This document shows, piece by piece, positions 1-64,000 of a stretch of DNA of 64,000 nt. The position numbers and the translations under genes were made by a program. This stretch comes from an uncultured Haloferula sp. (GTDB taxonomy: Bacteria; Verrucomicrobiota; Verrucomicrobiia; Verrucomicrobiales; Akkermansiaceae), in the NCBI GenBank assembly GCA_965652295.1, contig CBFGTS010000001.1, forward strand, positions 576,001-640,000, read 5' to 3'. The notes under the pieces were generated by a model. The model made no database searches and was not told the origin of the DNA. It was given only the letters and a program-made list of their open reading frames with translations. Numbering within the stretch: position 1 is the first letter of the stretch; each line of letters starts with the position of its first letter.

Positions 1-1
1 A

Positions 2-1660
2 ATCCGGGAGCGGCTGATGTTTTTCATCCGCATCTGCCACGCCGTGCAGCACGCTCACCAGAAGGGGGTGATCCATCGCGACATCAAACCCTCCAACATC
101 CTGGTCTGGGAACACGACGGTGAGGCGGTGCCCAAGGTGATCGACTTCGGGATCGCGAAGGCGACGAACGCGGGATTGGACGGGCGGGCGACTTTTACCT
201 CCGACGGACAGTTCGTGGGCACCCCTGCCTACATGAGTCCGGAGCAGGCCGCGGGCACGGCGCTGGATATCGACACGCGGACGGACATCTACAGTCTTGG
301 AGCGCTGTTGTATGAGTTGCTCTCGGGACAGCCGCCCTTTGACCCGGTGGAGCTGCGCCAGCTGGGAGCGGAAGAGATCCGCTCGATCCTGGGTGAAAGG
401 GAGCCGGCGGCACCTTCGGTGGCGCTCGGGTTGCTTTCGGAGGACGTGCGGGCCGAGGTGGCCGCCCGGCGGGGCTGTGAAATTCAGAAACTCTCGGGTC
501 AGATCCGCGACGATCTTGACCGGATCGTGATGAAGGCGATGGCGAAGGACCGCCAGCACCGCTACTCGGGAGCGGATGCGCTGGCTGCGGACGTGCTGTG
601 CTTTCTCAATGACGAGCCGGTTTCCGCGCGTCCTCCGGGAGGCTTCTATCGTTTCGGGAAACTCGTCCGTCGGAACAGGGCGGCGTTTGCGGCGGGAGTG
701 GTGGTTTTCGCCTCGCTGGTGCTGGGTCTCGGCGCGGCGACGGCGATGTACTTCCGCGCGAACCGGGCGCGGGAGGCGGCGGAGCTGGCGCGGGCGAACG
801 AGGCCGCGCTACGGCAACAGGCGGAGATCGGGCAGAACATCGCCCGGGCGGCGGTGCTGGTGCGTTACCAGAAATTTGCGGAAGCGGACGAGTTGCTGTC
901 GGGCATCGGGCCCGCCGACATCGAGCCCTCCTTGGAAAGCGCCGAGGTCTCCCGGGCGCTGGGCCTGTGGCATGCCCGCGAGGGTCGGTGGAAGGAGGCG
1001 GCGAACCGGTTCGCGGCGCTGGCCTTTTCGATGGCGAGCGCGGACAGCACGGACAGCGAGAACATTTCCATCGATATCCAACCCGCGGCCTCGACCCTGT
1101 GTGCGGCTGGCGACTTGGAAGGATACGAAAAGCTCCGTCGGATGGCGGTGGCGCGGTTCGGTGGAAGCTCGAATCCGATCGTCGCCGAGCAGGTGGTGAA
1201 ACCCTGCCTGTTGGTGCCGGCGGAAACAGAGGTTCTGGAGGGCCTCGCCCACCTGGAGGAGGTGATGTTGACGCATCATGAGACTCACGCTCCGGCCACT
1301 GATTTCGAGCGGAACCTGGCGTCCTGGCGCGAGTTCGCGATCGCCCTGATCGAGTACCGGAAAGGGAATTTCGAGAGAGGCTACGAATGGATCGAACAGT
1401 GTACGTGTGGAACTCACGAGAATCCGGCACGTGCTGCGATCGCGTGGGCGCTGCGGTCGATGCTCCGCCACCGTCTGGGGCACCCGGATGTCGCCCGGCA
1501 GGATCTTGCTGCGGCGCGGTTCATCGTGGCCGAGGCAATGACGGAGGACGGTGGCATTTTCGCTCACAACGAACCTGCCTGGCAGGATTGGCTGAATGCG
1601 CAGGGCATGATCCGCGAGGCGGAAGCGCTGTTGAACAGCAGCGATAGGGATCCTCCGTGA
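2..1660 (+). CDS. Membrane Ser/Thr protein kinase (Hanks type), 5'-truncated by the window edge; kinase-TM-periplasmic TPR-like sensor (STK1)
   Basis: HRDIKPSN, DFG and GTPAYMSPEQ motifs, then a hydrophobic TM (AAGVVVFASLVLGLGAATAMYF); frame is open to the window start; paralogous to 10123..12318. Confidence 0.93.
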   Translation: MRERLMFFIRICHAVQHAHQKGVIHRDIKPSNILVWEHDGEAVPKVIDFGIAKATNAGLDGRATFTSDGQFVGTPAYMSPEQAAGTALDIDTRTDIYSLGALLYELLSGQPPFDPVELRQLGAEEIRSILGEREPAAPSVALGLLSEDVRAEVAARRGCEIQKLSGQIRDDLDRIVMKAMAKDRQHRYSGADALAADVLCFLNDEPVSARPPGGFYRFGKLVRRNRAAFAAGVVVFASLVLGLGAATAMYFRANRAREAAELARANEAALRQQAEIGQNIARAAVLVRYQKFAEADELLSGIGPADIEPSLESAEVSRALGLWHAREGRWKEAANRFAALAFSMASADSTDSENISIDIQPAASTLCAAGDLEGYEKLRRMAVARFGGSSNPIVAEQVVKPCLLVPAETEVLEGLAHLEEVMLTHHETHAPATDFERNLASWREFAIALIEYRKGNFERGYEWIEQCTCGTHENPARAAIAWALRSMLRHRLGHPDVARQDLAAARFIVAEAMTEDGGIFAHNEPAWQDWLNAQGMIREAEALLNSSDRDPP

Positions 1661-1667
1661 AATTTCC

Positions 1668-1700
1668 TGTCGGGTTTTTCCGTTCCATCGCACGTTCTTC
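1668..1700 (+). promoter_or_regulatory. Putative ECF-sigma promoter, module 1 (TGTCGGG-N18-CGTTCT)
   Basis: Same motif and spacing recur at 3572; lies between the STK1 stop and the GH27 start. Confidence 0.55.
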
Positions 1701-1751
1701 GAAGGTCGCGCGTGCGGCCGTCACCCTCATTCTCCATCATTTCATCGAGCT

Positions 1752-3530
1752 GTGAAGTTTCTCCGTTCTTTCTCCCTTTCGCTTCTTTTCATTCCTTCCC
1801 TCTCCCTCGCGCACGACAGCGCCTTTCACTCATGGGCCGAGCGTCCGCCGCTCGGATGGAACAGCTGGGACATTTTCGGCACGACCGTGACCGAGCGCCA
1901 GATCCGCGAGCAGGCGGGGGCGATGGCGGAGCATCTGCTGCCGTCCGGGTATGATGTCCTGACGGTGGACATCCAATGGTATGAGCCGAAGGCCAAAGGT
2001 CACGCTTACACGCCGGGCGCGACCCTGGAGATGGACGAATACGGGCGCCTGATGCCTGCGACCAACCGGTTCCCCTCCGCCTCGAAGGGCAAGGGCTTCA
2101 AGCCGCTCGCCGACTTCGTGCATTCGAAGGGACTGCGTTTCGGCATCCACATCATGCGCGGGATTCCCCGGCAAGCGGTGGAGGAAAACACTCCGGTGCT
2201 GGGAACCGACCTGCGGGCTCAGGATGTGGCATTGACCCATTCGACCTGTCCGTGGAATCCGGACATGTATGGCGTGGATGCCACGAAGCCGGAGGGGCAG
2301 GCTTACTACGATTCGATCTTCGCGCTCTACGCCTCGTGGGGCGTGGACTTCGTGAAGGTGGACGACATTTCACGTCCGTATGACGACGTCCAGAAGGCCG
2401 AGATCGAGGCGATCCGGAAAGCGATCGACAAGACCGGCCGCAAGATCGTGCTGAGTCTTTCGCCCGGCGCCACGCCGGTGAGCGCCGGACCCCACGTGAT
2501 GGAGCACGCCAACATGTGGCGGATCACCGATGATTTCTGGGATCGCTGGGGGCTGCTGCATGCGATGTTCGAGCGGGTGGATGCCTGGACGCCTTACCGC
2601 GGTCCGGGGCATTGGCCGGATGCCGACATGCTGCCCATCGGAGTGGTGGACTTCGGCCGGCCCACCCGGTTCACCAAGGACGAGCAATACACGTTGATGA
2701 GTCTGTGGAGCATCGCCCGTTCGCCGCTGATCTTTGGAGGTGACATGACGAAGCTCGATGATTTCACCAAGGAAATGCTGACCCACCCCGAGATGCTCGC
2801 GGTGAACCAGCGGAGCACCAACAACCGCCAGGTCTCGCGGGAGGACAATCTGATCGTCTGGACCGCGGATGTTCCCGACAGCGAGGACAAGTATGTGGCG
2901 CTCTTCAACGCACAGAGCAGGGGGGATCACGTGGATTTCGCCAATGCCGATTATGCCAGCCCGGTGATTGCGGGCGCCGGGCAGTCGCAGCGGGTCGAGG
3001 TTTCGGTCAAAGGTGGTAAGCGTCTTGTTCTTTTCGTCCGTGATGGCGGTGACGGGTTTGCGTTCGATCACGCGGCATGGGTGGACCCGGTGCTGCGGGG
3101 GCCGCGGGGCGAGATGAAGCTCACGGATCTGAAATGGAGCATGGCCAAGGCGGGGTGGGGTGAAACCCGTGTGGACCGGACCTGCGATGACAAGCCGCTG
3201 GAGATCGGCGGAAAGCGCGTCAACGGCATCGGCACCCACGCGGAATCGGTGGTGATCTATGATCTGCCGGAAGGATACGAGACGTTCACGGCCACCGGGG
3301 TGATGATGAAGGAAGGCTCGGTGGTCTTCGGCGTGCTCGTGGATCGGAGTGCGGAGGAGATTTCCGACACCAGTGAGGTGGCGGTGGAGTTCAAGGACAT
3401 CGGCCTCTCCGGCAAGGCGATGGTCCGCGACCTCTGGGCGCGGAAAAACCTCGGCACCTTCGACGGCCGGTTTTCACAGAAGCTGCCTCTGCACGGAGCG
3501 GGTCTTTACCGCCTGCGGCCGGTGGAGTGA
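1752..3530 (+). CDS. Secreted GH27 glycosidase (beta-L-arabinopyranosidase-like/alpha-galactosidase) with inserted NPCBM-type module
   Basis: Signal peptide; GWNSWD, VDIQWYEP, FVKVDD, WRITDDFWD and PDADMLP motifs; DGGDG..DHAAW and GIGTHA NPCBM motifs. Confidence 0.9.
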   Translation: MKFLRSFSLSLLFIPSLSLAHDSAFHSWAERPPLGWNSWDIFGTTVTERQIREQAGAMAEHLLPSGYDVLTVDIQWYEPKAKGHAYTPGATLEMDEYGRLMPATNRFPSASKGKGFKPLADFVHSKGLRFGIHIMRGIPRQAVEENTPVLGTDLRAQDVALTHSTCPWNPDMYGVDATKPEGQAYYDSIFALYASWGVDFVKVDDISRPYDDVQKAEIEAIRKAIDKTGRKIVLSLSPGATPVSAGPHVMEHANMWRITDDFWDRWGLLHAMFERVDAWTPYRGPGHWPDADMLPIGVVDFGRPTRFTKDEQYTLMSLWSIARSPLIFGGDMTKLDDFTKEMLTHPEMLAVNQRSTNNRQVSREDNLIVWTADVPDSEDKYVALFNAQSRGDHVDFANADYASPVIAGAGQSQRVEVSVKGGKRLVLFVRDGGDGFAFDHAAWVDPVLRGPRGEMKLTDLKWSMAKAGWGETRVDRTCDDKPLEIGGKRVNGIGTHAESVVIYDLPEGYETFTATGVMMKEGSVVFGVLVDRSAEEISDTSEVAVEFKDIGLSGKAMVRDLWARKNLGTFDGRFSQKLPLHGAGLYRLRPVE

Positions 3531-3562
3531 TCCCGATGGCGATCGGAGGGCCGCTTTTTTTT
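3515..3562 (+). terminator. Putative intrinsic terminator
   Basis: GCGGCC...GGCCGC outer stem with inner CCGAT/ATCGG, followed by T8. Confidence 0.5.
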
Positions 3563-3571
3563 CAGGAGCCG

Positions 3572-3602
3572 TGTCGGGTTTTGAACCGGCGCTGCACGTC
3601 TT
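3572..3602 (+). promoter_or_regulatory. Putative ECF-sigma promoter, module 1 (TGTCGGG-N18-CGTCTT)
   Basis: TGTCGGGTTTT...GCACGT matches the element at 1668, with the same spacing. Confidence 0.55.
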
Positions 3603-3680
3603 CCACGTGAGACCGCTTTGGTGACCCGGACCCCCGCTTCGGGGGAACTCCGCCAAAGCGGGAAACCCGTGGAACCCTAA

Positions 3681-6113
3681 GTGAAGTCTTTCTGCTGTCG
3701 ATCTGCCGCCTCTCTTCTTCTTTCCCTGTCCTGCCTCGCCGGAGCCGAGCCCGTTTTTCACGACTGGGCCGAGCGCCCGGTGATGGGCTGGAACAGCTGG
3801 GATTTCTACGGCACGACTCTCAATGAGGAACGGACGAAGGCCCAGGCCGACTACATGGCCGAAGAGCTTCTGGAGCACGGATGGAACCTCATCACGGTGG
3901 ACATCCAGTGGTATGAGCCGAACGCGAGCGGCTTCAACTACGACGCCGATGCCACGCTGGTGATGGACGAATGGGGCCGGCTCACGCCAGCCACCAACCG
4001 CTTTCCCTCGGCGTCCGGTGGAGCGGGATTCAAGCCGCTGGCCGACTATGTCCACGCCAAGGGCCTCCGGTTCGGCATCCACATGATGCGCGGCATCCCG
4101 CGTCAGGCGTGGGAGCAGGACCTGCCGGTGAAAGGCACCGCCTACACCGCCCGCGACATCGCCGATACCTCCAGCACCTGTTCCTGGAATCCGGACATGT
4201 ACGGGGTGAACATGAACCACCCGGGCGGGCAGGCCTACTATGATTCCCTGCTGGAGCTGGTCGCGTCGTGGGACGTGGACTTCGTCAAAATCGACGACCT
4301 GAGCCGCCCTTACCATCTCGCGGAGATCGAGGGCATCCGTGAGGCGATCGACAAGACCGGCCGGCCGATCGTGCTCAGCACGTCTCCCGGCGAGACCCCC
4401 GTGAGCGCCGGCCCGCACGTGATGCTCCATGCCAACCAATGGCGGATCAGCGACGACTTCTGGGACAACTGGCCGGCCCTCTACGACCAGTTCCAGCGCC
4501 TCCACGACTGGACGCCCTACCGCGGCCGCGGGCATTTCCCGGACGCCGACATGCTTCCGCTGGGCAAGATCCAGGGAGGCAGCGTGACCTCGGGTGGACG
4601 TAGTACCAACTTCACGGCCAGCGAGCAGTACACCCTGATGAGTTTGTGGGCCATCGCCCGCTCGCCGCTCATCCACGGCGGAGACATGACGCAGATGGAT
4701 TCGTTCACGCTCTCGCTGCTGACGAACGACGAGGTCATCGCGGTCAACCAGGCCAGCACGCACAACCGCCAGCTCTTCCGCAACGGCGACAAGGTGGCGT
4801 GGGTCGCCGACGTTGAGGGTTCGGCGGACAAATACCTCGGCGTCTTCAACACGGGCGGCTCCGGCACGACCGTCGCGGTGGACCTCTCCGCGCTCGGTTT
4901 CACCGGCGAGGTGGAGGTCCGGTCTCTGTGGGAAACGAGCGATCTCGGCAGCGTGACCGGCAGCTTCGAGCCCACGGTGGCGTCGCATGAGGGTCGCTTG
5001 TTCCGCCTTTCCGGGCCCGGACTGCCCACGCCGTGGCTGGCTTCCGCCACCGGGTCGGATGGGGAAGTCACTCTTGCCTGGGAGGAACTTGCGGAAGCGT
5101 CGGCATACCATCTCAAGCGCGGCCTCTCGGAAACCGGGCCCTTCGAGCTGATCGCCGCAGATCTCACGGAAACGACCTTCGCTGATACCTCGGTGACCAA
5201 CGGCACGACCTATTATTACGCCGTCTCCGCCACCGTCTCGGGTCAGGAGACACCGGACTCCGGAGCCCTGCCGGCTCTGCCCGTCGGTGAGGCGGGCATC
5301 ATCGGCTGGAACTACGACCGCTATGGTACCTTGGGCGGAGACCGGGTGGCCGGCGTGGTGCCGGCCGCGAACTGGAACAACTCGTGGCCGGACAATCCGC
5401 TCACCAACCTGAGCGATGCCTCCGGCACCGTGACCTCACTGGATATCAGCTACGCTTCCTTCAACGATTACTCGGTGAACGGCGGCGGAGGTCCGAACCC
5501 CGGTCAGGATGCGGACGGAAGCTACAACCGCGAGTTGCTCAATGGCTACCTCAACGCCGGGCCTGCGGCGTGGGGGCCGACGGTCACCCGCACCTCCGTG
5601 ACGCTCTCGGAAATCCCCCACGGTTATTACGACCTCATTGTCTATTTTTCCGCCGATGTGGCAGATCGCGAGGGTCAGGTGGGCGATGGCACCACCACCT
5701 ACTATTTCCGGACCATCGGTCCCCCGAGTGTTTCCGGGACCGACGCCGTTCTGGTGGAAACGACGCAGACCAGCCCCGACAGCTACCCGGCCGCGAACTA
5801 CGCCATCTTCACCAACCTCAGCGGAGTCTCACGGACGGTCTCCGTGCAGATGCGCGACAATGACGAGTGGGGCGGGATCGCCGGCATCCAGCTCGTGCCG
5901 AAGACCGATCCGCTGCTCAGCACCCGCCTTGAGATCGATGCTGTAGGCGGGGATCCCGCTTGGCTGTCGTGGCCCGAAGGGCTGGGCGACGTCCTGTTGG
6001 AGGAAAGCACCGATCTCGTCGAGTGGACCCCTTTCGACCCCCAGCCCGAGGCACCGCCGATGGAGATCCCCACTGATGGCGGTGCCCGGTTTTTCCGACT
6101 CACCCGCCCCTGA
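3681..6113 (+). CDS. Secreted GH27 glycosidase + FN3 + domain X + C-terminal putative sorting domain
   Basis: GH27 motifs as in the upstream paralog; FN3-like (VTLAW...YYYAVSA); domain X (WNYDRYG...MRDNDEWGGIAG); ends ESTDLVEW...ARFFRLTRP. Confidence 0.9.
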   Translation: MKSFCCRSAASLLLSLSCLAGAEPVFHDWAERPVMGWNSWDFYGTTLNEERTKAQADYMAEELLEHGWNLITVDIQWYEPNASGFNYDADATLVMDEWGRLTPATNRFPSASGGAGFKPLADYVHAKGLRFGIHMMRGIPRQAWEQDLPVKGTAYTARDIADTSSTCSWNPDMYGVNMNHPGGQAYYDSLLELVASWDVDFVKIDDLSRPYHLAEIEGIREAIDKTGRPIVLSTSPGETPVSAGPHVMLHANQWRISDDFWDNWPALYDQFQRLHDWTPYRGRGHFPDADMLPLGKIQGGSVTSGGRSTNFTASEQYTLMSLWAIARSPLIHGGDMTQMDSFTLSLLTNDEVIAVNQASTHNRQLFRNGDKVAWVADVEGSADKYLGVFNTGGSGTTVAVDLSALGFTGEVEVRSLWETSDLGSVTGSFEPTVASHEGRLFRLSGPGLPTPWLASATGSDGEVTLAWEELAEASAYHLKRGLSETGPFELIAADLTETTFADTSVTNGTTYYYAVSATVSGQETPDSGALPALPVGEAGIIGWNYDRYGTLGGDRVAGVVPAANWNNSWPDNPLTNLSDASGTVTSLDISYASFNDYSVNGGGGPNPGQDADGSYNRELLNGYLNAGPAAWGPTVTRTSVTLSEIPHGYYDLIVYFSADVADREGQVGDGTTTYYFRTIGPPSVSGTDAVLVETTQTSPDSYPAANYAIFTNLSGVSRTVSVQMRDNDEWGGIAGIQLVPKTDPLLSTRLEIDAVGGDPAWLSWPEGLGDVLLEESTDLVEWTPFDPQPEAPPMEIPTDGGARFFRLTRP

Positions 6114-6143
6114 ACAAAGAAACACAACCAACCCCGACTACCC

Positions 6144-6887
6144 ATGAAACCCCCGATGAAAACCCTGCTTCCCTGCCTTGTGCTGGGAGCCGTGACCACC
6201 GCGTCCGCCGCCACCGTTAGCTGGAACTACGACCGTTTCGGTACCGTGAGCGGCGCCCGCGTCGCCGGCGTCGAGCCGGTGGCGAACTGGAACAATACGT
6301 GGCCCGACGACCCGCTTACCGACCTGATCGATGACTCGGGATCCGCCACCACGATCGACATCAGCTACAGCTCCTTCAACACCTACTCGGTGAACGGAAA
6401 CACCGGGCCCAACCCCGGGCAGGACGCCGATGGCACCTACAACCGGGAGTTGGTCAACGGCTACCTCAATGCCGGCCCGGCGGGCTGGAATCCACCCACC
6501 ACCGAAAGCTCGGTGGGCATCAGCCAGATCCCGTATGCCAGCTACAACATCATCGTCTATTTCTCCGCCGACGTGGCGGGTCGCGAGGGCGATGTGACCG
6601 ATGGGAGCACGGTCTTCTCGTTCAACACCGTGGGCCCCGCCAGCGTGAGCGGCAGCAATGCGGTGCTCGCCCAGACGACCGACACCGGCGGCACCTACAC
6701 CACCGCGGCGAACTACGCCATTTTCACGGGCCTCAGCGGAGCCTCGCAGACGCTCACCGTGCAAATGCGCGATAACGACGAATGGGGTGGCATCGCCGGC
6801 TTTCAGGTCGTGCAGGTGCCCGAGCCGTCCTCCATCGCATTCGGAGTCTTCGGTGTCGCGCTCCTCCTGCGCCGTCGCCGCATCTGA
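6144..6887 (+). CDS. PEP-CTERM surface protein consisting of domain X (alternative start 6156)
   Basis: Signal peptide, domain X, C-terminal VPEPSSIAFGVFGVALLLRRRRI. Confidence 0.92.
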   Translation: MKPPMKTLLPCLVLGAVTTASAATVSWNYDRFGTVSGARVAGVEPVANWNNTWPDDPLTDLIDDSGSATTIDISYSSFNTYSVNGNTGPNPGQDADGTYNRELVNGYLNAGPAGWNPPTTESSVGISQIPYASYNIIVYFSADVAGREGDVTDGSTVFSFNTVGPASVSGSNAVLAQTTDTGGTYTTAANYAIFTGLSGASQTLTVQMRDNDEWGGIAGFQVVQVPEPSSIAFGVFGVALLLRRRRI

Positions 6888-6899
6888 TGCGCCATTCCT

Positions 6900-6941
6900 G
6901 ATCCGCGGTGCCCGGCTTGAGGCACCGCGGATCTTCCTTTT
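6900..6941 (+). terminator. Stem-loop/terminator after the PEP-CTERM gene
   Basis: Perfect 13-bp stem GATCCGCGGTGCC/GGCACCGCGGATC followed by TTCCTTTT. Confidence 0.7.
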
Positions 6942-6965
6942 CAAAACCCATCCTGCCTTTTCCTC

Positions 6966-9356
6966 ATGAAAACCCTGCCTTCTCTCTGCCTCGGTGCGCT
7001 TCTGTTGGCGGAGGCCCACGCCGATGTGATCAGCTGGAACTACGACCGTTATGGTACGGTGTCCGCGGAGCGTGTCGCCGGAATCGAGCCGGTGGCGAAC
7101 TGGAACAACTCGTGGCCCTCCGATCCGCGCACCGACCTGATCGATGACGAAGGAAATCCCACCACCCTCGATATCGCCTACACCTCGTTCAACAACTACT
7201 CGGTGAACGGGAACACCGGACCGAATCCCGGTCAGGATGCCGACGGCACCTACAACCGTGAGCTGCTCAACGGCTATCTTAACGCCGGACCTGCGGCCTG
7301 GAATCCGCCCACCACCAGCACGTCCGTCACCCTTTCCCAGATCCCCTATGCAAACTACGATGTCATCGTCTATTTCTCGGCCGATGTGGCGGGCCGCGAA
7401 GGCGATGTGACCGATGGTGTCACCACCTATTCATTCAACACCATCGGGCTCCCGAGTGTCAGCGGAACGAACGCGGTGTTGACGCCTACCACGGACACCG
7501 AGGGCACCTATACCACCGCGGCGAACTACGCCCGCTTCTCCGGTTTGAGCGGTGCCACCCAGACGATCACCGTGCAGATGCGCGACAACGACGAGTGGGG
7601 AGGCATCGCCGGCTTTCAGATCGTCGCGAACCTGGGCGTCCTGCCGGAATTCGGCTCCCAGCCGGAAGACACCTCGGCTGCGGTGGATGGCACGGCGGAG
7701 TTCTCCGCAGGGGTCGCGGCCGATCCGGCTCCGACGTTCCAGTGGGAGTTTTCCGCCGACGGGGTGAATGACTGGGAGGAACTTCCGGGGGAAACCTTCA
7801 CCACGCTCGAACTGTTCGCCGTGCAATTCTCCGATGAAGGTTTCTATCGCCTCATCGCCACCAATGACAACGGCTCCGTGGCGAGCGATCCGGCTCATCT
7901 GGATGTCTTCTACGCCACCCCGGAATTCTTCGAACAACCTGCCAACACCTACGCGGTGGAGGGCTCGACCGTGGAGCTGACGGCGGACGCCTTCACCTAT
8001 GGAAACCCCGGCTACCAATGGTACAAGGACGGCGAGATCCTGCCGGGCGAAACCAGCGCGACGCTCACGCTCGTCGGTGTGGGGGCGGACGACGAGGGCG
8101 AGTATTTCCTGCGGGTCACCGACGACGTTGAACCGGATTTGTTCGGTGACTCGGACACCGTCAATGTCTTCACCTATCAAGCGTGGGACGGGCTGGTCAG
8201 CCATGACCCCTTCGATACCTCAGCCGGATATGTCCTCGGCGAGCTGCCGCTTCAGGAGCCCGCCATCGCCGGCTACGACGGGCCGTGGACGGATGTGGAC
8301 TTCGGCGATGCCGAGCCGCAAGTGATGGAAAGCTCCTTGGTTTACCCCGATCCTCTCTATCTCGGCTCCAGCGGCGATCGCGTCGGAAAATCCGCCGATG
8401 TCGAAGGGATCGCCGTTTCCACCAGCGGGCGTGTTTATCGCAAGCTCGCCCCGGAGCTGGTGGTGGCGGAGAATACCTCGGGAGTTCGTTACCTGAGCTG
8501 GCTTTATCGCCATGGAAACGAGGGAACTGCGGATGCGCCGACCGTGCACTCCGTGCTCTCGCTCTATCAGGATACCGGCGGGGTTGCTCCTGCGGGCGAT
8601 GCCGCGCTGCGCACGTTCGAGGCCGGTATTTCCGACGCGGACTTTGGCACCACGAACTTCGCCTTCCGCTACAACGATTCGCAGGTCGGTGATCTCGGTG
8701 TGCCGGTGGATTCGGACGTCCACCTCTTCGTGGTAAAACTTGATCTCAGTGATGAATTCGCGGCCGACACGGTCACGGTGTGGCTCGATCCCCAGCTTGG
8801 TGGCGAAGGCGATCCGGCGGGGGGCGTCTCGCTGGAGTTCCTGGACGTTGCCTTTGATTCACTCGCGTTCTCCGACTATGCCAGCAACTCGATGGCATGG
8901 GATGAGGTGCGCTGGGGCAGCACCTTCGACAGCGTCACGCTCAACCCGAATCCACCGGACAACTTCGCCGCCTGGATCCAGTCCTATCCCGGAGTGGGTG
9001 AGATGGATGGTTTCGACGAAGACCCGGATGGCGACGGGCTGGAGAACGGCGTGGAGAACTACTTCGGAACCCACCCCGGTGAGCCGAACGCGGGTGTGAC
9101 CGAAGTCGCGAGAAGCGGTAACACCGTGACCTTCCAGCATCCTCTCAATGCCATTCCAGCGAGCGATGTGACCGCTGCCTACGAGTGGTCGCTCGATCTC
9201 GCGGCATGGCATGCCGATGGCGCTGCGGCCGGCGGCGCGACGGTGGATTTCGAGGTCGTTCAGGGGAGTGGGATCGCGACGGTGACGGCGACGATTTCCG
9301 GCACCGTCCCCTCGAAGCTGTTCACCCGGGTGGCGGTCGCTCAGGCCGGACCCTGA
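6966..9356 (+). CDS. Secreted non-catalytic protein: domain X + two Ig-like domains + beta-rich domain + DxDGDG repeat + C-terminal putative sorting domain
   Basis: N-terminus nearly identical to the 6144 protein; Ig motifs (PTFQW..., YQWYKDG...DEGEY); ends WSLDLAAW...KLFTRVAV. Confidence 0.85.
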   Translation: MKTLPSLCLGALLLAEAHADVISWNYDRYGTVSAERVAGIEPVANWNNSWPSDPRTDLIDDEGNPTTLDIAYTSFNNYSVNGNTGPNPGQDADGTYNRELLNGYLNAGPAAWNPPTTSTSVTLSQIPYANYDVIVYFSADVAGREGDVTDGVTTYSFNTIGLPSVSGTNAVLTPTTDTEGTYTTAANYARFSGLSGATQTITVQMRDNDEWGGIAGFQIVANLGVLPEFGSQPEDTSAAVDGTAEFSAGVAADPAPTFQWEFSADGVNDWEELPGETFTTLELFAVQFSDEGFYRLIATNDNGSVASDPAHLDVFYATPEFFEQPANTYAVEGSTVELTADAFTYGNPGYQWYKDGEILPGETSATLTLVGVGADDEGEYFLRVTDDVEPDLFGDSDTVNVFTYQAWDGLVSHDPFDTSAGYVLGELPLQEPAIAGYDGPWTDVDFGDAEPQVMESSLVYPDPLYLGSSGDRVGKSADVEGIAVSTSGRVYRKLAPELVVAENTSGVRYLSWLYRHGNEGTADAPTVHSVLSLYQDTGGVAPAGDAALRTFEAGISDADFGTTNFAFRYNDSQVGDLGVPVDSDVHLFVVKLDLSDEFAADTVTVWLDPQLGGEGDPAGGVSLEFLDVAFDSLAFSDYASNSMAWDEVRWGSTFDSVTLNPNPPDNFAAWIQSYPGVGEMDGFDEDPDGDGLENGVENYFGTHPGEPNAGVTEVARSGNTVTFQHPLNAIPASDVTAAYEWSLDLAAWHADGAAAGGATVDFEVVQGSGIATVTATISGTVPSKLFTRVAVAQAGP

Positions 9357-9373
9357 GGGTTGCCTCCCAGGTC

Positions 9374-9415
9374 GTTTTCCCCACGAGGTTCAGGGTTTGT
9401 CCTCGTGGGGGAAAC
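9374..9415 (+). terminator. Stem-loop closing module 1
   Basis: GTTTTCCCCACGAGG / CCTCGTGGGGGAAAC inverted repeat. Confidence 0.6.
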
Positions 9416-9453
9416 AACGGCCGGAATGAAGCTGTTCTTCCGCCAGCGGGAGA

Positions 9454-9482
9454 TGTCGGCTTTCCGGGCGGGATCTCGTTGA
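9454..9482 (+). promoter_or_regulatory. Putative autoregulatory ECF promoter, module 2 (TGTCGGC-N16-CGTT)
   Basis: TGTCGGCTTTCCGGGCGGGATCTCGTT aligns with TGTCGGGATTTCCGGCGGCTTCTCGTT at 12364. Confidence 0.5.
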
Positions 9483-9548
9483 TGATGCAACCGGGTCGGT
9501 GGTCGCGACCACTCTCCCATCGACAGGCTTCATCTTCGATCCTAGGCT

Positions 9549-10145
9549 GTGAAAAACCCGATTTTGAGCAAACTCACGCGCATTCTGGAATCGGCCGGCG
9601 GACGCGCCCGGCCTCTTTCGGCGGAGCTGCTGCCGTTGGTTTATGACGAACTGCGGAACGTCGCCCGCGAGCGGATGTCGGCAATGGCCCCCGGCCAGAC
9701 CCTGCAACCGACCGCGCTGGTTCATGAGGCCTGGCTGAAGCTGTCCAGCGACGACGCGCGCTCGTGGAACGACCGCACTCATTTCTTTCGCGCTGCGGCC
9801 CAGGCGATGCGCCAGATCCTGGTGGACCGGGCGCGGGCGAAGGCCACCCACAAGCGCGTGGTGAACCCGGAGGTTTTCGAAATGCAGCAATTCGACCTCG
9901 CCGACGCGACGCTGGACGAGCGCGTGCTGCTGGTGGACGAGATGATGACCCGGCTGGAACTGGACGAGCCGGACAGCGTGCGACTGATCACGCTGAAATT
10001 TTTCGGCGGCCTGACCAACCGGGAGATCGCGGCGATGGACGGCGTGACCGAGCGCACGGTGGAGCGCCACTGGTCCTATGCCAAGGCGCTGCTCTATCAG
10101 ATGATCCGCGAGGAAACGGGACATGAAACAGCTGCCGTCGATTAA
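9549..10145 (+). CDS. ECF sigma factor, ECF43/TIGR02999-like (kinase-activated type); start may be TTG at 9564
   Basis: LLPLVYDELR, TLQPTALVHEAW, HFFRAAAQAMRQILVD, FFGGLT..EIA...TVERHW; overlaps the downstream kinase gene. Confidence 0.93.
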   Translation: MKNPILSKLTRILESAGGRARPLSAELLPLVYDELRNVARERMSAMAPGQTLQPTALVHEAWLKLSSDDARSWNDRTHFFRAAAQAMRQILVDRARAKATHKRVVNPEVFEMQQFDLADATLDERVLLVDEMMTRLELDEPDSVRLITLKFFGGLTNREIAAMDGVTERTVERHWSYAKALLYQMIREETGHETAAVD

Positions 10146-12318
10146 TCGCCTGCTGTTTATCGCCGCGTCGGGGTTTTCCTCCGCTGAGGAAAGGCGGATC
10201 TTTCTGGAGTACGCCTGCCGTGGCGACGAGGCGCGGCTGAAGCGGTTGATGGCGTTGCTCAAGGCTCGGGGCGAGGCGGAGGACTTTTTCGAATTCCAGC
10301 CGGAGGTGGAGCCGGTGCCGGAAACGTCGGGAGACGGGGATGGCGGACTGGGTGCGCGGATCGGGCCTTACCGGCTGATCGACCGTCTCGGCGCGGGCGG
10401 TTGCGGCGTGGTTTACCTGGCGGAGCAGCAGGAGCCGGTGAAGCGGAAGGTGGCGCTGAAGATCATCCGCCTGGGAATGGACACGGAGAGTGTGATCGCG
10501 CGTTTCGCCATGGAGCGCGAGGCGCTGGCGCTCATGGACCACCCGAACATCGCGCGGGTGCTGGACGCCGGCACCACATCGTCGGGGCGGCCGTTTTTCG
10601 TGATGGAGCTGGTGGATGGCGAGCGGATCACGGATTTCTGCGACCGCAAGCGGCTCGGCCTGCGCGAGCGCCTGCTGCTCTTCGTGCAGGTGTGCGAGGC
10701 CATCCAACACGCGCACCAGAAGGGCGTGGTCCACCGGGACATCAAGCCGTCGAACATCCTGGTGCGCGACCACGATGGCCGCGCGGTTCCAAAGGTGATC
10801 GATTTCGGCATCGCCAAGGCAACGGCCGGCGGGTTCGACGGCGAGGCGACGTTCACGCGCCTGGGGCAGCTCGTCGGTACGCCGTCGTACATGAGCCCGG
10901 AACAGGCGGAAGGTAGTCAGGATATCGACACGCGCAGCGACATCTACAGTCTTGGCGCGTTGCTGTGCGAGCTGCTGACCGGGCGGCCGCCGTTCAGCCC
11001 GGAGCAGTTCAAAGACCGTGGGATCGATGAGATCCGCGCCATCCTGCGTGAGGAGGAGGCGGGTGTGCCGTCGAAACGCTTGCGCGGCAATTCCCCGGAC
11101 GAAATCCGCAGGATCGCCGGGCACCGCGCAGCCGATCCGAGAAAGCTGCCCGGGCAACTCGCGGGTGATCTCGACTGGATCGTGATGAAGGCCATCGAGA
11201 AGGACCGCCAACGCCGCTACGGGACGGCCAACGCGCTGGCGATGGACGTGCGGCGCTGCCTGAACGAGGAACAAGTGTTGGCACGCCCGCCGAGCCGCGG
11301 CTACCTGCTGGCGAAGCTTTTCCGACGCAACCGGATCGCCTTCATCGCGGGCGGAGTGGCCATGTTCGGCTTGCTCGGCGGCTTCGGAGTTTCGACCTGG
11401 TTGTTCCTGCGGGAAAGGGAAGCCCATGAGGAGCAGGCGCGGTTGCGGGTGGAGGCGGAGAAGGCGCGGGCGGTGGAGATCCGCTTGCGCGAGAAGGCCG
11501 AGGCAGCCGACCTGGTGACGCAGGCGGCGGTGCTGGTGCGTTACCGCGAACTGGAACAAGCCGATGCGCTGCTGGCTGGGCTTTCACCCAGGCAGGTGCC
11601 GCTTTCGCTGGAGGCTGCCGACACCTTGAAGGCGGTGGCCGACTGGAATCTGACCCAGGCCCGATGGAAGGCCGCCGCGGAGCGCTTCAGCGCATTGGTG
11701 CCGGTGATCACCAGCGTGGACATGACCGATACCGACCGGATGTCGTTCATCCTGATGCCCGCCGCCACTGCCATCAAGGAGTGGGGCGAACCGCGGCAAT
11801 ACGGTCGGCTTCGTGAACTGGCGATCCAGCGGTTTGGAGATTCCTCGAATGATGCCGTCGCTTCGCAGGCGATCAAATCCGTCCTGCTGGAGCCGGCCGA
11901 CGAAGCGACGCTGCGGGCGCTGCCGCCATTGGCGGAGGTGCTTGAGGAGGGGCTGAAGCGGCCTGAGATGGTGAAAGATCGCTATATTTCGGCGTGGCGG
12001 CAGTTCTCGCTCGCGCTGCTGGCCTACCGGCAGGGTCGCCTCGACACCACGGAATACTGGATTCGCCGTAGTTCGACGTCGCCGGTCGGCACCGGCTCGC
12101 TCACGGCATCCAACCGGATCCTGCTTGCGATGGCCGACCTTCAGAAAGGTCGGATTGACGACGCCCGGGCCGCTCTGACCGAGGCGCGCCGGGCCGTGGA
12201 GCGCTGGGAAAGCGAATCCTTTCAGCTCGGTTCCACGGTGGATCTTTGGTTCGACTGGGGCAATGCGCGGATTCTGCTGAAAGAGGCGGAACAGATGCTG
12301 GCCCGGCCGAGTGAGTAG
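10123..12318 (+). CDS. Membrane Ser/Thr protein kinase (STK2) with periplasmic TPR-like sensor
   Basis: GAGGCGVV, VALK, HRDIKPSN, DFG, YMSPEQ; TM segment; overlaps the sigma gene by 23 nt. Confidence 0.95.
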   Translation: MKQLPSINRLLFIAASGFSSAEERRIFLEYACRGDEARLKRLMALLKARGEAEDFFEFQPEVEPVPETSGDGDGGLGARIGPYRLIDRLGAGGCGVVYLAEQQEPVKRKVALKIIRLGMDTESVIARFAMEREALALMDHPNIARVLDAGTTSSGRPFFVMELVDGERITDFCDRKRLGLRERLLLFVQVCEAIQHAHQKGVVHRDIKPSNILVRDHDGRAVPKVIDFGIAKATAGGFDGEATFTRLGQLVGTPSYMSPEQAEGSQDIDTRSDIYSLGALLCELLTGRPPFSPEQFKDRGIDEIRAILREEEAGVPSKRLRGNSPDEIRRIAGHRAADPRKLPGQLAGDLDWIVMKAIEKDRQRRYGTANALAMDVRRCLNEEQVLARPPSRGYLLAKLFRRNRIAFIAGGVAMFGLLGGFGVSTWLFLREREAHEEQARLRVEAEKARAVEIRLREKAEAADLVTQAAVLVRYRELEQADALLAGLSPRQVPLSLEAADTLKAVADWNLTQARWKAAAERFSALVPVITSVDMTDTDRMSFILMPAATAIKEWGEPRQYGRLRELAIQRFGDSSNDAVASQAIKSVLLEPADEATLRALPPLAEVLEEGLKRPEMVKDRYISAWRQFSLALLAYRQGRLDTTEYWIRRSSTSPVGTGSLTASNRILLAMADLQKGRIDDARAALTEARRAVERWESESFQLGSTVDLWFDWGNARILLKEAEQMLARPSE

Positions 12319-12363
12319 CGGCGGGCATTATTTTCGGAAGCGGTGGAAAAAACGCGCCTCCCG

Positions 12364-12394
12364 TGTCGGGATTTCCGGCGGCTTCTCGTTCTTT
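12364..12394 (+). promoter_or_regulatory. Putative ECF promoter, module 2 (TGTCGGG-N16-CGTTCT)
   Basis: Matches the 9454 element; lies between STK2 and the PEP-CTERM gene, preceded by an A-tract. Confidence 0.55.
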
Positions 12395-12462
12395 CCGTGA
12401 ATCCTCCATTCTGCCCCAGCACTTGCCGGGGGGGCTTGGGGGGTTCCGAAAGCCCCATATCC

Positions 12463-13230
12463 ATGAAAAAGAATCCTACCTACCTATTGTTGCCCCTGGC
12501 GTTGAGCCTCGTCGGCACCTCCCAAGCCAGTTTCGTCCTGATTGACGACTTTGAAAGCTACGCCGACGGCGTGAATGGCACCACCACGACCCCGGCTTGG
12601 AATCAAGGATTTCCCGCCGGAGGATCCAATAGCGCTACCACCGTGGTGGGTGCTGATACCGGCAGCGGCCAAGCCCTTCACTACGCCCATGGTGGCAGTG
12701 GCGGGCAGATCAATTACTCCTCCGTGGGAACGATCGCGGCGGAAGGCTCCACCGGGACCATCTTCTTCCAATCCTACCTGGATGCCACCGGTTCCGACAC
12801 GCTGTTCGCATTCGGGCGATCGGGGCTGGGCGCCTACGGAGATCTGGCGACGCTTGTGCGGGTGCCAAGCGACCTCATTGTCGAGGTGCACAACGGAGGA
12901 TACGCCAATACCTCGACCACGATCGCGGCGGACACGCTCTATAACTTCTGGGTGGTGATCGACAATTCAGCCAACACCTCCTCGCTGTATTATTCGGCGG
13001 GCGGCCCCGGTGAAACCCCCACCCTGATTCAATCCGGGTTCGTCTTCCGGAACACCACCTCCGGGGACATCAATACCTTTTATCTGGGTACCAACTCGGG
13101 ATCAGTAGGTTTCCTCGACAACATCTACGTCGATTCCACCGGCGCGAATCTCACGAACCCGGTCCCCGAGCCTTCCATCGCCCTGCTCGGTGGTCTCGGC
13201 GTGCTTGGATTGATCCGTCGGCGTCGCTGA
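12463..13230 (+). CDS. PEP-CTERM surface protein consisting of domain Y
   Basis: Signal peptide MKKNPTYLLLPLALS; IDDFESY...LYNFWVVIDN...DNIYVD; C-terminal VPEPSIALLGGLGVLGLIRRRR. Confidence 0.92.
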   Translation: MKKNPTYLLLPLALSLVGTSQASFVLIDDFESYADGVNGTTTTPAWNQGFPAGGSNSATTVVGADTGSGQALHYAHGGSGGQINYSSVGTIAAEGSTGTIFFQSYLDATGSDTLFAFGRSGLGAYGDLATLVRVPSDLIVEVHNGGYANTSTTIAADTLYNFWVVIDNSANTSSLYYSAGGPGETPTLIQSGFVFRNTTSGDINTFYLGTNSGSVGFLDNIYVDSTGANLTNPVPEPSIALLGGLGVLGLIRRRR

Positions 13231-13253
13231 AGAGATCAGCCCGAACTTCATCC

Positions 13254-13284
13254 GGGGCACGCGCGTGGCGCGTGCCCCCTTGTA
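13254..13284 (+). terminator. Stem-loop after the PEP-CTERM gene
   Basis: Perfect 11-bp stem GGGGCACGCGC/GCGCGTGCCCC with a 3-nt loop. Confidence 0.6.
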
Positions 13285-13309
13285 TTCCTCAACTCTTCCA
13301 TACGCTGGG

Positions 13310-15796
13310 ATGAAACACTCAGATACCCAAATCCGTGCCCTTCTCGCTCCTCTGGCGCTGGGTCTCATTGGTGCCGCTCAAGCGCAGTTCACCTTGGTCG
13401 ATGACTTCGAAAGCTACACCGCTGGAGTCAACGGCAACACGACGACGCCGCCGTGGGTCCAAGGCTTTCCTGCGGGCGGCGCGAACGCGACCACGACGGT
13501 CATCGGACCCGATGATGCCGCCGGCCAGGCGCTTCGTTATACCCACGCAGGCAGTGGAGGACAGATCAACTACTCCAACGTCGGAACCATCGCCGCCGAG
13601 GGAGCGGTCGGTACGATTTTCTTCCAAGCCTACCTCGACGCCACCGGTTCCGACACCCTGTTCGCTTTCGGCCGTTCCGGACTCGCGGCCTACGGAGATC
13701 TCGCGGTGCTTTTCCGGGTTCCCAGCGATCTGATTGTCGAGGTTCACAACGGTGCCTATGCCAATACGGCAACCACCTTGGCGGCCGACACCCTCTACAA
13801 CTTCTGGGTGGTCATCGACAACGCGGCGAATACAGCGACGCTCTATTATTCGGCGGGAAATTCCCAGGCAACGCCGATCTCCATCCAGGCGGGCTTTGCG
13901 TTCCGCAATGCAACGGCGGGAGACATCTCCACTTTCTACTTGGGAACAAATGGGGGTTCTACCGGCTTCATCGATAATATCTACATCGATGCAACCGGCT
14001 CCAACCTCGCGAATCCGGCTTTCACCGATACGGATGGAGACGGCCTGGATGATGCCTGGGAACTCACCTATGGCCTGGATCCTGACGATGACGGCACCAC
14101 CGGGGAGAGTTCACCGGGTGCCAAGGACGGTCCGAATGGCGCTTTGGGCGACCCGGATGAGGACGAGCTGTCCAACCTCGGCGAGTATCAGGCAGGAACG
14201 GATCCCCAAGAGCCGGACACGGATGGGGACACGCTCACCGATGGCGAGGAAATCGCCGGCACTTTGAACGCGTTTGCCTCGGGAACCCCGACCGATCCCT
14301 TGCTGGCGGACAGCGATGGCGACGGCGCGAACGATTTCGAGGAAAACGGCTCGCTGAACACGGCTTTTTCCAACGAGCCGACCGATCCGAACGTCGCGGA
14401 CACTGATGGCGACGGCATGGACGATGCCTACGAGCTGCTTTGCAATACTTCCGGTTCGGCGCTCGATCCGAACGACGATGGCAGTGGTGACCCGACACAG
14501 GCTCCCACCGGAGACCGGGACGGAGATGAACTGACCAATTTGGAGGAGTACCAGGCGTTTCCGCAAACCCGGGCCGATCTCGCTGATACCGACGACGATG
14601 GCCTGAGCGACAAGGTCGAGGATTCATTTGGTTCGTGGGGCGATGTGGAAGCGACCGGCACCGATCCCACGAACCCCGACACCGATGGCGATGGCCTACT
14701 CGACGGGGAGGAGAACTTTGATCTGAGCACGTTTAACGGCGGTCCCGGTTTCCCCGGGCAGGGCGTGACGCCCACCAACTCCGACCCGAACCTGGCGGAC
14801 ACGGACTTCGACGGGTTTTTCGATGGCTACGAGGTGGAGCAGGGAACCGATCCCGACGACGCGGCGGATTTTCCCACCCAACCCGAAGGCTTCCAGCTGG
14901 TGGAGGACTTCGAAGGGACGGGCATGGTCATTGGCCAGACGTTCAATGGCGTGAACGGTTGGGTGGCCCAAATTTCGGATGCCGCGGTGGTGGAGGATGA
15001 GCCGATCGCCGGCGGCGATCAGATCGGCTCCTTCGTCCGGCCCACGGGGCAGGCTCCGTCGTCACTCTATCGCTCGATCGCGAACCTGGGATATCAGGTG
15101 CTCGAGGGCAACACGGGCACGTTGTTCATGCAGCTTTACGTCCCGATCGGCGGCGTGGACAACAGCTTCGGATTCTCCGACGTGTCCGCTCCGGGCTTCG
15201 ACTTCGGGGCATATGAAGCGCAGCTCGTCATGGCGGGTGCGGCGAATGAACTCCGGGTGCGCGATGCCGGAGCCTTCCGGGTGCGAGGCACCCATCGGGT
15301 GGGCGAGTGGATGAATGTCTGGATCGTGGCGGACAACGGCACGGATACCCTCAGGGTCTTCGTGCAGAGCCCGGCGGCGCAGTCCGGTCAGGTGGAGATC
15401 ACGGACGATTTTGGCACGGATGCATACAACTTCCGAAACGGCACGCTGGAGGCGCTCTCCACTTTGTATTTCGCCCACAATGGCGGGACCGAGCTGCCGG
15501 TGCTCTTCGACAACGTCTATGTCGATCCCGGTGCCTCCAACCTCACCACACCCGCGGCGGCCAAACCCGTTCTGGTCACGGGAGCCCCGACGATCACCGA
15601 TGTGTTTTTCGAGAGCGGCGATCTGAAGATCCGGTTCACGCCCGGCGGAACCGGCTTCACGCTCACCTCCTCGAACGATCTGGTCTCGCCCTTCGTCGAG
15701 GAAACCAACGCGACGTACGACGGGATCGACACCTTCACGGTGCCGGCGTCGGCACTGGCTCCGGAGAGGGATTTCTTCCGGGTGGAGGAGCCCTGA
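13310..15796 (+). CDS. Secreted non-catalytic protein: domain Y + many Asp-rich DxDGDG (TSP3-like Ca-binding) repeats + divergent second Y-like domain + C-terminal putative sorting domain
   Basis: N-terminus highly similar to the 12463 protein; repeated DTDGDG(L)xDxxE...TDP; ends SSNDLVSPF...RDFFRVEEP. Confidence 0.87.
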   Translation: MKHSDTQIRALLAPLALGLIGAAQAQFTLVDDFESYTAGVNGNTTTPPWVQGFPAGGANATTTVIGPDDAAGQALRYTHAGSGGQINYSNVGTIAAEGAVGTIFFQAYLDATGSDTLFAFGRSGLAAYGDLAVLFRVPSDLIVEVHNGAYANTATTLAADTLYNFWVVIDNAANTATLYYSAGNSQATPISIQAGFAFRNATAGDISTFYLGTNGGSTGFIDNIYIDATGSNLANPAFTDTDGDGLDDAWELTYGLDPDDDGTTGESSPGAKDGPNGALGDPDEDELSNLGEYQAGTDPQEPDTDGDTLTDGEEIAGTLNAFASGTPTDPLLADSDGDGANDFEENGSLNTAFSNEPTDPNVADTDGDGMDDAYELLCNTSGSALDPNDDGSGDPTQAPTGDRDGDELTNLEEYQAFPQTRADLADTDDDGLSDKVEDSFGSWGDVEATGTDPTNPDTDGDGLLDGEENFDLSTFNGGPGFPGQGVTPTNSDPNLADTDFDGFFDGYEVEQGTDPDDAADFPTQPEGFQLVEDFEGTGMVIGQTFNGVNGWVAQISDAAVVEDEPIAGGDQIGSFVRPTGQAPSSLYRSIANLGYQVLEGNTGTLFMQLYVPIGGVDNSFGFSDVSAPGFDFGAYEAQLVMAGAANELRVRDAGAFRVRGTHRVGEWMNVWIVADNGTDTLRVFVQSPAAQSGQVEITDDFGTDAYNFRNGTLEALSTLYFAHNGGTELPVLFDNVYVDPGASNLTTPAAAKPVLVTGAPTITDVFFESGDLKIRFTPGGTGFTLTSSNDLVSPFVEETNATYDGIDTFTVPASALAPERDFFRVEEP

Positions 15797-15816
15797 TCCC
15801 GGGGTAAGGTCTCTGC

Positions 15817-18800
15817 GTGAAACGAAACCAAGCTTCTTCGCGACTTGCGGCCCCGGTCATCCTCGGATGGCTGGGGTTCGGCTCGTGGGCCGTGGCGGAC
15901 TGGAGCCTGATTGAGGATTTCGAGGGGTTCTCACCGGGTGACAGCGGTGGTTTCAGCCAGATTTTCGGCGATCCGGACATCATTTCCGTGGTTTCGGATC
16001 CCTTGGTCGATGGTCTCGGTCTCGGCGTCACGGGAGGCGGCGGCGGCGGTCGGCTGAGCGGAAGCGACGCTCCCTGGGTGATCGCTCCCGAGGGAGGGAA
16101 GGGGACGCTCTTTTTCCAAGCCGCGGCCGTCGCCACGGGCAGCGATCTGCTGTTCGCATTCGGGCGTAGCGGGGTGACGCAGTATTCCTCGCTTTCGGTG
16201 CTCTTCCGCCTGCCCGCGGACCTGATCCTCGAGGTCCACGACGGAGGATACGTCAATACCGGGACCTCGGTCGAACTGAACACGGTTCACAATTTCTGGG
16301 TGGTCATCGACAACGACACCAACCGTTGGGATTTGTACACTTCAACCGGCGCGGATGCTCCTCAGTTGGTTCAAGATGACATCAGCTTCCGCAGCACGGT
16401 TTCCGGAAACATCGACACGATCTACCTCGGGACGAACTCGGGCTCGATCTATGCGATCGACAACATCTACGCCGACTCGGGTAGCGAGAACCTCGGCTTT
16501 CCGCCGATCTCCGCTCTTCAGCCGGTGGCGGAGACCGATGCGGTCGAGGTTGGCGTGGGCGGGGCGATCCGCTTCGATCCGCTGGCGAACGACACGGGCA
16601 GCCTCGACCCCGCTTCTCTGGAAATCATTGCCGCTCCGACGCACGGCACGGCCACGGTTTCGGACGGTCGGATGGTCTATCGGCACGATGGCGGCGTGGC
16701 GGCGACGGACAGCTTCAGCTACCGCGTCGGCAACCTGCCCGGAACGGCCCACGCCGAGGCTGTGGTGGCGGTCTCGATCCATGACGCGATGCGTCTCGCG
16801 AACTCGACGCTCCAGGTCCCGGCCGAGCCGCCCTCCGCGGCCACGGGCACCATGGTGATCGAGGATGCCCTTCCGGGGCTGACCTTTCCCGAGGCGATCG
16901 CCATGACGACCATCCCCGGCAGCCCTGAATCGCTGCTAGTGGCCAGCACCCGCGGCGACATCTGGTATGTACCGGACTCCACCGCTGCCAATCCGACGCG
17001 CCATCTGGTGCTCAATCTCGATTCCCTGACGAATGAAACCCGCGGGCGCAGCATCTATTCACTGGAGTGCTTTCCGGATTTCGCGACCACCGGCCACATC
17101 GTGGTGACCTATCAGGGCGACGCCACCCGGCTACCGCAGCCGACTTCGTCGATCCCGAACCTGGACAAGGATGGCGAGCCCTATTCGACGATCACCTGCG
17201 ACCTGCGGATCTCCCGTTTCACGCTTTCGCCCGCCCATCTCGAGGGGGCGATGGATGGGTTGAGCAGTGGGGAAAACGCGGATGTTCTCGCGACCGAATG
17301 GCCGTATTTGAATCTCGCGGAGCAGGATTTTTTTCACTCGATCAACGACGCCAAATTCGGGCCGGACGGCTACCTCTACGTCAGCTTTGGCGACGAGGGC
17401 GATCAGGGTGCGCCGTACCGGAACACGCAGACCATCACCAAGGACCAGTACAGCTCGGTGATCCGCATCGACGTGGATCCTGCATCGACGAATCCGAAAC
17501 CGAATCCGCACTACGCCATCGCCGTCGGTCCCTTGAATGGCAGTCACAGTCCGAACACGCCGTTCACCGATGCGGCGGTGCAGGAACCCAACTTCCGCGT
17601 GCCGGCGGACAACCCTTTCGTCACCCCGGCCAGGGGCGGAAGCTGGGACGGGTTTTTCAACGGGATCGACCACTCGGCGGTGCTCGATCAGGTCCGCGAT
17701 GAGATTTGGGCGGTGGGCTTGCGGAACCCGTTCAAAATCCACATCGACCAGGAAGAGGGCAGCGGGGAGACCGAGGTGTGGGTTGGCGATGTCGGCAAGA
17801 ACGACCGCGAGGAATTCACCGTGCTGAAGAAAGGCGGCAATGGCGGCTGGGCCTTCTACGAGGGCGAAATCCTCACGCCGGACCTGAACTACACGCCGCC
17901 CGAGCCGGCCGGCTCGAATCCCCATGCGCCGCCGGTTTTCGCCTACCCGCACACCAGCGGCAACAACTCCGCCACCGGCGGCATCGTTTACCACGGCACC
18001 CGGCTCGCTTCGCTGACCGGCCGCTACCTCGCCGGCGACTTCGGCTCCGGCCGCATATGGAGCATCAGCCGCGATGGCTCGTCGGTGGTCGAACTCACCG
18101 GGCTGCGCCAAAGTTCGAATCGCATCGTCGATTTCCATCCCGACCCGATCACAGGGGATATCTTCGTGTTGGAAAACAACACCTGGTCCGGCGGCGCGCT
18201 GCCGCGGGTCTTGCGGATCACCTTGCAGGAGGTGGCGCAGGAGGACTATCCGCAGACGCTCTCCGAGCTGGGCATCTTCGCCGACCTCGCCGACTTCAGC
18301 CCCAATCCCGGGGTGGTGCCCTACGAGGTGAACCTCCGTTTTTGGTCGGACGGCGCGGACAAGTCGCGCTGGTTTTCGATCCCGGACCTCGGCGATACCA
18401 TGGGCTACTCGCGTGATGGCAACTGGAGTTTTCCCGAGGGCATGGTGTGGGTGAAGCACTTCGATTTCGACCTCGACCGGTCGCAGCCGGGCAGCCAGGT
18501 GAAGCGCTTGGAAACGCGGGTGCTCGTCCGCAATGCCGGGGGGGCGTATGGCGTTTCCTACCGCTGGAATGAGGAGGGAACGGGCGCGACGCTGGTGCCC
18601 AATGAGGGGCAGGGATTTCCGATCGACTACACCGAGGCCGATGGATCTCCGGCAAGTCTCACCTGGCAGATCCCGGCGCGGGCCGAATGCATGACCTGCC
18701 ACACCGAGTCCGGCGGTCACGCGCTCAGCATGAACACGCGGCAGTTCAATCGCCCCGCCGCCCTTGCGGGACGCGAGGGCAACCTGCTCGGGCTTCTCTC

Positions 18801-19962
18801 CGATGCCGGCTACCTCGCCGGATTCGCCGACGATCCCGCGACGCTGGAAAAGCACCACCGCCCGGATGAGACGGACATCGATATCGAGGCGCGGGTGCGC
18901 TCCTACCTTGATGTCAATTGCGCCTACTGCCACCAGGCCGGCGGCAGCGCGCCGCCTTCGTGGAATGGCCGGGCGCATCTTTCGCTCGCCCAGACCGGGC
19001 TGCTCTACGGCGCGTTGCTCAGTGAGGGGAGCCCCTCGCTTTCCGATCATCTGATCCGGCCGGGAGATAAGAACCACTCGGCGCTGTGGAACAAAATCAA
19101 CGCCCGCGGTGCGATCAACGGCACCTATAACGGCTACACGCAAATGCCGCCGCTTGGCTCAAACGTTCTCGACGAAGAGGCGATCGCCCTGATCGCCGAG
19201 TGGATCGATCATCACGCGAACGTGGCGCCCGTGCCTGCCAGTGGCAGCCTTGCCGCGGCGGAAGTATCGGAAAACGAACTGGTGGGATACCTGCTTGGAA
19301 CTGCCTCCGCCGCCGATCCCGACGTGCGCGATGGCGTGGCGGATCAATCACAGCTCCGCTACCGGATCGCCGGTGGAAACGAAGCCGGGCTGTTCGGGAT
19401 CGATGAGTCCACCGGCGAACTCGAGGTCAACGGCATTCTCGACTATGAACGGCAAACTCAGTATTTGCTGACCCTCGAGGTGGACGATGGCTTCGAACCG
19501 AACCCGGGCGTAACGCAACACACGGTGGTCATCGATCTGATCGACGAGACCGCACCCGATGCCACTGCGGATGCGAATGGCAACGGCACCTTCGACGTCT
19601 GGGAGCAAACCTTCGGTCTCGGCCTGGACGCTGCGGCCGATACCGACGGCGACGGAGTCCGGGATTTCTTCGAGTTTCTCAGCGGCGGGGATCCGCAAGT
19701 GGCGGACCAGCCGGCCACGTTGGCCCTCTCCCACCGAACCGGTGCCGATGGACAGCGCCTTGCCTGGAACGTCCGCAACGGTCTTGCGCTGGACGAGCAC
19801 TACCAGGTGCAGCTCACCGACGGGCTCGACGTATGGACGCCGCTCGGTGCGGGCCAGTATGAGATTCTCTCCGTCACTCCGGTTTCCGCCGGCGTCTCCC
19901 GGGTTGAGATCCGCGTCCCGGCCTCCGGGCCGCGGCAGTTCCTGCGGCTCTCGGCACCTTGA
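15817..19962 (+). CDS. Secreted multidomain redox protein: domain Y + Ig/Big-like + PQQ-type glucose/sorbosone dehydrogenase propeller + diheme cytochrome c + cadherin + C-terminal putative sorting domain
   Basis: FGPDGYLYVSFGD, EIWAVGLRNP and GDVG...EE motifs; CMTCH and CAYCH heme motifs; cadherin LDYE; ends RQFLRLSAP. Confidence 0.88.
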   Translation: MKRNQASSRLAAPVILGWLGFGSWAVADWSLIEDFEGFSPGDSGGFSQIFGDPDIISVVSDPLVDGLGLGVTGGGGGGRLSGSDAPWVIAPEGGKGTLFFQAAAVATGSDLLFAFGRSGVTQYSSLSVLFRLPADLILEVHDGGYVNTGTSVELNTVHNFWVVIDNDTNRWDLYTSTGADAPQLVQDDISFRSTVSGNIDTIYLGTNSGSIYAIDNIYADSGSENLGFPPISALQPVAETDAVEVGVGGAIRFDPLANDTGSLDPASLEIIAAPTHGTATVSDGRMVYRHDGGVAATDSFSYRVGNLPGTAHAEAVVAVSIHDAMRLANSTLQVPAEPPSAATGTMVIEDALPGLTFPEAIAMTTIPGSPESLLVASTRGDIWYVPDSTAANPTRHLVLNLDSLTNETRGRSIYSLECFPDFATTGHIVVTYQGDATRLPQPTSSIPNLDKDGEPYSTITCDLRISRFTLSPAHLEGAMDGLSSGENADVLATEWPYLNLAEQDFFHSINDAKFGPDGYLYVSFGDEGDQGAPYRNTQTITKDQYSSVIRIDVDPASTNPKPNPHYAIAVGPLNGSHSPNTPFTDAAVQEPNFRVPADNPFVTPARGGSWDGFFNGIDHSAVLDQVRDEIWAVGLRNPFKIHIDQEEGSGETEVWVGDVGKNDREEFTVLKKGGNGGWAFYEGEILTPDLNYTPPEPAGSNPHAPPVFAYPHTSGNNSATGGIVYHGTRLASLTGRYLAGDFGSGRIWSISRDGSSVVELTGLRQSSNRIVDFHPDPITGDIFVLENNTWSGGALPRVLRITLQEVAQEDYPQTLSELGIFADLADFSPNPGVVPYEVNLRFWSDGADKSRWFSIPDLGDTMGYSRDGNWSFPEGMVWVKHFDFDLDRSQPGSQVKRLETRVLVRNAGGAYGVSYRWNEEGTGATLVPNEGQGFPIDYTEADGSPASLTWQIPARAECMTCHTESGGHALSMNTRQFNRPAALAGREGNLLGLLSDAGYLAGFADDPATLEKHHRPDETDIDIEARVRSYLDVNCAYCHQAGGSAPPSWNGRAHLSLAQTGLLYGALLSEGSPSLSDHLIRPGDKNHSALWNKINARGAINGTYNGYTQMPPLGSNVLDEEAIALIAEWIDHHANVAPVPASGSLAAAEVSENELVGYLLGTASAADPDVRDGVADQSQLRYRIAGGNEAGLFGIDESTGELEVNGILDYERQTQYLLTLEVDDGFEPNPGVTQHTVVIDLIDETAPDATADANGNGTFDVWEQTFGLGLDAAADTDGDGVRDFFEFLSGGDPQVADQPATLALSHRTGADGQRLAWNVRNGLALDEHYQVQLTDGLDVWTPLGAGQYEILSVTPVSAGVSRVEIRVPASGPRQFLRLSAP

Positions 19963-20031
19963 GAGAAAAACCGGCCAGGGCTCCTCCATTAGGGAGCGAG
20001 CCGGGCCCTGCTTGGAACAAAATGGTTTTCG

Positions 20032-20123
20032 GGACCAGGATGGATGGGATGAATAGGATGGAAATGCAGGGAACCGCATCCGGCAGCTTCAAAATATCTC
20101 ATCCATCCTATCCATCCTGGTCC
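20032..20123. repeat. Long inverted repeat with 9-nt internal periodicity between convergent genes
   Basis: GGACCAGGATGGATGGGATG vs CATCCTATCCATCCTGGTCC (19/20 complementary). Confidence 0.75.
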
Positions 20124-20201
20124 ACCAACAGCAGTGGTCCTCGTTTTCTCCCTAACGTAGCCCTGGAAAACCGGCGGCTTCGTCCGCGCCATGCGGGCTC
20201 A

Positions 20202-20933
20202 TCAGCCCAGCGTTCCCGTTCCGGAACGGGCGATCTTGATGAAGACCTCATCGAGGTCGCGGCCGGCAAAGCGTTGGGTGATCTCCGCCGTGGTGCCCTC
20301 GGCGAGGATCGTTCCCTCGTGCAGGAAGAGCACGCGGTCGCAGACTTCCTCGATATCGCGCATGTTGTGGGAGGTGTAGAGGATCGCCGGATGGCGTTCG
20401 CGCTGCACGCGGCGGATGAGCTTGCGGACCTTGTCGGCGATGTCGGGATCGAGCGACGCGGTCGGCTCGTCGAGCAGCAGCAGCTCCGGGTCGTTGAGCA
20501 GCGCCTTGGCGAGGTTCACGCGGGTGCTCTCGCCCGCCGAGAGCTGCCCGGTCACCTTGTCGGCGAGGCGCTCGATTTCGAGGATCCCGAGCAGCTCGTC
20601 CACCTTGCGGCGGGGGTTTTTCACACCGTAGAGACGGGCGAAGATTTCGAGATTGGCACGGACCCGGAGGTTCCCGGGAAGGGTCGCGTAGGTGGTGCAG
20701 AAATTGGTGCGTTCGAGGATCTTGATACGGTGCTTGGCGAGATCGAGGCCGAAGACGTGGATCGATCCGGAGGTCGGCGTGATCAGCCCGAGGATCATGT
20801 TCATCAGCGTCGTCTTGCCGGCCCCGTTGACGCCCAGCAGGCCCACCGTCTCGCCCTTCGCCACGTTCAGCGAGACGTGGTTCACGGCGGTGAAGGAGCC
20901 GAAGCTTTTGCGGATTTCGTGGATCTCCAGCAT
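20202..20933 (-). CDS. ABC transporter ATP-binding protein (ABC-2/drug-export type), no adjacent permease
   Basis: Walker A GVNGAGKT, signature LSAGE, Walker B LLLLDEPT, H-loop TSH. Confidence 0.93.
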   Translation of the reverse strand: MLEIHEIRKSFGSFTAVNHVSLNVAKGETVGLLGVNGAGKTTLMNMILGLITPTSGSIHVFGLDLAKHRIKILERTNFCTTYATLPGNLRVRANLEIFARLYGVKNPRRKVDELLGILEIERLADKVTGQLSAGESTRVNLAKALLNDPELLLLDEPTASLDPDIADKVRKLIRRVQRERHPAILYTSHNMRDIEEVCDRVLFLHEGTILAEGTTAEITQRFAGRDLDEVFIKIARSGTGTLG

Positions 20934-21119
20934 GAGGTCGCGGGGCTGGAGGATCTCTGGCGAGAAGAGGGGGAAATGCAACGAAACAATGGGTGCGCGC
21001 GGTTCCGGGGCATCGCTTCGGGAGGGGATTTGCCCTCTTTCTGCACCCTTTGAAGGATGGGGACAGGTGCGGCTTGTCAAAAAGCTGCTCACTTCCGATA
21101 TCCATCCCGCCGACTCCCC

Positions 21120-22637
21120 ATGTTCGAACAAGCCTTCAAAAACCTCGACGACGTCCTCTGGAAGGAGGCCGGCTGCTCGTCGGAACTCGACTACACCGAG
21201 CAAACCTCATGGCTCCTTTTCCTGAAATACCTCGACGACCTCGAACGCGAGAAAGCCCAGCGGGCCGAATTGGTCGGCGAGAAATACGAGTACGTCATCG
21301 ACGACGCCCACGCCTGGTCCACTTGGGCGGCACCGAAGGACGATGACGGGAGGCTCGATCACGACCTCGCCGACACCGGCCCGGATCTGATCGATTTCGT
21401 CAACAACGACCTCTTCCCCTACCTCAAGGGCTTCAAGTCCCGCGCCTCGGCTCCCGACACCATCGAATACAAAATCGGCGAGATCTTCGGCGAGCTGACC
21501 AACAAGTTCCGCTCCGGCTACTCGCTGCGCGACGCGCTCGACCTGATCGACCAGCTCCGCTTCCGCTCGCAGAAGGAGAAGCACGAGCTCTCCGATCTCT
21601 ACGAGACCCGCATCAAGAACATGGGGAACGCCGGGCGCAACGGCGGCGAATACTACACGCCTCGGCCGCTGATCCGCGCGATGATCGCCGTGTCCAAGCC
21701 GAAACTCGGTGAGCGGATCTACGATGGTGCCTGCGGCTCCGCCGGCTTCCTGTGCGAGGCCTACGACTACCTCCGCCACGGGGCGGACGGGAAAAGCGGC
21801 GACAAACTGAGCGCCTCGCAGCTCGAAACGCTCCAGCGCCGCACCCTCTACGGGAAGGAGAAGAAGAGCCTGGCCTACGTCATCGCCATCATGAACCTCA
21901 TCCTCCACGGGATCGAGGCACCGAACATCGTCCACTCCAACACCCTCGCCGACCACGACCCCGACGTGCAGGAGAAGGACCGCTACGACCTGGTGCTGGC
22001 GAATCCGCCTTTCGGCGGCAAGGAGCGGAAGGAAGTGCAGCAGAACTTCCCGATCAAGACCGGCGAGACCGCCTTCCTCTTCCTCCAGCACTTCATCCGC
22101 ATGCTGCGCGCCGGCGGTCGCGGGGCGATCGTGATCAAGAACACCTTCCTCTCGAATTCCGACAACGCCTCGGTGGCCCTGCGCCGCGAGCTGCTGGAAA
22201 GCTGCAACCTCCACACCGTGCTCGATTGTCCCGGCGGCACCTTCCAAGGCGCGGGCGTGAAGACGGTCGTCCTGTTCTTCGAGAAAGGCGCGCCGACCCG
22301 GAAGGTGTGGTACTACCAGCTCGATCCCGGCCGCAACCTCGGCAAGACCAACCCGCTCAACGACGCCGACCTCGCCGACTTCGTCGAAAAGCAGGCCCGC
22401 TTCGCCGACTCCGACCGCAGTTGGTCGGTCAAGCTCGCCGACATCGACCCCGCGACCTGGGACCTGTCGGTGAAGAACCCGAACGTCGAGGAAGAGGACG
22501 CGCTACGGGAGCCGGAGGCGATCATCGCGGAGATCCGGAAGTTGGATAAGGAGAGTGAAGAAGTTTTGTTGTCGATTGCGGCCCTTTTTGGTGAGTGCGA
22601 CAGCAATCTGAAACAACCCGGAGCGACGAGCCGATGA
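21120..22637 (+). CDS. hsdM: Type I R-M methyltransferase subunit (N6-adenine)
   Basis: GEYYTPR, motif I YDGACGSAGFL, catalytic NPPF. Confidence 0.96.
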   Translation: MFEQAFKNLDDVLWKEAGCSSELDYTEQTSWLLFLKYLDDLEREKAQRAELVGEKYEYVIDDAHAWSTWAAPKDDDGRLDHDLADTGPDLIDFVNNDLFPYLKGFKSRASAPDTIEYKIGEIFGELTNKFRSGYSLRDALDLIDQLRFRSQKEKHELSDLYETRIKNMGNAGRNGGEYYTPRPLIRAMIAVSKPKLGERIYDGACGSAGFLCEAYDYLRHGADGKSGDKLSASQLETLQRRTLYGKEKKSLAYVIAIMNLILHGIEAPNIVHSNTLADHDPDVQEKDRYDLVLANPPFGGKERKEVQQNFPIKTGETAFLFLQHFIRMLRAGGRGAIVIKNTFLSNSDNASVALRRELLESCNLHTVLDCPGGTFQGAGVKTVVLFFEKGAPTRKVWYYQLDPGRNLGKTNPLNDADLADFVEKQARFADSDRSWSVKLADIDPATWDLSVKNPNVEEEDALREPEAIIAEIRKLDKESEEVLLSIAALFGECDSNLKQPGATSR

Positions 22638-23854
22638 ACGAATGGCCCAGTAGTACCCTTGGGGAACTTTATGAAATTGCCCGAGGCGGGTCGCCGAGGC
22701 CTATTAAATCCTTCGTTACGACCGCGCCAGACGGTCTGAATTGGATTCGGATCGGAGATGCCCCACCGGGCTCCAAGTATATTTTCAAGACCGAACAAAA
22801 GATCAAACCGAGCGGTTTGAAAAAATCCCGATTGGTGAACGAGGGTGATTTTATCCTCTCGAACTCGATGAGCTTCGGGCGTCCATATATCATGCGGACG
22901 ACTGGATGCATCCACGACGGTTGGTTGGTGCTAAAGCCCCGGGAGAAGAGCTTCGATCAGAACTTTGCCTATTACCTCCTTGGATCGCCGTTGATTTTTC
23001 AACAGTTTGACCAACTTGCTGGCGGGTCCGTCGTGCGCAACTTGAACTCTGATTTGGTTAGAGGTGTAACGGTCCCGGTCCCGCCCCTCTCCGAGCAGGA
23101 GCGGATCGTGGGGATTCTGGATGAAGCGTTTGAGGGGATCGCGACCGCCACCGCCCACGCCGAACGCAACCTCCACAACGCCCGTGAACTCTTCCAAAGC
23201 GTCCTCCAATCCACCTTCCGGCAGAAGGGCGAGGATTGGGTGGAGACGACAGTTGGTGAGATCTGCGAAATCACCCACGGCTTCGCGTTCAAAGGGCCTG
23301 ATTTCGCAAAGTCGGCCGATCCCGAGCTCCCGATCGTGCTTACACCCGGAGATTTCACCGAAGATGCTCGGCTCGATTTCGATCGGGAGAATACGAAGCG
23401 TCTGACGAGTTCACCCCCGAAGGACTACACGTTTGAGAAAGGCGATCTGGTAGTGGTAATGACAGACCTTTCTTCAAAAATGAAAATCCTCGGGAAGCCA
23501 GCCTTCATCGAGCGGGAGAACGTTCTTCATAATCAACGGATTGGGCGGGTGGTCTTTAGGAATGCTGAGGTGGATAAGAGGTTCCTGTATTACTACTTTC
23601 GAACACCGCACTTTTTGGAGGGAGTTAAATCCAGTGCGACCGGCACGATGGTGAAGCACACGGCACCAAAGAGGATTTGTGCTGCTGTTTTGTCGTATCC
23701 CGAATCATTTGCCACCCAACAGGCCATCGTCGCCAAGCTCGACGCCCTGTCCGCGGAGACACGGCGGCTGGAAGCGATCTACGAGCGCAAGCTCGCCGCG
23801 CTGGCGGAGCTGAAGCAATCCCTCCTCCACCGCGCTTTCTCCGGGAAGCTTTGA
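22634..23854 (+). CDS. hsdS: Type I R-M specificity subunit
   Basis: Two TRDs separated by conserved PVPPLSEQERIV...; C-terminal QQAIVAKLD...LKQSLLHRAFSGKL; ATGA overlap with hsdM. Confidence 0.95.
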   Translation: MNEWPSSTLGELYEIARGGSPRPIKSFVTTAPDGLNWIRIGDAPPGSKYIFKTEQKIKPSGLKKSRLVNEGDFILSNSMSFGRPYIMRTTGCIHDGWLVLKPREKSFDQNFAYYLLGSPLIFQQFDQLAGGSVVRNLNSDLVRGVTVPVPPLSEQERIVGILDEAFEGIATATAHAERNLHNARELFQSVLQSTFRQKGEDWVETTVGEICEITHGFAFKGPDFAKSADPELPIVLTPGDFTEDARLDFDRENTKRLTSSPPKDYTFEKGDLVVVMTDLSSKMKILGKPAFIERENVLHNQRIGRVVFRNAEVDKRFLYYYFRTPHFLEGVKSSATGTMVKHTAPKRICAAVLSYPESFATQQAIVAKLDALSAETRRLEAIYERKLAALAELKQSLLHRAFSGKL

Positions 23855-23863
23855 GACGATGCC

Positions 23864-25252
23864 ATGAATCGGGATTACACGCTGACCGCCGACCAAGAGC
23901 CGATCATTGGACGGTTCTGGCTGCCTGGTGAGGAAGACGAGCACGAGTTTTCCGGTATTCTTCGTTTGCAAGCAGGCCAATCTGCTCATCTCGAAACTCA
24001 CGAATTCAACGATTTGGGAATGTTGAACATGTTTCCAAGTGTGAAGCGGTCAGGAAATGGAGAGGGGCTGCATTTGCAGGGAGAGGCTTTCGAGGCTGCC
24101 CGGCGTCTCCCAGCCTACAAGGTGCTTCACGGGCATGACGAGCATGGGAAAAAGATCACTCTGCTGCGTGCGTCGGCAAGGTCCAGCCGGAGCACGCTTG
24201 CCATGAGCCGCTTGGAGTTTTCGTCCCAAGCCGTGATCTTTGGCGAGAACTTCGATCCTCAAGCAGCCTCGTTTGCAGGGCTGCGAATGCGGGTGGATCA
24301 CCTCGACGAATGGTTGGGAAGGTGTGCGTTCCAGCACTTCAACGAGACCTTCTCTGAGGAAGACGGCCGCCGGCGATTGTCCAAGGTCACGATTCCGGTT
24401 GCGCGGAATGGCGCTATTTCTCTCGGGTTGCCGGGCTATCGGGGGAGTCGGTTTTTCTGCTCCTACACGATGAGCTATGACATCCAAAGATTCGAGATGA
24501 GCGGCTGCGTTTATCTGGACCTCATGTTCGAGACACCCCTGCCGTTCTGGGAGCTGATGGAGCATGTGCATCGCTGGGAGTGGTTCTTCAGTCTTGCCGC
24601 GGGAGATACGCTGGATCTTGCCTACCTTGAAATTTATCCAAGTGGTGGAGAGGATGATGGCTTTCCGAACGGAGGGTATCCGGTGTGGGTTCGAAGGAGG
24701 AATAATCCGACGCCTCGCGATTCCAAGTTTCGGAGCGAGGGCTTTCATTTCACTTATCCCGACACGGAGGCCGACTTTCCTGACATCGTGAGGCGCTGGC
24801 AGAATCTTCGGAATTCGTGGGATGCCGTGCTGCATCGATGGTATGCGGTGATGATTCCTCGGGACCTTTGGATCAACGAGCGATTCCTATTCTTGGCTCA
24901 GGGATTGGAATCCATGCATCGAGCCAAGCAGGGAGTCGCGGGACAGGTCGATTTGGCCACAGCGGCGAAGTGTGCTTGGGAGGCAGCCCCCCCGGAATTG
25001 AGAGAGATCCTGGGCAAGAAGCGGAATTTCAAGAAGCGCTACCGCAAGACCCGGAACTACTGGACCCACTACGGAGAGCCAAGTCCGGCGACGGATCCAG
25101 AGGTGCTGGATGACGACGAGCTCTTCTGTTTCACCGAGGCCCTTCGCTACGTCATCGAAGCGGCTCTGCTCACAGAACTTGGGGTCCCTGAAAGCTGTGT
25201 TCGCAAGGTCTGGAGCCAACGATGGAGAAGTCACCTTGTTGATTTCACCTAA
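23864..25252 (+). CDS. ApeA-like HEPN-domain protein (putative anti-phage RNase)
   Basis: N-terminal GRFWLP...GILR and LHG...GKKITL resemble the ApeA N-terminal domain; FLFLAQGLES then HEPN R-x4-H (RNYWTH). Confidence 0.75.
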   Translation: MNRDYTLTADQEPIIGRFWLPGEEDEHEFSGILRLQAGQSAHLETHEFNDLGMLNMFPSVKRSGNGEGLHLQGEAFEAARRLPAYKVLHGHDEHGKKITLLRASARSSRSTLAMSRLEFSSQAVIFGENFDPQAASFAGLRMRVDHLDEWLGRCAFQHFNETFSEEDGRRRLSKVTIPVARNGAISLGLPGYRGSRFFCSYTMSYDIQRFEMSGCVYLDLMFETPLPFWELMEHVHRWEWFFSLAAGDTLDLAYLEIYPSGGEDDGFPNGGYPVWVRRRNNPTPRDSKFRSEGFHFTYPDTEADFPDIVRRWQNLRNSWDAVLHRWYAVMIPRDLWINERFLFLAQGLESMHRAKQGVAGQVDLATAAKCAWEAAPPELREILGKKRNFKKRYRKTRNYWTHYGEPSPATDPEVLDDDELFCFTEALRYVIEAALLTELGVPESCVRKVWSQRWRSHLVDFT

Positions 25253-25267
25253 AGCGCGTTTGTAGCC

Positions 25268-25741
25268 ATGCCTCCCACCTTCCGCCACTCCGCTGCCTTC
25301 GGGAAACGAATCGAATTCTACGTCGTCGGTCTCATGCTCAAAGAGGGATTGGACGTTTATCTGCCGTTGGTGGACGACAACCCCATCGACGCCGTGGTGA
25401 AGCGCCCGGACGGACGCTTCGTCGAGGTGCAGATCAAGGCGCGGTCAAAGAACTGCAATTTCGGTGACGGGGCCCTTTTTGCCGCCCTGACGCACGAGCT
25501 CCGTCCGAATTACTGGTTCGTCTTTTACTCGGAGCGGATGGAGACGATCTGGATCATGTCGTCGAACGAGTTCATCGAGCATTCGCACCAAAACAAGAAC
25601 GGAAAGAATGCCGGTAAACGCACGGTGTGGTTCAACGGCAAGAACACCAAGGCAGGCACCGAGCACGTGAAGCCGCAGTTCGAGAGGTTTGTGGCGTCGG
25701 ATTTTCGGCGCATTCTGGAAGAAGATCCGGACCAGACGTAG
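25268..25741 (+). CDS. Small stand-alone PD-(D/E)xK-fold nuclease-like protein
   Basis: GKRIEFYV...DDNPIDAVV...EVQIKARS pattern (E...D...QxK). Confidence 0.7.
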   Translation: MPPTFRHSAAFGKRIEFYVVGLMLKEGLDVYLPLVDDNPIDAVVKRPDGRFVEVQIKARSKNCNFGDGALFAALTHELRPNYWFVFYSERMETIWIMSSNEFIEHSHQNKNGKNAGKRTVWFNGKNTKAGTEHVKPQFERFVASDFRRILEEDPDQT

Positions 25742-25820
25742 AAGCGGACCGCTTGTTCTGGTCACTTGCCGGATTCGGGCTTGTCACGCTGCTGACGGAA
25801 ATACTATTCACCAGAACATC

Positions 25821-26711
25821 ATGCGCCTGCTCCATCGCCAGAAGCTCCTCCTTTCCCTCGTCCAAGCGGCGGGAGGGACGCTGGGTGCCACGGACGTGCA
25901 GAAGCTGCTCTTCCTCTACACGCGGAAGTGGGAGCGGGAGGCGTCATTCCAATTCGTGCCCTACCGATTCGGATGCTTTTCGTTCCAGTCCTACGCGGAT
26001 CGTAAGTATCTGGAGCAGAAGGGATTGCTGGTGGTCGATGAGAACAACCGCTGGGAGATCACGGCCAAAGCCAAGCCCTTCGTGCCGCAGGACGTGACGG
26101 CACGGTTACGGATCTTCGTAGACCGCACGGTGCCGGAGCGCGGAAGGGCTCTGGTGGAGCGCGTTTATCGGGAGGATCCGTTTTTCGCCACCCGCAGCGA
26201 GATGCTCCCGGAAGTGATTCCCTCGGCAAAGGAGCGGAAAGACCTGCTTTCGTCGGTCCCTGTCCCGACGGGGCGAGCCTTGTTCACGATCGGCTACGAG
26301 GGCGACAGCATCGATGGCTACCTTCAGCGCCTCATCCGGAACCGTGTGAAGCTGCTTTGCGACGTGAGGCGGAATCCGCTGAGCCGGAAGACAGGATTCT
26401 CCAAGAACCAGCTTGCGACGTATTGCAGCCGGGTGGGTATCGGCTACCTCCACGTGCCGGAGCTGGGCATTCCCGGCCACCGGCGGATGGAACTGAACAG
26501 CCAGGCCGACTACGACGCGCTCTTCGCCGAGTATGAGGTGGAGGACCTCCCACAGCAGGAGGATGCGGTGGCGCGATTGGTGAACCTGCTGGATGAACAT
26601 GAGCGGATTGCGCTTACCTGCTTCGAGAAGGAACCGCACTGCTGCCACCGCCACTGCGTGGCCGAGGCCATGGAAAAGCTGCCTGGCTGTCCGGTGGCCC
26701 AACACATCTAG
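25821..26711 (+). CDS. Winged-helix (SocA/DarG-CTD-like) N-terminal domain fused to DUF488
   Basis: N-terminal VQKLLFL...FVPYRFGCFS; C-terminal FTIGYEG, DVRRNPLSRK.GFSK and LTCFE....CHR typical of DUF488. Confidence 0.8.
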   Translation: MRLLHRQKLLLSLVQAAGGTLGATDVQKLLFLYTRKWEREASFQFVPYRFGCFSFQSYADRKYLEQKGLLVVDENNRWEITAKAKPFVPQDVTARLRIFVDRTVPERGRALVERVYREDPFFATRSEMLPEVIPSAKERKDLLSSVPVPTGRALFTIGYEGDSIDGYLQRLIRNRVKLLCDVRRNPLSRKTGFSKNQLATYCSRVGIGYLHVPELGIPGHRRMELNSQADYDALFAEYEVEDLPQQEDAVARLVNLLDEHERIALTCFEKEPHCCHRHCVAEAMEKLPGCPVAQHI

Positions 26712-26724
26712 CCGTTTCTCCACC

Positions 26725-27555
26725 ATGGCCACCGAGCGTATTTTGATCACCGTCAAAACCTACCCGACGCTCTCTTCGAAATACGGCGAACTCGTTTGCA
26801 CCGCCGGCTTGCGCGAGGACGGATCGTGGATCCGCATCTACCCGATCCCGTTCCGTAGCCTTGAAGAATACAAGAGGTTCGAGAAATGGCGCTTCATCAC
26901 GGTGAACGTCCACCGGAACGCCAGAGATTCCCGCCCGGAGAGCCACAAGATCGATATCACCACCTTGCAGCTCGCCGAGGACCGGCTCGACACGAAGGAC
27001 TGCTGGCGCGAGCGGCGCCGGTGGGTGCTGGGTGCAGGAGAGGTTCACACGAACCTTACGCGCTTGATCGAGCTGGCGAACCGCGAGAACAGCCTCTCGC
27101 TAGCCACTTTCAAGCCGGCACGGATGCTCGACTTCGTGGTGGAGGCGGATGAACGGGAGTGGTCGCCGGACAAGGTGGCCGCCATCTCGCAAGCCTCGCT
27201 CCAAGAGGAGATGTTTCCCGAGTTCCGCCCGGAGAAGCTGACCAAGCTCGTGGAAAAGCTGCCGTTCAAGTTTTCCTACCTGATCGAAGATGACGAAGGG
27301 CGGAAGTCGAAGATGATGATCGAGGACTGGGAGATCGGGGCGCTCTACTGGAACACCCTGAAGTCCTACGGCGATGAGAGCTCGGCGTTGGAGAAGGTTC
27401 GCGAGCAGTATTGGGACAATTTCATCAAGAAGGACCTTCACCTCTTCTTGGGGACGACCCGAGAATGGCACGGCCGAGGCAAGAACCCCTTCGTGATCAT
27501 CGGGGTGTTTTATCCCGACCATCAACTGCAGCAGGAACTCGATCTCTTCGGTTGA
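26725..27555 (+). CDS. Conserved hypothetical protein, possibly dual-OB-fold nucleic-acid-binding, partner of DUF488
   Basis: Clean ORF 13 nt after DUF488; VKTYP...VCTAG...GSWIRIYP N-terminus; IEDWE and LFLGT motifs; fold is inferred. Confidence 0.65.
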   Translation: MATERILITVKTYPTLSSKYGELVCTAGLREDGSWIRIYPIPFRSLEEYKRFEKWRFITVNVHRNARDSRPESHKIDITTLQLAEDRLDTKDCWRERRRWVLGAGEVHTNLTRLIELANRENSLSLATFKPARMLDFVVEADEREWSPDKVAAISQASLQEEMFPEFRPEKLTKLVEKLPFKFSYLIEDDEGRKSKMMIEDWEIGALYWNTLKSYGDESSALEKVREQYWDNFIKKDLHLFLGTTREWHGRGKNPFVIIGVFYPDHQLQQELDLFG

Positions 27556-27575
27556 GAAGACCAGAATGCTTCAGA

Positions 27576-27600
27576 AGCTCCTTTCGGAGCTGTCTTCTTC
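27576..27600 (+). terminator. Possible weak terminator before hsdR
   Basis: AGCTCC-TTTC-GGAGCT hairpin followed by a pyrimidine-rich run. Confidence 0.3.
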
Positions 27601-27642
27601 TGCTAGGCATACTTGCGCCTCCGGGTTAGAGCTAGCCCGTTC

Positions 27643-29973
27643 ATGAACGAGTCCGAAACCCGTGCCGAACTGATCGACCCTGCCCTCAAGGCGGCGGGGT
27701 GGGGGGTGACCGACGGCAGCCGGATTCTGCGGGAGCGGAATTGCCAGATCACGCCGGGGCGGCTGCAAGGGGCGGGACAGCGGGCCAAGGCGGAGATCGC
27801 CGACTACATTCTGGTGTTCCGGAACCGCAAGCTGGCGGTGATCGAGGCGAAGAAGCGGGATGCTCCGCTGACGCTCGGGGTGGGGCAGGCCAAGCAGTAT
27901 GCGGGAAAGCTGCAATTGCGATTCGCCTACTCGACGAACGGTCTTGGCGTGTATGAGATCGACATGGACTCGGGGAAGGAGGCGGAGCTTCCGGCTTTTC
28001 CGACTCCTGAAGAACTCTGGCAGCGGACCTTCGCCGAGGAGAGCGATTGGCGGAATCGGTTCGCTGCGATTCCCTTCGAGGACAAGGGCGGCACCTTCCA
28101 GGCCCGGTATTACCAGGATCTTGCGATCCAGCGGACGCTGGATGCCATCGCCGCCGGACAGACGCGGATGCTGCTGACGCTGGCGACCGGAACAGGAAAG
28201 ACCTTCATTGCCTTCCAGATCGCGTGGAAACTCTTCCACGCGAAGTGGAACATCGGCGGCGAGCCGACGCGGAGGCCGCGAATCCTCTTCTTGGCCGACC
28301 GCAACATCCTCGCGAACCAGGCCTTCAATGCGTTCTCGGCCTTTGACGACGACGCGCTCGTGAGAATCGAGCCGGATGCGGTGCGGAAGAAGGGCATGGT
28401 GCCGAAGAATGGCAGCGTGTTTTTCACCATCTTCCAGACCTTCATGTCGGGCTTCGACTACGCGACGAATGAAGCAAAGCCCTATTTCGGAGACTATCCG
28501 GCGGACTTTTTCGATTTCATCGTCATCGACGAATGCCACCGCGGCGGGGCGAAGGATGAGAGCACCTGGCGGGGCATTCTGGAGTATTTCTCCCCGGCAG
28601 TGCAGCTCGGTCTGACGGCGACGCCGCTACGCAAGCACAACGCGGACACCTACGCCTACTTCGGTGAGCCGATCTTCACCTATGCCCTGAAGGACGGGAT
28701 CAACGACGGTTTCCTGACGCCGTTCAAGGTGAACCAGATTTCGACCACGCTGGACGACTACGTTTACACGGCGGATGATGAGCTCATCGATGGCGACATC
28801 GAAGTCGGCAAACTCTACGACGAGGAGGATTTCAACAAGCGGATCGAGATCCGTGAGCGCGAAGCCAAGCGGGTGGAGATCTTCATGGGAATGATCGACC
28901 CGCGGGAGAAGACGATCGTTTTCTGCGCGACACAGCTTCACGCGCTGGTCGTGCGGGACCTGATCAATCAGATGAAGACGGTGAACGACCCGAACTACTG
29001 CGCACGGGTGACTGCCGATGACGGGGCCCTGGGCGAGATGCATCTGAAGCATTTCCAGGACAACGAGAAGACGATCCCGACAATCCTGACGACTTCGCAG
29101 AAGCTCTCGACGGGTGTGGATGCTCGGAACGTCCGTCACATCGTGCTCATGCGGCCGGTGAACTCGATGATCGAGTTCAAGCAAATCATCGGCCGCGGGA
29201 CGCGTCTCTTTGACGGCAAGGATTACTTCACGATCCACGATTTCGTGAAGGCCTACACCCACTTTTCGGACCCGGAATGGGATGGAGAGCCGGTCGATCC
29301 TGAGACCCCGAAGCCGAGACAGCCGGGAGGCGATGGCGAGCCTCCAGTGCTCCCTCCCACCGGCGGCCCCGAGCCGGCTTCGCGCATGGCGCGGGTGACC
29401 TTGGCGGATGGAAAGGCAAGGCAGATCCAGCATATGGTGAAAACCAGCTTCTGGGGCCCGGATGGAACGCCGCTGTCCTCGGAGGAATTCTTGCAGCGAC
29501 TCTACGGGGATCTGCCGGAGTTTTTCAGGGACGAGCAGGAGTTACGTGATCTCTGGAGCGACCCGACGACCCGTAAGCGGTTGTTCGAGGGGTTGGCGGA
29601 CAAGGGCTATTCTTCAGAGCATTTGAAGCAGATGAGAAAGCTCATCGGTGCGGAAAACAGCGACCTGTTTGACGTGCTGGCCTATGTGTCGTTCGCGCTT
29701 GAGCCCGTGACGCGGGAGAAGCGGGTGGTGGAGCACAAGGATCTGATTTTCTCCCACTACGAGGACAAGCAGCAGGCGTTTCTGGACTTCGTGCTGGCTC
29801 AGTATGTGAAGCTGGGCGTTGAGGAACTGGGGGTGGAGAAACTGCCCGCCCTACTGGAACTCAAGTATCACAGCCTGCACGACGCCGGGGAAGCATTGGG
29901 AGAAGCGCCCAAAATCCGAAATCTCTTCACAGGATTCCAGAGACACCTATTCGACGGTAAGGAAACGGCATGA
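27643..29973 (+). CDS. hsdR: Type I R-M restriction/motor subunit (EcoAI/EcoEI-like)
   Basis: ADY...VIEAK nuclease motif, LATGTGKT, DECHR, LTATP, STGVD, QIIGRGTR. Confidence 0.95.
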   Translation: MNESETRAELIDPALKAAGWGVTDGSRILRERNCQITPGRLQGAGQRAKAEIADYILVFRNRKLAVIEAKKRDAPLTLGVGQAKQYAGKLQLRFAYSTNGLGVYEIDMDSGKEAELPAFPTPEELWQRTFAEESDWRNRFAAIPFEDKGGTFQARYYQDLAIQRTLDAIAAGQTRMLLTLATGTGKTFIAFQIAWKLFHAKWNIGGEPTRRPRILFLADRNILANQAFNAFSAFDDDALVRIEPDAVRKKGMVPKNGSVFFTIFQTFMSGFDYATNEAKPYFGDYPADFFDFIVIDECHRGGAKDESTWRGILEYFSPAVQLGLTATPLRKHNADTYAYFGEPIFTYALKDGINDGFLTPFKVNQISTTLDDYVYTADDELIDGDIEVGKLYDEEDFNKRIEIREREAKRVEIFMGMIDPREKTIVFCATQLHALVVRDLINQMKTVNDPNYCARVTADDGALGEMHLKHFQDNEKTIPTILTTSQKLSTGVDARNVRHIVLMRPVNSMIEFKQIIGRGTRLFDGKDYFTIHDFVKAYTHFSDPEWDGEPVDPETPKPRQPGGDGEPPVLPPTGGPEPASRMARVTLADGKARQIQHMVKTSFWGPDGTPLSSEEFLQRLYGDLPEFFRDEQELRDLWSDPTTRKRLFEGLADKGYSSEHLKQMRKLIGAENSDLFDVLAYVSFALEPVTREKRVVEHKDLIFSHYEDKQQAFLDFVLAQYVKLGVEELGVEKLPALLELKYHSLHDAGEALGEAPKIRNLFTGFQRHLFDGKETA

Positions 29974-30072
29974 CATTCAAGCGTCAGACCGAGAGTCGCG
30001 AAAGGGGCTTTGACGAGATCTCGAGGGGTAACCTCGATATGTTCTAACGATTTTGGCGAGCTCGGACCGCCC

Positions 30073-31557
30073 TCACTGCCACTTCCAGTCCGATCTTCTG
30101 ATCCATTGGAGGGCTTCCTTGACGTCCACGCCCTTCCGCGCGTTTCGTGCAAAGAGCGCTTTCCGCTTGTCCCAGGTCCGCTGCTCGAATGAGGAGGGTT
30201 CGTAATGTTTCTCATACGGTGCCTGGTTGCCGACGAGCATGACGAGGAAGCCCTCGATGCCGAAATCGTTGGACGCCGGAGGCAGGAAATGCCGGGCGAC
30301 ATTCGAGGGCCCGGTTTCCCGGTAGAACTGAAGGAGCTCGGCGATGCCGGAGAGATCGGTCTCTTCCCGACACCGGCGCCAGAAGTCGGTGGTTCCCGCT
30401 TGGTTGAGCTGATAGTGGAGGCCGAGGAAATCCCGGATGATCTCCCAGTTTCGGTAGCGGTTTTCGTTGTAGAGCTGCCGGACGGCGGGAGTCGGCTCGA
30501 GTTGCGAATGAATGAGAAGACCGGCCAGTCCGCGGCATTGGGAGCAGATGATCATCAGCGCGGTGGCTTCCAGCGGCTCGACGAATCCCGAGGAATTGCC
30601 GATCGCGATCACGTTGTCCACCCAGGTGCGGCGATGGCACCCGGAGCGGAAACGGATGATTCGGGGCGAGTCCGGAACCTTCGGATTCTTCCGGCGGAAT
30701 TCTCCAAACGCCGCGTCGTCTGAAATCATGTCCGAGCAATAGACATAGCCGCGATTCACGTGCTCTTCGTGCTCGATCTTCCAGCTCCACCCGTAATTCA
30801 TCGCCTCGGCGGTGGTGTAGGCCATGATCGGCTCGTCGTCGCCGCGCTGCCATCCGCCCACGACCGCACGGTCGCAGAACAGGGTTTTGTTGAAATTCTC
30901 GAAAGGCTCTTCGAGCACCTTGCCCAGTAGTTCGCTGCCGAAGCCGCTGGCGTCCACGTAAAGGTCCGCCTCGATTTTCCGGCCATCGGTGAGGTGAACG
31001 GCGGTGATGCCTCCGGGCCCGCGTTGTGCGCCGGACATGGTTCCGTTCGTGATGACGACCTTGGACTCGATGACCTCCTTTTCCAGCGTCTCGACAAACC
31101 GGTGGTTCTCGATGTGAAACGCGGTCTTGAAGGGGATCACGGGACTGCCGTTCGCGTTGCGTGCAAAGGCCTTGCCGGCGCTCATCAGCGCGGACTCCGG
31201 ATCGACATCGTTGAAATCCTCGTCGCAGTAGAAGCCGCTGGGCATCTTGAGGTCATCGTACTGCCGGTCGAGCTGGTGGCTGAAGGTGTAGTTGAAGATT
31301 TCACGACTTCCCCATTCGAAGCGGATGCCCAGTTTCCAGGTCGGCTGGGCCATCTTGTAAAATCTTTCCTGTTTGATCCCCAGATAATCGAAGAGGTGCT
31401 CGGGAACGTTCGGAGTGGTTCCTTCCCCGACCCCGATGACGCCCAGATTGGGATCGCGGAGGATCTCGATATCCAGGGACGGGATCTTCCTCTTGAGGGT
31501 GAGCGCGGCGAGAAGCCCCGCGCTTCCACTGCCTAGAACCAGCACCTTTCTGATCAT
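30073..31557 (-). CDS. Flavin-dependent tryptophan-halogenase-family protein
   Basis: GSGSAG Rossmann motif, IGVGEGT, conserved K in TWKLGIRF, WSWKI (WxWxI), GFVEPLEAT. Confidence 0.92.
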   Translation of the reverse strand: MIRKVLVLGSGSAGLLAALTLKRKIPSLDIEILRDPNLGVIGVGEGTTPNVPEHLFDYLGIKQERFYKMAQPTWKLGIRFEWGSREIFNYTFSHQLDRQYDDLKMPSGFYCDEDFNDVDPESALMSAGKAFARNANGSPVIPFKTAFHIENHRFVETLEKEVIESKVVITNGTMSGAQRGPGGITAVHLTDGRKIEADLYVDASGFGSELLGKVLEEPFENFNKTLFCDRAVVGGWQRGDDEPIMAYTTAEAMNYGWSWKIEHEEHVNRGYVYCSDMISDDAAFGEFRRKNPKVPDSPRIIRFRSGCHRRTWVDNVIAIGNSSGFVEPLEATALMIICSQCRGLAGLLIHSQLEPTPAVRQLYNENRYRNWEIIRDFLGLHYQLNQAGTTDFWRRCREETDLSGIAELLQFYRETGPSNVARHFLPPASNDFGIEGFLVMLVGNQAPYEKHYEPSSFEQRTWDKRKALFARNARKGVDVKEALQWIRRSDWKWQ

Positions 31558-31582
31558 ATGATTGACGGGGGGGTGGTGAATG

Positions 31583-34500
31583 TTAGTTGGGAATCGATGA
31601 CAAGCGGACGAAAAGTTGTACGGGCACCTCACCGCTCGAATCATATTGGAGCTCGAAGGGTGTTTCGGTCGCCGGCCAGTCGGCGGCGCGGATGAGGCCG
31701 TAGTCGGTCCATTCGGTGAGGCTTTCGGAGATGTGGATCCGGTAGTTGCGGCCGGGGATGGAATCGAAGTTGCCGAGCACCACGCCGTTGGCGGAATCCG
31801 GCTGCCATTCGACGACGCGGAGCCGGCTGGTGGAATCAAGCGGGTGGGTTCCGAGCTGGCGCTCTTCGTCATCGGTGAAGCCGTCGCCATCGCTGTCGAG
31901 CGTGGCGGACAACAGGCTGACATCGGCGGCGTAGGCGAGTTCCCAGGTGTCGGGGAGGCCGTCGTCGTCCATGTCGGATTCGCTGACGGTCGGGGTGATG
32001 ACCAGGGAGAAGTAGTAGTTGCGGCCGAAGTTGGTGAAGACCGAGCTGGCGAAGTCCGGCGCGAGGCCAACGGTGACGCTGCCCGAGCCGCTTGTTCCGC
32101 TGCTGCCGGAGTAGTGGATCTGGTCCGCGGGGGCCGCGGTGTCGAAGGTGATCGCGCCGGCACCTCCACCGCCGGAGCCGTCGGGATACGCGTCGAGAAA
32201 TCCCATGGCGACCGTTTCACCGGGGGCGAGCGTGAGTGGAGCCGGGAAATCGTTGAAGGCGACGTCGTTGAAGCCGGGCGCGTGGCTGGTGACGGTCTTG
32301 CCGACGGCGAGCACGGTGAAGTTGTTGTCGCCGTTGACGCGTACGACGAAGGGGGTGAGCGGCGTGCCGGTGACTGCGGCGGCGTGGAACTGGAAACGGT
32401 CCACGGTGAGGTTGAGAAGCGCTCCACTCGTGTTGGTGAAGGTGTCGGTCTCGTTGATCACCATGTTCGAGGACCAGGTGTCGGCCGCGGGCGAGGAGCC
32501 GGGAGGCTGCTCGTTGCCGATCCGCCACGGTGCGAGGAAAGTGATCGAGAAGTAGTAGTTTCGTCCCAGATTGGTGACGACGGATGAGCCGAAGTCGGGC
32601 GCGGAGCCGACGGTGACGCTGAACGAGCCGTCGGTGCCGGAGGCCCCGGAGTAGTGGATCGAATCGGTCGGTGCCGCGGTGTCGTAGGAGATGACTCCGG
32701 TTCCCGCCGCACCGCTGCCATCCGGGTAAGCATCGAGGAAACCCATCGCGATCGTTTCACCGGCGGCCAGGGTGAGGGCGACCGGCGAGGCGGAGAAGGG
32801 TAGGTCGTTGGTGCCGAGCGCATGGCTGGTGATCGTGTCGCCGATGGCGCGGACGGTGAAGTTGTCGGTCCCGGCATTCACCCGGACCACGAAGGGCGTG
32901 ATCGGGGTGCCGGTGACGTTGGAGGCGTGGAACAGGAAGCGGTCGAGGGTGATGTCGAGCGGTGCGCCGGTGGTGTTGGTGAAGGTGTCCGATCTGTTGA
33001 TGACCATGTTCGACTGCCAGGTGTCGGCGGCCACCGTGCCGGTCGGTTGGTTGCCGTTGCCGATGGCGTGGCTTTCCAACGCGGCGAGCGATCCCTGGGG
33101 GCCGGTGCACGAGTCCACTTCCATGCCGAGGATCCAGTTGGCGAGCCGGACCACCGACTCGTCGTCCACCCGTCCGCGGCCGATCGGGGGCATGCGGTGG
33201 GCGGCGATCGTGTTGAGGCGCTCAAGGACGACGGATTGCCCCGGCAGGCCCGGCTTGATCGCCCTCGCGCCCTCGATGCCGAGATCGTCGTTCACGGGGC
33301 CACAGAGCAGGCCTTGAACGGCAAGCGGCGTTGTCAGCCGGGCATCGAAGAGCGCGCGGGTCCCGCCGGGCGTGTGGCAGTGGGAGCAGTTGCTGTCGAG
33401 GTAGGAGCGTACGAAGTCCGCGTCGGACACCGCCGGATCCTCCCGGTCGGCGGAAGTCAGGGCGTTGCGCAGCGAGACCTCGCTCCGGGGCGTGGCGATG
33501 AAGCCGAGCTTGCTGAGGGTTTCCACCTGATGGGCGACGCGGCCGGTCGTGGGGTAGAGGATATTGCGGTTGAGCTGGCGGGTGCTGAGGCCGAGGACGC
33601 CGCCGGTGTTCGTGTTGTGGCAGGCGTTGCACTGGGCCCGCGAGGGAAAGAGGTAGTCGACGAACTCGCCGCCGATGTTGAGAGATTCGGTGGCGCCTTC
33701 CTCCAACAGAACGGCGTCGCTTTGATCCGGAAGCCAGCGGTAGGTCACGCCGCCCCAGACACCATCGCTGCCGCGGATGAGGACCCGCGTTTCGAGCTTC
33801 GCGCCACTGCCGGGGAGGGCGAAATGCTTCACCAGCACCGAGCCGATCGGGAGGTTCCAGCGCTCGCTGTCGTTGTAGGTGATCCGTTCCGCTTCGGTGT
33901 CGGGAGTGCCGTCGCCGGCGATCATCATCCAGCGGGATTTCACGGCACCGTCCGACCAGAGGGGCATGTTCACCTCGTAGGGGATGAGCTGGGGGATGGG
34001 CGTGAGCGTTGAAAGATCGCTGAAGAGTCCGGTGGCGGACAGCGTTGGGGGAAAGACGGAGTCCTCGATGGCACCGGTGTCCGGCCTGAGCCGGAAGATG
34101 CGTCCGTTGCCCGGCTGACCGGCACCCATCTGGGTGACGAAGAGCTCGCCGTCCGCGTTGTGACCGAAGGAGGAAATGCCGGTCCAGATGTTCCCGGATC
34201 GCGCTTGTCCGATGCGCGTGACTGAGTTCGCCGTCTTGGTCACCGGGTCGAAATCGAGGGCGTAGATGCCTTGGGACCCGTTGTCGCCGAAGATGTATTT
34301 TCCCTGCAGAAAAGAAATGGCATCGCCCCGGTAAACGTAGCCGCCGATCACGCAGTTGCCGAGCGAGTCGGCTCCGGAGTGGCTGTAGTCGAAGATCGGG
34401 CCGCGCTCGGTTCCGATCAGCGGCGAGGGCGCGGCGCGGAAGCCGGGGGCGGTTCCTTCCATGTAGTTCCACTGGAAGTTCAGTCCCGGGGCATCGAGCA

Positions 34501-36331
34501 GGTCGATTTCCTCGCGGGCATCGTGACCGACATCTCCGATCCAGAAGCCGGTGGCCGGATCGAAGCTCATGCGGTGGGGCTGGCGCAATCCGATGGCGTA
34601 GAATTCCTCCAAGACCGTGCCGTCGGGATTCACCCAGGGGTTGTCATTCGGGATGTGATATCCCTGGGTGAACGATCCATGCGAAGACGAGGCGTTGTAG
34701 GGCTGGCGGATGATGGGATGGCTGACGGCTCCGCCCTGCTGGTCCACGTCGATGCGCCAGACGCCCGAGCGGACGCGCGAGTAGAGGAGTTGGGTGAAGT
34801 CGTTGGCGCCGGTGCCCTGGATGCCTTCATCGCCGAAGGAGATGTAGAGAAACCCGTCATCGCCGAACGCGAGGCCGCCGCCGTCGTGGCCTTTCTCGGT
34901 GTCGTATTGGTTGATCAGGATGAGTTCCGAACCGGGGTCGAAGGTCGAGGTCACCGGGTTCCAGGAAAATCGAGACAGGCGGTCGTAGTAAGGCGTGCTT
35001 GCGTTCGCGGCGTCGTTCTCGTTGTGGAGGTAGAAGACGTAGATGAAGTCCTTGTCCTCGCCCTGTCCGAAGCGCGGATGGAGGGCGAAGGTCTGCATGC
35101 CGCCGTGCTTGGTGCCGTTGTCGTTGGATGACCAGTTGTAGTACCAGGCCCGCTCGCGGATATCGAGAAGCAGGGTGCGGGTGGTCGTGGTGTCATCGTC
35201 GGGAACGCGATAAAGACGGCCGTCGGTTTCCGCGATCAGGAGGTCGGTCGAGCCGGGAAAGGGCGACACCTGGATCGGCGAATCCCAGGAAAGATCCGGG
35301 AAAGCCCGCTCGACGGCGACGGTGCTCACCGGAGTCGGTTTTTCGGGAAGCATGCCGCCGTGGAAGGGATCGGCGGCGGGAGCCGAGTCGAGGCCGCTGA
35401 CACCTTCCTCATAGGGTCGCAGCGAGGTCGCGGCGGGCGTGGGAAAGTCGGCGGGTAAGGCAGCGCCGGGATCTCGCTTGGCGAGCCACTTCATCGCGCG
35501 GATGAAGACGGTCTGGAAGGCGGCGCAGCGCGCGCCCGGCGGTTCGGCGACATCGCCCCAGACGTGACAGTAGCTGCTGGCGTAAGTACGGCCCGCGCCG
35601 TATTCGACGGTCCAGTCGATGGGAAAGCGGGTGCCGTCGCGGTCGGCCGCGTACGACAGCACGGTCAGGTTTTCCGCCGGACCGCGGGCGTAGCGATAGA
35701 CCTCGATGTCGGCCACCATCCAGGTGGCGGGTAGTCCGGCGTGGATGGGGTGATCGCCGCGCTTGGAGACGAGCACGTCCTGACGCGCGCCATGGTTGGT
35801 ACTTTCCCCGGCACCGGCGGCGATCACGTTGATGCTGCCGTCGGCATTCACGGTGATCGCCTTGCCGAAGGTCCTGTCGCGCCAGCCGAGGCCGATGATC
35901 TGGTTGTATTGCGGCCACTCGGCGAAGGAGTTGTTCGCCTCGTGGAAGGCGTAGAAGCCGCCGCCGCCATGGACGTAGGCGGCGAAGGAGTCCTTCACTT
36001 CCTGCGGCCATGAGGGCAGGCCACCGAGGTTGTTGTAGCCCGAAATGACCACGTCGTAGTCGTTGAACTCCGGACGCCAGGCGTTCCATGCCGGGTCACC
36101 GGCCGCGGTGGGCGTGACGGTGAAGTCCACGTCGAAGGAACCGTCCTTGGCGAGAATGGCGCGGACGATGTTCAGGCGCTTTTCCCACGCGTGGTTCGTC
36201 ACGCCCTCGACGATGAGAACTTTGATCTTCGCCTCGTTCTCCGCCTCGTTGTCGGCGAGGGAAACGAAGGCAAATGCGAGGAGCAGGAGGGGGAGAAGCA
36301 GCGAGATTCGTTTCAGGGCGGAATGGCTCAA
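31583..36331 (-). CDS. Secreted multidomain redox protein: ThuA-like domain + PQQ-type sugar dehydrogenase propeller + diheme cytochrome c + two tandem ~181-aa repeats + C-terminal putative sorting domain
   Basis: KVLIVEG..NHAW ThuA-like N-terminus; HDGGGLAFGDDGFLYISFGD and IGLRQPHR; CNACH and CSHCH; ends SESLTEW...QLFVRLSSIPN; TTG start. Confidence 0.88.
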   Translation of the reverse strand: MSHSALKRISLLLPLLLLAFAFVSLADNEAENEAKIKVLIVEGVTNHAWEKRLNIVRAILAKDGSFDVDFTVTPTAAGDPAWNAWRPEFNDYDVVISGYNNLGGLPSWPQEVKDSFAAYVHGGGGFYAFHEANNSFAEWPQYNQIIGLGWRDRTFGKAITVNADGSINVIAAGAGESTNHGARQDVLVSKRGDHPIHAGLPATWMVADIEVYRYARGPAENLTVLSYAADRDGTRFPIDWTVEYGAGRTYASSYCHVWGDVAEPPGARCAAFQTVFIRAMKWLAKRDPGAALPADFPTPAATSLRPYEEGVSGLDSAPAADPFHGGMLPEKPTPVSTVAVERAFPDLSWDSPIQVSPFPGSTDLLIAETDGRLYRVPDDDTTTTRTLLLDIRERAWYYNWSSNDNGTKHGGMQTFALHPRFGQGEDKDFIYVFYLHNENDAANASTPYYDRLSRFSWNPVTSTFDPGSELILINQYDTEKGHDGGGLAFGDDGFLYISFGDEGIQGTGANDFTQLLYSRVRSGVWRIDVDQQGGAVSHPIIRQPYNASSSHGSFTQGYHIPNDNPWVNPDGTVLEEFYAIGLRQPHRMSFDPATGFWIGDVGHDAREEIDLLDAPGLNFQWNYMEGTAPGFRAAPSPLIGTERGPIFDYSHSGADSLGNCVIGGYVYRGDAISFLQGKYIFGDNGSQGIYALDFDPVTKTANSVTRIGQARSGNIWTGISSFGHNADGELFVTQMGAGQPGNGRIFRLRPDTGAIEDSVFPPTLSATGLFSDLSTLTPIPQLIPYEVNMPLWSDGAVKSRWMMIAGDGTPDTEAERITYNDSERWNLPIGSVLVKHFALPGSGAKLETRVLIRGSDGVWGGVTYRWLPDQSDAVLLEEGATESLNIGGEFVDYLFPSRAQCNACHNTNTGGVLGLSTRQLNRNILYPTTGRVAHQVETLSKLGFIATPRSEVSLRNALTSADREDPAVSDADFVRSYLDSNCSHCHTPGGTRALFDARLTTPLAVQGLLCGPVNDDLGIEGARAIKPGLPGQSVVLERLNTIAAHRMPPIGRGRVDDESVVRLANWILGMEVDSCTGPQGSLAALESHAIGNGNQPTGTVAADTWQSNMVINRSDTFTNTTGAPLDITLDRFLFHASNVTGTPITPFVVRVNAGTDNFTVRAIGDTITSHALGTNDLPFSASPVALTLAAGETIAMGFLDAYPDGSGAAGTGVISYDTAAPTDSIHYSGASGTDGSFSVTVGSAPDFGSSVVTNLGRNYYFSITFLAPWRIGNEQPPGSSPAADTWSSNMVINETDTFTNTSGALLNLTVDRFQFHAAAVTGTPLTPFVVRVNGDNNFTVLAVGKTVTSHAPGFNDVAFNDFPAPLTLAPGETVAMGFLDAYPDGSGGGGAGAITFDTAAPADQIHYSGSSGTSGSGSVTVGLAPDFASSVFTNFGRNYYFSLVITPTVSESDMDDDGLPDTWELAYAADVSLLSATLDSDGDGFTDDEERQLGTHPLDSTSRLRVVEWQPDSANGVVLGNFDSIPGRNYRIHISESLTEWTDYGLIRAADWPATETPFELQYDSSGEVPVQLFVRLSSIPN
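31991..33064 (-). repeat. Tandem intragenic duplication (2 x 543 nt) encoding an unassigned beta-rich domain
   Basis: IGN...ADTW.SNMVIN..DTFTN...MGFLDAYPDGSG...GRNYYFS occurs twice, starting at 33064 and 32521. Confidence 0.9.
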
Positions 36332-36349
36332 TGGGTTTTTGAGATAGGG

Positions 36350-39300
36350 TTATGGGATTGGATCGGCGGAAGCCTGAAGAAAGCCCCGGTCCGGGAGGCC
36401 TTCGGAAGCAGCCAGACGGAAGGTGTGAAGCTGGTATTCCGGATCTGCCGAAGGGATTCCGCCCACATGGATGACTTCGCTTTCAAAGGTGACGAGATCG
36501 AATGAGCCACGAATACGGTAGAAGATGCCGTCCACGACCGAGGTCTGGGTTCCATGGGTGTCGGCGGAAAAATGAGCGCCGTTGCGCACGGGGACGGTCA
36601 GGGTGAGGTCGCCCTGACCGGACGAATCGGTGTCCTGGGTGGACACGGTGATGCGACCGCCGTCCGAGCCATCCACAGGGTCGCCGTTGAAGGCGTATTC
36701 GCCGAAATTGTCCAAACCGTCGCCATCGTTGTCGTGGGCCGCATCATCGAGATGAGGATCGAGACCGTGGGACATTTCCCAGACATCCGGCATGCCATCG
36801 CCATCGGTGTCGGCTTCAGCGAAAGCTCGCAAGACGTAGGCATTAATGGCGACGGGGTAGTTCGATCCCCCCGTGGTGTTCTGGATGTGGATATCCTGAT
36901 AACCCGAGGAGTTCGCGTGGAAGGTGCCGAGAATCTGGGTGCTGCTCTGCGCCAGCACCGGAGAACTCAGGTTTCCATCGCCATCGTGGTAGAGCTGCCC
37001 GCGACCGGCGCTTGCGGCACGGTCATCGGAGTAGAAAATCTGGATCTGATAGCGCTGGCCTTGGATCAGCGGCGCACCGTCGACTCCGGTGACCCGGAGG
37101 ATCATGTCGGTGGCTCCGGGAGCCGGGCCGGGGTCGGTGTTCTCCCAAGCGGAGCCATCGAGCACTGACTCGAAAGGGGGCGAAACCGTGGTGCCGTTGG
37201 CGTTGAAAAGCGCGGGCTCCGTCTGACGCCCACCTGCGCCGGCGATAACCCGCGCCTCTTCGCCCGCCAAGAGGTTGCCGGCCGCGTTCTGGGCCGGACG
37301 GTTCTCGAACTCGATGCTTTCTCCCCCCGCCATGACGACGATCGATCCGCCGCCGTTGCGGAAGTTTCCTGCGTGGACCAGGGTTCCGCCAAGATCGATG
37401 TCGGCATCCGAAGTCACGGTGCCGGGCGAGTTCCAGATGCCGGTGGCTGGCGGTGCGTCAGGAGTGACCGTCACGTTGCTGAAGACCGCGTGGTTGAGGG
37501 TGCCGCTGTTGACGCTGCAGACCGCCAGGCCGACATGCACGTCCTCGGTCATCGGGATCGTAATGGTGCCGAGGTTCTCCCAAACGACCCCGTCCACGGA
37601 TTGTCGGGCGGTGATGGTTGAGCCCGTGCGGCCCAGTTTCAGCCAATAGGGTGCGTCAATGCCTGTGATGTTGGAGCTTCCCGAAGCTGCTCCACCCGTG
37701 GAGGCGCGCATTTGCAGTGCTGTCCCGTTGTCAGGAGAGAGGTAGGCGATGGCGTACTTCGAGTTGGTGTCGAGAGACTCCCGGATCATCACGCCGGCCT
37801 TCGCCCAAGGGGCGGTGTCCTGCATGCTCTCGACCCGGGCGATGATGGTTCCGTCACCCGAAAGCTGTTGGTGAACGAACTGGAACTGATCGCTGGTGGA
37901 CCAGATATCGGCACCGGAGCCTTTCACCACATGGTAGCTGGCGGATTCTGTGTGGGACCCGCTGGCTCCGACCGACCCGATGTCCAGGGAATGCCAGGTG
38001 GTGGGGGTGGAGCGCAACCCGACGGCATAATCCGAGTTCAACGAGGCTGCTCCCTCCCTTGATGCGGAAACGACATAGTAGTAAGGGGTGTCCGCTGTGG
38101 CGGTATCGTCGACATAGGTCGTCTCCGTCAGGCCGGTGGCGATTTCCCCGTAAGGTCCGGTGCTCGTGACCGCGCGTTTGACTGTGAAAGTAACGTCGTT
38201 CTGCGGCGCGTACCAATTCAGGCTGATCGAGTCCGGCGAGTCCGTGGTGTGGAGGGCCTCCGGGGCTTCGGGGGCGATGATGGAAGCGGGGCCGATTTTG
38301 AAACAGACAGCGGTTTGGAACGGCATTGAGTCCGGACAGGTGATGCTGAGTTCGGTGGCTGTCTGTTTCCAGATCAAGGGCTCGGTGCTGCCGAGCAGCT
38401 CCACCGAGGTGATCGGGGCGGCGAGTTTGCCATCCGCGGTGCCAAGTGCCGGGAGTTGCACGACGGTGCCGGCGGAGGGCACGGTCATGCAGTAGGCATA
38501 GAGGCAGCCGTCGGCTCCGACGGTGTAGCGGAAATCCGCATGGGTAAACGCGTAGTTCGCCTGGTTCCCTCCAAGTTTCCCGTGGGGCAGGGTGCGGCTG
38601 CCCTCGGCATGCTGGCTCCATGCGCGGCTGCCGTAAATTCCGGCTCCATTGATGTCCATCCATTGGCCGATGGACTGGAGCATGGAAGTGCTGCCGGCGT
38701 CGAGGCTGCCGTCGGCCGTGGGGGAAATGCAGATCGCGGCCGCGCCGTCGCGGGAAACGCACTCCAGAAGGTAACGGATCACCATGCCGGGGTCGTAGTT
38801 GAAGCCGGGCGCGTAGAACCAGTCACCGACGGGCACTTCGCCGATCCAGGGCTGGTCGCGTTTGATGCCGGACGGGAAGTTGTTTTCGAAGGTGGTGGTG
38901 AGGCGGTCACCGGAATGGAATTTCACCACGGCGTGGGTTTCCACGGAGCCACGACGCTCGACGGAGCGGTTGGCCAGGTGGGCGAGGACGCGCTGCATGG
39001 CATCGCTCTTGTAGCCGGTGCCGGTGCCGCCGCCGCTGAAGGGCTGCGAGGAGGTGCCGTCGGTGTAAACGAAGTCGGGATCGTATTGCTCGATCGCATC
39101 GATCATGCGCAGAGCCCACCAGGTGTTGTACCAATGGGCGTAGTCGAGGTGGTTGCTGAAGAGTCCGGCGGGCGGCGGGCTCCACGGACTCGCGGCGGCA
39201 GCGCTCACGCCCTGGTATTCGCGCAGATCGATGCCGTAGAGCAGGCGGGGATCGAGGCCTTCCCACCATTCGCCCACGCCATCCGCCAACGTGAGGTGTC

Positions 39301-40015
39301 CGTCGTAAGGGACGCCGGGCATGATGCCGTCAGGGGCGTCGGCATTGAAAGCGGTCTGCCACCACCACCACGAGTATTCATGATGGAAGGTGATGCCGAA
39401 GGCCATGTCGGCATTTTTGGCCGCGGTGGTGAGTTCGCCGAGGATGTCACGGCGCGGGCCGAGTTGGGTGGAGTTCCAGGGCTGATAGCGGGAGTTCCAG
39501 AGGTCGAACTGGTCGTGATGCACGCCCTGGATGAGGAGAAAGCGCGCGCCGGCCTGTTGATAGAGCGAGACCAGTCCGGCCGGATTGAGTCCGGTGGGGT
39601 TCCAGTCACGCAGGACTTCCTTGTAACCGATCTCGGATGGGTGGCCGTAGTTGGCGAGGTGGTTGTTGTAAGCGGTGTGGCCAGGTTTGTAGAGATGACG
39701 CGCATACCAGTCGCCACTCTCGCCTGCGGCCTGCGGGCCGAAATGCACCCAAATGCCGAACTTGGCCGCACGCAATTGGGCGGAGTCCACCGGCAGATGA
39801 GAGGCGATCGAGGGCCAGGTGGGCTCGACGGGACCCGAGGCGATGGGGAAATCCATCTTCACTTCGGGAAAGGCGTTGATATCCCCCAGCGGCACGGAAT
39901 TCACCGGTTGCGGTTCGGGGATGGCGGGAAAATCGGGCAGGGGCGGGAGTTCGTAAGCGGAACCCACGGACAAGAGGCCGGTGAGGATGGTGAGATGGAA
40001 ACCTGGTGAGATCAT
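36350..40015 (-). CDS. Secreted GH29 alpha-L-fucosidase + FN3 + ConA-like module + domain Z + DxDGDG + C-terminal putative sorting domain
   Basis: KFGIWVHFG, WYARHLY, HHDQFDLWNS, GP.RDILGE, YTDG; WAKAGVMIRE module; domain Z VHAGNFR...INAYVLR. Confidence 0.9.
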   Translation of the reverse strand: MISPGFHLTILTGLLSVGSAYELPPLPDFPAIPEPQPVNSVPLGDINAFPEVKMDFPIASGPVEPTWPSIASHLPVDSAQLRAAKFGIWVHFGPQAAGESGDWYARHLYKPGHTAYNNHLANYGHPSEIGYKEVLRDWNPTGLNPAGLVSLYQQAGARFLLIQGVHHDQFDLWNSRYQPWNSTQLGPRRDILGELTTAAKNADMAFGITFHHEYSWWWWQTAFNADAPDGIMPGVPYDGHLTLADGVGEWWEGLDPRLLYGIDLREYQGVSAAAASPWSPPPAGLFSNHLDYAHWYNTWWALRMIDAIEQYDPDFVYTDGTSSQPFSGGGTGTGYKSDAMQRVLAHLANRSVERRGSVETHAVVKFHSGDRLTTTFENNFPSGIKRDQPWIGEVPVGDWFYAPGFNYDPGMVIRYLLECVSRDGAAAICISPTADGSLDAGSTSMLQSIGQWMDINGAGIYGSRAWSQHAEGSRTLPHGKLGGNQANYAFTHADFRYTVGADGCLYAYCMTVPSAGTVVQLPALGTADGKLAAPITSVELLGSTEPLIWKQTATELSITCPDSMPFQTAVCFKIGPASIIAPEAPEALHTTDSPDSISLNWYAPQNDVTFTVKRAVTSTGPYGEIATGLTETTYVDDTATADTPYYYVVSASREGAASLNSDYAVGLRSTPTTWHSLDIGSVGASGSHTESASYHVVKGSGADIWSTSDQFQFVHQQLSGDGTIIARVESMQDTAPWAKAGVMIRESLDTNSKYAIAYLSPDNGTALQMRASTGGAASGSSNITGIDAPYWLKLGRTGSTITARQSVDGVVWENLGTITIPMTEDVHVGLAVCSVNSGTLNHAVFSNVTVTPDAPPATGIWNSPGTVTSDADIDLGGTLVHAGNFRNGGGSIVVMAGGESIEFENRPAQNAAGNLLAGEEARVIAGAGGRQTEPALFNANGTTVSPPFESVLDGSAWENTDPGPAPGATDMILRVTGVDGAPLIQGQRYQIQIFYSDDRAASAGRGQLYHDGDGNLSSPVLAQSSTQILGTFHANSSGYQDIHIQNTTGGSNYPVAINAYVLRAFAEADTDGDGMPDVWEMSHGLDPHLDDAAHDNDGDGLDNFGEYAFNGDPVDGSDGGRITVSTQDTDSSGQGDLTLTVPVRNGAHFSADTHGTQTSVVDGIFYRIRGSFDLVTFESEVIHVGGIPSADPEYQLHTFRLAASEGLPDRGFLQASADPIP

Positions 40016-40028
40016 GGGAGAGATGAAT

Positions 40029-40068
40029 CTGCCGCAGCACGGGGGCGATGGCCCACGAGCTGCGGCAG
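40029..40068 (-). terminator. Stem-loop after the PEP-CTERM gene
   Basis: CTGCCGCAGC/GCTGCGGCAG 10-bp outer stem plus inner GGGC/GCCC; no U-tract. Confidence 0.5.
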
Positions 40069-40143
40069 GGCGGCACCCTCTTTTTCCTGACCACAAAACC
40101 CCTTAAGTGGCGCGATGAAGAGGATGCGAAACTGTGGGATTTC

Positions 40144-40911
40144 TTAGCGGCGACGGCGCAGCCCGAGAAGCAGCAGTCCCCCCGCGGCCAAGGCGGATGT
40201 GGTCGGCTCCGGCACCGAGTAGAGGGTGAAGCCGGCGAGGTGAGTGTCGGCATTGCCAACAATGTCGGTTGCCTGGACGAAAATGTCCTGGAAACCGGCG
40301 TCGGCCGTGAAGGTGAACATGGACATCGTGGCCGAGGTCTGGGAGAACGATCCGGATGTGCCGCCACTAAAGGTGCCGGCGCTGAAGGTGTCCCAGTAGG
40401 CTTGATCGCGATCGGCTTGGCGGGCATCGGCGGAGAACAGCGAGATCACATAGTCCTGGCCGATGGTAAGCCCCGCGACGCGCAAGCCCAGGGGCTGGAC
40501 GGCATCGCTGCCGTCGTTGTGCCATGCGTTGGTGCGCAGGACCGTGTCGAACTGCGTGTCACCGGTGGTGCCGGGGAACAGGGCGTTGTTCGGACCCTGG
40601 CCGACGCCATTGTAGATGGTGGTCGATGACGAGGGGGCTGCCGGCATGTTTTCGTCGTTGTCCGTCGCGCCGAGGGCGAAGGTGATCGCTTGGCCGCCCG
40701 GGGTGTTCACCGTCTGGGCGCTGCCACCGAACGTCGCGGCTTGTTCGAACGTGGCTCCTGGGAAGAGAACCAGCGGCTGGTCCAGAACGGCGTCCGAGGT
40801 GATGGTTGTGTTCGAGATGTGGCTAATGGTGGCTGCGTTGATGCCGACGGTGCAGGCGGCAAGAGCACAGATCGTGTTCCTAACAGTTGATGTATTCATT
40901 GGTGTTTTCAT
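40144..40911 (-). CDS. PEP-CTERM surface protein carrying a divergent domain-Z homolog (alternative start 40899)
   Basis: Signal peptide; C-terminal VPEPTTSALAAGGLLLLGLRRRR; GQDYVISLFSADAR and FTADAGFQDIFVQ resemble domain Z. Confidence 0.9.
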   Translation of the reverse strand: MKTPMNTSTVRNTICALAACTVGINAATISHISNTTITSDAVLDQPLVLFPGATFEQAATFGGSAQTVNTPGGQAITFALGATDNDENMPAAPSSSTTIYNGVGQGPNNALFPGTTGDTQFDTVLRTNAWHNDGSDAVQPLGLRVAGLTIGQDYVISLFSADARQADRDQAYWDTFSAGTFSGGTSGSFSQTSATMSMFTFTADAGFQDIFVQATDIVGNADTHLAGFTLYSVPEPTTSALAAGGLLLLGLRRRR

Positions 40912-40951
40912 TGGGGGTTGGGAGAGCAGGTGGAGCGGATGAGGGAGTGTT

Positions 40952-43309
40952 TCATGGGGCCGGGACCGCGTCCGCTTGGAGGAAGCCGCGATCAGGAAGG
41001 CCTTCGGAGGCGGTGAGGCGGAAGGTGTGCAGTTCGTAGTCCGGGTTGGTGGAGGCTGTAGAGCCGACGTGAGCGACGGCGCTGGTAAAGGCATCAAGAT
41101 CCAGCGAGCCGCGGACGGTGTAGGTGACTCCGTCGATCGTGGCGATCTGGGTGCCATTCGCACCGGGGCCAAAGGTGGCACCATTGCGGACCGCGATGGT
41201 CATCGTGAGTTCGTCCTCGCCGCTGGTATCGGTATCTTGAAGCGATACGCCGCTGATTCCTTTGTCCGCAGCATTCTGCGGGTCGCCGCCGAAGGCGAAC
41301 TCGCCGAAGTTGTTGAGACCGTCGCCATCGTCATCGTCCGAGGCGTCGTTGACATTCGGGTCGAGGCCGTTGGCGTTTTCCCAGTCGTCGGGGAGTCCGT
41401 CGCCGTCCGTGTCGCCAGCCGGCAGGGTGCGCAGAACATAGGCATTGAGGGCGACGGGGAAGTCGGTCTCACCGGTGGTGTTCTGGATGAAGATGTCCAT
41501 GTAGCCGGCGGAGGTGGCGGTGAAGGTCCCGATCACGTATGAGCTCGCAGGGGTGAACGTGGGGTCGGAGGCATTTCCGAGACCGTCATGGAAAAGCTGC
41601 CCGCGGCCTGCGCTGGCGGCGCGGTCGTCGGAGTGGAAAAGCTGGATGCGGTACTGCGTACCCTCGACGAGGGGCGTGCCACCTGCGCCGGTGACGCGGA
41701 GCACCATATCCGTCGCGCCCGGGGCGGGACCCGCATCGGGCGAGTCCTCCCAGGCGAAGCCATCCAGGACGGAATCGAATTCCACGGAAACCGAAGTGCC
41801 CGAGGCGTCGAAGACCGGGGCGCTTGAGTGGCGACCGTTGGAATTCGCGATCACCCGTGCTTCCTCGCCTTCGAGGAGGTCGCCTGCGGCTTTCTGGGAT
41901 TGTCGGTTGGCGAACAGGATCGACTGCGCTCCCACGGTGACGGTGACGTTCTGATTGTCGGCGCGGAAATTGCCCGCGTGGACCAACGTGCCGGAGGTCA
42001 GGATGTCGGTGTCGGCAGTGACGGCGGCGGGCGTTCCCCAAGTCACCGGAGCGATGCCGGGGTTAGGGTCCGCGGGATCGGTGGGATCGCTATCCGCGAG
42101 CCATTCTTCGAGGTCGCTCACGGTGTCGTCGTCAAAGTCCCCGGTGCCGTCGCGCGAGGTGTCGAAGAAATAGAATTCCTCCCAATAGTCCCCCATGCCG
42201 TCGCCCGTTCCGTCTTCGGCATCCAGTGAACTCAGACGGTCGGTGGGATCGGTCCCGTCCGCCAATTCGTCGTCATTGAAGCCGAAGTCGCCATCGGAGT
42301 CGTCGAATGGATTCGCGGAGAGGTCGCCGAAGTAGGTTTGTTCCCACGAGTCGGGAAGCTCATCTCCATCAATGTCGCCGGGAACCGAGAAAGGGTCCTG
42401 GGGATCGGAACCCGCTTGGTATTCCTCAAGGTTGGTGGCCTCATCGTTGTCCGGATCGCCGGCACTGCCGTTCGGACCGTCTTTGGCTCCGGGTGAGGAT
42501 TCGCCGGTGGTGCCATCGTCCTCCGGGTCGAGGCCGTTGGCCACTTCCCAGATGTCCGGCAGGCCATCATTGTCGAGGTCGTTGGGATTGATCGCGCGCA
42601 GCACGTAGGCGTTGATGCCTACCGGAAAGTTCGTTTCCCCCGTGGTGTTCTGGATGTGGACGTCCTGATAGCCGGTGGCGTCTGCGGTGAACGTTCCGAT
42701 GGTCTGGGTGCTGTCGCTTGCCAGGAGCGAATCACTGCTGTTTCCCGCGCCATCGTGGTAGAGCTGCCCCCGGGTCGAGCTGGTAGGGCGGTCGTCGGAA
42801 TAGAAGAGCTGGATCTGGTATTCCTGGCCTTCGACCAGCGTGCTCCCATTGGGGCCCGTCACCCGGAGGATCATGTCCGTGGCGCCAGGTGTCGGACCCG
42901 CGTCGACGTTTTCCCACGCGGAGCCGTCGAGGACGGCCTCCAGGTTCGGGGAAACGGTGGTTTCCGTGGCGTTGAAAAGGCCGGCATTCACCTGACGCCC
43001 TCCTGAGCCTGCGATCACCCGGGCTTCCTCGCCTTCGAGGAGTTCGCCGGCGTCGTTCTGAGCCTGCCGGTTTTCAAAGAGGATGCTTTCGGAACCCACC
43101 GATACGGTGAATTCCTGATTGTCCGAGCGGAAGTTGCCGGCATGGACCAGCAGGCCGACCAGGTTGACGTCGGCATTGTCGGTGACGGTCGCCGGTGTCT
43201 GCCAAACGATGTCGGCTGCTGAAGCCACTGAACAGACGGCGGCGAGGACGAGCAGGTGGGGACGTGAGGACCGGGGTGCGCGAGGGAGCACCTGAGAGGG
43301 GTTTTTCAT
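40952..43309 (-). CDS. Secreted non-catalytic protein: two domain Z copies + DxDGDG repeats + C-terminal putative sorting domain (alternative start 43336)
   Basis: Two copies of W.TP..VT...VHAGNFR...NAYVLR; ends GSLDLDAF...RGFLQADAVPAP. Confidence 0.87.
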   Translation of the reverse strand: MKNPSQVLPRAPRSSRPHLLVLAAVCSVASAADIVWQTPATVTDNADVNLVGLLVHAGNFRSDNQEFTVSVGSESILFENRQAQNDAGELLEGEEARVIAGSGGRQVNAGLFNATETTVSPNLEAVLDGSAWENVDAGPTPGATDMILRVTGPNGSTLVEGQEYQIQLFYSDDRPTSSTRGQLYHDGAGNSSDSLLASDSTQTIGTFTADATGYQDVHIQNTTGETNFPVGINAYVLRAINPNDLDNDGLPDIWEVANGLDPEDDGTTGESSPGAKDGPNGSAGDPDNDEATNLEEYQAGSDPQDPFSVPGDIDGDELPDSWEQTYFGDLSANPFDDSDGDFGFNDDELADGTDPTDRLSSLDAEDGTGDGMGDYWEEFYFFDTSRDGTGDFDDDTVSDLEEWLADSDPTDPADPNPGIAPVTWGTPAAVTADTDILTSGTLVHAGNFRADNQNVTVTVGAQSILFANRQSQKAAGDLLEGEEARVIANSNGRHSSAPVFDASGTSVSVEFDSVLDGFAWEDSPDAGPAPGATDMVLRVTGAGGTPLVEGTQYRIQLFHSDDRAASAGRGQLFHDGLGNASDPTFTPASSYVIGTFTATSAGYMDIFIQNTTGETDFPVALNAYVLRTLPAGDTDGDGLPDDWENANGLDPNVNDASDDDDGDGLNNFGEFAFGGDPQNAADKGISGVSLQDTDTSGEDELTMTIAVRNGATFGPGANGTQIATIDGVTYTVRGSLDLDAFTSAVAHVGSTASTNPDYELHTFRLTASEGLPDRGFLQADAVPAP

Positions 43310-43340
43310 GAAAGCGTTCAGAGGGATGGATTTCATGAGG

Positions 43341-43371
43341 TAACGCGCTTTTGCAGGGTGCGAACCTGCCA
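43341..43371 (-). promoter_or_regulatory. Possible ECF promoter, module 3 (TGGCAGG-N19-CGTTA)
   Basis: Same position after the kinase gene, preceded by an A-tract; variant of the TG.C.GG...CGTT pattern; single copy only. Confidence 0.35.
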
Positions 43372-43591
43372 CCGTTACCGAATTTTTTTGGCTCGCGGTC
43401 AGATGTCCTGGTGGCTTTCGAGCAGGTGCCGGCCTCCATCCGTGACCTGGATGGCAAATGGGCCAGCCGCTGAGATGGGCGGTGAAATGCGTTCGCCGGG
43501 AGCCACCGGGGAAGGCCGCCGACAGGGACCGCTCCCCGGTGGACACGTTCCGCCGCTCCTCTTGCATGAGGAGCTGGGGGAGCGAATGCCG

Positions 43592-45838
43592 CTACCGCGG
43601 AGAGGAGAGATCTTCCGTCACTTCGGCTGCCGGGATGAGATCGGATGCCTCCTCGGTCAGGATGCGTGCGAAAAGCCAGTCATACCACCGACCGGCATTG
43701 CCCGCGTCTTCGGTGAGGGATGTGGAGAACTTGGCATCGACGGCGGTGCGGGCGGACTTCAGGTGAAGCGACGCGGTGGGAATGTCGTCCAGCCGGAGGT
43801 AGCACATCGCCAGGATGGCATCGTAGGTGGGACGGTGGGCCATGCTAGCGGTCGAGCCGCTCTTGGCGGTTTTGGCGATTTGGATCGCGCCGTGATTGTC
43901 GCCGGTCCGGTAGAGCCAGAGGCAGGGGGCGATGCCGGGCCATCCGGTGCTTTGGCCGGTCGGAATCGTCGTGAACCAGTGCCGTGACGAAACCGCGAGG
44001 GGTTCGAGGCTCTCTTCGAGCTGCGGCGTCAATGGACGCAGGAGGCAGGATTTCAGAAGCCGGCTGGCTTCATCGCCACCATGGTGCTCTTGATCCGAGC
44101 TACTCACCGCAAGGCAGAAGCGGTTGTACCTCTCGAAAGCCCCCATCTCGACCAACAGTACCCCGTAGGCCTGGCAGTTGAGCGTGACGGTCTGCCACGG
44201 GTCGAGAGTGTCGATCTCGAACAGCCACTCGAAACACTTTCCGGCCTCCTCCCAGCGTTGCTGGGCACCGAGCCATTGACCCACGTCGCGCAAAGCGGTG
44301 ACGGCGTCGAGACTTGGTTTGCGCGGCGGGGCGTCGATGCGGCCGAGCACGAGGGCCGCCGCTTCGAAGTCGTCTTGGCGGGTCAGGGCGACTGCTTCGG
44401 TGAGCTGTTCGCGGACTTCGGCGTCGCGGCGAAGCTTCGCTTCCTTGGTGAGCGCCCACTCGGCGGTCTGGCGCAGCTCGGCTTGGCGCAGCTCGGCCCT
44501 TTTCGCCTTGATGTAGAGCACGGTGGAGGTCCCGAAGCCGGCGGTCAGGACGATCAGGATCAGCGCCCCGGAGGCGAAGACGACGCGATTGCGCCGGATG
44601 AGCTTGCGGAGGACGTAGAGATGGCCGGGAGGGCGTGCGGCGATCGGCTCGTCTTGGAGAAACCGCTGAAGGTCGAGCGCTAGGCCGTTGGCCGTGTCGT
44701 AGCGGCGGGTCCGGTCTTTCTCCATCGCCCGCATGATGATCCAATCCAGCTCTCCTCCGATCTTCGTGGCGGTTTGCGCCGGGTCGGGGGAAGCGGAAAC
44801 TCCGCCATTGGGCAGCGAGGCTTTCCTTTTTTCAGCCAGGAGAACGGACGGTCGTTTGGGTTCGCGCCCAAGGAGCATCTGACGGATTTCAACGGCACCC
44901 CTGTTGGCACGGAATTCGGCGTCAAACGGCGGACTGCCGGTGACGAGTTCGTAGAGCAGGGCTCCGAGGCTGTAAATGTCGCTCCGCGTATCGATGTCCG
45001 CGTCACCGATGGCGGCTTGCTCCGGGCTCATGTAGGAGGGGGTGCCGAGAAGCTGTTCGTGCTGGGTGTGAAGGGTTTCGTCGGTGAGCCTGCCTTCAAT
45101 GGCTTTGGCGATCCCGAAGTCGATCACTTTGGGGACGGGGACGCCGTCCTGCTCGGCGATGAGCACGTTGGAGGGTTTGATGTCGCGGTGGATGATCCCT
45201 TTCTGGTGCGCGTGTTGGATGGCGCGGCATACTTGGATGACCAGCTCCACGCGTTGCCGCAGCGTGCAGCCATGTTGGTGGCAGTAGTCGGTGATCCGCA
45301 TGCCGCGGACGAGTTCCAGCACGAAATACGGCCGGCCGCGGGTGGTGGCTCCGGCGTCAAGGACACGGGCGATGTTGGGGTGGTCCATCATGGCCAGCGC
45401 CTGGCGCTCGGCGTCGAAACGACGGATCACGCTGCGGGTGTCCATGCCGAGCTTGATGACCTTGAGCGCGACGTGGCGCTTCACGGGCTCCGTTTGCTCA
45501 GCCAGGTAAACCTCGCCGCACCCTCCCTTGCCGAGGCTTTCCAAAAGGGTGTAGGGACCGATGCGGGTGCCGATCCGTTCATCCACGACTTCGAGGTCCT
45601 GGACGTCTCCCTCTCCCTGAAGTTCGCGAAGGGCTTCGCCGCTCTGGGCGATGGCGTCATAGCCACGGTCCACGAAATGGTCTCCAGTTTGCCCGGCGAG
45701 GAGCAGTTCCTCGATTGTATTGCGTAGCGCGGGATCATCCTGACAGGCGCGGTCGAGGAACTCCTCGCGTTCCCGCACATCGGAAATGTGAAGAGCGGCG
45801 AAGAAGAGCGCATCCTCAAGTTGTTTGCCGCGGCTCAT
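43592..45838 (-). CDS. Membrane Ser/Thr protein kinase (STK3) with periplasmic sensor
   Basis: GKGGCGEV, HRDIKPSN, DFG, YMSPEQ, TM helix; ATGA overlap with the sigma gene. Confidence 0.95.
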   Translation of the reverse strand: MSRGKQLEDALFFAALHISDVREREEFLDRACQDDPALRNTIEELLLAGQTGDHFVDRGYDAIAQSGEALRELQGEGDVQDLEVVDERIGTRIGPYTLLESLGKGGCGEVYLAEQTEPVKRHVALKVIKLGMDTRSVIRRFDAERQALAMMDHPNIARVLDAGATTRGRPYFVLELVRGMRITDYCHQHGCTLRQRVELVIQVCRAIQHAHQKGIIHRDIKPSNVLIAEQDGVPVPKVIDFGIAKAIEGRLTDETLHTQHEQLLGTPSYMSPEQAAIGDADIDTRSDIYSLGALLYELVTGSPPFDAEFRANRGAVEIRQMLLGREPKRPSVLLAEKRKASLPNGGVSASPDPAQTATKIGGELDWIIMRAMEKDRTRRYDTANGLALDLQRFLQDEPIAARPPGHLYVLRKLIRRNRVVFASGALILIVLTAGFGTSTVLYIKAKRAELRQAELRQTAEWALTKEAKLRRDAEVREQLTEAVALTRQDDFEAAALVLGRIDAPPRKPSLDAVTALRDVGQWLGAQQRWEEAGKCFEWLFEIDTLDPWQTVTLNCQAYGVLLVEMGAFERYNRFCLAVSSSDQEHHGGDEASRLLKSCLLRPLTPQLEESLEPLAVSSRHWFTTIPTGQSTGWPGIAPCLWLYRTGDNHGAIQIAKTAKSGSTASMAHRPTYDAILAMCYLRLDDIPTASLHLKSARTAVDAKFSTSLTEDAGNAGRWYDWLFARILTEEASDLIPAAEVTEDLSSPR

Positions 45839-46407
45839 GTCATGTCCTCATCCGGGGTCTGCTGGATCCAGCGAGCAAGCCGGGCTTGGGCGCACACCCA
45901 GTGGCGGTACACCGTTCGGACGCCGATATCCAAATAGGTGGCGACCTCCTCGTTGGTCATTCCTCCGAAGAATTTCAGCAGAACGACGCGGGCTTGCTCG
46001 GGATCGTCCTGTTCAAGCTTCGTCAGCGCCTCGTGGATCAGGAGAATATTTTCGGATGGACTGGTGTCCGCGATTTCGATCGCGCCGACATCGATCCGCT
46101 CCTGATCACCACCCCTTTTCAAGCGCGACTTGCGACGGGCCACATCGACAAGGATGCGTCGCATTGCCTGGGCTGCCGCGCCGAAAAAATGGGCGCGGTT
46201 TTCCCACGTGCGATCTCCTTCCCCGACGAGTTGGATCCAAGCTTCATGCACCAAAGCCGTGGCTTGGAGGGTTTGTCCCGGCGATTCCCTGGCCATCCGC
46301 GCCGCGGCCAGAGCACGCAGTTCCTGATAAACGAGCGCGAGCAGCTCGGAGGACGACGCCGGGTCATCCCGGCTCGCCTGCTGCAGCGCGAGGGTGATGT
46401 CGTTCAT
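45835..46407 (-). CDS. ECF sigma factor, ECF43/TIGR02999-like
   Basis: LVYQELR, TLQATALVHEAW, HFFGAAAQAMRRILVD, TVYRHW. Confidence 0.94.
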   Translation of the reverse strand: MNDITLALQQASRDDPASSSELLALVYQELRALAAARMARESPGQTLQATALVHEAWIQLVGEGDRTWENRAHFFGAAAQAMRRILVDVARRKSRLKRGGDQERIDVGAIEIADTSPSENILLIHEALTKLEQDDPEQARVVLLKFFGGMTNEEVATYLDIGVRTVYRHWVCAQARLARWIQQTPDEDMT

Positions 46408-46441
46408 CGGGAAATGGTGACGGTGCTCAGAAGCTGGACGT

Positions 46442-46588
46442 TCACTGTGGCTCAAGGGAAGGGAGCAGCCTGGACTCCTCGCCCTTGGCGAGGGGCAGGT
46501 CGGTGACTTGATCGTACCAGAACATCAGCGGCTCTGCGGCGTGGACGGTGGAGAGCAGGCCGACAGCGGCGGGGAGGCGGGGTTTCAT
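46442..46588 (-). pseudogene. 48-codon remnant of an internally deleted GH95-like gene
   Basis: Translates to MKPRLPAAVGLLSTVHAAEPLMFWYDQVTDLPLAKGEESRLLPSLEPQ; front resembles the GH95 N-terminus (LQLWYPQ), back resembles GH95 C-termini ([12 protein letters not shown]). Confidence 0.55.
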
Positions 46589-46594
46589 GGCGGG

Positions 46595-48388
<1,794 letters not shown>

Positions 48389-48415
48389 ATGAGTGATGAT
48401 GTCAGGGCGAAAAGT

Positions 48416-50593
48416 TCAATCGTGGTTCTCGGCCTCGATGGCGTCAGAGGCTTCCGTCGTGGCGCTTGCCCGGTCGGAGGCGACCGATTCTCCGGCGGAA
48501 TTGACGGCCGAGATCATGTAGTTGTAGGCGAACCCGGGAATGAGATCTTCATCCCGGTAACAGGTGTCCGTTACGTTCGCCACGATGAGGTCGGGGCCAT
48601 CGTTCGGGGTGGTTCGCTTGACGTTGTAGCTTTCTGCTCCGGGAACCGGCTTCCAGGAAAGGTCGATCCGGGATTTACCGGCTGGAGATGCGGTGAGCCC
48701 CTCGGGGGCGGCCGGGGCGTTCAGGCCGATGACCTTACCGAGAAACTGGATTTCTGCCACATCGCCTCTGCCGTCAGGCGGAGCGATGTAGCGGACAAAG
48801 CGGAACGGCGTGCTCTCCTCGACGTTCTGCGAGGTCAGCATTTCAGCCTCGGGAGCTTTGCGGACGGTGTATAGATCGACCGCATCACTGAAGTCCTGCA
48901 TGTTGGAGCCTTGGAATTTTCCGCCGACCATGCGGGAGGCCGCGTGGACGCGAGGGCAGTATTTGATCTCCGTGATGATGGCTGTCACCCCGGATCCGAG
49001 ATCCAGCCCTACCCACGCGTTGTTCTCCGGAGGATCGAAGTAATTGTCCAGCGAGCCATCAAAGACCTCGAACTTGTCGGCCCCGGCATTCTGGTAAGAT
49101 CCGTCGGTGCCGATGACCGCTCCGTGAAGCTGTCCGTCGGTCATGGCAGGTGCCGGTTTGCTGTCGGCGCTCTCGCCATCCGCATGGTTGGCCGAGACGA
49201 CGTAGTGGTAGGTGGTGCCGGCCTCGAGCCCCGGGTCGACGTAGTGCTGGGTGGGAGCCTGGACCGTGGCGATGGGGGTGAAGGGACCGCCTATCGCGGT
49301 GGCGCGCTTGACGTTGTAGCTTTTCGCACCGGCGGACCCGGCCCAGGAAAGGGTGATCTGGCGACCCTCGACGTAGGGGCGCAACGCGCTCGGCACGGCA
49401 CCCTTCGTGAGCGGTTCGCGGCTGTGGGTCAGCGTGGTGAATCCAAGGCCATCGAACCCACCACTACTACCGCCGTAGTTGAATCCCCCGCCTTCCGGGC
49501 GCGTCTTCTCAGCGAAGCGTCGGGTCCACGGAGCCGACAAGCCGCGGCGGTTGACGTAGTGGTTGTAAATGAGGTCCCAGCCCGGGCGCGTCATGCCGCG
49601 ACCGTGGGAGGATACGGTGGATTGGATCCAGTGCTTCTCCTTTCCGGGGTGCCCGTGAACGTAGTCGTAGGTGACCCATGGGACGTCGTGGGCGAGGTTG
49701 TACTTCGAGATGTATTCGACTCCTGTCAGAAAGCGGTTGTTCTTGGCGCCGTACAGATCGACGCCCTGGTTCCAGGCGATCTCGCAGGTGACTCCGAGGA
49801 GTTGCGGACCCATCAGGGTGTGACCCTGATCGCGTCCGGCTTCCTGCCATTGCCCCAGGCCGTTGGGATGAACGAAGTGGACGGCGTGCTCGATGTTCTC
49901 GTTTCCGGCACCGTTGTAGAAATAATCGATAGCTTCATCGAAGATCTTGCGATCGTCGCACAGCACACCGATCGAGATCATGGAGGCCTGAGCGGCATGC
50001 ACCCAGTTCGCCCAGTAGTGGGTGGGGACGGTGCCGTTGCGTCGGATGAGAAAATCTTTGTTGATGCGGTAGAACTGCTCCAACATGTAGCGTTGGAACG
50101 CGCGGAAGTCGGACCTTTGCCAGCCCCGGTAGTCGCGCAGCAACTCCGCGGCGCAGGCGAACTGATAGCCGTAGATCGCCGCCCTCAAGCCGACGTTCGA
50201 GTCGCCCGCCCACTCCTTGTGCTTCGAGGCCCAGGCGTTGAGGATCTCCACCGCCTTATCGGCAAACTTCTTTTCGCCGGAGCCGTGGTAGCGGAGAGCG
50301 AGTTGATAGACTTTGGCGCAATCGCGCGCCAAGCGGATGTAGTTCTCGCCGCCGCCACCGGCCTTGATGGGGGACTGCACACCGGGACCGTTGTTCACGA
50401 AGTTGTCCGTGTTTTTCACCAGCTTGTCCCAGCTGCTCTTCCAAGGCTCCTCACCTGCGGCGACCTTTTCCTTCATCCGGATGAGATCCGCTTCGGTGGA
50501 GAGGCAGCCGGGATGCTTGAAGCCGGCATGCGCGACGGGAAGGAAGGCCAGCGCGACGAGTGCGCCGGCGAGCATGGAGGAAAGTCGGCTCAT
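48416..50593 (-). CDS. Secreted alginate-lyase-fold (alpha/alpha toroid) polysaccharide lyase-like protein with FN3 and discoidin-like modules
   Basis: F.HPG....DL..MK.KV...EPW, YWANW, GQWQEAGRDQGH; two FN3-like repeats; start uncertain. Confidence 0.78.
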   Translation of the reverse strand: MSRLSSMLAGALVALAFLPVAHAGFKHPGCLSTEADLIRMKEKVAAGEEPWKSSWDKLVKNTDNFVNNGPGVQSPIKAGGGGENYIRLARDCAKVYQLALRYHGSGEKKFADKAVEILNAWASKHKEWAGDSNVGLRAAIYGYQFACAAELLRDYRGWQRSDFRAFQRYMLEQFYRINKDFLIRRNGTVPTHYWANWVHAAQASMISIGVLCDDRKIFDEAIDYFYNGAGNENIEHAVHFVHPNGLGQWQEAGRDQGHTLMGPQLLGVTCEIAWNQGVDLYGAKNNRFLTGVEYISKYNLAHDVPWVTYDYVHGHPGKEKHWIQSTVSSHGRGMTRPGWDLIYNHYVNRRGLSAPWTRRFAEKTRPEGGGFNYGGSSGGFDGLGFTTLTHSREPLTKGAVPSALRPYVEGRQITLSWAGSAGAKSYNVKRATAIGGPFTPIATVQAPTQHYVDPGLEAGTTYHYVVSANHADGESADSKPAPAMTDGQLHGAVIGTDGSYQNAGADKFEVFDGSLDNYFDPPENNAWVGLDLGSGVTAIITEIKYCPRVHAASRMVGGKFQGSNMQDFSDAVDLYTVRKAPEAEMLTSQNVEESTPFRFVRYIAPPDGRGDVAEIQFLGKVIGLNAPAAPEGLTASPAGKSRIDLSWKPVPGAESYNVKRTTPNDGPDLIVANVTDTCYRDEDLIPGFAYNYMISAVNSAGESVASDRASATTEASDAIEAENHD

Positions 50594-50631
50594 TTTTGGT
50601 CGGGTGCGTGATCTGAGTGGGTGCATCAAAA

Positions 50632-52335
50632 TTATCGGAGTCGGTCGATGGCGGCACCCATGCCGGGTCGGTCACGGACCGCTCCATGGGTGTAAACGAA
50701 CTCCCGATCGCTGTAGAGGGTGGCGCAGGAGTCGGGATGGTCGGCGCGGAGCTGGCGCCACTCGGTCCAGAGCTCGTCGTAGCGGGCGATGGCCGTTGCG
50801 ATCCGAGGATCGGGTTTTTGAGCGGCGGGCTTCTCCAGACTGAAGAGAATCGCACGGCACATCTGTTCGATGATTTCCGCCTTGATGCGGCCGTAGGTGG
50901 AGGAAACGCGGACGTATTCAGAGTTGCGTGCGTCGGGCAGTTTAAGTTGGCCGGCCAGGTTTTCGATCTCACGCCACTGGGTGGAGGCCTCGGCTTTTTC
51001 TGCGAGAAAGGCGGTGGTCTGATCGTCGGCGGCAACCTTCTTGAGGTCACGGGTGATATCGGCGAAATAGTGGTCGCGGTTCCACCATACGTTGAGTTTG
51101 TGGACGAGGCTGTTTTGCGAGCGCAGGACGGCGGAGGCCGAGAGCAGGGCGAGCCGCCGGAAGCGATCAAGGTCGGCGGGATCGCGGATGCCGGCGATTT
51201 CGCGGGCGAACTCGTTGAACACGTCCACCTCGGTGCGCGCGGGGTTTTGCGCCCACTTGGCCGCGACGTAGGTGTTCAGCTCGATCCAGAATTCGTTGGG
51301 GATGTAGGGACCCTTCCATCCGCCGCCTCGCGACCATGTCCAGACGCCGGCGAAGCGCGGATCGCCGACGAGATCGCGCAGACCCTTGGGGCCGGTGTGC
51401 CCGGCGTATTCCTCCCAGCCGTCGATGACGCCTTGGCCGTTGTAGTAGGGAAAGGCGCCTTTCCCATAGGCTTCGAGCTGGGCTTGGACCTCGACGATCT
51501 GGCGGTGCTTGCCGATGCCCAGGCAGGGGTTGAAGCGCGACAGACGGTGGAAGTCGCCCAGTTGATGCTTGATCGAGAAGATCAGGTTCGGGTGCGGCTC
51601 GACGTGGTTCGTGACGCCGAGATAATACCCGGGCTTGTCGTGCATGTGGCCGAAGTCCCAGGTGCGATAAAAGACCCGCTTGTCACGCTTCACGCAAATT
51701 TCCTCGCGGAGAAGGTTGATCAACTCGATATGGCTGGCCTCGCCGTTGAGGATCGGGTTGCCACCGGTGTGGTAAGGGACGTCATGCAGATAAGTTTCTC
51801 CGTGCCGCACCGTGAGTCCGCCCAGGTCGGGGAAACGCTCGAAGATCCCGGCGATCATCGCGCGAAGGACCTCCTTGGTCCGCGGGCGGGAGACATCGAC
51901 GCGGCCCTTCTCGTCGCAGAGTTCAGCCCGATATTTTTCGACCAGGCGTTTCGGCAGCACGATGAAATCGGTGAACGGATAGCAGGTTTGACCTTCCGCC
52001 TTCATCGAGCTGATCAAAGCATCGATTTCCCGAGCGTAGTCCTCGACCCACGCACGCTCCTTGCTGCCGACCGGAAAGATGTCCTTGTCAAAGGAGTCGT
52101 AGGTGATGGCGCTATGCACGAACTCGCGCGGGACATTGCCGTTGAAGCCCCAGGCGCTGAGTCGTGCGGGATCGAGGAACCGGGTCTGGAACTTCGCTTC
52201 GCCCGGGTTGTGATGAACCATGTCGAAGACAAAGGGCAACGACGGCGTGCCACCGAGGAGGGCGGAGGCTGGCGCGAACGTCAACGCGATGAGAGCGCCG
52301 AGCACGCGGATATTGGTAGATGCTCGGTATTTCAT
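50632..52335 (-). CDS. Secreted hypothetical protein, possibly an unclassified glycoside hydrolase
   Basis: Signal peptide; DMVHHNPGE, RHGET, YRTWDF, WTWSRGGGW.GPY; located in a glycan operon; no family recognised. Confidence 0.7.
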   Translation of the reverse strand: MKYRASTNIRVLGALIALTFAPASALLGGTPSLPFVFDMVHHNPGEAKFQTRFLDPARLSAWGFNGNVPREFVHSAITYDSFDKDIFPVGSKERAWVEDYAREIDALISSMKAEGQTCYPFTDFIVLPKRLVEKYRAELCDEKGRVDVSRPRTKEVLRAMIAGIFERFPDLGGLTVRHGETYLHDVPYHTGGNPILNGEASHIELINLLREEICVKRDKRVFYRTWDFGHMHDKPGYYLGVTNHVEPHPNLIFSIKHQLGDFHRLSRFNPCLGIGKHRQIVEVQAQLEAYGKGAFPYYNGQGVIDGWEEYAGHTGPKGLRDLVGDPRFAGVWTWSRGGGWKGPYIPNEFWIELNTYVAAKWAQNPARTEVDVFNEFAREIAGIRDPADLDRFRRLALLSASAVLRSQNSLVHKLNVWWNRDHYFADITRDLKKVAADDQTTAFLAEKAEASTQWREIENLAGQLKLPDARNSEYVRVSSTYGRIKAEIIEQMCRAILFSLEKPAAQKPDPRIATAIARYDELWTEWRQLRADHPDSCATLYSDREFVYTHGAVRDRPGMGAAIDRLR

Positions 52336-52356
52336 CCTAGCAAGAGACATGAGCTT

Positions 52357-52467
52357 CAGATGGACGCAGATGTGTGCTGATTTTAAGAGTGTTATGGAGA
52401 TCTTGAGAGCAGCCCTGCGGGTGAACCCTCAAGTCGACCCCGCTCTTTAAATATCTGCGTGCATCTG
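52357..52467. repeat. Intergenic inverted repeat with 9-nt periodicity
   Basis: CAGATGGACGCAGAT vs ATCTGCGTGCATCTG (14/15 complementary) flanking an ~80-nt spacer. Confidence 0.7.
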
Positions 52468-52537
52468 CGGTTCTGTTTTCCTGTTTGGGTTCTGGGGTAT
52501 CAGTTCCATCCGGGGGAGTCGCTCACAGCGTCAAAGC

Positions 52538-54928
52538 TCAATGGAGGCGCAGGAGGTTTGGACCGAAGTGATAGGTCTCGCCCCGACGGGTCGGAAGGTC
52601 GATGACGCGGTCATCGAGACGGGCTTTGAGGGGCGCTCCGGCGAATGAGCGGAAGGCGGCTTTGGTGAGCTTTCCGTCCTGCCATGTCAGGTCGACCTCG
52701 AAGCCACCGCGGACTCTCAGTCCCTTCACCGACCCTTCGGGCCAGGCGGAGGGCAGGGCGGGCAGAAGCACGATCTCGCCGGTATGGCTCTGCACGAGCA
52801 TCTCGCAGATGCCGGCCGTCGCGGCGAAGTTTCCGTCGATCTGGAAGGGAGGATGCGCGTCGAGAAGATTCGGATAGGTGCCTCCACCTTTCCACGTGGT
52901 ATCGTTCTCGTCGGAGTTCTCCCGGACGAGCTTGAGCTGATTCATCAAAAGCTGGAAGGCATGATCTCCTTCAAGAAATCGCGACCACAGGCTGATTTTC
53001 CAACCGAGGGACCAGCCGGTGCCGCCATCGCCCCGGAAGATCAGCGACTGCCGAGCGGCTTTCATGAAGTCCGGGGTCTCCCACGTGATGTCTTCGCCCG
53101 GGAAGACTCCCCAAAGGTGCGAAACGTGCCGGTGCTGGTAGTCGGGGTCGTCCTTGTCCTCGAGCCATTCCTGCAATTGGCCATGCTTGCCGATCTTGTT
53201 GGGCGCGATGCGAGCGCGCAGCTTGTCGAGTTGAGCGGCGAATGTCTCGTCCTTGTCCAGGAGACGCGCGGCTTCGGCCGTCCAGGAAAAGAGGCTGCGG
53301 ATGATCTGGTGGTCCATGGTCGGTCCCATCACCAGGCCGCCATTCTCGGGAGAATTCGAGGGTCCGCTGATCAAGGCACCGCTCTCCGGGTCTTCGATCA
53401 GGAAATCGACGAAGAACAACGAGGCGTCCTTCAAAACAGGATAAGCGCGTTCTGCGAGAAACTTCCGGTCTCCGGAATACCTCCAATGTTCCCACAGGTG
53501 CTGGCACAGCCAGGCTCCGCCGGTCGGCCAGATCCCGTGGTTGGCATTGTTGATGGGAGCCGTGCCGCGCCAGAGGTCGGTGTTGTGGTGGAGCACCCAG
53601 CCGCGTGTGCCGTAGTGCGCCTCGGCGGTCTTGCGGCCACTGAGAACGACGTCGTCGATCAGGGAAAAGAGCGGCTCGGCGCACTCGGGAAGGTTCGTGA
53701 CCTCCGCCGGCCAATAGTTCATCGGCAGATTGATGTTGGTCGTGTATTTCGAGCCCCACGGCGGGCTGAGTTTATCGTTCCAGATGCCCTGGAGATTGGC
53801 CGCCTGGGTGCCGGGACGGCTGCTTGAGATGAGCAGGTAGCGTCCGTATTGGAAAAGGAGTTCCGCCAGGTCGGGATCCCCGCTCTTGTCGGCTGCGGCG
53901 ATCCGCTCGTCCGTTGGGAGCGCCGCCGTCTTTTCCGGGGTTGCGCCCAGATCGATCGCGACGCGTCGGAAAAGCCGCTGATGGTCGGCGACATGGGCTT
54001 TGCGCAGAGCGGCGAAATCCTTGCCGATCGCCGCCTTCATCGCGTCGAGGGATCGTTTCTCTGGATCGCCCCCGATTTCCTGGAAGTTCTCGAAAGCCGA
54101 CGCCGCCGTCACCAGCAAGGTCGCGGCATCCGCGCCTTCGACACGGATGTTTCCTTCGTCATCGACGGAGGAACGTCCGCCCTGCGTGACCACCCGCAAC
54201 CGCGCTGCGAATGGCAGCCCATCTTTTCTTCCCTGCACCCGACCTGACAACAGCACTTCGCTGTCACCTTGGCCGGTCACCGAAAAATCCTCGTGCGGGC
54301 TGGTGAGGCTCGCGCGGAAACTCACGCTGCCGGGGCGATCCGCCGAGAGATGCTCGACCAGGACCTGGTCCGGATGGCTGGAGAAAGTTTCACGGGTATA
54401 GGTCGCATCGCCCACCCGGTAGCGCACGGTCGCCACCGCGGTATCGAGGTCGAGGTCGCGACGATAGTCGCTCGCCTTCTCATGGCCGTCCAAGCGAAGC
54501 CGAAGGTCGCCGAGCGGCTGATAGCTATGCTGCCTCAACGGCACGCTCATGAACTTCTCGTTGGCGAGCGCTTCGGCTTCTTTCTGTTTCCCCTCGAAAA
54601 GCAGCCGTCGGATTTCGGGCAGGACTTCCACCGCGCCTTCGTGCTGGTACTCGTGCGGAGTTCCGGTCCAGACCGTGTCTTCATTGAACTGCAAGCGCTC
54701 TTCCGCGGTGCCTCCGAAGACCATCGCGCCGAGGCGGCCGTTTCCGACCGGGAGCGCTTCGGTCCAGACCTTGGCCGGTTGCGGATACCATAACTGCAGC
54801 GCGTGGGTCGTCCCGGCATTCGAGCCAGCCTCCATGGAGGGAGCATTCTCTGCCGCTGTCGCTTTGGCCGGCACGGCGGCGCAGCCGGCAAGCAGAAGGG
54901 TGGTGAGATATCGTCGGGTGGGTTTCAT
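52538..54928 (-). CDS. GH95 alpha-L-fucosidase
   Basis: [63 protein letters not shown]. Confidence 0.95.
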
Positions 54929-54939
54929 GGCGCGGAGGG

Positions 54940-57162
54940 TTATTGGATACGGGTAAGATCCGGACCGAATCGGTAGGATTCGCCCCGGCGGGTCGGCAGT
55001 GGGACCACGCGCTCGCCCAAGCGGACTTTGAGCGGCTCGCCGTTCATGGAGCGGATTTCGGCCGAAGTGAGCTTCCCTTTTTCCCAAACGACATCGACCT
55101 CGAAGCCGCCGCGGGCGCGCAGACCTTTGACGTGGCCGGCGGGCCAGACTTCGGGCAGGGCGGGGAGCAGCTCGATTTCGCCGGCGTGGCTCTGCACGAG
55201 CATTTCGGAAATGCCGGCGGTGATGCCGAAGTTGCCGTCGATCTGGAACGGCGGGTGGGTGGTCCAGAGGTTGTCGAGGGTGTTGTAGGCGAGCAGCCCG
55301 GCGACGCAGCCGTGGGCGCGTTCGGGCTTGCCGAGGCGGGCCCAGAGGGCGGTGCGCCAGGCCCAGGTCCACGAGCGGCGGCTGTCGCCGACCTCACCGC
55401 GCCGGGTGAGGGAAACGCGCGCCGCTTCGGCGAGTTCGGGCGTGTCCGTCTGGCTGATCTGGACGCCGGGGTAAACGGCGTAGAGGTGGCTGGTGTGGCG
55501 GTGGTTGCTTTTCTCGAACTCGGGCTTTTCCTCCATCCACTCCATGAGCTGGCCCCACGAGCCGATCTTCGGGCCGTAGAGCTTGGTGATGGCTTCCTCG
55601 AGGCGCTTCTGCAAGTCGCTGTCGGTTTTGAGTTCGCGCGCCGCGACGAGGGTGTTGGTGAAAAGATCCCACATGAGTTGCTGGGCGTGGGCGGTGCCGT
55701 CTTCGTGCGGGCCATGCTCGTGCGACCAAGCGTTTGGGACGACGAGTTGGCCGTCGGGAAGTTCCTTGAGGCGGCCGAGCCAGAATTTCGAAACGTCCCG
55801 CAGCCACGGCCAGGCGGTGTTTTCGAGGAACTCGCGGTCGCCGGAGAAGGCGTAGTGTTCCGAGAAATGCTGGGCGAGCCAGGCGGTGCCCTCGATGTTC
55901 CAGTTCCAGCCGGTGCCGCCGAAGGGGTTGATCGACATGCGGGTGACGAACCCCTCGGTATCCTCGCCGTATTCCTTGATGGTGTATTTCCGATAGATCG
56001 GCGCGCTGACGCTGAGGAACTCGAACAGAGGCTTGGAGAGTTCGGGTAGGTTCGCGACTTCCGCCAGCCAGTAGTTCATCTGGAGGTTGATGTTGGTGTG
56101 GTAGTCGCTGTACCAGGCGGGCTTGTTGCTGTCGTTCCACACCCCCTGGAGATTGGCCGGCAGCGTGCCGGGGCGGGAGGAACCGATGAGGAGGTAGCGG
56201 CCATACTGGAAGAGCAGTGCTTCCAGTTCGGGGTCGAGGCAGGGGCGGGGAAGTTCCTTGGCTTGATTGCGGTAGCGCTGGATGCGCTGGTTGATGGGCA
56301 GCGAAACGACCTCGGGATCGCTCTTGCCGAGATCGATGGAAACGCGGTCGAACAGGCTGCGGTGGTCCTTTTCGTGGCGGGCGAGCAGTTCCTTCCAGCC
56401 GTGTTTGGTGGCTTCGTCGAGCCGACGTTTCATCTCGTCGGCCGGATCGCCTTTCATCCATCCGGCGTCGGGGTCCTTCACGTAGTTGGTGTCGGCGGCG
56501 AGCAGGACGAGCGCTTGTTCGCAGTCGGTCAAGCGGATGGCTTCGCCGTCCTTCACCCATTTGCCGCCGTGGACGAAGACGCGGAGGCGGACTTCGTATT
56601 TCAGGCCGTTGGGAAGCTCGCCGACGAGACGCAGGTCGCTGCCGTCCCACTTGATCTTGTCACGCGTGCCGTGCTGGCCCTTGAGCTCAAACAGCCCGTC
56701 GATCGTCCCGTCCTCGGCGGAGAGGTGCCAGGCGAGGACCTCGTCGGGAAAGGAAACGAAGGCCTCACGGGTGTGGGCGGAACGGCCGGCTTTCCAGCTC
56801 GCGGTGTGGACGGCCTGCTGGATGTCGAGTTCCCGATGGAAATCGGAAACCTCGTCGGAGTCCGCGGCCGTGAACGTCAGGTCGCCCATGGTCTGAAAAG
56901 CTCCGAAGCTTCCCTGACCGCGCCTCTTCTCTTTCGCGTCGTAGCCGCCGGTCGGGTTCTCGTCGCCGGTCCACAGCGAATCGACGGTGAACTGGATCCG
57001 GTCGCGGGCGGGATCGGCCATGGCCACGGCTCCGATCGTGCCATTGCCCAAGGGCAGGCCGTGCTTTTCCCAGTCTTTTGCCGGTTCGTCGAAACGAAGG
57101 GTGAGAGGTGTGGCGGTGGATGCCGCCGTCAGGCAGGCGAGGTAGCAAAGAGTCTTCTTCAT
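54940..57162 (-). CDS. GH95 alpha-L-fucosidase (second paralog)
   Basis: [48 protein letters not shown]. Confidence 0.95.
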
Positions 57163-57165
57163 GAA

Positions 57166-59769
57166 TCAGTCGGCAAGGGTTCCGGTGACGCGGATTTCGC
57201 TGAGTGCGGCGGCGTCGGGCTTGGAAAAGGAGATGCGGACGTAGCGTCCGGGCGTGCCGGCAGGCACCTGGATGTCGGCGGTGGCACGAGGGGCCTCGTT
57301 CTTGCCGGCGTCGGCGACGGCATGCCATGTCTCGCGGTCGGCGGAAACTTCCACGCGGTATTGCCAGACGCGCTCCTCGGGGAACGAGAGACGGATGTGC
57401 GAAATCACGAGGCCCTTTTCGGTGTCGAGCGTGAGCGACGGAGCGGCATCGGAGGCTGCGGGTCTCCAGGCGGTCTCCGGCTTGTCATCGGCGGCGAAGC
57501 CGGGAGAGGAACCGTCCACGGAGCTGCTGGCGAAGGTCGGGTTGTTCGGGCCGTAGGTGGCGGGAAGCTTGGGTTGGTTGCCTTTGTCGAAGCGGGCGTA
57601 GGGCCGCGGCTGAACGGTGGGTGTTTCGCCTGCGACGTAGGGCTGGCCGCCGGTGAAATGCAGGGCCAGTTCGGCATCCTTCAAGTCGGGCGAGCTTGCT
57701 TTCACCACGGTCTCGCCTGCGTGCCAGCCACGGATGGAGATGGCTGCCTTGCCTTCCTGAATGCGGATGTCGCTGTCGTTCGCGAAACGGATCGAGCGGC
57801 CGGTGGGAAACTCGCCGGGGCCGGAAACGATCGTCAGCTCGACCGGCGGCGAGTGGCTCAGCGGCGCGCCTTTGGAATCGACCACGGTGACGAGCAGGTG
57901 GGCGTCGTCGGTGCCGTCGGTGCGGATGCCCCGAGTTTTGTCGGCTTCGAGCGTGAGCCCGGCCGGCTTGCCGTCCTTCGGCCATTCGGGCGGCTTGGTG
58001 TCGGTGTATTCGCTGCGGTACCAATACCAGGCGCGTTTCGGGATGCGGAAGTAGTCCACGATCCCCATCTTCCCGAGCTGCGCGCCGGCGATGCTGCCGT
58101 GGTCGAAGCCGCACCAGATCGCCTGCCCGGCGCGCCAGTCCGGTTCTTTCTCCGATCGGACGAGGTCACCCCAGTTCGCCTGATATTTGCCCGGGCGGTC
58201 GGATGCCACGCTGCCGTATTCGGTGACCATGTTCGGTTTGCCCGGATCCTGGAAGGCGGGGATGGTGGCGCCGTCGCCGTTGTAGCCGGCGATGTCGCCG
58301 AGGAGGTCGATGCGGTTTTCGTCGATCGGCCGCTGGGCACCGCCGATCATGGCGGGCCGGGTGGGGTCGAGTTCGTGGGAAAGCGCGACCAGTTCCTTGA
58401 GTAGCCCGGCGACCTTGGGCATCACGCTTGGCTCGCTGAAAAAGGCCTCGTTGGACATGCTCCAGGCCACGATGGAGGGACGGTTGCGGTGGATGCGGAT
58501 CATCGACCGCAGCGAGTGCTTGAGGCTGTCGGCGAAGGGTTCTTCATCCTTCTCGTGGATCGGGTAAGCGCTGGCGTTCCAACCTCCCTCGCTCGCGGCT
58601 TTGTTGGAGCCGCCGATGCCCCAGAAGCAGTTCTCCGAGAGGAACAGCAGCCCGAGTTCATCGCTGGCGCGGGTTTTCGCCGGGGCCTGCGGATAGTGGG
58701 AGCCGCGGAGGAGGTTGAAGCCGGCTTCCTTCATCAGCCGGACGTCGCGGTAGTGGCCCGAGTCGGGCACCGCGTCGCCCCAGCCGGCGTGGTCCTGATG
58801 GATGTTCGCACCGCGCAGGTAGACGTGGCGACCGTTGAGGAAGAATCCTTTGTCCGCGGTCCATTCGAACCAGCGGATGCCGAAGGTCGTCTCGTAGCGG
58901 TCGATTGGTTCGTCACCACCTGGGTAAAGCTGGCTGACGGCGCGGTAGAGGTTCGGCTGGCCGATGTCCCACAGTTGTGGGTTTTTTACGGCGGGAAGGT
59001 CCTGATCGAAGGTGACGGTGGCACCGGGCGCGATGCGTTGCTTGCTGGAGGTTTTGGAAACGATTTTTCCGTCGGGACCGAAAACGGCGGTGCGCAGCTC
59101 GGCTTCGACGGGCTCGCTGCGGTGGTTGCGGACTTCGGTCTGCACCTTGATCGAGGCGGAGGTTTTCGAAACCTTCGGTGTGGTCACGAAGGTGCCGAAC
59201 CAAGTGACGTGGAGCGGATCGGTGACGACGAGGTGGACGTTCCGGTAAAGCCCGCCGCTGAAGACGTGCTCGCCGGCGCGTGGGGCGAGGCCGGGCTTCC
59301 AGAGGTTGTTGAGGCGCACGGCGACGAGGTTCATGCCGGTCTTCACGTGGTCGGTGATGTCCACGGGGAAGCCGACATAGCCGCCCTGATGGCCGGCGAT
59401 TTTGGTGCCGTTGATGAAAATCTCCGCGTCCTGGAAGGCGGCCTCGAACTCCAGCGAGATTTGCTTGCCCTCCCACGCTTCGGGCACTTCGAACGACTTA
59501 CGGTACCAGCCGTAGCCGGTGTAGAAATCGTTGTGCATGAAGTAGGGCATGCTGAAGGAGTGCGGCAGTCCGATGGGCTGCCACGCGCCGTCGTCGAATG
59601 CCGCGTCATCGGCCCCGGCCGGATCGCCGAGCTGGAATTTCCAGTCGCGGTTGAAGTTTTCGGTGATGCGGAGTGGCGGCTCGTCGGCGTCCAAACGGAT
59701 GATGCCGAGAAGGCAGACAACCAGCGGCACGAGCCGTGTGAGGCCTGCCATGAAACGTTGGGTGATCAT
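57166..59769 (-). CDS. GH2 beta-galactosidase-like glycosidase with C-terminal F5/8-type module
   Basis: GWYRK.F, GGLYRNV, GANIHQD, RGSHYP, WSMSNE, TEYG. Confidence 0.93.
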   Translation of the reverse strand: MITQRFMAGLTRLVPLVVCLLGIIRLDADEPPLRITENFNRDWKFQLGDPAGADDAAFDDGAWQPIGLPHSFSMPYFMHNDFYTGYGWYRKSFEVPEAWEGKQISLEFEAAFQDAEIFINGTKIAGHQGGYVGFPVDITDHVKTGMNLVAVRLNNLWKPGLAPRAGEHVFSGGLYRNVHLVVTDPLHVTWFGTFVTTPKVSKTSASIKVQTEVRNHRSEPVEAELRTAVFGPDGKIVSKTSSKQRIAPGATVTFDQDLPAVKNPQLWDIGQPNLYRAVSQLYPGGDEPIDRYETTFGIRWFEWTADKGFFLNGRHVYLRGANIHQDHAGWGDAVPDSGHYRDVRLMKEAGFNLLRGSHYPQAPAKTRASDELGLLFLSENCFWGIGGSNKAASEGGWNASAYPIHEKDEEPFADSLKHSLRSMIRIHRNRPSIVAWSMSNEAFFSEPSVMPKVAGLLKELVALSHELDPTRPAMIGGAQRPIDENRIDLLGDIAGYNGDGATIPAFQDPGKPNMVTEYGSVASDRPGKYQANWGDLVRSEKEPDWRAGQAIWCGFDHGSIAGAQLGKMGIVDYFRIPKRAWYWYRSEYTDTKPPEWPKDGKPAGLTLEADKTRGIRTDGTDDAHLLVTVVDSKGAPLSHSPPVELTIVSGPGEFPTGRSIRFANDSDIRIQEGKAAISIRGWHAGETVVKASSPDLKDAELALHFTGGQPYVAGETPTVQPRPYARFDKGNQPKLPATYGPNNPTFASSSVDGSSPGFAADDKPETAWRPAASDAAPSLTLDTEKGLVISHIRLSFPEERVWQYRVEVSADRETWHAVADAGKNEAPRATADIQVPAGTPGRYVRISFSKPDAAALSEIRVTGTLAD

Positions 59770-59881
59770 GGACTGAAATACGGGGATGATGGGGGGATCT
59801 TGTGAGGGTTCGCGGAGAGCGTAGGTTTCCCTGTCAAACTGCGTCGGGCTTGCTTTCCCGGCCGGTCACTCAGGGTCGACC

Positions 59882-60982
59882 TCACTCATCGTCGTGGACT
59901 TTGGTGATGACCGGGATCTTCTTCTCGACCGGATCGGCGACCAACATCTCCGAGACCTCCTTCAGGATCGCGATCGCTTCCGGCTGGACCTCGCCGTTTT
60001 CGTCAGGGCCCACGTTCAGCAGCAGATTGCCACCCTTGTGGTTGATGTCCTCGAGCTTGTCGAAAACCGTTTGCGGGCTCTTCCAGTCGTGGTCGTGCTT
60101 CTTGTATCCCCACGACTCGTTCATGGTATAACAAGCCTCCCAGTGTCTGGGGAAACCGGAGTCGAAATGCTCCTGTTCCTGGGTGACGTAGTCCAAATGG
60201 AACTCGTCGCGCTTGGCCACGCGGTTGTTGACGATGATTTCGGGATCCGCCTCGCGGATCGTGTTGTAGAGCCGGATTCCATCATCCAGCTCCCACCAGT
60301 CGGCCCAGTCGCCGTCGAACCAAAGCAGGGCGGGGTCGTAGCGCTCGATCAGCTCGAGGATCTGGTGGGTCTGATAAGCCAGATATTCCTCCTTCTTTCC
60401 GTCGAGCATCTCGGTGTTTCCCCAGCGGTTCAACGTGCCTTTCTGGTCCAATCTCGGGTCCTGCGACGGGTGATGCCAATCGATGATGCTGTAGTAGATG
60501 CCGAATTTGATCCCGTGTTTCGCGCAGGCCTTTTTCAACTCGCGGAGAATGTCGCGGCCCGCGAAGGGAGTGCTGGCGACGTCGAAGTCGGTGTATTCGC
60601 TGTCCCACAAACAGAAGCCTTCGTGGTGTTTGCTGGTGATGACCAAATAGGTCATCCCGGCCTCTTTGGCGGTCCGGGCGAGGAAATCCGCATCGAATTT
60701 CGTCGGGTTGAAATCCTCGGCGATCTTCGCGTATTCGTCGCGGGGAATGCTCTTGCTCGCCTGGATCCACTCGGAATACCAGCCCACCTGTTCGCCCTTC
60801 CACTCGCCGCCCAAGCGGGAGTAGAGCCCGAAGTGAATGAACATCCCGTACTGGCCCTCGGCGAACCACTTCATCCGCGAGTTGTAGCTTTCAAGGGATT
60901 CCTCCTTCGGCTCCAGGGCCTGTGCGGCGGAAGTCAGGAGGATAGCCAGAGCTGAATGGGAGAAGAGTTTCCGTAGGTTCAT
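59882..60982 (-). CDS. GH29 alpha-L-fucosidase (single domain, secreted)
   Basis: GMFIHFGLYS, TSKHHEGFCLW, WFDGDW, NNRV, GNLLLNVGP. Confidence 0.95.
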   Translation of the reverse strand: MNLRKLFSHSALAILLTSAAQALEPKEESLESYNSRMKWFAEGQYGMFIHFGLYSRLGGEWKGEQVGWYSEWIQASKSIPRDEYAKIAEDFNPTKFDADFLARTAKEAGMTYLVITSKHHEGFCLWDSEYTDFDVASTPFAGRDILRELKKACAKHGIKFGIYYSIIDWHHPSQDPRLDQKGTLNRWGNTEMLDGKKEEYLAYQTHQILELIERYDPALLWFDGDWADWWELDDGIRLYNTIREADPEIIVNNRVAKRDEFHLDYVTQEQEHFDSGFPRHWEACYTMNESWGYKKHDHDWKSPQTVFDKLEDINHKGGNLLLNVGPDENGEVQPEAIAILKEVSEMLVADPVEKKIPVITKVHDDE

Positions 60983-61000
60983 GAATGTTTCTTCGAGATG

Positions 61001-63502
61001 TCAGTCTGTTTTGGTGGGTGCGGTGAAGGTGGTCGCGGTGCCCGTATAACGAATGACGGCGTCCGGTTTCTCGGTCTCCTTCGAGCCTGTGCCGCGATCT
61101 TCTGAAACGAGGATCACCCGGAATGTCCGTTGCTTCGCCATTCCCGGGAAGGCGCCTCTGCGCGCGCCGAGGGTAAGGGTTTTCGTCTCCTTATTCCAAG
61201 CGATGGGAATCGTGGCGAAGGCTCCCTTTTCGTAGCCATAGCCATCGCCCTCGTCTTCATAGAAGGTGAACGTGCCATCCGCTCCGGGATAGACGCGCAA
61301 TTCGATGGGAGCGTCCGGCTTTTCGCCGGTGAATTGCTGGTGCGGCCCCATCGGCACGATGCTGCCGGACTTCACGAAGAGCGGAATCTGCGAGAGCGGT
61401 GCCTCGGCCTGGATGGTCTGGCCGCCGGAGTGCTGCCGGCCGCTCCAGAAATCGATCCAAGCCGCACCCTCCGGCAGGTAAACCTCGCGCGCTTCAGGTG
61501 CGTCCTCGATCGGCTGGGAGTCGGGCCCGTAATGTTGCGGCGCGAGAACCGGAGCGACCATGAAGGCGTCGCCGACGAGGAACTGCGTCTTCAGGTCGTG
61601 TGTCTTTTCATCCTCCGGGAAGGCGAATGCCAACGGACGCAGGAACATGTCGTCGTTGAGCGAAACGCGGCCGGCCAGTGAATAGAAGTAAGGGAGCAAG
61701 CGGTAGCGCAGGTCGATGGAGGCGAGGACCGCGTCGTAAAATGGAGTGCCCGGTTCGCCGAAGCGCCATGGCTCGCGTGGTGTGTCGGTGCCGTGGCTGC
61801 GGAACATCGGCAGGAAGACACCGGCTTGCAGCCAGCGGGTGTAGAGTTCGCGATAGCCGAGGTCTTCGCACCCCTGGTTGTATTGTCCTTTCCAGAACCA
61901 TTGGGTTTTGGACGCCACGAAGAATGCCCCGATATCCATGGTGATGTGGGGATAGCCCGCCGCGCTGATGCTTTGCAGCGCCACCAGCTGCTGGGCCAGG
62001 GTATCCCAGCTTGCGGTGGTGTCTCCCGTCCAGAGCATGGCGCCGGTACGCTGGCCACCCGCATAGCCGGAGCGGGTGAGGTTGAGGACGCGTTTGTCGG
62101 GCATGTCCTCGCGCTGGTTTTCGGAGATTCCGACGGCGTCCATCAGGCCGTAGGCGTTCAGGATCTGGGGATCGACGACTTTCGCCAGGCCGGCGATGTT
62201 GGCGGCGTCCGCATCCGCAGGGCGGTCCTTCTTCCAATCCGCATTTTCGGGCTCCGTGGAATCGCACCACCAACCGTCCATGCCGTGCTGGCCGAAGGGT
62301 TCCCAGGCCACGGTCTTCCAATAGAGTTCGCGCGACTTCGGGTCGAAGGGGTTGAAGTTCGCCGAGCCTGCCAGCATGTAGCCGGCCTCTTTGAGTGCCT
62401 TGCCCGCCACCGATTGGTCGCTCGGGTTCGGCCAGATCGAGATCATCACGTGAGCGTTCAGATCGTGAATCTCACGCGTCATCTTCGCGATGTTGGGGTA
62501 GCGTTTCTTGTCCACGTCTCCGCCCCATTGCAGCCAGTAGTTCCAGTCCTGAACGATGACATCGAGCGGGATCTCGCGCTTGCGGAACTCCTTCACGGTG
62601 TCGATCAGCTCTTCCTGCGTCTTGTAGCGCTCCTTCGACTGCACGTAGCCGTAGGCCCAGCGGGGCAGCATGGACGCCGCGCCCGTGAGCTGGCGGTAGC
62701 CGGCCACGGCCCCGTCCATGTCGGGTCCGTAGATGAAATAATAGTCGAGGTCGTCGATGACATCGAAGCTCATTGAACCGCCCTCGGGACCGTCGGCGAA
62801 AGTCATCGCGGAGTAGGCATCGAAGAGCAGCCCGTAGCCGCGGGTGGAAACCAGCGAGGGAACCAGAATGCGCAGGTTGTGCTGATAGAGCCGTTTGGCG
62901 GTTCCCCGCAGGTTGAGGTCGGAGGTTTCATCGAATCCAAGACCATAGAGCGCCTCGTCGTCGGAGAAATCGAACGAGACGGTGCCCTTCCATGCTTCGC
63001 GGTCCTTGCCCTGGACGTATTTCCCGACGATCTCGCGCTCGCCGTCCACGGTCTGCACCTTTTTCACGGTGGCGGGATCGGCGATCGATTTGATGACGTC
63101 CACTTTCTCAAGTGCGCGCGGATCCCGGCGATCTTCCGCGAGGAGCGGTTTGCCCTCCGGAGTGAAATACGAGACCGCCTCGGTGGCGCGGTCGATGCGG
63201 ACGACGAGTTGATCCGACTTCAGGTCGATGAAACCGTCCTTCTCCTCCACCTCGATCTCGCCGGGGGATTCCTCGACGGGGACCCGCATCAGGCTCTCTT
63301 TGTCGGACCACTGGTCGTTCCGCGTGACGCGCACGCGGGCGATGCGGCCGGTGACGAACCGGACCTGCAAATGGCCATCAGAAAGGGTGAGGGTGGCTCC
63401 GTCGGCGAGCGGATCGACCTTTTCTACCTTCGCGAGGAGACTGGGCGAAAGGCTGCAAGCGATGCAGGCGGTGAGCGGGAGCGAGAAAAGATTTCTTCTC
63501 AT
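61001..63502 (-). CDS. GH31 glycosidase (alpha-xylosidase-like)
   Basis: QSKERY, IVQDW.YW, WWCDSTEP nucleophile, WTGD, RSHGT, YEDEGDGY.YEKG. Confidence 0.92.
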   Translation of the reverse strand: MRRNLFSLPLTACIACSLSPSLLAKVEKVDPLADGATLTLSDGHLQVRFVTGRIARVRVTRNDQWSDKESLMRVPVEESPGEIEVEEKDGFIDLKSDQLVVRIDRATEAVSYFTPEGKPLLAEDRRDPRALEKVDVIKSIADPATVKKVQTVDGEREIVGKYVQGKDREAWKGTVSFDFSDDEALYGLGFDETSDLNLRGTAKRLYQHNLRILVPSLVSTRGYGLLFDAYSAMTFADGPEGGSMSFDVIDDLDYYFIYGPDMDGAVAGYRQLTGAASMLPRWAYGYVQSKERYKTQEELIDTVKEFRKREIPLDVIVQDWNYWLQWGGDVDKKRYPNIAKMTREIHDLNAHVMISIWPNPSDQSVAGKALKEAGYMLAGSANFNPFDPKSRELYWKTVAWEPFGQHGMDGWWCDSTEPENADWKKDRPADADAANIAGLAKVVDPQILNAYGLMDAVGISENQREDMPDKRVLNLTRSGYAGGQRTGAMLWTGDTTASWDTLAQQLVALQSISAAGYPHITMDIGAFFVASKTQWFWKGQYNQGCEDLGYRELYTRWLQAGVFLPMFRSHGTDTPREPWRFGEPGTPFYDAVLASIDLRYRLLPYFYSLAGRVSLNDDMFLRPLAFAFPEDEKTHDLKTQFLVGDAFMVAPVLAPQHYGPDSQPIEDAPEAREVYLPEGAAWIDFWSGRQHSGGQTIQAEAPLSQIPLFVKSGSIVPMGPHQQFTGEKPDAPIELRVYPGADGTFTFYEDEGDGYGYEKGAFATIPIAWNKETKTLTLGARRGAFPGMAKQRTFRVILVSEDRGTGSKETEKPDAVIRYTGTATTFTAPTKTD

Positions 63503-63535
63503 GAATGATCGGGTGACGTCGGAAGTCGGGCGACC

Positions 63536-63973
63536 TCACGCCGTGACGGGTGTGACGCCCTTCTTGAGGATGATGTTGCCGTATTTCGCGAGTTCGCCGG
63601 TCATGACGACGGCGAAAGCCTGCTTGGCGCGTTCGTAGAACGCGAAACGGTCGATGAGGTCCGGGTCGGGTGCCGAAGGCGAGTGGCTGCGAATCGACCG
63701 GAGGTAGCGCTTGCCGACTTCGGGATCGAGCGTGTCGCCCTCCACGGCGTCCATCATGACGATGGGATCGGGAACGTAGGCATCGAGTTCGAAGAGCGGA
63801 AGGATCGCATCGAGCAGCGGCACGATTTCGAGCCCGTCGGCGCGGATGATGCGGTCGTTGAAGGACTCTCCGGGAAAGTGCGCGTCGGCGAGTACGATCT
63901 CATCGCCGTGCCCCATGCGGTGGAGCGTGGCGAGGAGTTCTGGTGAAAGGAGGGGTGAGATACCTTTGAGCAT
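63536..63973 (-). CDS. fucU: L-fucose mutarotase (RbsD/FucU family)
   Basis: MLKGI...[15 protein letters not shown]...RFAFYE...[10 protein letters not shown]. Confidence 0.95.
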
Positions 63974-64000
63974 CGGAACGGGTGGGTTAGATCTTCGCCG

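Follow-up and report, generated by a model that had tools for sequence, protein, structure and literature searches.

The window analysed here, the whole stretch of 64,000 nucleotides from an uncultured Haloferula sp. (contig CBFGTS010000001.1), holds three gene modules of the same architecture. The source organism is a soil Luteolibacter-like bacterium. Each module pairs an ECF sigma factor with a membrane Ser/Thr kinase whose outer sensor part is large. It also encodes a small PEP-CTERM protein with one private domain and a large carrier in which that domain occurs once or twice; usually a carbohydrate-active enzyme bears it as well (Table 1). These private domains are called X, Y and Z in modules 1, 2 and 3, respectively. 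A first-pass annotation of the sequence had proposed that in each module one domain is common to the PEP-CTERM protein, the carrier and the enzyme, and BLASTP comparison bears this out in the three cases, with identities of 64-77% for X, 42-75% for Y and, for Z, 59% between Asp3 and GH29 and 28-32% to PEP3. A signal-peptide-like N-terminus directly precedes the shared domain of the PEP proteins, of the carriers and of the Y-bearing dehydrogenase; these hydrophobic N-termini end in Ala-x-Ala-like sites and are putative signal peptides (both read by eye).

Table 1. Genes of the three modules, with positions in the window; gene starts are ORF-based
Gene	Position	Strand	Content	Matches
STK0	2-1660	+	Module 1 membrane Ser/Thr kinase, 5' end cut by window start	Pkinase 1.6e-27
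GH27a	1752-3530	+	Alpha-galactosidase-like enzyme without domain X	Pfam Melibiase_2, NPCBM, Melibiase_C
GH27b	3681-6113	+	GH27 catalytic domain, Fn3-like stretch, domain X, short C-terminal domain ending FFRLTRP	Melibiase_2 4.4e-23
PEP1	6144-6887	+	Signal-peptide-like N-terminus, domain X, PEP-CTERM tail	PEP-CTERM 21.0 bits (cut-off 20.7)
Ig carrier	6966-9356	+	Domain X, two Ig domains, unnamed ~260-aa region, one TSP3-like motif, C-terminal domain	Ig_3, I-set
ECF2	9549-10145	+	Module 2 ECF sigma factor	Sigma70_ECF 5.2e-41; TIGR02999 176.9 bits (cut-off 126)
STK2	10123-12318	+	Kinase domain, one predicted membrane helix, ~350-aa outer sensor part	Pkinase 1.8e-44
PEP2	12463-13230	+	Signal-peptide-like N-terminus, domain Y, PEP-CTERM tail	PEP-CTERM 21.7 bits
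Asp2 carrier	13310-15796	+	Y copy 1, long Asp-rich TSP3-like linker, divergent Y copy 2, C-terminal domain ending FFRVEEP	
Y-bearing enzyme	15817-19962	+	Domain Y, Big_9, GSDH beta-propeller, SO2930-type dihaem cytochrome c, cadherin, C-terminal domain	Pfam; TIGR03806 1.2e-60
ThuA-GSDH-cytochrome c protein	31583-36331	-	Two copies of repeat W (aa ~1091-1460), TSP3, C-terminal domain; downstream member of module 3	Pfam
GH29	36350-~40018	-	Fucosidase-like: catalytic domain, Fucosidase_C, Fn3-like stretch, DUF1349, enzyme-type Z (Zb), TSP3 motifs, C-terminal domain	Alpha_L_fucos 3e-57; DUF1349
PEP3	40144-40911	-	Signal-peptide-like N-terminus, divergent Z subtype (Za), PEP-CTERM tail	PEP-CTERM 21.0 bits; TIGR02595 18.8 bits (cut-off 16)
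Asp3 carrier	40952-~43339	-	Two enzyme-type Z copies (Zb) with TSP3-like linkers between, then C-terminal domain; start placed at Met 76 codons into ORF	
STK3	43592-45838	-	Module 3 membrane Ser/Thr kinase	Pkinase 6.6e-45
ECF3	45835-46455	-	Module 3 ECF sigma factor	Sigma70_ECF 4e-52

Module 1 had been described as a GH27 enzyme, a PEP-CTERM protein and an Ig-containing protein. These three X proteins stand, and to them must be added GH27a, whose catalytic part is 64% identical to that of GH27b (BLASTP), and an ECF sigma gene that lies just upstream of the window (G000:C1:574724-575458, located by tblastn). The kinase STK0 is 46% identical to STK2 over 544 aa, sensor part included (BLASTP). 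Domain X spans aa 530-744 of GH27b (nt 5268-5912), after the catalytic and Fn3-like parts, aa 14-228 of PEP1 and aa 4-220 of the Ig carrier (all-against-all BLASTP, E 1e-85 to 1e-110); the GH27b copy is 64-66% identical to the other two, which are 77% identical to each other. Recent gene conversion between X copies was considered and rejected, because no long identical DNA tract is found (DNA identity 79%, longest identical run 25 nt). X travels mainly with GH27 enzymes: a hand count of 120 listed long proteins that bear it gave 68 with the GH27 catalytic domain and about 36 Ig carriers.

In modules 2 and 3 the genes for the ECF sigma factor (PF07638) and the Ser/Thr kinase are adjacent and in the same direction. 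The sensor part of STK2 gave a weak TPR_12 match (0.0075). Within module 2, domain Y of PEP2 (aa 57-274) is 75% identical to Asp2 aa 35-252 and 47% identical to aa 27-229 of the dehydrogenase-cytochrome, and a second, weak Y copy of Asp2 (aa 606-764) is 29% identical to PEP2 (BLASTP). The linker of Asp2 shows partial TSP3-type matches to CglD/MtsD. The Y family comprises 572 representative clusters, with PEP-CTERM in 37 of the 45 members sampled.

In module 3, whose kinase is 42% identical to STK2 over 733 aa (BLASTP), the carrier gave a weak TSP3_bac match (0.0015, below cut-off) and the 59% identity mentioned above joins two stretches of Asp3 (aa 121-391 and 499-871) to GH29 aa 881-1248. The Z domain of PEP3 matches those of Asp3 and GH29 at E values from 1e-5 to 1e-10 only, and judging from the sequences PEP3 holds an old, divergent subtype (Za). 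The carrier, the PEP-CTERM protein and the fucosidase-like enzyme first assigned to this module are retained; nevertheless, one of their Z copies is a divergent subtype and the module continues into the gene for the ThuA-GSDH-cytochrome protein, whose two W copies are 69% identical to each other, and a halogenase-like gene. X, Z and W are confined to their own modules, with no other match in 4.37 Mb, and Y has a few weak matches elsewhere (tblastn).

The three PEP proteins score above the PF07589 cut-off, and the genome encodes one exosortase (PF09721, G000:C15:28125-28871, 167 bits, over cut-off) together with about 62-71 PEP-CTERM genes (regex count). It also holds 11 ECF-sigma/Ser-Thr-kinase pairs, and a PEP-CTERM ORF lies within 5 kb of 10 of them, compared with 17.7% of random positions. 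As the eleventh pair has a nearby PEP protein with a VPEA-variant tail, the association expected from the window extends to every such locus of the genome, and the layout is not due to chance. At 4/11 loci the next gene after the kinase gene is the PEP-CTERM gene (gap 1-315 nt), and at 7/11 the domain of the PEP protein is common to a neighbour. In the module at C5:174k Laminin_G_3 is borne by the PEP protein and by a GH31 enzyme, and the carrier has it twice; at C4:15.7k and C1:421k a LamG PEP protein is paired with a carrier bearing two LamG copies. The enzymes of the modules include GH27, GH29, GH31, GH97, BNR_4 and sugar dehydrogenases. The eleven kinase paralogues align over the sensor part, where their sequences are 26-52% identical, and at some sister loci a LamG PEP protein and carrier are accompanied by a FecR-like gene in place of the kinase. 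A search for a shared promoter upstream of the 11 ECF genes gave nothing firm, the partial TTGACGGCGG...GCTAG motif being present in 3-4 only. Control of the module genes by the ECF-kinase pair is probable from the gene order.

No Pfam or NCBIfam name was found for X, Y, Z, W or the C-terminal domain. An HMM of the latter, made from seven seeds, retrieved few proteins, and the domain was counted by its motif. With the E limit relaxed to 10, Pfam carbohydrate-binding families still gave no match to X, Y or Z, and at the same threshold X and the PEP3 domain match no Pfam family at all, Malectin and Malectin_like included. The AlphaFold models of X (from PEP1, pLDDT 87.4) and of the PEP3 domain (pLDDT 89.5) point to a known fold. 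In the structural comparison (VIA) the X model gave Z-scores of 10.1 with the YxiM N-domain (rmsd 3.1, 133 aligned), 10.0 with the C-terminal module of a beta-glucuronidase (6d50) and 9.6 with the malectin-like domain of FERONIA, with many CBMs at 6-8 in further rows; against 6d50, 6a5e, 8dhl and 6ed1 it scored 8.2-10.0, and against malectin (2k46) 6.3. These values of about 10 are modestly above the usual background of 7-8. The PEP3 model stands above a background of about 8, with 14.9 for 6d50 (rmsd 3.4, 148 aligned), 13.8 for FERONIA (6a5e), 13.3 for 8dhl, 12.7 for 6ed1 and 9.5 for malectin (2k46). X and Z are therefore modelled as malectin/CBM57-like beta-sandwiches, although they are filed as fold relatives of malectin only, because there is no Pfam Malectin sequence match, and fold likeness alone shows no function.

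The three domains had been taken to be different from one another. X and Z are indeed unrelated in sequence, yet on the models they belong to the same fold class. An apparent X-Z homology was discarded, since the hhalign probability of 98% rested on the PEP-CTERM tail and fell to 1.3% after trimming; the profile match of Y to LamG PEP proteins vanished likewise (96% with the PEP-CTERM tail, 3% without it). Y has no Pfam match, Laminin_G_3 included, and its profile found no useful counterpart among solved structures; the weak hints are GH131_N (0.003-0.011), a Sialidase-like CBM (0.008) and DUF6645 (ESM Atlas feature score 0.95).

Recurrence beside ECF-kinase pairs across the phylum, which the first-pass annotation had put forward as a check, is confirmed in part. 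Among 24 genomes of the same genus, the X triad is found in the same order in G007, G016, G023 and G010 and in two copies in G021, with no ECF-kinase pair within 7 kb upstream of it in G016 and G023. The PEP and Ig copies of X group by genome, not by position, in the genome of the window (G000, support 87/90) and in G010 (100/99). Module 3, with ECF, kinase, carrier, PEP protein and GH29, is also present in G007, where the ThuA-GSDH-cytochrome c protein has an 84% identical orthologue in the same place, and in G111, from another class of the phylum; the GH29 enzyme of the latter is 51% identical over 1077 aa, and its carrier combines a PEP-type with an enzyme-type Z copy. On the other hand, in 11 other genomes a PEP-CTERM ORF lies within about 19 kb at 7/18 ECF-kinase loci, and right behind the kinase (within 1.5 kb) at 1/18. 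In family f12 none of the 8 loci has a PEP-CTERM ORF within about 19 kb, and the sole f12 locus scanned with Pfam (L092) has TonB receptors after the kinase instead. Outside this genome, the link between ECF-kinase pairs and PEP-CTERM genes is patchy. Proteins of Luteolibacter arcticus are among the matches (PEP protein, Ig carrier and GH27), which suggests that this cultured species carries the X triad.

The explanation considered best, with a probability of roughly 55%, is that the modules are substrate-specific glycan-harvesting units that present X, Y and Z, as predicted carbohydrate-binding domains, in three formats. The kinase would sense a breakdown product and activate its own sigma factor, perhaps through phosphorylation, a mechanism already put forward for kinase-linked ECF groups, and the activated sigma factor would switch on the co-directional genes behind the kinase. 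The exosortase would then process the PEP-CTERM protein and put it at the cell surface, where the carrier and the enzyme would be retained via their Asp-rich calcium-type repeats and common C-terminal domain. All three formats would bind one polysaccharide through the shared domain, so that the substrate may be captured, concentrated and cut at the surface. X, since it travels with GH27, would recognise an alpha-galactoside-bearing glycan, and Z, which travels with GH29, a fucosylated one. Against this harvesting scheme, no transporter that would account for uptake is evident in the modules of the window.

Two options for the shared domain had been left side by side at the outset, a common ligand-binding module and a homotypic docking module. 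The former is favoured by the recurrence of the triad, the PEP-CTERM tails and exosortase, the carbohydrate-enzyme partners, the CBM-like models of X and Z and the LamG sister module at C5:174k, in which a recognised lectin domain fills the three-format slot of the private domains. Besides, GH27a, the paralogue of GH27b, carries a recognised binding module (NPCBM). Docking, in which the shared domain would pair with itself and the enzyme and carrier copies would bind the exosortase-anchored PEP-CTERM copy to form a cellulosome-like coat on a Gram-negative surface, is considered unlikely. It agrees with the occurrence of one domain in anchored, multi-copy and catalytic formats within one locus, with the 64-80% identity of the copies, whose PEP and Ig members group by genome as if kept matched, and with the G111 carrier, whose pair of Z types is the layout that an adaptor would need. 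However, this layout is not kept in the present genome, because the PEP3 copy is so divergent and both Z copies of the module 3 carrier are of the enzyme type, neither of the PEP type; moreover, the Y copy of the module 2 enzyme is nearer to the PEP type than to the second carrier copy, the X copies lack a recent conversion tract, and the folds match sugar-binding modules, with no cohesin or dockerin family match. Equally unlikely is the wider proposal built on such pairing, namely an undescribed polysaccharide utilisation unit of Verrucomicrobiota in which a kinase-driven ECF switch would induce an exosortase-anchored lectin, a calcium-repeat carrier and enzymes that assemble outside the cell via the locus-private domain, the carrier of the other class acting as adaptor. 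If true, PEP-CTERM passengers and ECF-kinase pairs would both have their first assigned role, in a Gram-negative equivalent of the cellulosome.

The PEP-CTERM protein and the carrier could also be mainly signalling proteins that trap the glycan outside the cell and hand it over, or relay a signal, to the kinase sensor, by analogy with the outer-membrane partners of anti-sigma factors in Bacteroidota and with FecA/FecR systems. This role, to which a small probability is given, would suit the PEP gene being the most constant neighbour of the pair (10-11/11 loci) and sometimes directly behind the kinase, the FecR-like gene that replaces the kinase at some LamG sister loci and the sensor sequence proper to each kinase paralogue. 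Nevertheless, the kinase sensor is anchored in the inner membrane, which PEP-CTERM proteins are thought to leave, related f12 kinases have no PEP-CTERM gene nearby, and a domain on the enzymes would be superfluous for pure signalling. Least probable is that the PEP-CTERM proteins and carriers are lectins for the cell's own exopolysaccharide or for neighbour cells in flocs or biofilm, the enzymes remodelling the matrix. PEP-CTERM systems have been reported to correlate with exopolysaccharide production (PMC1569441) and floc formation in another bacterium to need a PEP-CTERM gene (PMC9850573); the DNA sources are soil, rhizosphere and sludge metagenomes, and the carriers partially match the Myxococcus adhesion proteins CglD and MtsD, but these matches are far below cut-off and involve the TSP3 repeats only. 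Since many private domains pair with different catabolic families (GH27, GH29, GH31, GH97), beside fucose catabolism genes, nutrient harvesting fits better than the binding of one self-made polymer.

Soil and water bacteria have many PEP-CTERM proteins, of which few have a known role, few target genes of kinase-linked ECF sigma factors are established, and in Verrucomicrobiota complex glycans are broken down without loci of the Sus type, around which Bacteroidota organise the process. The module would join these three matters in a unit of one regulator pair, one binding domain and one enzyme family. X, Y, Za, Zb and perhaps W would become new candidate families of carbohydrate-binding domains, and the substrates of uncultured Verrucomicrobiota might be predicted from the enzyme that bears the private domain. 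Experiments are feasible because Luteolibacter arcticus, suggested to carry the X triad, is cultured. As had been supposed from the sequence, no published description was found, in the literature searched, of an ECF-kinase, PEP-CTERM, carrier and enzyme arrangement sharing one private domain.

Among known systems, the polysaccharide utilisation loci of Bacteroidota (SusC/D and SusE/F-type surface glycan-binding proteins, often with ECF sigma/anti-sigma factors) resemble the modules in being paralogous loci, many per genome, each equipped with surface binding proteins, an envelope-spanning regulator of its own and glycoside hydrolases whose binding modules are related; in that phylum, ECF groups associated with the scavenging of carbohydrates have been described (10.1101/2019.12.11.873521). 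They differ in that the predicted anchor is here PEP-CTERM/exosortase instead of a lipoprotein and the regulator an ECF sigma factor with a Ser/Thr kinase instead of an anti-sigma factor or a hybrid two-component system. The 34 window ORFs scanned contain no SusC/TonB-receptor (TonB_dep_Rec, Plug) or SusD family (Pfam), and a replacement of SusC/D by the modules is an analogy. Kinase-linked ECF sigma factors (ECF43, ECF59-62, ECF217, ECF267, ECF283) have the same order of ECF gene and Ser/Thr kinase gene with no anti-sigma gene between them, the sigma factors of the modules being placed by their PF07638 and TIGR02999 matches and not by ECF group. Phosphorylation of a sigma factor has reportedly been proven in a Vibrio example. 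For kinase-linked groups direct phosphorylation is hypothesised, and the account given of them is silent on PEP-CTERM or lectin target genes (10.1101/2019.12.11.873521).

With the cohesin-dockerin system of cellulosomes the modules share a non-catalytic multi-module carrier, enzymes with a common non-catalytic module and Asp-rich calcium-type repeats beside the C-terminus. The window proteins, however, have TSP3-type Asp repeats only and no cohesin or dockerin Pfam match, the shared module is of a predicted sugar-binding fold and the organism is Gram-negative. As regards malectin/CBM57-like modules, a label that beta-glucuronidase C-terminal modules such as 6d50 presumably carry, the X and PEP3 Z models align best with the Bacteroides beta-glucuronidase C-terminal module, FERONIA/ANXUR malectin-like domains, malectin and the YxiM N-domain, and X is likewise appended to a glycoside hydrolase; on the other hand, the X and Z domains (about 200 aa) are larger than most CBMs and their sugar binding is only predicted. 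Finally, the PEP-CTERM/exosortase (EpsH) system has the same C-terminal PEP motif, hydrophobic helix and basic cluster and many copies per genome, for instance 65 in Verrucomicrobium spinosum (Haft et al. 2006, PMC1569441). In Akkermansia 9/23 PEP-CTERM proteins were reported as detected, some of them carbon-source-dependent (PMC4960237), and an Anabaena PEP-CTERM exoprotein is described as capturing zinc (PMC10957091). PEP-CTERM genes are described as mostly single-gene operons, with PrsK/PrsR and sigma-54 regulation in Proteobacteria (PMC1569441), whereas here a subset of them stands in multi-gene modules behind ECF-kinase pairs, with a passenger domain common to the neighbouring enzymes.

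Three co-directional gene runs, recognised from the ORF listing and Pfam/NCBIfam scans, form modules 1 to 3 of the window (see Table). The intergenic gaps within them are mostly below 150 nt and reach about 250 nt at most, with starts read from the translations. The first-pass annotation had described a surface layout repeated three times, in which a PEP-CTERM protein, a carrier and an enzyme have one module-private domain in common; this layout is borne out by BLASTP and extended by genome-wide searches.

Table. Genes and other features in the window and the source genome G000 (coordinates are ORF-based window positions unless prefixed; families from Pfam/NCBIfam scans of window ORFs)
Feature	Location	Position (nt)	Strand	Remark
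STK0, Ser/Thr kinase	module 1	2-1660	+	truncated at window edge
GH27a	module 1	1752-3530	+	with NPCBM
GH27b	module 1	3681-6113	+	
PEP1	module 1	6144-6887	+	
Ig-domain protein	module 1	6966-9356	+	
ECF2	module 2	9549-10145	+	
STK2	module 2	10123-12318	+	
PEP2	module 2	12463-13230	+	
Asp2	module 2	13310-15796	+	Asp-rich protein
Dehydrogenase	module 2	15817-19962	+	1381 aa; GSDH propeller, SO2930-type dihaem cytochrome c, cadherin
ORF, 364 aa	after dehydrogenase gene	within 19959-21203	+	looks spurious
ABC transporter ATPase	between modules 2 and 3	20205-21203	-	ABC_tran 4e-30
Lower-GC island	between modules 2 and 3	21057-29973	+	57-59% GC
hsdM, hsdS, hsdR	island		+	type I restriction
ApeA-HEPN	island, between restriction genes	23864-25252	+	
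ORF	island, between restriction genes	25268-25741	+	weak PD-(D/E)XK
DUF488	island, between restriction genes	25689-26711	+	
ORF	island, between restriction genes	26593-27555	+	unnamed
Halogenase-like flavoprotein	module 3, last gene	30076-31560	-	tryptophan-halogenase family (2e-95)
ThuA-GSDH-cytochrome protein	module 3	31583-36331	-	
Repeat W	module 3	32000-33061	-	aa ~1091-1460 of the preceding
GH29	module 3	36350-~40018	-	
PEP3	module 3	40144-40911	-	
Asp3	module 3	40952-~43339	-	
STK3	module 3	43592-45838	-	
ECF3	module 3	45835-46455	-	
Fucose-centred catabolic run	directly upstream of ECF3	46595-64000	-	L-fucose isomerase, alginate-lyase-family protein with Fn3, 572-aa unnamed protein, two GH95, GH2, second GH29, GH31, FucU
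PEP-CTERM ORF, 260 aa	just upstream of window	G000:C1:573896-574678	-	divergent from module 1 ECF gene
ECF genes with TTGACGGCGG-type upstream sequence	source genome	G000:C1:574910, C3:215666, C4:15757, C1:585549		
f12 locus L092	comparison genome	G147:C8:261994-280980		

In all-against-all BLASTP, domain X spans residues 530-744 of GH27b, 14-228 of PEP1 and 4-220 of the Ig-domain protein, with 64-77% identity. Domain Y of PEP2 is 75% identical to that of Asp2 and 47% to that of the dehydrogenase, and Asp2 has a second copy (29%). Domain Z is found twice in Asp3 and once in GH29 (59% identity), the PEP3 copy showing only 28-32% identity to these. Read by eye, the domain starts directly after a signal-peptide-like N-terminus in the PEP-CTERM proteins, the carriers and the dehydrogenase. 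A genome-wide scatter of the domains, considered in the first-pass annotation, was checked by tblastn over the whole 4.37 Mb assembly, where X and Z are confined to their own modules and Y gives a few weak matches outside its module. The fourth repeat, W, consists of two tandem copies (69% identity) and is likewise confined to its module; it gave no Pfam match and no PEP-CTERM partner was seen for it.

The carriers and several enzymes have another element in common. Genome-wide, a TSP3-like Asp motif lies 60-200 aa before the end of 68 ORFs of at least 300 aa, about the number with PEP-CTERM, and most of these end in a motif such as FFRL, FYRV or FLRL. In the window, the domain concerned forms the last ~100-130 aa of GH27b, the Ig-domain protein, Asp2, the dehydrogenase, the ThuA-GSDH-cytochrome protein, GH29 and Asp3. 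Its look-alikes in the ESM Atlas are unnamed, mostly Verrucomicrobiota clusters, and neither this domain nor X, Y, Z or W drew a Pfam or NCBIfam match. It is possibly a second C-terminal domain for anchoring or sorting, as yet without a name.

The source genome encodes 11 ECF-sigma/kinase pairs, whose kinases have an outer sensor part of ~350 aa in common, together with ~62-71 PEP-CTERM ORFs (regex count) and one exosortase. A PEP-CTERM ORF lies within 5 kb of the kinase in 10/11 loci versus 17.7% of 20,000 random positions, a contrast that is descriptive because the paralogous loci are not independent; at the eleventh locus the PEP tail reads VPEA, not VPEP. The PEP passenger domain is common to a neighbour protein in seven of the 11 loci. 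This neighbour is usually a carrier of 800-900 aa ending in a TSP3-type motif and a ~100-aa domain, its first copy being close to the PEP protein and its second divergent. According to Pfam, the locus at C5:174k is the same kind of triad made with a recognised lectin-type domain, in the order ECF, kinase, Laminin_G_3 PEP protein, carrier (two Laminin_G_3 and TSP3) and GH31 with Laminin_G_3. At other sister loci the PEP protein and carrier stand beside GH31-PA14, GH2, GH115 or a PA14/3-keto-disaccharide hydrolase protein (Pfam). Five further PEP-plus-neighbour pairs, and a weak sixth on contig C16 (23% identity), are distant from kinases, one pair adjoining a FecR-like gene. The passenger part of the 260-aa PEP-CTERM ORF near module 1 had no match elsewhere in the genome. 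Directly upstream of 3-4 of the 11 ECF genes, TTGACGGCGG is followed by GCTAG(G/C)CTG; the sequence, only partly common to them, could be a regulatory site.

The names of the hits put the organism in or close to Luteolibacter. Regarding relatives, the X triad is present in unchanged order in G007, G016, G023 and G010 among 24 same-genus genomes searched, and G021 has two copies, its triad coming after an ECF-kinase pair and GH27a; no such pair was seen within 7 kb upstream in G016 and G023. G007 also retains ECF3, STK3, the carrier, PEP3 and ThuA of module 3. No orthologue of module 2 was found among 40 relatives searched, in which Y-like domains form multi-copy loci. Searching 201 genomes of the phylum of at least 90% completeness with a profile of the sensor part detected the kinase family in 14. 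PEP-CTERM ORFs occur in 7 of 18 ECF-kinase loci fetched from 11 other genomes (G023 2/2, G028 1/1, G111 4/5, G175 0/2). In G111, which belongs to another class, the PEP protein and a neighbour have a domain in common at three loci. One of these resembles module 3 (ECF, kinase, GH97, carrier, PEP, GH29): its GH29 is 51% identical to that of the window over 1077 aa, its PEP protein matches PEP3 at 48% identity, and of the Z copies in its carrier one is of the PEP type and the other of the enzyme type. Therefore Z comprises two old subtypes, Za (PEP3-type) and Zb (enzyme-type), and module 3 is either older than the class split or was transferred whole. In f12, another family of the same class, no PEP-CTERM ORF lies within ~19 kb in any of eight loci (L085-L088, L091-L093, L095; eight genomes). 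In L092, the sole f12 locus scanned with Pfam, two TonB-dependent receptors directly follow the kinase, and the kinase family seems to have been re-wired to other output genes.

In a tree of 17 X copies, four of the five enzyme copies cluster. The PEP and Ig copies sort by position in G007, G016 and G023 and by genome in G000 (87/90) and G010 (100/99). The copies have 79% DNA identity and no long identical tract. Taken together, conversion or re-duplication seems to have taken place occasionally and long ago rather than recently.

The proposed modelling of X and Z yielded CBM/malectin-like beta-sandwiches. The AlphaFold model of PEP1 (pLDDT 87.4, 46-row alignment) matched malectin-like receptor domains, Cry domain III and many CBMs in Foldseek, with low TM scores; VIA-align gave the YxiM N-domain (Z 10.1), the C-terminal module of beta-glucuronidase 6d50 (10.0), FERONIA (9.6) and CBM61/36/35 (6-8). 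The PEP3 model (pLDDT 89.5) scores more strongly against the same chains (6d50 14.9, FERONIA 13.8, 8dhl 13.3, 6ed1 12.7, YxiM 11.3, malectin 9.5), and therefore X and Za are predicted to be one malectin-like fold class. Among 120 longer X-bearing proteins listed, 68 have a GH27 catalytic domain and ~36 are Ig carriers (hand count), with ricin, CBM6, LamG or GH28 in few; in this, X resembles a binding module that goes with a single enzyme family. The Y family comprises 572 representative clusters, with PEP-CTERM in 37/45 sampled members. Two profile likenesses, X to Z and Y to LamG, both disappear once the PEP-CTERM tail is trimmed; the first was due to that tail and was rejected.

The analysis shows how the genes are ordered, which domains they share, that the layout recurs and is conserved, and that PEP-CTERM tails, an exosortase and the predicted folds are present. 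The loci are interpreted, with a probability of about 0.55, as substrate-specific glycan-binding modules in three formats, which the ECF-kinase pair next to them probably turns on. A breakdown product would be sensed, phosphorylation might follow, the module genes would be co-transcribed, and their products would be displayed on the cell surface, where the shared domain would bind sugar. The earlier idea of glycan capture is supported in part, the LamG triad and the malectin-like folds favouring glycan-binding modules. The shared domain could instead be a homotypic docking module, a reading which the G111 carrier fits; the G000 carrier, however, has two enzyme-type copies and no PEP-type one, and docking is considered unlikely. 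A role of the PEP protein and carrier as co-sensors is also improbable, although it is ranked marginally ahead of docking, and a role in matrix adhesion is the least probable.

As for known systems, passages of Haft (2006, PMC1569441) describe PEP-CTERM operons as mostly single-gene and under sigma-54 control in Proteobacteria, and parts of the ECF reclassification preprint (10.1101/2019.12.11.873521) list ECF groups that are linked to kinases and, in Bacteroidota, one that is linked to carbohydrates. Portions of two other reports indicate that PEP-CTERM proteins are made in Akkermansia and vary with the substrate (PMC4960237) and that the PEP-CTERM protein ZepA captures a ligand outside the cell (PMC10957091). 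The first-pass annotation knew of no description of this arrangement, and the literature search, with subscription journals mostly outside its range, agrees, having found no paper that links ECF-kinase pairs, PEP-CTERM proteins and shared domains. Overall, the modules resemble glycan-utilisation loci of a variant type that has yet to be described.
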